Origin: Nemertoderma westbladi
Lineage: Eukaryota; Animalia; Xenacoelomorpha
Direction of reading: 5' to 3'
Assembly (NCBI GenBank): GCA_032718475.1
Contig: JAUCBJ010000553.1
Location: forward strand, 1-38,241
DNA length: 38,241 nt
Shown: positions 1 through 38,241 of the stretch, piece by piece
Layout: each line of letters starts with the position of its first letter
How positions within the stretch are numbered: the stretch's first letter is position 1
The notes under the pieces: model-generated
Seen by the model: the letters and a program-made list of their open reading frames with translations, nothing else
What the model was told of the DNA's origin: nothing
The model's database searches: none
Position numbers and translations under genes: made by a program

Positions 1-2974
1 AAAATCACTTATTCTATCTAATTCTCTCTTTTGGGCACCAAACCCCCAAAATCTAAAAATTTTAACTCAAATTAAAAAAATTTAAGTAGGGAATATTTCT
101 TTAAAAACAATCCCTCACCGGTCTTGAATTTTAAATTTTAAATAAATTTTTATATCTCATTATTATAAAAAAAAAAATGCAACTTAATGAGGTTTGCCCC
201 TCACACTTAATTTAAAAAAAATATGTGAGAGGAAGAAAATTCAATCTTTAAGAAATTTTCTCTAAAGCAATCTAAATTGCGCAATGACTAAACTCACTAT
301 CTTTAGGGCAGGACCATAATTAAACACTACTCCTCCTAAACCTACTCGGGTTACACTAAAAATATTCCCTCTCTATCTATCCCCTCCCTCCCAACCGGAG
401 GGGGGTTGAGACTAAACTGAAAAACTAATATAAAAATCTAAAGAAAGGCTGAAATAATCAACTAAAGTGACTTAAAAAATCACTTATTCTATCTAATTCT
501 CTCTTTTGGGCACCAAACCCCCAAAATCTAAAAATTTTAACTCAAATTAAAAAAATTTAAGTAGGGAATATTTCTTTAAAAACAATCCCTCACCGGTCTT
601 GAATTTTAAATTTTAAATAAATTTTTATATCTCATTATTATAAAAAAAAAAATGCAACTTAATGAGGTTTGCCCCTCACACTTAATTTAAAAAAAATATG
701 TGAGAGGAAGAAAATTCAATCTTTAAGAAATTTTCTCTAAAGCAATCTAAATTGCGCAATGACTAAACTCACTATCTTTAGGGCAGGACCATAATTAAAC
801 ACTACTCCTCCTAAACCTACTCGGGTTACACTAAAAATATTCCCTCTCTATCTATCCCCTCCCTCCCAACCGGAGGGGGGTTGAGACTAAACTGAAAAAC
901 TAATATAAAAACCTAAAGAAAGGCTGAAATAATCAACTAAAGTGACTTAAAAAATCACTTATTCTATCTAATTCTCTCTTTTGGGCACCAAACCCCCAAA
1001 ATCTAAAAATTTTAACTCAAATTAAAAAAATTTAAGTAGGGAATATTTCTTTAAAAACAATCCCTCACCGGTCTTGAATTTTAAATTTTAAATAAATTTT
1101 TATATCTCATTATTATAAAAAAAAAAATGCAACTTAATGAGGTTTGCCCCTCACACTTAATTTAAAAAAAATATGTGAGAGGAAGAAAATTCAATCTTTA
1201 AGAAATTTTCTCTAAAGCAATCTAAATTGCGCAATGACTAAACTCACTATCTTTAGGGCAGGACCATAATTAAACACTACTCCTCCTAAACCTACTCGGG
1301 TTACACTAAAAATATTCCCTCTCTATCTATCCCCTCCCTCCCAACCGGAGGGGGGTTGAGACTAAACTGAAAAACTAATATAAAAATCTAAAGAAAGGCT
1401 GAAATAATCAACTAAAGTGACTTAAAAAATCACTTATTCTATCTAATTCTCTCTTTTGGGCACCAAACCCCCAAAATCTAAAAATTTTAACTCAAATTAA
1501 AAAAATTTAAGTAGGGAATATTTCTTTAAAAACAATCCCTCACCGGTCTTGAATTTTAAATTTTAAATAAATTTTTATATCTCATTATTATAAAAAAAAA
1601 ATGCAACTTAATGAGGTTTGCCCCTCACACTTAATTTAAAAAAAATATGTGAGAGGAAGAAAATTCAATCTTTAAGAAATTTTCTCTAAAGCAATCTAAA
1701 TTGCGCAATGACTAAACTCACTATCTTTAGGGCAGGACCATAATTAAACACTACTCCTCCTAAACCTACTCGGGTTACACTAAAAATATTCCCTCTCTAT
1801 CTATCCCCTCCCTCCCAACCGGAGGGGGGTTGAGACTAAACTGAAAAACTAATATAAAAATCTAAAGAAAGGCTGAAATAATCAACTAAAGTGACTTAAA
1901 AAATCACTTATTCTATCTAATTCTCTCTTTTGGGCACCAAACCCCCAAAATCTAAAAATTTTAACTCAAATTAAAAAAATTTAAGTAGGGAATATTTCTT
2001 TAAAAACAATCCCTCACCGGTCTTGAATTTTAAATTTTAAATAAATTTTTATATCTCATTATTATAAAAAAAAAAATGCAACTTAATGAGGTTTGCCCCT
2101 CACACTTAATTTAAAAAAAATATGTGAGAGGAAGAAAATTCAATCTTTAAGAAATTTTCTCTAAAGCAATCTAAATTGCGCAATGACTAAACTCACTATC
2201 TTTAGGGCAGGACCATAATTAAACACTACTCCTCCTAAACCTACTCGGGTTACACTAAAAATATTCCCTCTCTATCTATCCCCTCCCTCCCAACCGGAGG
2301 GGGGTTGAGACTAAACTGAAAAACTAATATAAAAATCTAAAGAAAGGCTGAAATAATCAACTAAAGTGACTTAAAAAATCACTTATTCTATCTAATTCTC
2401 TCTTTTGGGCACCAAACCCCCAAAATCTAAAAATTTTAACTCAAATTAAAAAAATTTAAGTAGGGAATATTTCTTTAAAAACAATCCCTCACCGGTCTTG
2501 AATTTTAAATTTTAAATAAATTTTTATATCTCATTATTATAAAAAAAAAAATGCAACTTAATGAGGTTTGCCCCTCACACTTAATTTAAAAAAAATATGT
2601 GAGAGGAAGAAAATTCAATCTTTAAGAAATTTTCTCTAAAGCAATCTAAATTGCGCAATGACTAAACTCACTATCTTTAGGGCAGGACCATAATTAAACA
2701 CTACTCCTCCTAAACCTACTCGGGTTACACTAAAAATATTCCCTCTCTATCTATCCCCTCCCTCCCAACCGGAGGGGGGTTGAGACTAAACTGAAAAACT
2801 AATATAAAAATCTAAAGAAAGGCTGAAATAATCAACTAAAGTGACTTAAAAAATCACTTATTCTATCTAATTCTCTCTTTTGGGCACCAAACCCCCAAAA
2901 TCTAAAAATTTTAACTCAAATTAAAAAAATTTAAGTAGGGAATATTTCTTTAAAAACAATCCCTCACCGGTCTT
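1..2974. repeat. 475-bp AT-rich tandem repeat, ~6.3 near-identical copies (satellite or organellar control-region-like)
   Basis: Unit AAAATCACTTATTCTATC... restarts at 1, 476, 951, 1426, 1900, 2375 and 2850. The only differences I saw were a poly-A length change and a T>C at 912. The array is cut off at the adapter. Confidence 0.97.
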
Positions 2975-3027
2975 AGTACTCTGCGTTGATACCACTGCTT
3001 AAAGCAGTGGTATCAACGCAGAGTACT
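2975..3027. other. Inverted dimer of SMART/PacBio low-input amplification adapter (library artefact, chimeric junction)
   Basis: 2976-3000 is the reverse complement of AAGCAGTGGTATCAACGCAGAGTAC and 3002-3026 is the same oligo forward. It is flanked by A (2975) and T (3027), consistent with A/T-overhang ligation. Confidence 0.97.
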
Positions 3028-3573
3028 TAACAACCACGGTGAGTTGAAGTTGTGTTTCAAATACAAGCAATATGATAAAGATTTGTAGAAAAATCTGGGG
3101 GGGGGGGGGGGGGTCCGTGTCATCAGAAAATGACACTATATTACGGGACATGGTGTATTATAATATCCAAGTCTATTTATTAAAATGTTCACAGGACCAT
3201 ATAAGCTATAAGATTAGGGACTTATTATAATACACAAATACAGGGTAACATTAATTCCGATCTCTTAAAGAAGCAAATTTTACAGAATCCTCGCATAATA
3301 TAATATTATAATGTAATATAATGTCAATTAGGTAGGTCAATCAAGCACTTTAAGAGAAAACCCAACATCGTCTAGCCATGATGTTGGCCTTACCATCTCG
3401 TTCACGTCCGCCGTAGATGACGAGTGTGAACGAGATATGGTAATGAAACGAAGATAGTCATACGCAGTAACCGGACGGGGCCCTAGGGGCTTCATAAATA
3501 TTAGATGATTAACATAATAATATTTATGTGCAACGCAGTAAACCGACCGACTTCTTTCCATTGTGTCCCACAG

Positions 3574-3775
3574 TGAACCTCCCACCGACGCTAGCCAAGT
3601 CACAGGTTCTCAGTGTAAGGAAACACGTAAAGATACAGTTGAGCCAACTATTACGTCATCCCGCTTCCGTAGATCTTCAACCTCGCATAGTAACGTTGCT
3701 CACAGACCTGGGAGCCACAACATCGGAGATCAATAAATGTGTGGCCAAGTTACCCGAAGGGCTCAAACGAATACG
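3574..3775 (+). CDS. SYMPK: Symplekin exon A (first in window)
   Basis: cccacag|TG acceptor; [31 protein letters not shown]...LLTDLG; donor CG|gtgagt (phase 2). Confidence 0.93.
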
Positions 3776-4003
3776 GTGAGTAATTTTGGTTATTCCCGCG
3801 TTTTCTTAATAAATTTTTGTGATGTTTTTTTAATATCGCGTTGGGATATGGCCGTGACCGAATCTACCATACAAAATTCAAATATATACCTTGCTGTAAA
3901 CCCATTGTGTTCGAAGGCGTTACACGATTGGGTAACAATTAGTTGGGTTGTTAGTCGATGAATCAGTAGTTTTATCTGCAGTCTGTGTAACTCGACCGCT
4001 GTA

Positions 4004-4416
4004 CAAGGCTGATATAACTCACTCTTGAAATGACTCCCCAGTCATCTCAGCCTAGGCTGAGAACACTCCTCAGTCGTCTCAGCCTAGGCTGAAAACATTC
4101 CTCAGTCGTCTCAGTCTAGTCTGAAAACACTCTCCAGTTATCGCAGCCTAGGCTGAGAAAACTCCCCTTAGGCTGAGATGACTCCCCTAATTGAGTTATA
4201 GTTCATATCCGTACCTGTGATATTTTCGTATATTGCAAAAATAAAACTGTAACCTATGTTATTGAGATATCGTTTATTGTTTTGGTTAGAAAAGTCCGCC
4301 ACTGTGACCTGCTCCTTTCCGTTAATTAAGAAATTTAGGGAGAAAACTGGGGAGTGTTCTCAGCCTAGTCTGAGAAGACTGGGGAGTCATATTTGGTGGG
4401 GAGTTATCTCAGCCTG
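4004..4416. mobile_element. MITE/foldback-like non-autonomous element with ~70-bp terminal inverted repeats and palindromic subterminal repeats
   Basis: Left end AGGCTGATATAACTC...ATGACTCCCCAGTCATCTCAGCCTAGGCTGAGAACACTCC matches the reverse complement of ~4347-4416. There are 4-5 tandem ~32-bp units at ~4032-4187 carrying the palindrome CTCAGCCTAGGCTGAG. Confidence 0.7.
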
Positions 4417-4464
4417 TTACTCCGCCTGTATCAGCTTCAACTTAAGTTATACCTATATATTTAG

Positions 4465-4681
4465 ACTGGATAAGGTTGAAGAAATTCGTCCAATCAAAAA
4501 GATTCGGCGAAACGATGCTGAGCGCCCTCTAGCGGCAGTTGAAGACGAGGAAGAAGAAGAAGACGATGCGGCTTTCACTTCCAAGAGGGCAAAGTCCTTA
4601 TCGACTATCGCTATCGATGTGACGGCGAGGCATTTATTTCTAGACATCGAGAACGTAGCGAACGTAGTGTTACTGAGTATG
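4465..4681 (+). CDS. SYMPK: Symplekin exon B
   Basis: atttag|A acceptor completes the CG|A codon; acidic linker then IDVTARHL...ENVANVVLLSM; donor ATG|gtgagt (phase 0). Confidence 0.92.
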
Positions 4682-6820
4682 GTGAGTCAACGTAGTGCTA
4701 CTGAGTATGGTAAGTCAACGTAGCGAACGTAGTGTTACTGAGTATGGTGAGTCAACGTAGTGCTACTGAGTATGGTGAGTCAACGTAGTGCTACTGAGTA
4801 TGGTGAGTCAACATAGCCGACGTAGTGCTATGGAGTATGGTGAGTCAACGTAGTACTACTAGTATGGTGAGTCAACGTAGTGCTACTGAGTATGGTGAGT
4901 CAACATAGCCAACGTAGTGCTACGGAGTATGGTGAGTCAACATAGCCAACGTAGTGCTACGGAGTATGGTTTGTCAACGTAGTGCTACTGAGTATGGTGA
5001 GTCAACATAGCCAACTTAGTGCTACTGAGTATGGTGAGTCAACGAGTGCTACTGAGTAAGGTGAGTCAACATCGCCAACGTAGTGCTACTGATTATGGTT
5101 TGTCAACGTAGTGCTACTGAGTATGGTGAGCCAACGAGTGCTACTGGGTATGGTGAGTCAACATAGCCAACGTAGTGCTACGGAGTATGGATTGTCAACG
5201 TAGTGCTACTGAGTATGGTGAGTCAACATAGCTAACGTAGTGCTACTGAGTATGGTGAGTCAACATAGCTAACGTAGTGCTACTGAGTATGGTGAGTCAA
5301 CGTAGTGCTACTGAGTATGGTGCAACGTAGTGCTACTGAGTATGGTGAGCCAACGAGTGCTACTGAGTATGGTGAGTCAACGTAGTGCTACTGAGTATGG
5401 TGAGTCAACGTAGTGCTACTGAGTATGGTGAGCCAACGAGTGCTACTGAGTATGGTGAGTCAACGAAGTGCTACTGAGTATGGTGAGTCAACATAGCCAA
5501 CGTAGTGCTACGGAGTATGGTTTGTCAACGTAGTGCTAATGAGTATGGTGAGTCAACATAGTTAACGTAGTGCTACTGAGTATGGTGAGTCAATGTAGTG
5601 CTACTGAGTATGACGAGTCAACGTAGTGCTACTGAGTATGGTGAGCCAACGAGTGCTACTGAGTATGGTGAGTCAACGTAGTGCTACTGAGTATGGTGAG
5701 CCAACGAGTGCTACTGAGTATGGTGAGTCAACGTAGTGCTACTGAATATGGTGAGTCAACGTAGTGCTACTGAGTATGGTGAGCCAACGAGTGCTACTGA
5801 GTATGGTGAGTCAACGTAGTGCTACTGAGTATTGTGAGTCAACATAGCCAACGTAGTTATACTGAGTATGGTGAGTCAACGTAGTGCTACTGAGTATGGT
5901 GAGCCAACGAGTGCTACTGAGTATGGTGAGTCAACGTAGTGCTACTATGGTGAGTCAACATAGCCAACGTAGTGTTACTGAGTATGGTGAGTCAACATAG
6001 CTAACGTAGTGCTACTGAGTATGGTGAGTCAACATAGCCAACGTAGTGCTACTGAGTATGGTGAGTCAGCATAGCTAACGTAGTGCTACTGAGTATGGTG
6101 AGTCAACATAGCCAACGTAGTTATACTGAGTATGGTGAGCCAACGAGTGCTACTGAGTATGGTGAGTCAACGAGTGCTACTGAGTATGGTGAGTCAACGT
6201 AGTGCTACTATTGTGAGTCAACATAGCCAACGTAGTGTTACTGAGTATGGTGAGTCAACATAGCTAACGTAGTGCTACTGAGTATGGTTAGCCAACGTAG
6301 TCAACGTAGTTATACTGAGTATGGTGAGCCAACGAGTGCTACTGAGTATGGTGAGTCAACGTAGTCAACGTAGTGTTACTGAGTATGGTGAGTCAACATA
6401 GCCAACGTAGTGCTACTGGGTATGGTGAGTCAACGTAGCGAACGTAGTGTTACTGAGTATGGTGAGTCAACATAGCCAACGTACTTACGTAGTGCTACTG
6501 AGTATGGTGAGTCAACATAGCCAACGTAGTGCTACTGAGTATGGTGAGTCAACGTAGTGTTACTGAGTATGGTAAGTGGACGTTTCTAACGTAGTGCTAC
6601 TGAGTATGGTTAGCCAACGTAGTCAACGTAGTTATACTGAGTATGGTGAGCCAACGAGTGCTACTGAGTATGGTGAGTCAACGTAGTCAACGTAGTGTTA
6701 CTGAATATGGTGAGTCAACATAGCTAACGTAGTGCTACTGAGTATGGTTAGCCAACGTAGTGCTACTGAGTATGGTGAGTCAACGTAGCCAACGTAGTGT
6801 TGCTGATTATGATAAATCAA
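4652..6820 (+). repeat. Donor-spanning minisatellite 1: 28/37-bp units, roughly 70 copies
   Basis: Unit (AACATAGCC)AACGTAGTGCTACTGAGTATG|GTGAGTC is the end of exon B plus the first 7 intron nt. The last copy is degenerate. Copy number is estimated from length. Confidence 0.96.
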
Positions 6821-6960
6821 TTGAGTGTAGAGAGGCAATCTCGCAGTGATGTGAGTCTCTGTCTCATATGGTTAATTTGATTCCCGACGCTTAAAGATTA
6901 TTTATCTTTCTGCCAATAGATTTTGGAAACTTTTTAGGAAGTATTTACTTTATTTTACAG

Positions 6961-7116
6961 TTACACCTACCAGAAAGGATTCCAGTCCACTTCCACTCCT
7001 CCTACACTCCCATAGCAGCTGCCGGTGGGGGAATGCAGATCAAACACGTAACTCGTCTCCTAGCAACGCAAATGACGGCCGCTGGGATCGGGCCGGGGAT
7101 CGAATTTGTAGCTAAA
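6961..7116 (+). CDS. SYMPK: Symplekin exon C (not in the ORF track)
   Basis: ttttacag| acceptor; LHLPERIPVHFHSSYTPIAAAGGGMQIKHVTRLLATQMTAAGIGPGIEFVAK; donor AAA|gttagt (phase 0). Confidence 0.93.
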
Positions 7117-7278
7117 GTTAGTCACATAGGCAGCCATTAGATTATCTAATTTGTACCTAAAGTTAGTCACATAGGCAGCCATTAGATTATCGGATTTGTA
7201 GCTAAAGTTAGTCACATAGGCAGCCATTAGATTATCGGATTTGTAGCTAAAGTTAGTCACATAGGCAGCCATTAGATT
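7099..7278 (+). repeat. Donor-spanning minisatellite 2: 45-bp unit x4
   Basis: ATCGRATTTGTAGCTAAA|GTTAGTCACATAGGCAGCCATTAGATT at 7099, 7144, 7189 and 7234. Confidence 0.96.
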
Positions 7279-7461
7279 GCATCGGATGGCCTATTATTCA
7301 TGTTTCACCGTCATTGAAATATTATTGTTATTCATGGTAGTAAATAAAATAGTTTGATTTATACAATATTATTGACTCACACTATTATAGTGTGTAGTGT
7401 GAATCACAGACGGGATGTATGGAGATTCGTTATTAACTCAATATTATTTGTTTATTTGCAG

Positions 7462-7644
7462 CAAGAAGCGGACGCCATCGAGAAAAAGCGTAGGCGGCTG
7501 GAAGAAATGGAGCAGACAAAGACGGCTGCCATAGCAACGGTGCTGGGAGGCACCGTCGTCAAGGAGACAGCTGCTGTATCTTCCGGCTACACAATACCGC
7601 CGCCAGAGTTGGACGAAATCAATAAAATGATAACGCAACCTTCG
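7462..7644 (+). CDS. SYMPK: Symplekin exon D (poorly conserved linker)
   Basis: tttgcag| acceptor; open GC-richer frame QEADAIEKKRRRLEE...ITQPS; donor TCG|gtaaga; phase 0/0 fits both neighbours. Confidence 0.85.
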
Positions 7645-7730
7645 GTAAGATATGTCGTTGTCATAGCAACCTTCGGTAAGATATGTCGTTGTCATAGCAA
7701 CCTTCGGTAAGAATTGTCGTTGTCATAGCA
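7635..7730 (+). repeat. Donor-spanning minisatellite 3: 31-bp unit x3
   Basis: GCAACCTTCG|GTAAGATATGTCGTTGTCATA at 7635, 7666 and 7697. Confidence 0.95.
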
Positions 7731-7859
7731 GCAACCCAGTGTAACACCTCTCGTTGCATTAGTAAGATGTGCAGGTTGTTGTAATACAAACACAGTTAGT
7801 TGTTTAACCATCATCTTCTAATCGTTGTTTTATACAACGGATACTTTATTTGGTTTCAG

Positions 7860-8073
7860 TTGAAGCGCGGCGAGCGTTCTGTACGGAAGTTCCAGCTGAC
7901 CGATCTAGCGTTCCCGCTGTCGCACGACACGATGCACCGATTCGCGAGCGAGTCTGTCCGTCGGATCCTCGGGTCCGACACTCTCTGTGAGACCGTCGGC
8001 GTCGCCGTATCCGAGCAACGCCTACAACTCCTCTCCCGATTGGCTACCTCCTATGGCGACTACATATCAGAAG
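7860..8073 (+). CDS. SYMPK: Symplekin exon E
   Basis: tttcag| acceptor; RKFQLTDLAFPL...SVRRIL...RLQLLSRLAT; donor G|gttcgc (phase 1). Confidence 0.88.
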
Positions 8074-8223
8074 GTTCGCCTAAATATTATTTTATAAGTA
8101 ATTAATAAAATAAATAGGATATATAACTTATACTGAATTTCTTAATGTAGTTAATGGCACGAAGGATCAAGGAGCTATTGATTTATTTAATCGATTATTT
8201 ATACAGTTAGTTTGATTTTGCAG

Positions 8224-8413
8224 CTATTGGGGAGTATGTGTTAGAGGATATGCGAGGTAGACAGGATCTGGCTGTAGCTTGGCTCTACCAGGAGTACTCA
8301 ATTTACGAAGGTTACACTGCCACCAACGGCCGGGGCGACCTGGAACCTTACGATGAGTACCTAACTAACCTACTAATGGCCTGTAAGGAGCGACCGGACT
8401 CACAGAAAGAAGG
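8224..8413 (+). CDS. SYMPK: Symplekin exon F
   Basis: tttgcag|CT acceptor; YVLEDMRGRQDLAVAWLYQEY...ERPDSQKEG; donor GG|gttggt (phase 2). Confidence 0.93.
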
Positions 8414-8953
8414 GTTGGTTTATTGAGTTTATTTATTTATTTCTTATACTTTATAATTATTTATTACTTGGGATAAAGTTTATAACTTTAAAGTTTATAA
8501 CTTTAAAGTTTATTACTTTTTTATTTTTTTTCATTATTCTCGAAGCATTTTATTTACCGAGCGCCAGCGTTAATAAAGGGTCGAGAGAATGTTGAAAAAA
8601 AATGTTATAGTTTATTTTCCCATGTAATACGTAATTTAATTATTAAAGTGGTACTTTTTGTTCCTAAAACATTGAACGATATCGGTATACAGTACAGTAG
8701 TGTTACAAAGTAAACTGAACTGCATTATTTTACAATAAGTAGAGAGCCTAGAGAGCCGATTAACTACATAAACCAATATTGGATATTGAGTTCCGTTTTG
8801 GAGTTCGCCTTGCAGACACTAAAGTTGTAATAACTTCTGAGTGTGTCAATGGGATTTGCTCTACTTTTCTACTTCGATGCTTTTTAACATTTATAGTAAA
8901 ATTTAAGAAATTCAAGAAGCTTAAAGATAGCTTAAATCACTTATGTTATTTAG

Positions 8954-9149
8954 ATTATTCACTAAACTGTTGCTAGAGGCGCCTATTATTACGGACCGCG
9001 CCCAGGATGTCCTGTGTAAATTCTGTCTGGACCCGGCGCATTATGAATCAGGTCTCCAGGCAACCGCATACATTGTGGAGATGCGGCCGGGACAAAGCCA
9101 ACAGTTCACAAGAATATTAGTGAGAATGAGTACAGTGGATAATGCAGAG
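8954..9149 (+). CDS. SYMPK: Symplekin exon G
   Basis: atttag|A acceptor; LFTKLLLEAPIIT...ILVRMSTVDNAE; donor GAG|gttggt (phase 0). Confidence 0.93.
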
Positions 9150-12100
9150 GTTGGTTAACAGAATGAGTACAGTGGATAATGCAGAGGTTGGTTAACAGAC
9201 CCCCACACCCTAGTGAGAATGAGTACAGTGGATAATGCAGAGGTTGGTTAACAGAACGAGTACAGTGAATAATGCAGAGGTTGGTTAACAGATCCCCACA
9301 CCCTAATGAGAATGAGTACAGTGGATAATGCAGAGGTTGTTTAACAGAATGAGTACAGTGGATAATGCAGAGGTTGGTTAACAGAATGAGTACAGTGGAT
9401 AATGCAGAGGTTGGTTAACAGAATGAGTACAGTGGATAATGCAGAGGTTGGTTAACAGAATGAGTACAGTGGATAATGCAGAGGTTGGTTAACAGAATGA
9501 GTACAGTGGATAATGCAGAGGTTGGTTAACAGACCCCCACACCCTATAGTGAGAATGAGTACAGTGGATAATGCAGAGGTTGGTTAACAGACCCCCACAC
9601 CCTATAGTGAGAATGAGTACAGTGGATAATGCAGAGGTTGGTTAACAGACCCCCACACCCTATAGTGAGAATGAGTACAGTGGATAATGCAGAGGTTGGT
9701 TAACAGAATGAGTACAGCGGATAATGCAGAGGTTGGTTAACAGACCCCCACACCCTAGTGAGAATGAGTACAGTGGATAATGCAGAGGTTGGTTAACAGA
9801 CCCCCACACCCTATAGTGAGAATGAGTACAGTGGATAATGCAGAGGTTGGTTAACAGACCCCCACACCCTAGTGAGAATGAGTACAGTGGATAATGCAGA
9901 GGTTGGTTAACAGACCCCCACACCCTATAGTGAGAATGAGTACAGTGGATAATGCAGAGGTTGGTTAACAGAATGAGTACAGCGGATAATGCAGAGGTTG
10001 GTTAACAGACCCCCACACCCTATAGTGAGAATGAGTACAGTGGATAATGCAGAGGTTGGTTAACAGAATGAGTACAGTGGATAATGCAGAGGTTGGTTAA
10101 CAGACCCCCACACCCTAGTGAGAATGAGTACAGTGGATAATGCAGAGGTTGGTTAACAGAATGAGTACAGCGGATAATGCAGAGGTTGGTTAATAGACCC
10201 CCACACCCTAGTGAGAATGAGTACAGTGGATAATGCAGAGGTTGGTTAACAGACCCCCACACCCTAGTGAGAATGAGTACAGTGGATAATGCAGAGGTTG
10301 GTTAACAGACCCCCACACCCTAGTGAGAATGAGTACAGTGGATAATGCAGAGGTTGGTTAACAGACCCCCACACCCTAGTGAGAATGAGTACAGTGGATA
10401 ATGCAGAGGTTGGTTAACAGAATGAGTACAGCGGATAATGCAGAGGTTGGTTAATAGACCCCCACACCCTAGTGAGAATGAGTACAGTGGATAATGCAGA
10501 GGTTGGTTAACAGACCCCCACACCCTAGTGAGAATGAGTACAGTGGATAATGCAGAGGTTGGTTAACAGACCCCCACACCCTATAGTGAGAATGAGTACA
10601 GTGGATAATGCAGAGGTTGGTTAACAGAATGAGTACAGCGGATAATGCAGAGGTTGGTTAACAGACCCCCACACCCTAGTGAGAATGAGTACAGTGGATA
10701 ATGCAGAGGTTGGTTAACAGACCCCCACACCCTATAGTGAGAATGAGTACAGTGGATAATGCAGAGGTTGGTTAACAGAATGAGTACAGCGGATAATGCA
10801 GAGGTTGGTTAACAGACCCCCACACCCTAGTGAGAATGAGTACAGTGGATAATGCAGAGGTTGGTTAACAGACCCCCACACCCTATAGTGAGAATGAGTA
10901 CAATGGATAATGCAGAGATTGGTTAACAGAATGAGTGCAGTGGATAATGCAGAGGTTGGTTAACAGAATGAGTACAGTGGATAATGCAGAGGTTGGTTAA
11001 CAGAATGAGTACAGTGGATAATGCAGAGGTTGGTTAACAGACCCCCACACTCTAGTGAGAATGAGTACAGTGGATAATGCAGAGGTTGGTTAACAGACCC
11101 CCACACCCTATAGTGAGAATGAGTACAGTGGATAATGCAGAGGTTGGTTAACAGAATGAGTACAGCGGATAATGCAGAGGTTGGTTAACAGACCCCCACA
11201 CTCTAGTGAGAATGAGTACAGTGGATAATGCAGAGGTTGGTTAACAGACCCCCACACCCTATAGTGAGAATGAGTACAGTGGATAATGCAGAGGTTGGTT
11301 AACAGAATGAGTACAGTGGATAATGCAGAGGTTGGTTAACAGACCCCCACACCCTATAGTGAGAATGAGTACAGTGGATAATGCAGAGGTTGGTTAACAG
11401 AATGAGTACAGTGGATAATGCAGAGATTGGTTAACAGAATGAGTACAGTGGATAATGCAGAGGTTGGTTAACAGAATGAGTACAGCGGATAATGCAGAGG
11501 TTGGTTAACAGAATGAGTACAATGGATAATGCAGAGGTTGGTTAACAGAATGAGTACAGTGGATAATGCAGAGGTTGGTTAACAGAATGAGTACAGCGGA
11601 TAATGCAGATGTTGGTTAACAGACCCCCACACCCTAGTGAGAATGAGTACAGTGGATAATGCAGAGGTTGGTTAACAGAATGAGTACCGTGGATAATGCA
11701 GAGGTTGGTTAACAGAATGAGTACAGTGGATAATGCAGAGATTGGTTAACAGAATGAGTACAGTGGATAATGCAGAGGTTGGTTAACAGAATGAGTACAG
11801 TGGATAATGCAGAGGTTGGTTAACAGAATGAGTACAGCGGATAATGCAGAGGTTGGTTAACAGACCCCCACACCCTAGTGAGAATGAGTACAGTGGATAA
11901 TGCAGAGGTTGGTTAACAGACCCCCACACCCTAGTGAGAATGAGTACAGTGGATAATGCAGAGGTTGGTTAACAGAATGAGTACAGTGGATAATGCAGAG
12001 GTTGTTTAACAGAATGAGTACAGTGGATAATGCAGAGGTTGGTTAACAGACCCCCACACCCTAGTGAGAATGAGTACAGTGGATAATGCAGAGGTTGGTT

Positions 12101-15100
12101 AACAGAATGAGTACAGTGGATAATGCAGAGGTTGGTTAACAGAATGAGTGCAGTGGATAATGCAGAGGTTGGTTAACAGAATGAGTACAGCGGATAATGC
12201 AGAGGTTGGTTAACAGACCCCCACACCCTAGTGAGAATGAGTACAGTGGATAATGCAGAGGTTGGTTAACAGATCCCCACACCCTAGTGAGAATGAGTAC
12301 AGTGGATAATGCAGAGGTTGGTTAACAGAATGAGTACAGTGGATAATGCAGAGGTTGGTTAACAGAATGAGTGCAGTGGATAATGCAGAGGTTGGTTAAC
12401 AGAATGAGTACAGCGGATAATGCAGAGGTTGGTATACAGACCCCCACACCCTAGTGAGAATGAGTACAGTGGATAATACAGAGGTTGGTTAACAGAATGA
12501 GTACAGTGGATAATGCAGAGGTTGGTATACAGACCCCCACACCCTAGTGAGAATGAGTACAGTGGATAATGCAGAGGTTGGTTAACAGACCCCCACACCC
12601 TAGTGAGAATGAGTACAGTGGATAATGCAGAGGTTGGATAACAGAATGAGTACAGTGGATAATGCAGAGGTTGGTTAACAGAATGAGTACAGTGGATAAT
12701 GCAGAGGTTGGTTAACAGAATGAGTACAGCGGATAATGCAGAGGTTGGTATACAGACCCCCACACCCTAGTGAGAATGAGTACAGTGGATAATACAGAGG
12801 TTGGTTAACAGAATGAGTACAGTGGATAATGCAGAGGTTGGTTAACAGACCCCCACACCCTAGTGAGAATGAGTACAGTGGATAACGCAGAGGTTGGTTA
12901 ACAGAATGAGTACAGTGGATAATGCAGAGGTTGGTTAACAGACCCCCACACCCTAGTGAGAATGAGTACAGTGGATAATACAGAGGTTGGTTAACAGAAT
13001 GAGTACAGTGGATAATGCAGAGGTTGGTTAACAGAATGAGTACAGTGGATAATACAGAGGTTGGTTAACAGAATGAGTACAGTGGATAATGCAGAGGTTG
13101 GTTAACAGACCCCCACACCCTAGTGAGAATGAGTACAGTGGATAATGCAGAGGTTGGTTAACAGACCCCCACACCCTAGTGAGAATGAGTACAGTGGATA
13201 ATGCAGAGGTTGGTTAACAGAATGAGTACAGTGGATAATGCAGAGGTTGGTTAACAGAATGAGTACAGCGGATAATGCAGAGGTTGGTTAACAGACCCCC
13301 ACACCCTAGTGAGAATGAGTACAGTGGATAATGCAGAGGTTGGTTAACAGAATGAGTACAGTGGATAATGCAGAGGTTGGTTAACAGAATGAGTGCAGTG
13401 GATAATGCAGAGGTTGGTTAACAGAATGAGTACAGCGGATAATGCAGAGGTTGGTTAACAGACCCCCACACCCTAGTGAGAATGAGTACAGTGGATAATA
13501 CAGAGGTTGGTTAACAGAATGAGTACAGTGGATAATGCAGAGGTTGGTTAACAGAATGAGTACAGCGGATAATGCAGAGGTTGGTTAACAGAATGAGTAC
13601 AGTGGATAATGCAGAGGTTGGTTAACAGAATGAGTACAGTGGATAATGCAGAGGTTGGTTAACAGAATGAGTACAGCGGATAATGCAGAGGTTGGTTAAC
13701 AGACCCCCACACCCTAGTGAGAATGAGTACAATGGATAATGCAGAGGTTGGTTAACAGAATGAGTACAGCGGATAATGCAGAGGTTGGTTAACAGACCCC
13801 CACACCCTAGTGAGAATGAGTACAGTGGATAATGCAGAGGTTGGTTAACAGACCCCCACACCCTAGTGAGAATGAGTACAGTGGATAATGCAGTGGTTAA
13901 CAGAATGAGTACAGTGGATAATGCAGAGGTTGGTTAACAGAATGAGTACAATGGATAATGCAGAGGTTGGTTAACAGAATGAGTACAGTGGATAATGCAG
14001 AGGTTGGTTAACAGAATGAGTACAGTGGATAATGCAGAGGTTGGTTAACAGAATGAGTACAATGGATAATGCAGAGGTTGGTTAACAGACCCCCACACTC
14101 TAGTGAGAATGAGTACAGTGGATAACGCAGATGTTGGTTAACAGACCCCCACACCCTATAGTGAGAATGAGTACAGTGGATAATGCAGAGGTTGGTTAAT
14201 AGAATGAGTACAGTGGATAACGCAGAGGTTGGTTAACAGACCCCCACACCCTATAGTGAGAATGAGTACAGTGGATAATGCAGAGGTTGGTTAACAGAAT
14301 GAGTACAGTGGATAATGCAGAGGTTGGTTAACAGACCCCCACACCCTAGTGAGAATTAGTACAGTGGATAATGCAGAGGTTGGTTAACAGAATGAGTACA
14401 GTGGATAATGCAGAGGTTGGTTAACAGAATGAGTACAGTGGATAATACGAGGTTGGTTAACAGACCCCCACACCCTATAGTGAGAATGAGTACAGTGGAT
14501 AATGCAGAGGTTGGTTAACAGAATGAGTACAGTGGATAATGCAGAGGTTGGTTAACAGACCCCCACACCCTAATGAGAATGAGTACAGTGGATAATGCAG
14601 AGGTTGGTTAACAGAAAGAGTACAGTGGATAATGCAGAGGTTGGTTAACAGAATGAGTACAGTGGATAATGCGGAGGTTGGTTAACAGAATGAGTACAAT
14701 GGATAATGCAGAGGTTGGTTAACAGACCCCCACACCCTATAGTGAGAATGAGTACAGTGGATAATGCAGAGGTTGGTTAACAGAATGAGTACAGTGGATA
14801 ATGCAGAGGTTGTTTAACAGAATGAGTACAGTGGATAATGCAGAGGTTGGTTAACAGAATGAGTACAGTGGATAATGCAGAGGTTGGTTAACAGAATGAG
14901 TACAGTGGATAATGCAGAGGTTGGTTAACAGAATGAGTACAGTAGATAATGCAGAGGTTGGTTAACAGAATGAGTACAGTGGATAATGCAGAGATTGGTT
15001 AACATAATGAGTACAGCGGATAATGCAGAGGTTGGTTAACAGAATGAGTACAGCGGATAATGCAGAGGTTGGTTAACAGAATGAGTACAGTGGATAATGC

Positions 15101-18100
15101 AGAGGTTGGTTAACAGAATGAGTACAGCGGATAATGCAGAGGTTGGTTAACAGACCCCCACACCCTAGTGAGAATGAGTACAGTGGATAATGCAGAGGTT
15201 GGTTAACAGAATGAGTACCGTGGATAATGCAGAGGTTGGTTAACAGAATGAGTACAGTGGATAATGCAGAGATTGGTTAACAGAATGAGTACAGTGGATA
15301 ATGCAGAGGTTGGTTAACAGAATGAGTACAGCGGATAATGCAGAGGTTGGTTAACAGACCCCCACACCCTAGTGAGAATGAGTACAGTGGATAATGCAGA
15401 GGTTGGTTAACAGAATGAGTACAGTGGATAATGCAGAGGTTGTTTAACAGAATGAGTACAGTGGATAATGCAGAGGTTGGTTAACAGAATGAGTACAGTG
15501 GATAATGCAGAGGTTGGTTAACAGAATGAGTACAGCGGATAATGCAGAGGTTGGTATACAGACCCCCACACCCTAGTGAGAATGAGTACAGTGGATAATG
15601 CAGAGGTTGGTTAACAGAATGAGTACAGTGGATAATGCAGAGGTTGGTTAACAGAATGAGTGCAGTGGATAATGCAGAGGTTGGTTAACAGAATGAGTAC
15701 AGCGGATAATGCAGAGGTTGGTTAACAGACCCCCACACCCTAGTGAGAATGAGTACAGTGGATAATGCAGAGGTTGGTTAACAGACCCCCACACCCTAGT
15801 GAGAATGAGTACAGTGGATAATGCAGAGGTTGGTTAACAGAATGAGTACAGTGGATAATGCAGAGGTTGGTTAACAGAATGAGTACAGTGGATAATGCAG
15901 AGGTTGGTTAACAGAATGAGTACAGTGGATAATGCAGAGGTTGGTTAACAGAATGAGTACAGCGGATAATGCAGAGGTTGGTATACAGACCCCCACACCC
16001 TAGTGAGAATGAGTACAGTGGATAATGCAGAGGTTGGTTAACAGACCCCCACACCCTAGTGAGAATGAGTACAGTGGATAATGCAGAGGTTGGTTAACAG
16101 ACCCCCACACCCTAGTGAGAATGAGTACAGTGGATAATGCAGAGGTTGGTTAACAGACCCCCACACCCTAGTGAGAATGAGTACAGTGGATAATACAGAG
16201 GTTGGTTAACAGAATGAGTACAGTGGATAATGCAGAGGTTGGTTAACAGACCCCCACACCCTAGTGAGAATGAGTACAGTGGATAATGCAGAGGTTGGTT
16301 AACAGACCCCCACACCCTAGTGAGAATGAGTACAGTGGATAATGCAGAGGTTGGTTAACAGACCCCCACACCCTAGTGAGAATGAGTACAGTGGATAATG
16401 CAGAGGTTGGTTAACAGAATGAGTACAGTGGATAATGCAGAGGTTGGTTAACAGAATGAGTGCAGTGGATAATGCAGAGGTTGGTTAACAGAATGAGTAC
16501 AGCGGATAATGCAGAGGTTGGTTAACAGACCCCCACACCCTAGTGAGAATGAGTACAGTGGATAATACAGAGGTTGGTTAACAGAATGAGTACAGTGGAT
16601 AATGCAGAGGTTGGTTAACAGAATGAGTACAGCGGATAATGCAGAGGTTGGTTAACAGAATGAGTACAGTGGATAATGCAGAGGTTGGTTAACAGAATGA
16701 GTACAGTGGATAATGCAGAGGTTGGTTAACAGAATGAGTACAGCGGATAATGCAGAGGTTGGTTAACAGACCCCCACACCCTAGTGAGAATGAGTACAAT
16801 GGATAATGCAGAGGTTGGTTAACAGAATGAGTACAGCGGATAATGCAGAGGTTGGTTAACAGACCCCCACACCCTAGTGAGAATGAGTACAGTGGATAAT
16901 GCAGAGGTTGGTTAACAGACCCCCACACCCTAGTGAGAATGAGTACAGTGGATAATGCAGAGGTTGGTTAACAGAATGAGTACAGTGGATAATGCAGAGG
17001 TTGGTTAACAGAATGAGTACAGTGGATAATGCAGAGGTTGGTTAACAGAATGAGTACAATGGATAATGCAGAGGTTGGTTAACAGAGCAGAGGTTGGTTA
17101 ACAGAATGAGTACAATGGATAATGCAGAGGTTGGTTAACAGACCCCCACACCCTATAGTGAGAATGAGTACAGTGGATAATGCAGAGGTTGGTTAACAGA
17201 ATGAGTACAGTGGATAATGCAGAGGTTGGTTAACAGAATGAGTACAGTGGATAATACGAGGTTGGTTAACAGACCCCCACACCCTATAGTGAGAATGAGT
17301 ACAGTGGATAATACAGAGGTTGGTTAACAGAATGAGTACAGTGGATCATGCAGAGGTTGGTTAACAGAATGAGTACAGTGGATAATACGAGGTTGGTTAA
17401 CAGACCCCCACACCCTATAGTGAGAATGAGTACAGTGGATAATGCAGAGGTTGGTTAACAGAATGAGTACAGTGGATAATGCAGAGGTTGGTTAACAGAC
17501 CCCCACACCCTAATGGGAATGAGTACAGTGGATAATGCAGAGGTTGGTTAACAGACCCCCACTCTAGTGAGAATGAGTACAGTGGATAATGCAGAGGTTG
17601 GTTAACAGAAAGAGTACAGTGGATAATGCAGAGGTTGGTTAACAGAATGAGTACAGTGGATAATGCAGAGGTTGGTTAACAGAATGAGTACAATGGATAA
17701 TGCAATGAGTACAATGGATAATGCAGAGGTTGGTTAACAGACCCCCACACCCTATAGTGAGAATGAGTACAGTGGATAATGCAGAGGTTGGTTAACAGAA
17801 TGAGTACAGTGGATAATGCAGAGGTTGGTTAACAGAATGAGTACAGTGGATAATGCAGAGGTTGGTTAACAGAATGAGTACAGTGGATAATGCAGAGGTT
17901 GGTTAACAGAATGAGTACAGTGGATAATGCAGAGGTTGGTTAACAGAATGAGTACAGTGGATAATGCAGAGGTTGGTTAACAGAACGAGTACAGTGAATA
18001 ATGCAGAGGTTGGTTAACAGAATGAGTACAGTGGATAATGCAGAGGTTGGTTAACAGAATGAATACAGTGGATAATGCAGAGGTTGGTTAACAGAATGAG

Positions 18101-21100
18101 TACAGTGGATAATGCAGAGGTTGGTTAACAAACCCCCACACCCTAGTGAGAATGAGTACAGTGGATAACGCAGAGGTTGGTTAACAGAATGAGTACAGTG
18201 GATAATGCAGAGGTTGGTTAACAGAATGAGTACAGTGGATAATGCAGAGGTTGGTTAACAAACCCCCACACCCTAGTGAGAATGAGTACAGTGGATAACG
18301 CAGAGGTTGGTTAACAGAATGAGTACAGTGGATAATGCAGAGGTTGGTTAACAGAATGAGTACAGTGGATAATGCAGAGGTTGGTTAACAGACCCCCACA
18401 CCCTATAGTGAGAATGAGTACAGTGGATAATGCAGAGGTTGGTTAACAGAATGAGTACAGTGGATAATGCAGAGGTTGGTTAACAGAATGAGTACAGTGG
18501 ATAATGCAGAGGTTGGTTAACAGAATGAGTACAGCGGATAATGCAGAGGTTGGTTAACAGACCCCCACACCCTAGTGAGAATGAGTACAATGGATAATGC
18601 AGAGGTTGGTTAACAGAATGAGTACAGCGGATAATGCAGAGGTTGGTTAACAGACCCCCACACCCTAGTGAGAATGAGTACTGTGGATAATGCAGAGGTT
18701 GGTTAACAGACCCCCACACCCTAGTGAGAATGAGTACAGTGGATAATGCAGTGGTTAACAGAATGAGTACAGTGGATAATGCAGAGGTTGGTTAACAGAA
18801 TGAGTACAATGGATAATGCAGAGGTTGGTTAACAGAATGAGTACAGTGGATAATGCAGAGGTTGGTTAACAGAATGAGTACAGTGGATAATGCAGAGGTT
18901 GGTTAACAGAATGAGTACAATGGATAATGCAGAGGTTGGTTAACAGACCCCCACACTCTAGTGAGAATGAGTACAGTGGATAACGCAGATGTTGGTTAAC
19001 AGACCCCCACACCCTATAGTGAGAATGAGTACAGTGGATAATGCAGAGGTTGGTTAACAGAATGAGTACAGTGGATAACGCAGAGGTTGGTTAACAGACC
19101 CCCACACCCTATAGTGAGAATGAGTACAGTGGATAATGCAGAGGTTGGTTAACAGAATGAGTACAGTGGATAATGCAGAGGTTGGTTAACAGACCCCCAC
19201 ACCCTAGTGAGAATTAGTACAGTGGATAATGCAGAGGTTGGTTAACAGAATGAGTACAGTGGATAATGCAGAGGTTGGTTAACAGAATGAGTACAGTGGA
19301 TAATACGAGGTTGGTTAACAGACCCCCACACCCTATAGTGAGAATGAGTACAGTGGATAATGCAGAGGTTGGTTAACAGAATGAGTACAGTGGATAATGC
19401 AGAGGTTGGTTAACAGACCCCCACACCCTAATGAGAATGAGTACAGTGGATAATGCAGAGGTTGGTTAACAGAACCCCACACCCTAGTGAGAATGAGTAC
19501 AGTGGATAATGCAGAGGTTGGTTAACAGAAAGAGTACAGTGGATAATGCAGAGGTTGGTTAACAGAATGAGTACAGTGGATAATGCGGAGGTTGGTTAAC
19601 AGAATGAGTACAATGGATAATGCAGAGGTTGGTTAACAGAACCCCACACCCTATAGTGAGAATGAGTACAGTGGATAATGCAGAGGTTGGTTAACAGAAT
19701 GAGTACAGTGGATAATGCAGAGGTTGGTTAACAGAATGAGTACAGTGGATAATGCAGAGGTTGGTTAACAGAATGAGTACAGTGGATAATGCAGAGGTTG
19801 GTTAACAGAATGAGTAGAGTGGATAATGCAGAGGTTGGTTAACAGAATGAGTACAGTGGATAATGCAGAGGTTGGTTAACAGAATGAGTACAGTGGATAA
19901 TGCAGAGGTTGGTTAACAGAATGAGTACAGTGGATAATGCAGAGGTTGGTTAACAGAATGAGTACAGTGGATAATGCAGAGGTTGGTTAACAGAATGAGT
20001 ACAGTGGATAATGCAGAGGTTGGTTAACAAACCCCCACACCCTAGTGAGAATGAGTACAGTGGATAACGCAGAGGTTGGTTAACAGAATGAGTACAGTGG
20101 ATAATGCAGAGGTTGGTTAACAGAATGAGTACAGTGGATAATGCAGAGGTTGGTTAACAAACCCCCACACCCTAGTGAGAATGAGTACAGTGGATAACGC
20201 AGAGGTTGGTTAACAGAATGAGTACAGTGGATAATGCAGAGGTTGGTTAACAGAATGAGTACAGTGGATAATGCAGAGGTTGGTTAACAGACCCCCACAC
20301 CCTATAGTGAGAATGAGTACAGTGGATAATGCAGAGGTTGGTTAACAGAATGAGTACAGCGGATAATGCAGAGGTTGGTTAACAGAATGAGTACAGTGGA
20401 TAATGCAGAGGTTGGTTAACAGAATGAGTACAGTGGATAATGCAGAGGTTGGTTAACAGAATGAGTACAGCGGATAATGCAGAGGTTGGTTAACAGACCC
20501 CCACACCCTAGTGAGAATGAGTACAATGGATAATGCAGAGGTTGGTTAACAGAATGAGTACAGCGGATAATGCAGAGGTTGGTTAACAGACCCCCACACC
20601 CTAGTGAGAATGAGTACAGTGGATAATGCAGAGGTTGGTTAACAGACCCCCACACCCTAGTGAGAATGAGTACAGTGGATAATGCAGAGGTTGGTTAACA
20701 GAATGAGTACAGTGGATAATGCAGAGGTTGGTTAACAGAATGAGTACAGTGGATAATGCAGAGGTTGGTTAACAGAATGAGTACAATGGATAATGCAGAG
20801 GTTGGTTAACAGAGCAGAGGTTGGTTAACAGAATGAGTACAATGGATAATGCAGAGGTTGGTTAACAGACCCCCACACCCTATAGTGAGAATGAGTACAG
20901 TGGATAATGCAGAGGTTGGTTAACAGAATGAGTACAGTGGATAATGCAGAGGTTGGTTAACAGAATGAGTACAGTGGATAATACGAGGTTGGTTAACAGA
21001 CCCCCACACCCTATAGTGAGAATGAGTACAGTGGATAATGCAGAGGTTGGTTAACAGAATGAGTACAGTGGATCATGCAGAGGTTGGTTAACAGAATGAG

Positions 21101-24100
21101 TACAGTGGATAATACGAGGTTGGTTAACAGACCCCCACACCCTATAGTGAGAATGAGTACAGTGGATAATGCAGAGGTTGGTTAACAGAATGAGTACAGT
21201 GGATAATGCAGAGGTTGGTTAACAGACCCCCACACCCTAATGGGAATGAGTACAGTGGATAATGCAGAGGTTGGTTAACAGACCCCCACTCTAGTGAGAA
21301 TGAGTACAGTGGATAATGCAGAGGTTGGTTAACAGAAAGAGTACAGTGGATAATGCAGAGGTTGGTTAACAGAATGAGTACAGTGGATAATGCAGAGGTT
21401 GGTTAACAGAATGAGTACAATGGATAATGCAATGAGTACAATGGATAATGCAGAGGTTGGTTAACAGACCCCCACACCCTATAGTGAGAATGAGTACAGT
21501 GGATAATGCAGAGGTTGGTTAACAGAATGAGTACAGTGGATAATGCAGAGGTTGGTTAACAGAATGAGTACAGTGGATAATGCAGAGGTTGGTTAACAGA
21601 ATGAGTACAGTGGATAATGCAGAGGTTGGTTAACAGAATGAGTACAGTGGATAATGCAGAGGTTGGTTAACAGAATGAGTACAGTGGATAATGCAGAGGT
21701 TGGTTAACAGAACGAGTACAGTGAATAATGCAGAGGTTGGTTAACAGAATGAGTACAGTGGATAATGCAGAGGTTGGTTAACAGAATGAATACAGTGGAT
21801 AATGCAGAGGTTGGTTAACAGAATGAGTACAGTGGATAATGCAGAGGTTGGTTAACAAACCCCCACACCCTAGAGAGAATGAGTACAGTGGATAACGCAG
21901 AGGTTGGTTAACAGAATGAGTACAGTGGATAATGCAGAGGTTGGTTAACAGAACGAGTACAGTGAATAATGCAGAGGTTGGTTAACAGAATGAGTACAGT
22001 GGATAATGCAGAGGTTGGTTAACAGAATGAGTACAGTGGATAATGCAGAGGTTGGTTAACAGACCCCCACACCCTATAGTGAGAATGAGTACAGTGGATA
22101 ATGCAGAGGTTGGTTAACAGAATGAGTACAGTGGATAATGCAGAGGTTGGTTAACAGAATGAGTACAGTGGATAATGCAGAGGTTGGTTAACAGAATGAG
22201 TACAGCGGATAATGCAGAGGTTGGTTAACAGACCCCCACACCCTAGTGAGAATGAGTACAATGGATAATGCAGAGGTTGGTTAACAGAATGAGTACAGCG
22301 GATAATGCAGAGGTTGGTTAACAGACCCCCACACCCTAGTGAGAATGAGTACAGTGGATAATGCAGAGGTTGGTTAACAGACCCCCACACCCTAGTGAGA
22401 ATGAGTACAGTGGATAATGCAGTGGTTAACAGAATGAGTACAGTGGATAATGCAGAGGTTGGTTAACAGAATGAGTACAATGGATAATGCAGAGGTTGGT
22501 TAACAGAATGAGTACAGTGGATAATGCAGAGGTTGGTTAACAGAATGAGTACAGTGGATAATGCAGAGGTTGGTTAACAGAATGAGTACAATGGATAATG
22601 CAGAGGTTGGTTAACAGACCCCCACACTCTAGTGAGAATGAGTACAGTGGATAACGCAGATGTTGGTTAACAGACCCCCACACCCTATAGTGAGAATGAG
22701 TACAGTGGATAATGCAGAGGTTGGTTAACAGAATGAGTACAGTGGATAACGCAGAGGTTGGTTAACAGACCCCCACACCCTATAGTGAGAATGAGTACAG
22801 TGGATAATGCAGAGGTTGGTTAACAGAATGAGTACAGTGGATAATGCAGAGGTTGGTTAACAGACCCCCACACCCTAGTGAGAATTAGTACAGTGGATAA
22901 TGCAGAGGTTGGTTAACAGAATGAGTACAGTGGATAATGCAGAGGTTGGTTAACAGAATGAGTACAGTGGATAATACGAGGTTGGTTAACAGACCCCCAC
23001 ACCCTATAGTGAGAATGAGTACAGTGGATAATGCAGAGGTTGGTTAACAGAATGAGTACAGTGGATAATGCAGAGGTTGGTTAACAGACCCCCACACCCT
23101 AATGAGAATGAGTACAGTGGATAATGCAGAGGTTGGTTAACAGAACCCCACACCCTAGTGAGAATGAGTACAGTGGATAATGCAGAGGTTGGTTAACAGA
23201 AAGAGTACAGTGGATAATGCAGAGGTTGGTTAACAGAATGAGTACAGTGGATAATGCGGAGGTTGGTTAACAGAATGAGTACAATGGATAATGCAGAGGT
23301 TGGTTAACAGAACCCCACACCCTATAGTGAGAATGAGTACAGTGGATAATGCAGAGGTTGGTTAACAGAATGAGTACAGTGGATAATGCAGAGGTTGGTT
23401 AACAGAATGAGTACAGTGGATAATGCAGAGGTTGGTTAACAGAATGAGTACAGTGGATAATGCAGAGGTTGGTTAACAGAATGAGTAGAGTGGATAATGC
23501 AGAGGTTGGTTAACAGAATGAGTACAGTGGATAATGCAGAGGTTGGTTAACAGAATGAGTACAGTGGATAATGCAGAGGTTGGTTAACAGAATGAGTACA
23601 GTGGATAATGCAGAGGTTGGTTAACAGAATGAGTACAGTGGATAATGCAGAGGTTGGTTAACAGAATGAGTACAGTGGATAATGCAGAGGTTGGTTAACA
23701 AACCCCCACACCCTAGTGAGAATGAGTACAGTGGATAACGCAGAGGTTGGTTAACAGAATGAGTACAGTGGATAATGCAGAGGTTGGTTAACAGAATGAG
23801 TACAGTGGATAATGCAGAGGTTGGTTAACAAACCCCCACACCCTAGTGAGAATGAGTACAGTGGATAACGCAGAGGTTGGTTAACAGAATGAGTACAGTG
23901 GATAATGCAGAGGTTGGTTAACAGAATGAGTACAGTGGATAATGCAGAGGTTGGTTAACAGACCCCCACACCCTATAGTGAGAATGAGTACAGTGGATAA
24001 TGCAGAGGTTGGTTAACAGAATGAGTACAGTGGATAATGCAGAGGTTGGTTAACAGAATGAGTACAGTGGATAATGCAGAGGTTGGTTAACAGAATGAGT

Positions 24101-27100
24101 ACAGTGGATAATGCAGAGGTTGGTTAACAGAATGAGTACAGCGGATAATGCAGAGGTTGGTTAACAGACCCCCACACCCTAGTGAGAATGAGTACAATGG
24201 ATAATGCAGAGGTTGGTTAACAGAATGAGTACAGCGGATAATGCAGAGGTTGGTTAACAGACCCCCACACCCTAGTGAGAATGAGTACAGTGGATAATGC
24301 AGAGGTTGGTTAACAGACCCCCACACCCTAGTGAGAATGAGTACAGTGGATAATGCAGAGGTTGGTTAACAGAATGAGTACAGTGGATAATGCAGAGGTT
24401 GGTTAACAGAATGAGTACAATGGATAATGCAGAGGTTGGTTAACAGAATGAGTACAGTGGATAATGCAGAGGTTGGTTAACAGAATGAGTACAGTGGATA
24501 ATGCAGAGGTTGGTTAACAGAATGAGTACAATGGATAATGCAGAGGTTGGTTAACAGACCCCCACACTCTAGTGAGAATGAGTACAGTGGATAACGCAGA
24601 GGTTGGTTAACTGACCCCCACACCCTATAGTGAGAATGAGTACAGTGGATAATGCAGAGGTTGGTTAACAGAATGAGTACAGTGGATAACGCAGAGGTTG
24701 GTTAACAGAATGAGTACAGTGGATAATGCAGAGGTTGGTTAACAGAATGAGTACAGTGGATAATGCAGAGGTTGGTTAACAGAATGAGTACAGTGGATAA
24801 CGCAGAGGTTGGTTAACAGAATGAGTACAGTGGATAATGCAGAGGTTGGTTAACAGAATGAGTACAATGGATAATGCAGAGGTTGGTTAACAGACCCCCA
24901 CACTCTAGTGAGAATGAGTACAGTGGATAACGCAGAGGTTGGTTAACAGACCCCCACACCCTATAGTGAGAATGAGTACAGTGGATAATGCAGAGGTTGG
25001 TTAACAGAATGAGTACAGTGGATAATGCAGAGGTTGGTTAACAGAATGAGTACAGTGGATAATGCAGAGGTTGGTTAACAGAATGAGTACAATGGATAAT
25101 GCAGAGGTTGGTTAACAGACCCCCACACTCTAGTGAGAATGAGTACAGTGGATAACGCAGAGGTTGGTTAACAGACCCCCACACCCTATAGTGAGAATGA
25201 GTACAGTGGATAATGCAGAGGTTGGTTAACAGAATGAGTACAGTGGATAACGCAGAGGTTGGTTAACAGAATGAGTACAGTGGATAATGCAGAGGTTGGT
25301 TAACAGAATGAGTACAGTGGATAATGCAGAGGTTGGTTAACAGAATGAGTACAGTGGATAACGCAGAGGTTGGTTAACAGAATGAGTACAGTGGATAATG
25401 CAGAGGTTGGTTAACAGAATGAGTACAATGGATAATGCAGAGGTTGGTTAACAGACCCCCACACCCTATAGTGAGAATGAGTACAGTGGATAATGCAGAG
25501 GTTGGTTAACAGAATGAGTACAGTGGATAACGCAGAGGTTGGTTAACAGAATGAGTACAGTGGATAATGCAGAGGTTGGTTAACAGAATGAGTACAGTGG
25601 ATAATGCAGAGGTTGGTTAACAGACCCCCACACCCTATAGTGAGAATGAGTACAGTGGATAATGCAGAGGTTGGTTAACAGAATGAGTACAGTGGATAAC
25701 GCAGAGGTTGGTTAACAGAATGAGTACAGTGGATAATGCAGAGGTTGGTTAACAGAATGAGTACAGTGGATAATGCAGAGGTTGGTTAACAGAATGAGTA
25801 CAGTGGATAACGCAGAGGTTGGTTAACAGAATGAGTACAGTGGATAATGCAGAGGTTGGTTAACAGAATGAGTACAATGGATAATGCAGAGGTTGGTTAA
25901 CCGACCCCCACACCCTATAGTGAGAATGAGTACAGTGGATAATGCAGAGGTTGGTTAACAGAATGAGTACAGTGGATAACGCAGAGGTTGGTTAACAGAC
26001 CCCCACACCCTATAGTGAGAATGAGTACAGTGGATAATGCAGAGGTTGGTTAACAGAATGAGTACAGTGGATAACGCAGAAGTTGGTTAACAGAATGAGT
26101 ACAGTGGATAATGCAGAGGTTGGTTAACAGAATGAGTACAGTGGATAATGCAGAGGTTGGTTAACAGAATGAGTACAGTGGATAACGCAGAGGTTGGTTA
26201 ACAGAATGAGTACAGTGGATAATGCAGAGGTTGGTTAACAGAATGAGTACAATGGATAATGCAGAGGTTGGTTAACAGACCCCCACACCCTATAGTGAGA
26301 ATGAGTACAGTGGATAATGCAGAGGTTGGTTAACAGAATGAGTACAGTGGATAATGCAGAGGTTGGTTAACAGACCCCCACACTCTAGTGAGAATGAGTA
26401 CAGTGGATAACGCAGAGGTTGGTTAACAGACCCCCACACCCTATAGTGAGAATGAGTACAGTGGATAATGCAGAGGTTGGTTAACAGAATGAGTACAGTG
26501 GATAACGCAGAGGTTGGTTAACAGAATGAGTACAGTGGATAATGCAGAGGTTGGTTAACAGAATGAGTACAGTGGATAATGCAGAGGTTGGTTAACAGAA
26601 TGAGTACAGTGGATAATGCAGAGGTTGGTTAACAGAATGAGTACAATGGATAATGCAGAGGTTGGTTAACAGAATGAGTACAATGGATAATGCAGAGGTT
26701 GGTTAACAGACCCCCACACCCTATAGTGAGAATGAGTACAGTGGATAATGCAGAGGTTGGTTAACAGAATGAGTACAGTGGATAATGCAGAGGTTGGTTA
26801 ACAGACCCCCACACCCTATTGAGAATGAGTACAGTGGATAATGCAGAGGTTGTTTAACAGAATGAGTACAGTGGATAACGCAGAGGTTGGTTAACAGACC
26901 CCCACACTCTAGTGAGAATGAGTACAGTGGATAACGCAGAGGTTGGTTAACAGAATGAGTACAGTGGATAATGCGAGGTTGGTTAACAGAATGAGTACAA
27001 TGGATAATGCAGAGGTTGGTTAACAGACCCCCACACCCTAGTGAGAATGAGTGCAGTGGATAATGCAGAGGTTGGTTAACAGAATGAGTACAGTGGATAT

Positions 27101-27484
27101 TGCAGAGGTTGGTTAACATACCCCCACACCCTAGTGAGAATGAGTACAGTGGATAACGCAGAGGTTGGTTAACAGAATGAGTACAGTGGATAATGCAGAG
27201 GTTGGTTAACAGAATGAGTACAATGGATAATGCAGAGGTTGGTTAACAGACCCCCACACCCTAGTGAGAATGAGTGCAGTGGATAATGCAGAGGTTGGTT
27301 AACAGAATGAGTACAGTGGATAATGCGAGGTTGGTTAACAGAATGAGTACAGTGGATAATGCAGAGGTTGGTTAACAGAATGAGTACAGTGGATAATGCA
27401 GAGGTTGGTTAACAGACACCCACACCCTAGTGAGAATGAGTACAGTGGATAATGCAGAGGTTGGTTAACAGACCCCCACACCCT
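9118..27484 (+). repeat. Donor-spanning satellite 4: 18.4 kb of interleaved 37-bp and 56/58-bp units (~400+ copies)
   Basis: Short unit AGAATGAGTACAGTGGATAATGCAGAG|GTTGGTTAAC; the long unit adds AGACCCCCACACCCT(AT)AGTG. The array starts inside exon G and ends ...CCCCACACCCT before unique intron sequence. Copy number is estimated from length. Confidence 0.98.
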
Positions 27485-27635
27485 GTTCTGTACCTTAAAA
27501 AGTTTTTAAAATGGAATTTTTATTTTATCAAGTAATGGGTGGGTATAATAATTTTCATAAAAAATAGAAGTAGTCCCAGGACAAAATATACGTTTTTTTG
27601 ATATTCTAAAAACTGATAGTGTGGCATTGTTGGCT

Positions 27636-28124
27636 AGCATTTGTAGGTTTTTTACTATGCTGAATCGAATGTGATTATATTCCATTTCCGAAAATTGAAC
27701 TGGATGCTATTTTTCGTGCACCTAATAAGTGGGCGTGGCACTTAAAATTTTGAAAAATACGAGATTCGGAAAATAAAACAAAGTTGAGATTTCAACGCAC
27801 ATTTATAGGTTTTCTGGACCACTGAATCAATTGAAAGTATTATAGAAGCCTGAAGACTTAGTGGTTCGGCATTTTTGGTGCACCAAAATTAGGGAGTGGC
27901 ACTTATTCAAATTTTGAAAATTACCACGCCCTAATTGTGGTGTACCAATAATGACGTACCACTAAGACTTGAAGCTTCAATATTACTTTAAATCGATTAA
28001 ACGGGCCAGAAAACCCATAAAAATGCGTTGAAATCAAAACTTCGGAGTATTTAAGGAATATTGCAATTTTGAAAATTTGAAGTGCCACGCCCTAATCTTA
28101 GTGCACCAAAAATGACGTACCACT
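27636..28124. mobile_element. Foldback-like long imperfect palindrome built from ~160-bp units (probable non-autonomous DNA element)
   Basis: Arms are symmetric about ~27912. GATTTCAACGCACATTTATAGGTTTTCTGG pairs with CCAGAAAACCCATAAAAATGCGTTGAAATC, and GTGCACCTAATAAGTGGGCGTGGCACTT with AAGTGCCACGCCCTAATCTTAGTGCAC. Outer limits are approximate. Confidence 0.65.
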
Positions 28125-28798
28125 TCCCTTACATACTTATATAGAGTAGTAGAGTGCTCCACACGAATCAGAATCAATAAAAAAAAGCCCCAATATAAAG
28201 AATTAGTAACTCACAAATGACCTTGTAAAATTCGAAAATTTAAAAAAATTTCTGCTGGGGACCAAATTTTGAGGTGGCACCCACATTGAAAAGTTGAAAT
28301 CTAATTGCAACGCAGTTTTTTGCAAAAGATGCGCCATTAAATTTGACTAATTCTCGTAAAAAATTGGGCTGGTATAATGTGGTTGCATAGATAAAGCAAT
28401 TAAAAACTAGGAAGGGGCCGATTCGCCCCCCCCCCCCCCCCACAGTGCGAATAGGGATAATGATGAGGCATTCTGATTGGTTGATGGAGGAATTATGTTC
28501 CTCGTGTTGCCTCTAACTTACTCGGTGCGGTGGTCTAACTGATGGATAAGCTAAAGGGAAGAGGGCCGAGTGTCTAAACATCCACAGATCGGCCGCAACC
28601 TAATTAAATATTAAACATTTGTAAAATAAATAAAAGTAATAAAATAAAGTATTTGTTGTTGCATTTTAACCGGGGTTTTTCGGTAATATCGTTTTTTTAA
28701 TAATAATATTTCAATATTAGTGGTGCTAAGTAAGTCCTTTGGACCATTAGGGTTATAATGAGTCGTGTAATAATGTTTAACTAATGGTTTTATCGTAG

Positions 28799-28937
28799 AT
28801 TCGGGATGCGGCAGTAACCATGGCCCATCAGCTGCACACCAATCCCGCTTGTAAGTCGCACGTAACCCAGTTAGCGTTGGAATACATGGGTTACATCGCA
28901 CTGCCGAAACCTCCCTCACACTTATTCCAAGAAATAG
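28799..28937 (+). CDS. SYMPK: Symplekin exon H (not in the ORF track)
   Basis: atcgtag| acceptor; IRDAAVTMAHQLHTNPACKSHVTQLALEYMGYIALPKPPSHLFQEI fills the expected gap (VR..ALNYL..PNPPS.LF); donor G|gttagt (phase 1). Confidence 0.88.
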
Positions 28938-29331
28938 GTTAGTTTATTATGTCGAAATATATCATTGTACTTAATCCTTTAAAATGTTGAATTCTGCAGA
29001 GGTTCTCCAAATACTTTCATTATATGAGAACTAGAAGCAGCCTCAACCACACCATATACGAAATATTTACTAATATTTGGATATTATTAATATGCAACTT
29101 TTATCCCTCGTGGTGTGTGGTGTGTACCGGTATATAGTGTTTCCGTTCTTTGTACTTATTAAATTCCCATAGAGAATATTCGATTATACATTAGTTAACT
29201 AATCGCTACTATTCATCGCACACAATTTTATATAGAATTAAATTAATTCTACCATTAGATACCAAATGTGTCAATATGGGGTTTAATTTAAGATGGATGC
29301 GTACTAAAACATTTTCATCATTTTTTTATAG

Positions 29332-29642
29332 GTGAATCTTTACCCGAGGATGCAGTATGGACTGAGGAAATTGCCAGACGATTCCTCTATTTCTACCTCA
29401 GCCTTATCGCCCTGGACAATAAACTCATCCATAGACTGGCAGCGGTGTTTGTAGAAGCAGTGCCCGACGTTAAGCGAACCATTCTGAGGACTCTAGACAC
29501 ACCAATGAGACTAATGAGTCTCAACTCACCTGAATTACTCACACTCGTAGAAGAGTGCCCGTCTGGAGCTGAAACACTGATCACAAGAATGCTACATATA
29601 CTCACAGAGAAAGCCCTGCCCCCTCCAGCACTTGTCACTAGG
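29332..29642 (+). CDS. SYMPK: Symplekin exon I
   Basis: ttttatag|GT acceptor; WTEE...KLIHRLAAVF...NSPELLTLVEECPSGAETLITRMLHILTEKALPPPALVTR; donor AGG|gtacgt (phase 0). Confidence 0.93.
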
Positions 29643-30810
29643 GTACGTATACTCACAGAGAAAGCCCTGCCCCCTCCAGCACTGGTCACTAGGGTACGTA
29701 TACTCACAGAGAAAGCCCTGCCCCCTCCAGCACTGGTCACTAGGGTACGTATACTCACAGAGAAAGCCCTGCCACCTCCAGCACTGGTCACTAGGGTACG
29801 TATATTCACAGAGAAAGCCCTGCCACCTCCAGCACTGGTCACTAGGGTACGTATACTCACAGAGAAAGCCCTGCCACCTCCAGCACTGGTCACTAGGGTA
29901 CGTATATTCACAGAGAAAGCCCTGCCACCTCCAGCACTGGTCACTAGGGTACGTATACTCACAGAGAAAGCCCTGCCACCTCCAGCACTGGTCACTAGGG
30001 TTCGTATATTCACAGAGAAAGCCCTGCCACCTCCAGCACTGGTCACTAGGGTACGTATACTCACAGAGAAAGCCCTGCCACCTCCAGCACTGGTCACTAG
30101 GGTTCGTATATTCACAGAGAAAGCCCTGCCACCTCCAGCACTGGTCACTAGGGTACGTATACTCACAGAGAAAGCCCTCCCACCTCCAGCACTGGTCACT
30201 AGGGTACGTATACTCACAGAGAAAGCCCTGCCACCTCCAGCACTGGTCACTAGGGTACGTATACTCACAGAGAAAGCCCTGCCACCTCCAGCACTGGTCA
30301 CTAGGGTTCGTATATTCACAGAGAAAGCCCTGCCACCTCCAGCACTGGTCACTAGGGTACGTATACTCACAGAGAAAGCCCTCCCACCTCCAGCACTGGT
30401 CACTAGGGTACGTATACTCACAGAGAAAGCCCTGCCCCCTCCAACACTGGTCACTAGGGTACGTATACTCACAGAGAAAGCCCTGCCACCTCCAGCACTG
30501 GTCACTAGGGTTCGTATATTCACAGAGAAAGCCCTGCCACCTCCAGCACTGGTCACTAGGGTACGTATACTCACAGAGAAAGCCCTCCCACCTCCAGCAC
30601 TGGTCACTAGGGTACGTATACTCACAGAGAAAGCCCTGCCCCCTCCAGCACTGGTCACTAGGGTACATATACTCACAGAGAAGCCCTGCCCCCTCCAGCA
30701 CTGGTCACTAGGGTACATATACTCACAGAGAAGCCCTGCCCCCTCCGCCTCCAGCCCCTGCCCCCTCCAGCACTGGTCACTAGGGTACGTATATACTCAT
30801 AGAGAAAGCC
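29598..30810 (+). repeat. Donor-spanning minisatellite 5: 51-bp in-frame unit, ~23 copies
   Basis: ATACTCACAGAGAAAGCCCTGCCMCCTCCAGCACTGGTCACTAGG|GTACGT encodes ILTEKALPPPALVTRVR. There are 21 full-length copies to 30668, followed by indel-bearing copies. Confidence 0.97.
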
Positions 30811-30853
30811 ATAGAAGACAACAATAATATATTGTGATTGTTTTTGATTGCAG

Positions 30854-31115
30854 GTTCGGGATTTGTACCACAAAAGAGTGTCTGACGTTCGGTTCCTCAT
30901 TCCGGTACTGACAGGTTTACAGAAGAGTGAGATTATTGCCACCCTCCCCAAACTCATTAAACAGAACCCTAACGTTGTGAAGGAAGTGTTTAATAGGTTG
31001 CTAGGTATCGGGTATGGCGAACAGGGTAGTAAAACCCCGATCACACCAATCGAGCTCCTTGTAGCCTTACACGAAATAGATTCTCTAAAGAGTGACATAA
31101 AGGCGATAATCAAAG
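30854..31115 (+). CDS. SYMPK: Symplekin exon J (C-terminal domain)
   Basis: ttgcag| acceptor; [19 protein letters not shown]...[19 protein letters not shown]...ELLVALH; donor G|gtaaag (phase 1). Confidence 0.95.
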
Positions 31116-31175
31116 GTAAAGTTCACTTTGATTCTTTATCAGGATCTCACCAAAGGCAAAAACATTAGGGTTGAA

Positions 31176-31259
31176 CTGTTAATGCAACTGTAATATATAA
31201 TAATATGATTATTATTACTTATGATCATAATCATATGATTATTGCAGTTGCATTAACAG
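31176..31259. repeat. 84-bp intronic inverted repeat/hairpin
   Basis: CTGTTAATGCAACTGTAATA ... TATTGCAGTTGCATTAACAG (19/20 complementary), with an inner ATATGATTAT/ATAATCATAT stem. Confidence 0.8.
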
Positions 31260-31849
31260 CTCATCATCTCCAATTCATGAAGTTTAACTTTTTACAATTT
31301 TCTCATACATCTTTCCTACCAAGATTTAGGTGATGAAAACTGGGTGTCGTAAAAAAATAAGTAGGCCTAGCTACTATTCCATATATTATTCCAACAAATT
31401 TATCAGACAGATAATAATTGACCGACCTAACGACCGACAGAAGGAATTTTAAGAATAGTATCGTTAAGCTAAGCTGTATAAGTTCGCAGCTCGTCGCCCT
31501 GTAATAATATATTAATTATTCCGAGATAATTATTCCAGTGTCTTCTTGTTGCAACCTTCCTCTCCCGGAACTGAACATGTGATTAAAATGTGATAACAAC
31601 CAAAGTGGTAAACCTGTTGTTGTTTAGGAATATAAATATATCAAGCAAATATATTTTTATATTAAGATCCTTTAATTTTTATATAAAAAAGAATTTAATA
31701 AGTTTGAAAATAAAATGTTGGTTTTTTTATTGATGTTAAACACGTTTTAGAGCGATCTCATATGCGTTTTAAATACAATCCAGTTTTTATTCTTTTAAAA
31801 AATAGTATTAATTATAATTACTACTGTATGATTACTATGTACTGTTAAA

Positions 31850-32085
31850 GGCGGGGAGGCTCAGTTGGTTGAGAGCCGGGCCTGCAATCTATGGTTGTAG
31901 GTTCAGCCCCGCCAGGGTCCACTCAGCCTTTCATCCACTGGGGTCGATAAAATGAGTACCAGTTATATAACTGGGAGCAAATCTTGGGATAGGAGTAGCG
32001 CCCACCCCTACCCTCGGGTAGCAGCTATCGAAAGAGGAGCCTTCGGGTCGCCTCCGGCTTCGGCCGACTGTTTGCTTGCTTTTGC
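31850..32085 (+). mobile_element. tRNA-derived SINE with central domain, simple-repeat tail and 13-bp target-site duplication
   Basis: A-box GGCTCAGTTGG and B-box-like GGTTCAGCCCC; core ACTCAGCCTTTCATCC...GGTCGATAAAATGAGTACC; (TTGC)n-like tail; direct repeat TTACTACTGTATG at 31818-31830 and 32086-32098. Confidence 0.85.
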
Positions 32086-32461
32086 TTACTACTGTATGCG
32101 GATCAAAGATTTTTCTCGAAGTGCAGCGATTAACATATCTACTCTATGCACATTCGGCTCAAAAACTTAACTATCATCAAGTAGATTTAGTATCGTGGTA
32201 ATATAAGTATAGTTAAGTAAATCTAATAAGTAAGTAACGAACTGAAATCCAATATATTGAATTCGTGGTGTAGAAATGAGGACATAGAATCGTTGATAGT
32301 ATCGGCTGGTTGACTGACGCGACTCGAACTTAGAATCTCAGAGTGCTCCATTTCTGAACAAAATCATCTATAATATCGTCAGGTTTCATGGCCTAAAAGT
32401 AACCCTACTATTATAGCTACGTCTAATAAAAAATTATTATTATTATTATGTTATATTTCAG

Positions 32462-32697
32462 CAACTAGTTTGTGCTTCATGGAGCGTGCGATATTTACCC
32501 AAGAAGTATTGGCAACCGTTATAAGTAAACTTGTCGACGTTTCCCCTATACCAACTCTGCTCATGCGAACTGTCATACAAACACTCACTCTATATCCCAG
32601 GCTGCTGTCCTTCGTCATGAGTACCTTGAATCGACTCATCTCTAAGGAGGTCTGGACGCAAACAAAACTCTGGGAGGGCTTTATTAAATGCTGCGAG
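32462..32697 (+). CDS. SYMPK: Symplekin exon K
   Basis: atttcag|CA acceptor; ATSLCFMER...[18 protein letters not shown]...[16 protein letters not shown]; donor GAG|gtacgt (phase 0). Confidence 0.95.
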
Positions 32698-33526
32698 GTA
32701 CGTTTTATTGGGAGGGCTTTATTAAATGCTGCGAGGTACGTTTTATTTGGAGGGCTTTATTAATTGCTGCGAGGTACGTTTCTTGGGAGGGCTTTATTAA
32801 ATGCTGCGAGGTACGTTTTATTGGAAGGTCTTTATTAATTGCTGCGAGGTACGTTTTATTGGGATGGCTTTATTAAATGCTGCGAGGTACGTTTATTGGG
32901 AGGGCTTTATTAAATGCTGCGAGGTACGTTTTATTGGGAGGGCTTTATTAAATGCTGCGAGGTACGTTTATTTGGAGGGCTTTATTAAAGGCTGCGAGTT
33001 ACGTTTTATTGGGAGGGCTTTATTAAATGCTGCGAAGTACGTTTTATTGGGAGGGCTTTATTAAATGCTGCGAGGTACGTTTTATTGGTAGGGCTTTATT
33101 AAATGCTGCGAGGTACGTTTATTGGGAGGGCTTTATTAAATGCTGCGAGGTACGTTTTATTGCGAGGGCTTTATTAAATGCTGCGAAGTACGTTTTATTG
33201 GGAGGGCTTTATTAAATGCTGCGAGGTACGTTTATTGGGAGGGCTTTATTAAATGCTGCGAGGTACGTTTTATTGCGAGGGCTTTATTAAATGCTGCGAG
33301 GTACGTTTTATTGGGTGGGCTTTATTAAATGCTGCGAGGTACGTTTTATTGGGAGGGCTTTATTAGTTGCTGCGTGGTACGTTTTATTGGGAGGGCTTTA
33401 TTAAATGCAGCGAAGTACGTTTATTGGGAGGGCTTTATTAATTGCTGCGAGGTTCGTTTTATTGGGAGGGTCTTTATTAAATGCTGCGAGGTACGTTTTC
33501 TTGGGAGGGCTTTATTAATTGCTGCG
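32671..33526 (+). repeat. Donor-spanning minisatellite 6: 37/38-bp unit, ~22-23 copies
   Basis: TGGGAGGGCTTTATTAAATGCTGCGAG|GTACGTTT(T)AT is the last 27 nt of exon K plus the intron start. Confidence 0.97.
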
Positions 33527-33617
33527 CACTATTGTTGGCGGGTTGGCGAGGGGTACTATTTGGTTTAAACATACCACGTAACTTACGTGAATCTAACATC
33601 GTATTTTATATCGGCAG

Positions 33618-33746
33618 AGAACGCAGCCCCAATCGCACGCCGTGTTGATGCGGTTACCCGCGGAGCAACTCGTGGAGGCGATGCAGACCTGCCCCAAGTT
33701 ACAGGACCCACTACAACGTCATTATGAGTCACTGCCCCGCCCCCAG
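33618..33746 (+). CDS. SYMPK: Symplekin exon L (last in window; not in the ORF track)
   Basis: ggcag| acceptor; RTQPQSHAVLMRLPAEQLVEAMQTCPKLQDPLQRHYESLPRPQ (cf. RTKPQS...LP..QL...CP.L..PL); probable donor CAG|gtgggt. Confidence 0.9.
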
Positions 33747-33782
33747 GTGGGTTGTAAACATGTAGACGAATACGGTAGTCTG

Positions 33783-36700
33783 CCAATGTCGATTAGTGTA
33801 CCAATGTAGCCAACGCAGTGTACCAATGTCGATCAGTGTACCAATGTAGATCAGTGTACGAATGTTAATTAGTATACCAATGTCGATCAGTGTACCAATG
33901 TCGATCAGTGTACCAATGTAGATCAGTGTACCAATGTCGATCAGTGTACCAATGTAGATCAGTGCACCAATGTCGATCAGTGTACCAATGTCGATCAGTG
34001 TACCAATGTAGATCAGTGTACGAATGTTAATTAGTATACCAATGTCGATCAGTGTACCAATGTAGATCAGTGTACCAATGTCGATCAGTGTACCAATGTA
34101 GATCAGTGTACGAATGTTAATTAGTATACCAATGTCGATCAGTGTACCAATGTCGATCAGTGTACCAATGTAGATCAGTGTACCAATGTCGATCAGTGTA
34201 CCAATGTAGATCAGTGTACCAATGTCGATCAGTGTACCAATGTAGATCAGTGTACCAATGTCGATCAGTGTACCAATGTAGATCAGTGTACCAATGTCGA
34301 TCAGTGTACCAATGTAGATCAGTGTACCAATGTCGATCAGTGTACCAATGTAGATCAGTGTACCAATGTAGATCAGTGTACCAATGTCGATCAGTGTGCC
34401 AATGTAGATCAATGTACCAATGTAGATCAGTGTACCAATGTAGATCAGTGTAACAATGTTGATCAGTGTACCAATGTAGATCAGTGTACCAATGTAGATC
34501 AGTATACCAATGTAGATCAGTGTACCAATGTCGATCAATGTACCAATGTAGATCAGTGTACCAATGTCGATCAATGTACCAATGTAGATCAGTGTACCAA
34601 TATAGATCAGTGTACCAATGTAGATCAGTGTACCAATGTCGATCAGTGTACCAATGTCGATCAGTGTACCAATATAGATCAGTGTACCATTGTCGATCAG
34701 TGTACCAATGTAGATCACTGTACCAATGTCGATCAGTGTACCAATGTAGATCACTGTACCAATGTCGATCAGTGTACGAATGTTAATTAGTATACCAATG
34801 TAGATCAGTGTACCAATGTAGATCAGTGCACCATTGTCGATCAGTGTACCAATGTCGATCAGTGTACCAATGTAGATCTGTATACCAATGTCGATCAGTG
34901 TACCAATGTAGATCAGTGTACGAATGTTAATTAGTATACCAATGTAGATCAGTGTACCAATGGTAATTAGTATACCAATGTCGATCAGTGTACCAATGTA
35001 GATCAGTGTACCAATTGTAATCAATGTACCAATGCAGATCAGTGTACCAATGTAGATCAGTGTACCAATGGTGATCAATGTACCAATGTAGATCAATGCA
35101 CCAATGTAGATCAGTGTACCAATGTAGATCAGTGTACCAATGGTGATCAATGTACCAATAGATCAGTATACCAATGGTGATCAATGTACCAATGTATATC
35201 AATGTACCAATGTAAATCAGTGTACCAATGTAGATCAATTTACCAATGTCGATCAGTGTACCAATGTAGATCAGTGTACCAATGGTGATCAATGTACCAA
35301 TAGATCAGTATACCAATGTTGATCAATGTACCAATGTGGATCAATGTACCAATGTAAATCAGTGTACCAATGTAGATCAATTTACCAATGTCGATCAGTG
35401 TACCAATGGTGATCAATGTACCAATGTAGATCAGTGTACCAATGGTGATCAATGTACCAATGTAGATCAGTGTACCAATGTCGATCAATGTACCAATGGT
35501 GATCAATGTACCAATAGAACAGTATACCAATGGTGATCAATGTACCAATGTAGATCAATGTACCAATGTAAATCAGTGTACCAATGTAGATCAATTTACC
35601 AATGTCGATCAGTGTACCAATGTAGATCAGTGTACCAATGTAGATCAGTGTACCAATGTCGATCAATGTACCAATGGTGATCAATGTACCAATAGAACAG
35701 TATACCAATGGTGATCAATGTACCAATGTAGATCAATGTACCAATGTAAATTAGTGTACCAATGTAGATCAATTTACCAATGTCGATCAGTGTACCAATG
35801 TAGATCAGTGTACCAATGTAGATCAGTGTACCAATGGTGATCAATGTACCAATAGATCAGTATTCCAATGGTTATCAATGTACCAATGTAGATCAATGTA
35901 CCAATGTAAATTAGTGTACCAATGTAGATCAATTTACCAATGTCGATCAGTGTACCAATGTAGATCAGTGTACCAATAGATCAATATACCATTGTAGATC
36001 AGTGTACCAATGTAGATCAGTGTACCAATGTAGATCAATGTACCAATGTAGATCAATGTACCAATGTAGATCAGTGTACCAATGTAGATCAGTGTACCAA
36101 TGTAGATCAGTGTACCAATGTCGATCAGTGTACCAATGTAGATCAGTGTACCAATGTAGATCAGTGTACCAATGTAGATCAGTGCACCAATGTAGATCAG
36201 TATACCAATGTAGATCAGTGTACCAATGTAGATCAGTATACCAATGTAGATCAGTGTACCAATGTTAATTAGTATACCAATGTCGATCAGTGTACCAATG
36301 TAGATCAGTGTACCAATGTAGATCAATGTAACAATGTAGATCAATGTACCAATGTCGATCAGTGTACCAATGTAGATCAGTGTACGAATGTTAATTAGTA
36401 TACCAATGTCAATCAGTGTACCAATGTAGATCAGTGTACCAATTGTGATCAATGTACCAATGTAGATCAGTGTACCAATGGTGATCAATGTACCAATGTA
36501 GATCAATGCACCAATGTAGATCAGTGTACCAATGTAGATCAGTGTACCAATGGTGATCAATATACCAATAGATCAGTATACCAATGGTGATCAATGTACC
36601 AATGTATATCAATGTACCAATGTAGATCAGTGTACCAATGGTGATCAATGTACCAATAGATCAGTATTCCAATGGTGATCAATGTACCAATGTAGATCAA

Positions 36701-38241
36701 TGTACCAATGTAAATCAGTGTACCAATGTAGATCAATTTACCAATGTCGACCAGTGTACCAATGGTGATCAATGTACCAATGTAGATCAGTGTACCAATG
36801 TCGATCAATGTACCAATGTTGATCAATGTACCAATAGATCAGTATACCAATGGTGATCAATGTACCAATGTAGATCAATGTACCAATGTAAATCAGTATA
36901 CCAATGTAGATCAATTTACCAATGTCGATCAGTGTACCAATGTAGATCAGTGTACCAATGGTGATCAATGTACCAATAGATTAGTATACCAATGGTGATC
37001 AATGTACCAATGTTGATCAATGTACCAATGTAAATCAGTGTACCAATGTAGATCAATTTACCAATGCCGATCAGTGTACCAATGGTGATCAATGTACCAT
37101 TGTAGATCAGTGTACCAATGTAGATTAGTGTACGAATGTTAATTAGTATACCAATGTCGATCAGTGTACCAATGTAGATCAGTGTACCAATGTAGATCAG
37201 TGTACCAATGTAGATCAGTGTACCAATGGTGATCAATGTACCAATGTAGATCAGTGTACCAATGTAGATCAATGCACCAATGTAGATCAGTGTACCAATG
37301 TCGATCAATGTACCAATGTAGATCAATATACCATTGTAGATCAGTGTACCAATGTAGATCAGTGTACCAATGTAGATCAGTGTACCAATGTCGATTAATG
37401 TACCAATGTAGATCAGTGTACGAATGTTAATTAGTATACCAATGACGATCAGTTTACCAATGTAGATCAGTGTACCAATGTAGATCAGTGTACCAATGTA
37501 GATCAGTATACCAATGGTGATCAATGTACCAATGTAGATCAGTGTACCAATGTCGATCAATGCACCAATGTAGATCAGTGTACCAATGTAGATCAATATA
37601 CAATTGTAGATCAGTGTACCAGTGTAGATCAGTGTACCAATGTATATCAATGTACCAATGTAGATCAGTGTACCAATGGTGATCAATGTACCAATAGATC
37701 AGTATACCAATGGTGATCAATGTACCAATGTAGATCAATGTACCAATGTAAATCAGTGTACCAATGTAGATCAATTTACCAATGTCGATCAGTGTACCAA
37801 TGGTGATCAATGTACCAATGTAGATCAGTGTACCAATGTCGATCAATGTACCAATGTTGATCAATGTACCAATAGATCAGTATACCAATGTCGATCAATG
37901 TACCAATGTAGATCAGTGTACCAATGTAGATCAGTGTACCAATGTAGATCAGTGTACCAATGTGGATCAGTGTATCAATGTAGATCAGTGTACCAATGTC
38001 GATCAATGTACCAATGTAGATCAGTGTACCAATGGTGATCAGTGTACCAATGTCGATCAATGTACCAATTTAGATCAATATACCAATGTAGATCAGTGTA
38101 CCAATGTAGATCAGTGTACCAATGTAGATCAGTGTACCAATGTAGATCAGTGTACCAATGTAGATCAGGGTACCAATGTAGATCAGTGTACCAATGTCGA
38201 TCAATGTACCAATGTAGATCAGTGTACCAATGTAGATCAGT
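33783..38241. repeat. 18-bp minisatellite (CCAATGTAGATCAGTGTA)n, >4.4 kb, runs off the window
   Basis: Continuous 18-bp periodicity with recurrent variants (GTCGAT, GGTGAT, GTTAATT) and 16-bp deletion units. It starts ~36 nt after the exon L donor. Confidence 0.97.

Follow-up and report, generated by a model that had tools for sequence, protein, structure and literature searches.

The symplekin gene of Nemertoderma westbladi carries tandem arrays of exon end plus 5' splice site at 6 of its 12 donors (exons B, C, D, G, I and K) and at none of its 12 acceptors, and the six arrays together make up 75% of the gene span. These six independent minisatellites are likely passive mirage repeats, which arose from short local duplications and were kept because they are spliced out (probability about 0.6). 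They are likely harmless, extreme cases of a kind of repeat previously described in lancelets and humans; the one feature still unexplained is their crowding at exon ends. The window, that is the whole stretch of DNA analysed, comprises 38,241 nt (contig JAUCBJ010000553.1, assembly GCA_032718475.1).

The symplekin gene and its donor-spanning arrays

The host gene encodes an invertebrate symplekin, and 12 exons lie within the window (Table 1). Exons A to L, when spliced together, give a single open frame of about 811 aa, in which both the SYMPK_PTA1_N and the Symplekin_C domains are present (Pfam, homology and exon joining); the translated exons share 38-48% identity over long stretches with symplekins among the matches listed. 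Each of the 11 introns from A to L is of the GT..AG type, and the GC content is 50% in the exons and 34% in the collapsed introns. No tRNA was predicted by ARAGORN, and a search of Rfam over positions 27400-33800 returned nine matches, all below the gathering score and located on AT-rich hairpins.

Table 1. Exons of the symplekin gene, donor-spanning arrays (copy numbers include the genuine copy) and other repeats of the window
Feature	Position	Strand	Description	Evidence
Exon A	3574-3775	+	phase-2 intron after, no array	Pfam SYMPK_PTA1_N 5e-10, open frame
Exon B	4465-4681	+	phase 0	open frame, AG/GT ends
Exon C	6961-7116	+	phase 0	spliced-contig joint 7116>7462
Exon D	7462-7644	+	phase 0	spliced-contig joint 7644>7860
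Exon E	7860-8073	+	phase 1, no array	spliced contig
Exon F	8224-8413	+	phase 2, no array	spliced contig
Exon G	8954-9149	+	phase 0	spliced-contig piece ends 9149
Exon H	28799-28937	+	phase 1, no array	open frame; length fits record coordinates of spliced contig
Exon I	29332-29642	+	phase 0	symplekin matches 53-62%; length fits record coordinates
Exon J	30854-31115	+	phase 1, no array	Pfam Symplekin_C 6.6e-21, spliced contig
Exon K	32462-32697	+	phase 0	Pfam Symplekin_C 5.4e-31; spliced-contig piece ends 32697
Exon L	33618-33746	+	phase 0, donor unduplicated	open frame
Array B	4652..6811	+	28/27-nt and 37-nt units (21 or 30 exon + 7 intron nt); 67 donors, 65 GT	
Array C	7099..7278	+	45-nt unit (18 exon + 27 intron nt); 4 copies, 4 GT	
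Array D	7635..7730	+	31-nt unit (10 exon + 21 intron nt); 3 copies, 3 GT	
Array G	9123..27484	+	18.3 kb; 37-nt (27 + 10) and 56/58-nt (32 + 24/26) units; 419 donors, 414 GT	
Array I	29598..30810	+	51-nt unit (45 exon + 6 intron nt); 23 copies, 23 GT	
Array K	32671..33526	+	38/37-nt unit (27 exon + 11 intron nt); 22 donors, 21 GT	
Non-junction repeat	4026-4167			
Non-junction repeat	8474-8519			
Non-junction repeat	about 27720-28125		decayed, about 160-nt unit	
Intronic minisatellite	33783..38241	+	18-nt unit, about 249 copies or more, starts 36 nt past donor L	

In each of the six arrays the first unit is the real exon-intron junction, the intron part of every unit is at least 6 nt long, and the GT is kept in 530 of the 538 copies. 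The first-pass annotation had described these six exon ends as copied with their GT donor behind a genuine first copy, in units of 10-45 exon and 6-27 intron nt unrelated from one array to another, and all of this was recovered with the same ranges. It had also reported that acceptors and exon interiors are free of such arrays, which is right for the acceptors and needs a small correction for the exon interiors: exon B contains micro-repeats (GAA x7.7 and a 6-mer x2.9) and, internally, a 9-nt repeat that corresponds to the two unit lengths of array B. Away from the junctions lie four repeats, including the 18-nt array past donor L, in which no copy of the end of exon L was detected. An exact search of metagenome contigs with the G exon-end motif gave 0 matches.

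The exon parts are on average 91-100% identical to the genuine copy, and the last copies are degenerate or partial in B, I and K, the final exon part of K having no donor. Homogenised copies are thus found together with divergent boundary units, the pattern of concerted evolution that characterises mirages. Array G is the most complex: (i) its two unit lengths, derived from two nested duplications, are interspersed, (ii) multi-unit blocks are duplicated at spacings of 3.67 and 3.73 kb, and (iii) an exact repeat of 1677 nt recurs at a spacing of 3671 nt. Distinct unit variants number 59 in G and 37 in B. A microhomology of 3 nt accompanies one G event; in the other arrays microhomology is indistinguishable from partial last copies.

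Use of the first donor and existence of the arrays

In a contig of 3268 nt from another sample, taken as spliced from its GT..AG joints alone, the first donor is used at C, D, G, I and K, that is at the five of the six arrays that were checked. Indeed, in its record exon G ends at 1590, exon J starts at 2041 (=1590+139+311+1) and exon K ends at 2538; the bin depths at C, G and K have the value expected without intron cover, and the acceptors used (7462, 7860 and 30854) all lie outside the arrays. This is one de Bruijn contig, in which minor isoforms are dropped, and its sample may or may not carry the arrays. Regular splicing is undisturbed at C, D, G, I and K in this contig, minor isoforms being invisible, and the earlier proposal that the extra copies are spliced out is borne out to that extent. 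Use of a later donor would lead to a frameshift or a stop in five of the six arrays: the C unit is in frame but has a stop inside its intron part, and only the I unit is in frame without a stop, so that later donors there would add repeats of 17 aa. The arrays are not intermediates of intron gain of the Rogers type, since splicing in the contig runs to acceptors beyond them. Recursive splicing requires a polypyrimidine tract; it was considered for the AG/GT contained in the G and K units and rejected, these units being purine-rich and without such a tract.

At the five arrays checked (C, D, G, I and K), signals of repetition are also present in public contigs of two further studies. In samples X1-X3 the contigs break where a word is first repeated, with depth raised over C, G and K, and an X3 contig (7249-8554) spans all three copies of D. 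Relative to the flanks, the summed depth is 23-34x for C (4 copies in the window) and 38-70x for G; it amounts to 8-57x for K and to 1-6x for I (23 copies in the window). These ratios, which are no copy numbers, vary among the samples and from the copy number of the window, and they hint at length polymorphism. At array I the X1-X3 contigs all begin at 30757; the bins 30690-30760 are without cover in X1-X3 and were excluded from the evidence. These data bear on the possibility that the arrays are an artefact of amplification or assembly. The window sequence derives from PCR-amplified long reads, a head-to-head pair of PacBio ultra-low-input adapters at 2976-3026 indicates an amplified, chimeric assembly, and the exact 1677-nt repeat means that the length of G could be inflated. 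However, in runs of two studies, whose library types are unrecorded, the contigs break off with raised depth at C, G and K, span array D and also break off at array I, and many interspersed unit variants occur in G and B. An artefact is largely refuted as to the existence of arrays C, D, G and K, and as a general explanation it is scarcely credible.

Origin of the arrays and their crowding at donors

A 14-mer centred on the junction is repeated within 400 nt of it at 6 of 12 donors versus 0 of 12 acceptors (Fisher p 0.014). No decayed copies reached p below 0.05 at the six array-free donors or the 12 acceptors, and look-alikes after donors D and J were rejected (p 0.29 and 0.40). Uniform seeding would give donors 7.6% of the donor-or-intron events, against 6 of 9-10 observed (p 1.3e-5 to 3e-5). 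The collapsed introns, 5.2 kb in all, contain 3-4 interior repeats, and the excess at donors over intron interiors is 12-24-fold (p 1e-4 to 1e-5). Such in-window values come from a window picked for this very feature and hence are no genome-wide test; with that scope, the excess over uniform positions anticipated by the first-pass annotation is present. Arrays occur at six of seven phase-0 junctions and at none of five others (two-sided p 0.015, post hoc). Donor strength is alike, with 6-8 of 9 consensus matches at both array and array-free donors. The GC content of the first 25 intron nt was dropped as a predictor because it is confounded, short units placing exon sequence there.

In the passive reading, a tandem duplication of 28-56 nt, by slippage or microhomology-mediated repair, would straddle a donor by chance; array G would result from two nested seeding events, one of them with the 3-nt microhomology. 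Since copy 1 retains the whole exon and at least intron positions +1 to +6, it would be used as the donor, as seen at C, D, G, I and K in one contig, and the remaining copies would become intron. A duplication within an exon would alter the protein, and in one at an acceptor the first copy would be the wrong one, so that it would probably survive less often, so that survival predicts more arrays at donors than at acceptors. Growth may have proceeded by unequal exchange and by duplication of blocks of several units, the copies being homogenised toward the exon copy while the end copies degenerated, as the variant patterns suggest. The weakest step is the crowding, for which the exon may shield the 5' end of the array from deletion and GC-richer exon-derived DNA may seed faster; splicing-coupled mutagenesis would be unnecessary. 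In a toy model, exon-anchored protection from deletion yields a 1-22-fold enrichment across six parameter sets, one of which attains about 22-fold, and anchoring alone would be a marginal source of the excess over intron interiors. The earlier argument that survival is insufficient stands in part: the asymmetry with acceptors is what survival predicts, while the 12-24-fold excess is not explained by survival by itself. The restriction of the six arrays to phase 0 is not predicted by the passive model. Moreover, acceptor mirages persist in the lancelet gene BflGb6, which makes the acceptor filter leaky, and the absence of arrays from the 12 acceptors may need more than survival.

A donor-targeted mutagenesis, in which breaks or slippage concentrate at exon 3' ends of germ-line-expressed genes and survival permits growth, is a possible but rather doubtful alternative, for which polymerase pausing, U1 engagement, R-loops or a nucleosome edge are candidates. 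It would account for 6 of 12 donors being hit against few intron interiors and the low uniform expectation, for the two nested strikes at G and for the seventh array so close to donor L; however, it was this pattern that led to the choice of the window, and anchoring can yield much of the excess without it in the toy model. Such a process is possible, and nothing in the present data shows it. The broader version, in which a lineage-specific process linked to splicing or transcription seeds duplications over exon 3' ends, possibly favouring phase 0, so that a large share of all donors in the genome grows satellites, which become one of the chief determinants of the size of introns and genome, is unlikely. 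It is more improbable still that this gene is merely a chance outlier of a minisatellite-rich genome with no genome-wide donor excess beyond the acceptor filter: the window was chosen out of some 250,000 and also holds four non-junction repeats, but the in-window p is about 1e-5 and the six units are independent.

A selected function is very improbable. Symplekin is a scaffold of 3'-end processing, and decoy donors could bind U1 snRNP against premature polyadenylation of a long intron, or tune symplekin through unproductive splicing. The high retention of GT, the variant poly(A) signal ATTAAA beside each donor of the K unit (17 copies) and the open frame of array I would fit this proposal. Against it, the GT changes about as often as the other donor 9-mer positions and the exon part (0.6% versus 0.4% and 1.9% in G; 2.4% versus 3.2% and 3.9% in K), so that its retention fits recent homogenisation; furthermore, the apparent copy number varies widely among samples and the units are unrelated.

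Related repeats and significance

The first-pass annotation knew of no description of systematic donor-anchored satellite growth, but repeats of this class have been published. Mirages of lancelets are described in the passages available of PMC3087553 (globins BflGb6 and BflGb9, with undisturbed splicing, variable length and acceptor mirages in BflGb6) and of PMC3902484 (PGBD5 and troponin C), and for Adh3, with 10-72 bp units and reported somatic instability, through papers citing Canestro et al. 2002. As far as these sources go, both systems share boundary-spanning tandem units of tens of bases, duplicated splice signals, normal splicing (here at C, D, G, I and K in one contig) and divergent end copies. 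Lancelet mirages vary in length between haplotypes, whereas the present arrays differ in summed contig depth among samples; the former occur at 5' and 3' boundaries, with 3-6 units in the globins, the latter at six donors and no acceptor, with up to 419 units (18 kb).

Five human minisatellites span donors according to the passages of PMC1557585 (F7 IVS7, of 37 bp, CBS IVS13, 6-16 intron 2, LMNB2 and PDGF intron 4). There, F7 experiments showed that the most upstream of the identical donors is used exclusively; the first donor alone is used in F7, LMNB2 and PDGF, and two later donors also in 6-16 and CBS. In these parts of the source, the human arrays resemble the present ones in a first monomer over the junction and identical pseudo-donors downstream, but they occur as one array per gene, with 5-25 copies, scattered genome-wide, in contrast to six unrelated arrays in one gene. 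In the Rogers model, as given in passages of PMC3265369 and PMC3087553, an AGGT inside coding sequence is tandemly duplicated and supplies both new splice sites. Both involve a short tandem duplication within a gene that covers a splice-like site; however, that model makes a new intron, whereas here an existing donor is duplicated, outside acceptors are used and no new intron appears. The passages of PMC10078293 and PMC2206037 contain no junction-spanning arrays.

The repeat class is known, and the present case is striking but ordinary, and useful as a test case. With 419 near-identical donors, the first of which is used in assembled RNA, array G is nature's counterpart, on a large scale, of the F7 'first donor wins' experiment. 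Because one gene holds six independent arrays, the question of why mirages form can be tested directly in this genome. In practice, arrays of this kind mislead gene predictors as well as short-read assemblies. If it is true genome-wide and in new mutations, the donor excess would tie splicing or transcription to the birthplaces of repeats.

Symplekin host gene and assembly

A symplekin gene is encoded on the + strand, with twelve coding exons (A-L) in the window, starting at 3574. Joined, these exons form a single open frame of ~811 aa that aligns to 11 of 11 symplekins with 38-48% identity across long stretches. Exon I matches 11 symplekin proteins in a protein search (53-62% identity), and SYMPK_PTA1_N on exon A and Symplekin_C on exons J + K were identified with Pfam (three of twelve exons above the curated cut-off). 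Upstream, a 25-nt oligo is present twice, head-to-head, at 2976-3026; it is given as a PacBio ultra-low-input amplification adapter in the accessible text of PMC13694257, and the assembly was therefore made from PCR-amplified reads. The contig is likely chimeric at this adapter pair, which joins the nuclear gene to an AT-rich tandem unrelated to it (1-2974; 475-nt unit, 6.3 copies, 99% identical). This tandem has C- and G-runs and, on impression, looks like a mitochondrial control-region repeat.

Donor arrays and repeats off the junctions

In the first-pass annotation, exons B, C, D, G, I and K each run at their donor into an array whose unit is composed of exon end plus intron start; the anchoring was borne out in detail and the unit composition for all six (Table). 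GT is intact in 530 of 538 array donor copies, and the arrays occupy 22,710 of the 30,173 nt between A and L. A junction-centred 14-mer recurs nearby at 6/12 donors versus 0/12 acceptors (Fisher p 0.014), in agreement with the claim that acceptors carry no array. In a shuffle-tested search, the only decayed copies detected were end copies of arrays B and K, with none at other donors or any acceptor. Array G contains 59 distinct units in interspersed order, with block duplications in 14745-22160 (3,727- and 3,671-nt spacing; exact runs of 833 and 1,677 nt), and these higher-order blocks are due either to recent unequal exchange or to assembly error. The exact 1,677-nt repeat fits block duplication, but the overall length of the array may have been misassembled. 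In array I, the first six intron bases code for Val-Arg, the two residues with which exon J also begins; a donor variant nearer to the exon J start is present in four copies. The array K unit carries an ATTAAA variant poly(A) signal ~10 nt upstream of each donor copy (17 intronic copies).

Tandem repeats in the window (array units as exon + intron nt; depth ratio, summed depth over array versus flank in public runs X1/X2/X3, which gives no copy number)
Feature	Coordinates	Unit or context	Donor copies	Depth ratio
Array B		21 or 30 + 7	67	
Array C		18 + 27	4	31/23/34
Array D		10 + 21	3	2.8/1.7/1.0
Array G		27 + 10 or 32 + 24/26	419	70/46/38
Array I	29598-30810	45 + 6	23	5.8/2.3/1.0
Array K	32671-33526	27 + 11	22	20/8/57
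32-nt repeat	4026-4167	inside inverted-repeat element		
15-nt repeat	8474-8519	at high-copy element		
Decayed ~160-nt repeat	27722-28124	intron G; forms 380-nt imperfect palindrome		
18-nt minisatellite	33783-38241	>= 4.4 kb; begins 36 nt past donor L		

Off the junctions, intron A contains a MITE-like inverted-repeat element (4026-4415) with 51-nt arms, 90% complementary, and 32-nt subrepeats, and intron F one or more high-copy AT-rich elements (8470-8900; summed depth up to 178,000). A very high-copy interspersed element at 31850-32080 (summed depth up to 800,000) is SINE-like, with a tRNA-like head, in which ARAGORN calls no tRNA, and a simple-repeat tail. The palindrome in intron G matches Rfam mir-5014 at 49.6 bits, far under the gathering score of 101. 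No exon-end copy was found in the 18-nt array behind donor L, one early unit of which resembles array B (13/14 nt, judged by eye).

Presence in public runs and splicing

Part of the window is present in five of eight listed public sequencing runs, the best four of which (X1-X4) were compared over 6820-9200 and 30690-32790. X1, X2 and X3 represent two samples from two studies, with library types unrecorded, and X1 may be the source sample. At arrays D (7664), G (9151-9152) and K (32700), their contigs break off within the first repeated unit, after ~30 nt, and all begin at 30757, within the last unit of array I; all three D copies are spanned by a single X3 contig. Read as presence, the data place arrays C, D, G and K in public runs, and array I more weakly, with a hint that array lengths vary among animals.

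The one contig of run X4, which is filed as 'DNA?', is 3,268 nt long and has GT..AG joints; it is therefore a spliced transcript. Its joints are 7116>7462 and 7644>7860; exon G ends at 9149 (record 1590), J begins at record 2041 and K ends at 32697 (record 2538). These record coordinates are the exact expectation for H (139 nt) plus I (311 nt) with zero extra units, and the depth per bin matches zero intron cover at C, G and K. The first donor is thus used at five of five arrays checked (C, D, G, I, K) in this single contig, which comes from another sample with unseen arrays and does not represent minor isoforms. Splicing at the second donor would give a frameshift in B, D, G and K and a stop in C; in array I it would be in-frame and stop-free and add a 17-aa repeat.

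Relation to mirages and origin of the arrays

The first-pass annotation knew of no description of systematic donor-anchored satellite growth, but the class is already in print, as shown by the accessible text of the following sources. Mirages, in which an exon-intron boundary is duplicated in tandem in the manner of a minisatellite, were first named at lancelet Adh3 (PMC3087553, Ebner et al.); they occur at both boundaries, are unstable in length, leave splicing undisturbed and have an unclear mechanism. Further mirages are reported in PGBD5 and troponin C (PMC3902484), and five human donor-spanning minisatellites are listed by Borensztajn et al. (PMC1557585), where F7 mutagenesis showed selection of the most upstream donor. 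With mirages the symplekin arrays share junction-spanning units, duplicated splice signals, use of the genuine site (in the X4 contig) and concerted evolution with divergent boundary units. Rogers-type intron gain was rejected: that model requires the duplication to supply both splice sites (PMC3265369), whereas the symplekin duplications do not. A literature search, with thin coverage of subscription papers and supplements and thus weak as evidence, found neither a genome-wide count of donor- versus acceptor-spanning arrays nor a report of six such arrays in one gene.

Array units are independent, the first donor is used at the five arrays checked and variants are interspersed. Seeding could occur by slippage or microhomology-mediated repair, and growth by unequal exchange. 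Nested duplications in array G show junction homology of 3 nt (37-nt unit) and 1 nt (56-nt unit); the 0-17 nt matches at the ends of the other arrays are indistinguishable from partial last copies. The earlier view that donor-only asymmetry and 50% occupancy are hard to explain by survival alone failed for donors versus acceptors, where the asymmetry follows from survival; the excess over intron interiors is left unexplained by survival. At a donor array the genuine site comes first and keeps the whole exon and at least 6 intron nt, as is true of all six; at an acceptor array, the first copy should have a full branch point and tract yet be the wrong copy, and 3' scanning is called widely accepted in the accessible text of PMC1557585. 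This filter against acceptor arrays is leaky, because an acceptor mirage persists in lancelet BflGb6 (PMC3087553, accessible text).

With the arrays collapsed, the introns total 5,203 nt, and uniform seeding predicts a donor share of 7.6% of donor-or-intron events. Shares of 6/9 (p 1.3e-5, 24-fold excess), 6/10 (p 3.1e-5, 18-fold) and, missed repeats allowed, 6/12 (p 1.2e-4, 12-fold) describe only this window, which was chosen for its pattern; a chance outlier is considered improbable. When deletion from the 5' side is blocked by the exon in a toy birth-death model, enrichment is 1.1-, 2.0-, 3.9-, 6.9-, 9.3- and 21.8-fold under six arbitrary parameter sets, which shows feasibility and no cause, the observed range being reached only at the model's top. 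Faster seeding in exon-derived DNA (GC of 50% in exons versus 34% in collapsed introns) could supply the remaining excess. We therefore favour, at a probability of about 0.6, passive mirages shaped by survival, anchoring and exon-biased seeding. Mutagenesis targeted to donors would also yield an excess over intron interiors, and is rather unlikely. A selected function is very improbable, and an artefact, despite the amplified reads, even more so given the arrays in public runs.

Six of the seven phase-0 introns carry a donor array, as against none of the five in phase 1 or 2 (p 0.015 two-sided and 0.008 one-sided; post hoc, several features having been inspected), and the seventh phase-0 donor (L) has the 18-nt array directly behind it. 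This link is predicted by no model considered here and may be chance.

In summary, the symplekin arrays are real and belong to a class already named, and their density and size are extreme; whether the excess at donors and the link to phase-0 introns extend genome-wide and to newly arising mutations is testable.

Follow-up and report, generated by a model that had tools for sequence, protein, structure and literature searches.

The symplekin locus

The window analysed is the whole stretch of 38,241 nucleotides of Nemertoderma westbladi DNA, and the tandem array at 9118–27484 lies in a gene that is a transcribed symplekin. Exons J and K matched the Pfam family PF12295 (Symplekin_C) with E values of 6e-21 and 3.9e-30, and protein searches with exons I and K returned full-length symplekins, with no match above 60% identity for exon I or above 72% for exon K, the most conserved exon. 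Exons C to L were joined into a frame of 672 aa containing no stops, and this model aligned with symplekins end to end at 44–46% identity over approximately 677 columns. Across the junction of exons G and H, the alignment was gapless (..STVDNAE|IRDAAV.. against ..SLHEKIE|VRNQAV..). Of the donors in the exon C–L model, nine were placed by a contig from run X4 and that of exon L by homology. An Rfam search of 27400–33800 gave no family match. A high-copy repeat was also present at 31880–32100, and no look-alike of it was found among the other DNA windows compared. The features at and around the array are the following.

8954–9149, + strand: symplekin exon G, 196 nt, with a phase 0 end ...GAT AAT GCA GAG (X4 contig; gapless homolog alignment)
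9117–9125, + strand: unused donor-like site TTA|GTGAGA, phase 0, 30 nt upstream of the used donor (sequence)
9118–27484, + strand: tandem array of the exon end plus 5′ splice site (TRF; exact and near-match unit counts)
9147–9155, + strand: authentic 5′ splice site GAG|GTTGGT, first copy, used (X4 contig end at 9149)
16576–24489, + strand: internal duplications of the array (lag-identity scan, ≥97% identity in 200-nt windows)
27485–28798, + strand: unique 3′ part of the intron, with the acceptor ttttatcgtag| (sequence)
28799–28937, + strand: symplekin exon H, 139 nt (start from the X4 loose end, 28799–28828; 3′ end from the model)

Exon G corresponds to the X4 contig piece 8953–9149, the joint from 8412 to 8953 being taken with the cut at +1. 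Starting exon H at 28799 gives an open frame, and its 3′ end was set at 28937 in the model, in accordance with that frame and with the alignment to homologs.

Structure of the exon G array

The array extends over 18.4 kb, and its units are arranged head to tail on the same strand; an exact search of the reverse strand of the window found no unit copies. TRF reported overlapping periods of 37, 56, 58, 93, and 95 nt at 9123–27485. The junction unit (9123–9159) consists of 27 nt of exon G and 10 nt of intron, and the first unit spans the authentic boundary. Exact searches of the window found 375 copies of GCAGAGGTTGGTTAAC, the first at 9144 and the last at 27454, and 395 copies of GGTTGGTTAAC, and the number of cores was 419 when 3 edits were allowed. 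Ungapped 37-mers with no more than 6 substitutions relative to the junction unit numbered 408, and the 9-mer GAG|GTTGGT was intact in 392 of these, in agreement with the original prediction that this intron opens with approximately 400 near-identical donors. The accompanying claim that nearly every unit repeats 27 nt or more of the upstream exon held exactly for 248/408 units, which fully reproduce the 37 nt of the authentic junction, and for 388/408 units when up to one mismatch to the junction unit was tolerated.

The units come in two sizes, 37 nt, with 261 places at which two 37-nt units adjoin directly, and 56/58 nt, the longer form carrying an extra AGACCCCCACACCCTA(TA)GTG spacer, and the 3′ edge of the array lies inside such a long-unit spacer (..CACACCCT|GTTCTG). 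On a larger scale, 16576–18265 recurs at +3727, 18276–20818 at +3671, and 13547–14623 at +8529. Readthrough past the first donor yields V-G-stop (GTT GGT TAA), so that the immediate TAA expected from the original prediction is indeed present. The same prediction called GTTGGT a non-consensus donor, but within this gene it is no outlier: the exon F donor is also G|GTTGGT, and T is found at +3 in half of the donors (5/10) in the exon C–L model.

Non-consensus counts were approximately 2.4 per site in the exonic and intronic parts of the unit alike (with 3 hypervariable exonic sites excluded), and there was no signal of selection on the decoy donor. The RNA of 9100–9399 folded worse than 200/200 shuffles (z = +4.0). 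Masking of the decoys by RNA structure was rejected, this RNA being less structured than its shuffles.

The first donor is used in the assembled transcript

Run X4 was taken as RNA-type, as its contigs are spliced and introns are uncovered; the RNA-type evidence is one assembled contig from this one run, which is labelled 'DNA?'. The spliced contig (3268 nt) has GT..AG joints from 7643 to 7859, from 8071 to 8222, and from 8412 to 8953 and stops matching at 9149. The loose end that follows 9149 (30 nt, ATTCGGG..) has a single match in the window, at 28799, and the join of exons G and H is this matched loose end rather than a listed joint. As the contig passes from 9149 to 28799, splicing has taken out the 19.6-kb intron in full from the first donor, and both homology and the spliced contig bear out the donor at 9149/9150 that had been proposed. 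The X4 depth was 615.6 in exons and 0 in introns. In the bin 9120–9184, it was 284.1, which is 30/65 of 615.6 and is therefore explained by the contig alone; in the bin 9185–9236, it was 0, and array units are therefore in no X4 contig. Runs X6 and X7, which are from other organisms in the study of X4, gave no match at 95% likeness.

The donor-like TTA|GTGAGA (9119/9120) looks stronger than the used donor and was considered as the end of exon G. It was rejected, since the X4 contig reads through it to 9149 and homologs retain the 10 residues that would otherwise be lost. This site recurs in approximately 115 long units as CCCTAG/CCCTATAG+TGAGAA (71 + 44).

In the mRNA, the donor joined to the acceptor at 28798/28799 is thus very probably the first one, at 9149, and the approximately 390 later copies are likely ignored through commitment to the most upstream site. 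Commitment by the splicing machinery would occur during transcription, with this donor being paired with exon G's own 3′ splice site. By analogy with experiments on human F7, the selection rule may be 5′-to-3′ 'scanning' or first-come commitment.

Other donor-copying arrays in symplekin

Five further arrays in the gene copy an exon end together with its donor.

4652–6811, + strand: 28-nt (also 37/65-nt) array of the exon B end and donor ..AGTATG|GTGAGTC (TRF; donor by homology only)
7099–7278, + strand: 45-nt array, 4 copies, of the exon C end and donor AAA|GTTAGT, first copy used (X4 contig)
7635–7730, + strand: 31-nt array, 3.1 copies, of the exon D end and donor TCG|GTAAGA, first copy used (X4 joint from 7643 to 7859, cut +1)
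29593–30790, + strand: 51-nt array, 22.7 copies, of the last 50 nt of exon I and donor AGG|GTACGT, first copy used (TRF; X4 contig)
32671–33526, + strand: 38-nt array, 22.7 copies, of the exon K end (WEGFIKCCE) and donor GAG|GTACGT, first copy used (X4 contig)

The exon B array contains 43 exact copies of ATGGTGAGT, and its second copy, ATG|GTAAGT, is a better-looking donor. For exon C, the X4 loose end before 7462 corresponds to 7087–7116, which is unique in the window and identifies the first copy. For exon I, the X4 contig runs from unique exon I sequence through exactly 50 nt and then into exon J. For exon K, the contig matches up to 32697, and its loose end matches at 33618, where exon L begins. 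The first copy was used in 5/5 symplekin junction arrays testable with the X4 contig (exons C, D, G, I, and K), which supports the 'first-donor rule' put forward in the original prediction. As to the circumstances named there as refuting it, the locus is a transcribed symplekin gene, and exon G ends at 9149 in the assembled transcript.

All six junction-copying arrays in symplekin are at donors and none is at an acceptor. Six of the window's 10 arrays begin no more than 60 nt upstream of a donor, a number reached by 0/200,000 random placements.

Alternative explanations for the clean transcript

If decoy donors were used appreciably, clean mRNA would come mainly from NMD of stop-containing products. 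The in-frame GTT GGT TAA after any downstream donor would provide the stop, and rare or unstable isoforms are invisible in contigs; assembled contigs lose rare variants, and low-level decoy use, perhaps removed by NMD, would not show. However, the array units are covered by no X4 contig, and the 51-nt array of exon I speaks directly to this point. Its unit is in frame (17 codons) and stays open for 394 codons past its donor, and decoy products would therefore escape NMD, which is no explanation there; yet the X4 contig shows the first donor only. In-frame pseudo-sites of F7 are likewise unused (PMC1557585). This in-frame sister array separates donor choice from NMD clean-up without an experiment, and we consider clean-up by NMD unlikely as the main source of the clean mRNA; NMD, one of the options offered in the original prediction, is not supported as a necessary explanation. 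Stepwise removal of the intron by recursive or nested splicing at the repeated AG|GT sites, was also raised in that prediction. There are 409 AG|GT in the array, and the long units (115 copies) contain a C-rich tract ending in TAG, but this tract is followed by TG and not GT, so donor regeneration is impossible. The mean pyrimidine fraction upstream of the 409 AG|GT is 0.33 (maximum 0.39), compared with 0.56–0.83 at 10 real acceptors, and no partly spliced contigs were seen in X4. Recursive removal is very improbable on this evidence.

A further alternative is that the array is itself functional, namely a platform loading many U1 snRNPs on the nascent intron, which would guard the long intron from premature 3′-end processing or tune symplekin output. 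The 392 intact U1-type sites would be accessible in poorly structured RNA, symplekin is itself a scaffold of 3′-end processing, and the donor anchoring of the symplekin arrays is far above chance. Against such a role, the array has 0 AATAAA and 0 ATTAAA and therefore creates no poly(A) signals needing suppression, and the donor positions are conserved no better than the remaining unit. The sequences of the remaining five arrays, which are at other donors, are unrelated, their copy numbers run from 3 to approximately 68, and the pattern looks mutational rather than tuned. A U1 platform is accordingly highly improbable, and nothing points to a function for the array. The exon G array is more plausibly a functionless, tolerated by-product, and it is likely harmless. 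As a whole, the interpretation given in the original prediction is partly supported.

Origin, growth, and length of the array

The array is a minisatellite made from the last ~30 nt of exon G and the first intron nucleotides, and it can be seen directly to derive from the conserved end of that exon. The ancestral duplicated unit was probably 56 nt, from exonic ..AGTGAGAATG.. to intronic ..CACACCCT, because the array has its 3′ edge within the spacer and GTG stands before the exon just as it does in the long units. Loss of 19 nt between two AGA repeats would have produced the 37-nt form, and the array may have grown by unequal exchange that included blocks of ~3.7 kb. This unit genealogy (56-nt unit, 37-nt unit, 3.7-kb blocks) makes the locus suitable for the question of donor anchoring.

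The exact length of the array depends on the assembly, and the 3.7-kb near-identical blocks could partly be assembly duplication. It is nevertheless very unlikely that assembly error has inflated the array to 18 kb and that the real locus has far fewer units. The near-identical blocks of 1.1–2.5 kb, repeated at offsets of 3671, 3727, and 8529, would fit such an error, and the array is too long for short-read runs to span. Unit k-mer depth over flanking single-copy contigs, however, was high in all three DNA runs, at ~213x in X1, ~60–80x in X2, and ~38x in X3, ratios that differ by run and come from contig depths too crude for copy counts. In X1, the unit-junction contig had a depth of 4054 where single-copy sequence stood at ~19; the corresponding depths in X3 were 260 and 6.8. 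Runs X1–X3 represent two samples from two studies, and X1 is possibly from the sample behind the window assembly.

The neutral reading of the array as a tolerated by-product leaves the anchoring of 6/10 arrays at donors unexplained. R-loop-prone G-richness was considered as a cause common to the arrays and was not supported: along the exon G array, GC skew runs from +0.25 to +0.41, but it is −0.20 in the bin 30001–31000, which is mostly the 51-nt array. We tentatively raise the possibility, to which we give a low probability, that junction arrays arise preferentially at 5′ splice sites by a transcription- or splicing-coupled process, for example through fork stalling or template switching at U1-bound nascent RNA or splicing intermediates. 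If this were true, symplekin and its six independent donor-anchored arrays would form a hotspot in which such array formation could be measured.

Comparison with known systems

The array belongs to a known kind of element, the splice-junction-spanning minisatellite of the amphioxus 'mirage' or human F7 type: it is a one-strand, head-to-tail array with a boundary-spanning first unit and a reiterated donor, and the most upstream site is the one in the mRNA contig. Full-text searches for this repeat type returned only the F7 paper (Borensztajn et al. 2006, PMC1557585) and two amphioxus papers (PMC3087553, PMC3902484), and these give no reason for the strong anchoring at donors. The AG|GT sites within a long intron also resemble recursive splice sites (ratchet points), but no polypyrimidine tract or branch-site context precedes the AG, and the array is not a member of that class.

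Amphioxus mirage minisatellites are described in Adh3, troponin C, the globins BflGb6 and BflGb9, and PGBD5, and they leave splicing undisturbed (PMC3087553, PMC3902484). As in symplekin, the unit spans the exon-intron boundary, the splice signals are reiterated, and the mRNA is spliced normally; several loci occur per genome in amphioxus, and several arrays likewise occur here. The unit numbers quoted for mirages are small (3–6 units in BflGb6, triplications in PGBD5) compared with ~400 units over 18.4 kb. Unlike the mirages, the symplekin arrays number six within a single gene, every one of them at a donor. With exon K matching no protein in the collection searched above 72% identity, the gene is not that of a sequenced lancelet.

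The second known system is the 37-bp VNTR in intron 7 of human F7. Its IVS7 pseudo-sites are functional, and mutagenesis showed that only the most upstream is chosen (PMC1557585); the same paper lists 6-16, CBS IVS13, LAMIN B2, and PDGF as carrying this repeat type. In both genes, the exon/intron boundary lies inside the first monomer, identical 5′ pseudo-sites come after the authentic donor, and the most upstream site is used. The donors are weak in both (UGG|gugggu in F7 and GAG|GTTGGT here), and the shared 37-bp unit length is a coincidence. F7 has 5–9 repeats with 4 exonic nt per unit, whereas the present array has ~400 repeats with 27–32 exonic nt per unit, and the F7 mechanism comes from mutagenesis, whereas the symplekin array is known from sequence and assembled contigs. 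The splice-choice problem had already been posed and answered experimentally for F7 intron 7 (PMC1557585), and the problem was overrated in the original prediction.

The element is thus not new in kind; what is unusual is its size (~400 decoys) and the presence of six donor arrays in one gene. With ~390 sequence-identical, accessible decoys behind a weak-looking donor in an essential gene whose assembled mRNA is still clean, the symplekin locus puts 5′ splice-site choice to an extreme test in nature, and it extends the upstream-most-donor rule from 5–9 copies in a human gene to hundreds in a distant invertebrate.

Symplekin host gene and its tandem arrays

By its sequence, the host gene on the + strand is a symplekin. 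Pfam Symplekin_C matched exons J and K (E 6e-21 and 3.9e-30), and protein searches with exons I and K returned full-length symplekins of many animals. The best identities in the searched protein collection were ≤60% for exon I and ≤72% for exon K, and these two queries found no close relative in it; the symplekin sequence is that of an invertebrate-like animal. Exons were placed by tblastn with three homologs. The exon C–L model formed a 672-residue frame with 0 stops, which aligned end to end with the homologs at 44–46% identity. Because the alignment was gapless at the G/H junction (..LVRMSTVDNAE/IRDAAVTMA.. vs ..ILELSLHEKIE/VRNQAVHVA..), exon G extends, by homology, into the first unit of the array, and the repeat derives from the conserved exon, not the exon from the repeat.

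Tandem arrays made up 80% of the window (30,499 of 38,241 bases, TRF). A slash within a motif marks the exon/intron boundary.

Tandem arrays and repeat units outside and within the exon G intron
1-2974: 475-nt unit × 6.3, 99% identity, AT-rich (GC about 0.30)
9118-27484, + strand: exon G array, a single array
exon G array, unit type 1: 37 nt, AGAATGAGTACAGTGGATAATGCAGAG/GTTGGTTAAC
exon G array, unit type 2: 56/58 nt, the 37-nt unit then AGACCCCCACACCCTA(TA)GTG
33783-38241, running off the window: 18-nt unit CCAATGTAGATCAGTGTA, at least 248 copies

The 475-nt repeat probably lies within an upstream symplekin intron. The 18-nt array begins 37 nt past the exon L donor without copying it. In the DNA runs, contig depths summed over the interspersed short repeats at 8530-8600, 8730-8860, and 31890-32100 ranged from 10^4 to 5x10^5; these repeats also occurred in the RNA-type run X4. 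An Rfam search of 27400-33800 gave no family match.

The original prediction described the exon G array correctly: among 408 ungapped 37-mers at ≤6 substitutions from consensus, GAG/GTTGGT was present in 392, and 248 were identical to the junction unit (9123-9159) over all 37 nt (388 with ≤1 mismatch). With indels permitted, the array held 419 donor cores. Exact copies of GCAGAGGTTGGTTAAC and GGTTGGTTAAC numbered 375 and 395 in the window, with 0 of either on its reverse strand by exact search. Direct 37-to-37 adjacencies numbered 261, and the commonest 19-nt spacer and the 21-nt spacer occurred 60 and 35 times.

Splicing at exon G

X4, a public run holding spliced contigs, is labelled "DNA?" yet is transcriptome-like, with exons at depth 615.6 and intervening introns at 0. 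One X4 contig (3268 nt) comprised 7462-7643, 7859-8071, 8222-8412, and 8953-9149, with GT..AG joints between the pieces. Beyond 9149, it continued with the 30-mer ATTCGGGATGCGGCAGTAACCATGGCCCAT, whose sole occurrence in the window is at 28799, right after ttttatcgtag; in the mRNA, 9149 is thus joined to 28799. The removed intron is 19,649 nt long, of which 18.4 kb is array. These results showed that the locus is transcribed and that the proposed exon G boundary is used. X4 depth was 284.1 in bin 9120-9184 (30/65 of 615.6, all accounted for by one contig) and 0 in bin 9185-9236, and array units were thus in no X4 contig over these bins. A stronger-looking donor in the same phase, TTA/GTGAGA at 9119/9120, was rejected, as the contig reads through it. 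The evidence of donor use comes from a single assembled contig of a single run, and contigs drop rare variants; minor use of the downstream copies (decoys) may lie below contig detection.

Six arrays copy the donor of their exon

Six arrays in the gene begin in exon ends, each copying the donor of that exon.

Donor-copying arrays of the symplekin gene
Exon B: 28-nt unit, about 68 copies, ATG/GTGAGT, donor by homology only
Exon C: 45-nt unit, 4 copies, AAA/GTTAGT, first copy used
Exon D: 31-nt unit, 3.1 copies, TCG/GTAAGA, first copy used
Exon G: 37/56-nt unit, about 400 copies, GAG/GTTGGT, first copy used
Exon I: 51-nt unit, 22.7 copies, AGG/GTACGT, first copy used
Exon K: 38-nt unit, 22.7 copies, GAG/GTACGT, first copy used

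The first copy was used at all five arrays covered by the X4 contig. Besides exon G, the contig's loose end before 7462 matched 7087-7116, unique in the window (exon C); a joint lay at 7644/7860 (exon D); unique exon I sequence was separated from exon J, at 30854, by exactly 50 nt; and the contig ran to 32697 and then to the exon L start at 33618 (exon K). Six of the 10 window arrays start no more than 60 nt 5′ of a donor, while none ends at an acceptor; six donor-anchored arrays were reached in 0 of 200,000 random placements, a descriptive figure for a window chosen for its oddness.

In the exon B array, the second copy (4707-4715, ATG/GTAAGT) is nearer consensus than the first. The exon I array (29593-30790) is in frame, its unit being 17 codons, and stays open for 394 codons; the whole array is a 511-codon open frame. 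Exonic sequence makes up 50 of the 51 nt of its unit. Its GTACGT arises at the unit joint, where one unit contributes its final G and the following unit TACGT; the exon itself has TACAT, and GTACAT is kept in two distal units.

Choice of the first donor

The decoys match the true donor over at least 27 nt of exonic context, and local enhancers therefore cannot discriminate between them; position alone sets the first copy apart. Masking of the decoys by RNA structure was rejected, since 9100-9399 folded worse than 200 of 200 shuffles (z = +4.0). Stepwise removal through recursive sites, proposed originally on the AG/GT in each unit, was not borne out: the pyrimidine fraction before AG/GT was 0.33 (maximum 0.39) vs 0.56–0.83 at the gene's 10 acceptors, and the C-rich tract of the long unit is followed by TG. 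Dependence on NMD was likewise not supported, on the evidence of the exon I array. This array is a natural control because its frame is open for 394 codons and decoy products there would escape NMD, yet the first donor alone was seen in the contig. The proposed first-donor rule, in contrast, was supported at exon G and at 5/5 arrays overall.

The first donor is transcribed before the decoys, and the distance between it and the acceptor of exon G itself is 196 nt. In human F7, all pseudo-sites are functional and only the most upstream is chosen; in-frame pseudo-sites are likewise unused, suggesting that the choice is 5′-to-3′ oriented (PMC1557585). By analogy, such selection would choose the most upstream donor, and it most likely operates in the symplekin exon G intron.

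GTTGGT, first described as a non-consensus donor, is not exceptional in this gene: exon F also has G/GTTGGT, and T stands at intron +3 in 5 of 10 C–L model donors (7116, 8073, 8413, 9149, and 28937; GTTAGT twice, GTTGGT twice, and GTTCGC). This share is unusually high against the CAG/GTAAGT consensus. The exon G array contains 0 AATAAA or ATTAAA, and U1-mediated protection is therefore not obviously required; the putative bulk U1 binding is unlikely to be a function of the array.

Copy number and probable growth of the exon G array

Because unit k-mer depth was raised over flanking single-copy contigs in three DNA runs from two samples (roughly 213x, 60-80x, and 38x), the array is genuinely high-copy, its exact length resting on the assembly. 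At the small neighboring TAAAGTTTATAACTT array (8474-8519), one 15-nt unit was absent in the DNA runs X2 and X3 (15 nt missing at 8474), a direct sign of copy-number polymorphism there.

Since the 3′ edge of the exon G array falls within a spacer of the long unit (..CACACCCT, then GTTCTG) and ..TAGTG precedes the exon and the long units alike, the ancestral junction was probably exon..AGTGAGAATGAGTACAGTGGATAATGCAGAG/GTTGGTTAACAGACCCCCACACCCT.., with a first duplicated unit of 56 nt. The 37-nt unit would be this unit minus the 19 nt between two AGA triplets. Later growth would include large blocks; internal repeats at ≥97% identity were found for 16576-18265 (+3727), 18276-20818 (+3671), and 13547-14623 (+8529). 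Once three hypervariable exonic sites, variant in 34, 38, and 32 units, were set aside, the exonic and the intronic part of the unit each averaged ~2.4 non-consensus counts per site. Within units, the donor motif neither decays faster nor is kept more tightly than its surroundings.

Comparison with known boundary-spanning repeats

Boundary-spanning repeats have been described in human F7, 6-16, CBS, LAMIN B2, and PDGF (PMC1557585) and in amphioxus, where such "mirages" in Adh3, troponin C, globins, and PGBD5 are spliced normally and their generating mechanism is unknown (PMC3087553, PMC3902484). A literature search found none beyond these. A close likeness is the 37-bp VNTR of F7 intron 7, which spans the exon/intron boundary (PMC1557585); the symplekin exon G array also spans the boundary, has a 37-nt unit, and uses the most upstream donor. 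It is thus a very large case of a known repeat type, with about 400 units vs 3–25 in the published cases considered here, and symplekin carries six such arrays in one gene.

What the first reader, a model, noticed from the sequence alone, without database searches (positions are those of the whole stretch)
29598..30810. In-frame, stop-free donor array could give symplekin isoforms with 0-20 extra 17-aa repeats
Seen: unlike the other five arrays (frameshifting, or with in-frame stops such as the TAG in the 45-bp unit), this unit is 51 bp and open. Copies 1-21 all end in a phase-0 AGG|GT compatible with exon J. Inference: alternative donor choice would insert (VRILTEKALPPPALVTR)n just before the C-terminal domain and escape NMD, giving a splice-tunable repeat length. 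It is also the best natural test of the first-donor rule, because mis-spliced products would survive.
Basis: partly seen in the sequence, partly recalled or inferred. Interest (0 to 1): 0.72.

Follow-up and report, generated by a model that had tools for sequence, protein, structure and literature searches.

The report
In-frame splice-donor minisatellite in symplekin
A 51-base piece covering the end of one symplekin exon and its splice signal is repeated 23 times in an unidentified animal genome, leaving 20 extra in-frame splice signals that are predicted to stay unused, as in repeats of this kind already known from human and lancelet genes.

Summary
A 51-bp tandem array (29593-30746, 22.7 copies, 96% matches) starts inside a symplekin exon. 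It reiterates the exon end plus donor 23 times. Twenty extra donors sit at exact 51-bp steps, in frame and stop-free. The last two are out of frame. None of the five other donor arrays in this gene offers an open in-frame donor.

The open frame needs no selection. The unit length is a multiple of 3, and 46 of its 51 bases come from the exon. A second frame is open too.

This is a known kind: the amphioxus "mirage" minisatellites and the human F7, IFI6, CBS, LMNB2 and PDGFA boundary VNTRs. This scan has noted the same kind before on other DNA, including in-frame cases.

All 120 homologues examined have a single copy at this junction. In a model of a homologue the junction lies inside a helix of the C-terminal HEAT repeats.

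No RNA run was listed, so donor use is untested. My reading is that the first donor is used and the isoform ladder is unlikely. New member of a known kind; interest is low to moderate.

The parts
28799..28937 (+). Symplekin exon H (upstream neighbour). It ends TAG|GTTAGT, and its last base plus the first two of exon I make a Gly codon.
   Evidence: Sequence read; open frame.
29332..29642 (+). Symplekin exon I (311 nt), preceded by ...tttttatag. It ends ...ALVTR with a complete AGG codon, followed by donor 1 (AGG|GTACGT at 29642|29643). Its last 51 bases (29592-29642) are copy 1 of the array.
   Evidence: tblastn of 4 homologues. Human symplekin 6v4x_J residues 751-847, E 1.7e-35.
29643..30662 (+). 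Array copies 2-21: twenty exact 51-bp units. Each is open in the exon's frame and each ends in AGG|GT (in-frame pseudo-donors 2-21).
   Evidence: There are 5 variant sites. Identity is highest at lag 4 (98.65%), which indicates a 204-bp higher-order repeat.
30663..30784 (+). Degenerate copies 22 (50 bp, one base lost) and 23 (72 bp, internal insertion). Their donors at 30712 and 30784 are out of frame.
30785..30853 (+). The 69-nt intron tail. It holds a partial, diverged 24th copy (to about 30810), then unique sequence, a T-rich tract and the acceptor ...gattgcag.
30854..31115 (+). Symplekin exon J. It starts in phase 0 with VRDLYHKR and ends AAG|GTAAAG. Pfam Symplekin_C begins at its residue 11.
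   Evidence: (6v4x_J residues 848-936, E 4.2e-31).

Best explanation
This is a 'mirage'-type minisatellite: a 51-bp unit spanning the exon I/intron boundary of symplekin is repeated head to tail 23 times at the start of the intron, and the first donor (29642|29643) is predicted to be the one used, so the 20 extra in-frame donors likely stay silent or nearly so.

Shown:
- the array and its register;
- the frame of every donor;
- the single-copy state in homologues.

Inferred:
- The array arose by tandem duplication and then grew by slippage or unequal exchange. Support: it has a 4-unit higher-order pattern, and its edge copies are the most diverged.
- The open frame is a by-product of a unit length divisible by 3 and a unit made up mostly of exon sequence.
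- The spliceosome takes the most upstream of a row of like donors, either by 5'-to-3' scanning or by exon definition from the upstream acceptor, as shown for human F7.
- The whole array is therefore removed as part of a 1211-nt intron.
For: Anatomy.

Only the first donor restores the conserved protein. 120 of 120 homologues read ...LVxR|V[RK][DE]LY[HQ]KR with one copy. Human symplekin is contiguous at 847|848. All 4 of the homologues used in tblastn run from the exon I end straight into exon J.

In an AlphaFold model of the Priapulus homologue the junction (360|361) lies inside helix 355-367. Local mean pLDDT is 86 and 79. [quoted passage not shown] Inserts there would therefore likely be harmful.

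The five other donor arrays of the same gene can only give frameshifted or stopped products from downstream donors. A conserved gene that tolerates them implies strong first-donor choice in this animal.

Precedent:
- F7: only the first of 5-9 identical donors is used, even though pseudo-sites 5 and 6 give no premature stop (PMC1557585, abstract, introduction and discussion).
- Amphioxus mirages do not disturb splicing (PMC3087553; PMC3902484).

There is no sign of protein-level selection on the copies. Three of 5 variant sites are synonymous, against 31% expected (p = 0.17).

No donor array sits at this intron in the 20 related metagenome loci, so the array is young and lineage-specific.
Against: No transcript evidence of any kind could be obtained.

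Sixteen of the 21 in-frame donors share the same 9-mer and the same 46-nt upstream context. Only position marks out the first.

Of the five human genes listed by Borensztajn et al., two (6-16 and CBS) do use two pseudo-sites besides the authentic donor.

The scanning evidence comes from mammalian cells. The ancestral intron here was short: 69 nt remain behind donor 23. If this animal pairs splice sites across short introns, acceptor-proximal donors could compete.

Three authentic donors of this gene begin GTT, so the GTTCGT variants are probably not disabled.
Confidence: 0.7

Rival explanations
1. Leaky first-donor choice. Most mRNA uses donor 1, but the next one or two donors (29693, 29744) are used at a low constitutive level. 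This would give symplekin with +17 or +34 residues, as a by-product without a dedicated function.
For: [quoted passage not shown] Donors 2 and 3 are identical to donor 1 in their 9-mer. The products would be in frame and stop-free.
Against: F7 (37-bp unit), LMNB2 (100 bp) and PDGF (81 bp) use only the authentic site. Amphioxus mirages give no aberrant mRNAs. The insertion would split a conserved helix.
Confidence: 0.2
2. One reading: regulated or copy-number-dependent choice among many of the 21 donors gives a functional ladder of symplekin isoforms with 0-20 extra 17-residue units.
For: All 20 extra donors are in frame and open, uniquely among the six arrays. Three of 5 variant sites are synonymous, but this is not significant.
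Against: No homologue among 120 has any insert here. The site is inside a helix of the HEAT-repeat region that binds CPSF73/100. No documented case uses more than the first three donors. The open frame is expected from the unit's make-up. The array is absent from 20 related loci.
Confidence: 0.04
3. The repeats are constitutively coding. The real exon runs through the array to the last in-frame donor (30662), and the protein carries 20 extra units.
For: 394 residues of uninterrupted read-through.
Against: The last in-frame donor is the weakened GTACAT, and the copies behind it are already frameshifted. The exon would be 1331 nt long. Homologues have one copy. There is no selection signal.
Confidence: 0.03
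4. Assembly artefact. The array exists, but its copy number or order is mis-assembled, or it is collapsed or expanded relative to the living genome.
For: Near-identical 51-bp units are hard to assemble. Ebner et al. found a mirage aberrantly assembled in the amphioxus draft genome (legend of Additional file 4).
Against: The copies carry an ordered pattern of 5 variant sites with a 4-unit period, which random mis-joining would not give. Six arrays of different units sit at six donors of one gene.
Confidence: 0.03

Closest known systems
Human F7 intron 7 37-bp VNTR (Borensztajn et al. 2006, PMC1557585; read: abstract, introduction, discussion)
   Same: The first unit spans the exon/intron boundary, so the authentic donor is followed by identical pseudo-donors. 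Some pseudo-sites (the 5th and 6th) would give no premature stop and are still unused.
   Different: F7 has 5-9 copies of 37 bp, with only 4 exon bases per unit. Here there are 23 copies of 51 bp with 46 exon bases per unit, so every one of 20 donors is in frame. Splicing was tested for F7 and not here.
Amphioxus 'mirage' minisatellites (Adh3, globins BflGb6/BflGb9, troponin C, PGBD5). Read: Ebner et al. 2010, PMC3087553, passages; Pavelitz et al. 2013, PMC3902484, passage. Canestro et al. 2002 is seen only as cited and is not held.
   Same: Tandem duplication of exon-intron boundaries in an invertebrate-grade genome. There are several per gene, units are 10-160 bp, cluster edges are left out of homogenisation, and regular splicing is reported to be undisturbed.
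   Different: This window is not from a Branchiostoma species represented in the protein database; the best identity to any symplekin is 74%. Here only donor sides are hit (6 of 6). One array reaches 18 kb.
Human interferon-inducible 6-16 (IFI6) intron 2 minisatellite and CBS intron 13 31-bp VNTR (as described in PMC1557585; Turri et al. 1995 is not held)
   Same: My recollection, from no call, is that the 6-16 unit is 12 nt and thus in frame.
   Different: [quoted passage not shown] Whether any is used here is unknown.
Human LMNB2 (100-bp unit) and PDGF intron 4 (81-bp unit) boundary minisatellites (as described in PMC1557585)
   Same: The exon/intron junction is reiterated 10-18 times, and only the authentic donor is used.
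   Different: The units are longer. Their frame status was not looked up.
Internal tandem repeats at exon-intron boundaries of human segmental-duplication genes (De Grassi & Ciccarelli 2009, PMC2812944; abstract and passages)
   Same: Tandem repeats at exon-intron boundaries that can change splicing patterns and lengthen proteins.
   Different: Those are differences between paralogues, with transcript support. Here it is a single conserved housekeeping gene with no transcript data.

Membership tests
Exon-intron boundary minisatellite ('mirage' / 5' pseudo-site VNTR) | Head-to-tail tandem array with a minisatellite-sized unit | tested here: met
   Period 51, 22.7 copies, 96% matches. 20 exact 51-bp steps.
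Exon-intron boundary minisatellite ('mirage' / 5' pseudo-site VNTR) | The first unit spans the exon/intron boundary, so the authentic donor is reiterated downstream | tested here: met
   Copy 1 is the last 51 bases of exon I. There are 23 CACTAGG|GT sites. The exon end is fixed by homology.
Exon-intron boundary minisatellite ('mirage' / 5' pseudo-site VNTR) | The extra copies are intronic: the mature mRNA and protein hold one copy | tested here: inconclusive
   120 of 120 homologues hold one copy, but no transcript of this animal could be examined.
Exon-intron boundary minisatellite ('mirage' / 5' pseudo-site VNTR) | Length instability or polymorphism, concerted evolution within the cluster, diverged edges | tested here: inconclusive
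   Only one haplotype is available. A higher-order 4-unit pattern and diverged edge copies (1, 22, 23) fit the feature. Polymorphism itself cannot be tested here.
Minisatellite that provides used alternative donors (human 6-16 / CBS type) | Pseudo-donors functional in sequence, with in-frame products | tested here: met
   Sixteen of 21 in-frame donors share the authentic 9-mer. All 20 extra ones are open.
Minisatellite that provides used alternative donors (human 6-16 / CBS type) | Transcripts that use pseudo-donors | not testable with these tools
   No RNA run was listed. No same-species protein is in the databases.
Symplekin (Pta1) scaffold of the pre-mRNA 3'-end cleavage complex | Symplekin_C (PF12295) domain and similarity to solved human symplekin | tested here: met
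   PF12295: E 5.2e-21 for exon J and 4e-32 for the next exon. 6v4x_J: E 1.7e-35 and 4.2e-31. 1169 database proteins with E <= 0.001, and the named ones among the best 120 are mostly called symplekin.

The most novel reading that the evidence does not exclude
The spliceosome of this animal uses several of the 20 extra in-frame donors. Symplekin, the scaffold of the mRNA 3'-end cleavage complex, would then be made as a ladder of isoforms carrying 1-20 extra 12-residue helices in its CPSF73/CPSF100-binding HEAT repeats. Because the array is a minisatellite, the ladder would differ between individuals. That would be heritable, splice-read protein-length variation in a core housekeeping factor.
Probability: 0.06. 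Interest if true: 0.65.

Novelty: new member of a known kind. Interest (0 to 1): 0.28.

Why it matters
Taken alone, this is one more exon-boundary minisatellite.

Its value is as a clean natural substrate for the question of how a spliceosome chooses among identical 5' splice sites outside mammals. It offers twenty donors with the same 9-mer or near it, the same upstream 46 nt, the same acceptor, and products that nonsense-mediated decay would not hide. One RT-PCR would tell first-donor scanning from proximity to the acceptor.

The gene as a whole makes a case for a genome-wide survey in this species. Six donor arrays and no acceptor arrays, with 388 donor copies in one intron, suggest one of two things. 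Either there is a donor-specific birth process, or there is a strong filter that lets only 'ignored' downstream donors survive.

Tried and rejected
RNA evidence:
- The look-up of sequencing runs, kind rna, on 28790-31140: no RNA holder listed and none of any kind listed.
- No whole genome is held for the window.
- No earlier notes exist on this genome.

Same-species transcripts through protein databases:
- Exon J with 'longer' lengths gave a best identity of 74%.
- Exon I plus one unit with 'near' lengths gave 4 hits of 61-74% identity.
- So no product of this species is on record there.

Metagenome scan with exon J: 20 loci, none of the same species (best 86% over 51 residues, or 96% over 24). 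None has a donor array at the homologous intron.

Selection test on the copies: 3 synonymous of 5 variant sites, p = 0.17, with no power.

Taxon placement from summed tblastn scores of 120 symplekins: no clear nearest group, 46-55% identity throughout. I leave the animal unnamed.

Papers not held: Turri et al. 1995 and Canestro et al. 2002. What I say of them comes from papers that cite them.

Literature searches: searches gave nothing closer than the papers named. One search (pseudo-sites / minisatellite / in-frame / VNTR) returned only PMC1557585.

Considered and dropped:
- Folding the read-through ORF without an alignment, because perfect repeats fold misleadingly.
- Folding a one-insert isoform, because it needs a joined sequence, which I did not make.

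Full report
WHAT IS THERE

The window carries, on the + strand, most of a metazoan symplekin gene.
- Exon J (30854-31115) matches 1169 database proteins at E <= 0.001. The named ones among the best 120 are mostly called symplekin, at 66-74% identity.
- Exon J and the next exon hit Pfam Symplekin_C (E 5.2e-21 and 4e-32).
- Exons I and J match solved human symplekin 6v4x_J (E 1.7e-35 and 4.2e-31).
- No database protein is close enough to name the animal.

Tandem Repeats Finder reports an array at 29593-30746 with period 51, 22.7 copies and 96% matches. A script located 23 CACTAGG|GT sites.
- The first site is the end of exon I (29642).
- Twenty more follow at exact 51-bp steps, up to 30662.
- Copy 22 has lost one base (50 bp). 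Copy 23 holds an internal insertion (72 bp).
- A diverged partial copy and 40-odd unique bases then lead to the acceptor at 30853.
- Copy 1 is exonic. The unit therefore consists of the last 46 exon bases plus the first 5 intron bases.

THE FRAME CLAIM

Exon I ends on a complete codon and exon J starts in phase 0. Human symplekin residues 847|848 align to the two sides.

Each of the 20 extra units reads VRILTEKALPPPALVTR or a one-residue variant, without a stop. Read-through from the exon end stays open for 394 residues.

Of the 21 in-frame donors, 16 are AGG|GTACGT, 4 are GTTCGT and 1 (the last) is GTACAT. GTT is not disabling in this gene: the authentic donors of three other exons begin GTT.

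The five other donor arrays of the gene offer no open in-frame donor (array C recomputed after I corrected its exon end):

| Array | Unit (bp) | Donor motifs | Extra donors in frame | In frame and open |
|---|---|---|---|---|
| A | 28/37 | 45 | 14 | 0 |
| B | 45 | 4 | 3 | 0 |
| C | 31 | 3 | 0 | 0 |
| D | 37/56 | 388 | 133 | 0 |
| F | 38 | 17 | 4 | 0 |

IS THE OPEN FRAME MEANINGFUL?

I think not, for four reasons.
- Two of the six arrays (45 and 51 bp) have a period divisible by 3, which is the chance expectation.
- A random 17-codon frame is stop-free with probability 0.44. Here 46 of 51 bases are exon sequence kept in its own frame.
- A second forward frame of the unit is open as well.
- Copies 2-21 differ at only five sites, 3 synonymous and 2 not. 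Against 31% synonymous expected, p = 0.17, so the test has no power either way.

The variants are arranged with a period of four units: identity at lag 4 is 98.65%, against 96.5-97.4% at lags 1-3. The edge copies (1, 22, 23) are the most diverged. This is the pattern Ebner et al. describe for mirage clusters evolving by unequal exchange.

WHAT THE PROTEIN SAYS

In 120 of 120 homologues retrieved, the junction reads ...HILT[DE]K..PS..LV.R|V[RK][DE]LY[HQ]KR with a single copy. It is one of the best-conserved stretches of the protein.

I folded the Priapulus homologue P0029 with a 30-sequence alignment. Overall confidence is modest (mean pLDDT 64.7, pTM 0.51). The blocks around the junction score 86 and 79.

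The junction (360|361) lies inside helix 355-367, which follows helix 337-348 and a six-residue loop. One inserted unit would therefore add a chimeric 12-residue helix (ALVTRVRILTEK) and a PPP loop in the middle of the helical repeats.

[quoted passage not shown] I infer, and have not shown, that inserts there would more likely harm than tune the protein.

WHAT IS KNOWN

Earlier notes of this scan led me to two bodies of work, which I then read.

Borensztajn et al. 2006 (PMC1557585; abstract, introduction and discussion) describe minisatellites whose first unit spans an exon-intron boundary in several human genes:
- F7: only the most upstream of 5-9 identical donors is used. The pseudo-sites are functional when the upstream ones are destroyed. 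Pseudo-sites 5 and 6 would not give a premature stop and are still unused.
- CBS: two pseudo-sites are used.
- LMNB2 and PDGF: only the authentic site is used.

Ebner et al. 2010 (PMC3087553, passages) and Pavelitz et al. 2013 (PMC3902484, passage) describe the same kind of repeat in amphioxus genes under the name 'mirages'. They report that it does not disturb splicing.

De Grassi and Ciccarelli 2009 (PMC2812944, abstract and passages) show that tandem repeats at exon-intron boundaries can change splicing in young human paralogues.

The present array meets the structural criteria of this class. It is a new member, not a new kind. The scan has noted the kind on other DNA: 11 findings in at least 8 genomes hold the search words, and one search lists in-frame 51-bp and 39-bp cases.

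HOW IT MOST LIKELY WORKS

Shown: the anatomy above.

Inferred:
- A 51-bp segment across the donor was duplicated in tandem and then amplified by slippage or unequal exchange.
- The array is transcribed as the first 1.14 kb of a 1211-nt intron. The ancestral intron was probably about 70-120 nt.
- The spliceosome pairs the most upstream donor with the acceptor at 30853.
- The conserved one-copy protein results.

A further argument comes from the gene itself. Five other introns carry 3 to 388 copies of their own donor, and use of any copy would frameshift or stop the protein. A conserved, apparently intact gene can bear this only if downstream copies are efficiently ignored. The same machinery sees the 51-bp array.

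I put 0.70 on 'first donor, essentially alone', 0.20 on low-level use of donors 2-3 as in 6-16 and CBS, and a few per cent each on a functional ladder, on constitutively coding repeats and on assembly error.

WHAT SPEAKS AGAINST MY READING

- There is no RNA evidence at all.
- Nothing but position distinguishes donor 1 from 15 others.
- The scanning rule was established in mammalian cells.
- The intron tail behind the last donor is only 69 nt. In an animal that defines short introns across the intron, the acceptor-proximal donors could compete. Those are out of frame (donors 22, 23) or weakened (donors 21, 22), which may itself be the trace of such a pressure, or may be mere edge decay.

NOT DONE, AND WHY

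- No sequencing run was listed.
- No genome is held for the window.
- No same-species protein or contig was found.
- Two key older papers are not held.
- I built no joined isoform sequence.

The decisive experiment is a single RT-PCR from exon I to exon J.

Noticed in passing
window 4652-6811, 7099-7278, 7635-7730, 9123-27485, 29593-30746, 32671-33526: Six introns of this one gene begin with a tandem array that reiterates their own exon end plus donor: 45, 4, 3, 388, 23 and 17 donor motifs. None of the array rows covers an exon start as far as I placed them. Six donors against no acceptors has a one-sided chance of 1/64 by my arithmetic. This suggests either a donor-specific origin or that only 'ignored' downstream donors survive.
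   Followed up: partly
window 9123-27485: The array behind the exon that ends GCAGAG|GTTGGT spans about 18 kb. It mixes 37-bp and 56-bp units in higher-order blocks of 93-431 bp and holds 388 copies of the donor motif. That is nearly half of the window.
   Followed up: partly
window 33783-38241: An 18-bp array (CCAATGTAGATCAGTGTA, 248.8 copies, 85% matches) starts 37 nt behind the donor CAG|GTGGGT at 33746 and runs off the window end. It does not contain the exon end, so it is intronic satellite and not a boundary repeat.
   Followed up: partly
window 1-2974: A 475-bp unit repeated 6.3 times at 99% identity, AT-rich (GC about 0.30), upstream of the first symplekin exon seen in the window. Its nature was not examined.
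   Followed up: no
window 29592-30784: Each 51-bp unit also carries a pyrimidine-rich CAG (CC[A/C]CCTCCAG, 22 occurrences) 36 nt behind the start of the preceding donor. On paper the array therefore offers donor-acceptor pairs 87, 138... nt apart that could splice within the array. The 14-nt pieces between acceptor and next donor would shift the frame.
   Followed up: no
L018 5298-5483: In a metagenome contig that encodes another organism's symplekin, a 35-bp unit repeated 5.3 times (90% matches) reiterates an exon end plus donor (CACCAG|GTCAGT). It lies at the exon homologous to window 33617-33746. This is a second, independent boundary minisatellite in the same gene family, at a different intron.
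   Followed up: partly
L009 1491-1565, L010 3680-3754, L012 3803-3877: Three related loci carry a 17-bp x 4.4 array inside the intron homologous to the one studied here, but away from the donor.
   Followed up: no
window 29643-29663 and 30854-30874: The intron and array start (GTACGT ATA CTC ACA GAG AAA = VRILTEK) and the exon J start (GTTCGG GAT TTG TAC CAC AAA = VRDLYHK) read alike. As a result, protein alignments of exon I run 7-11 residues into copy 2. This is probably chance, but it can mislead gene predictors.
   Followed up: no
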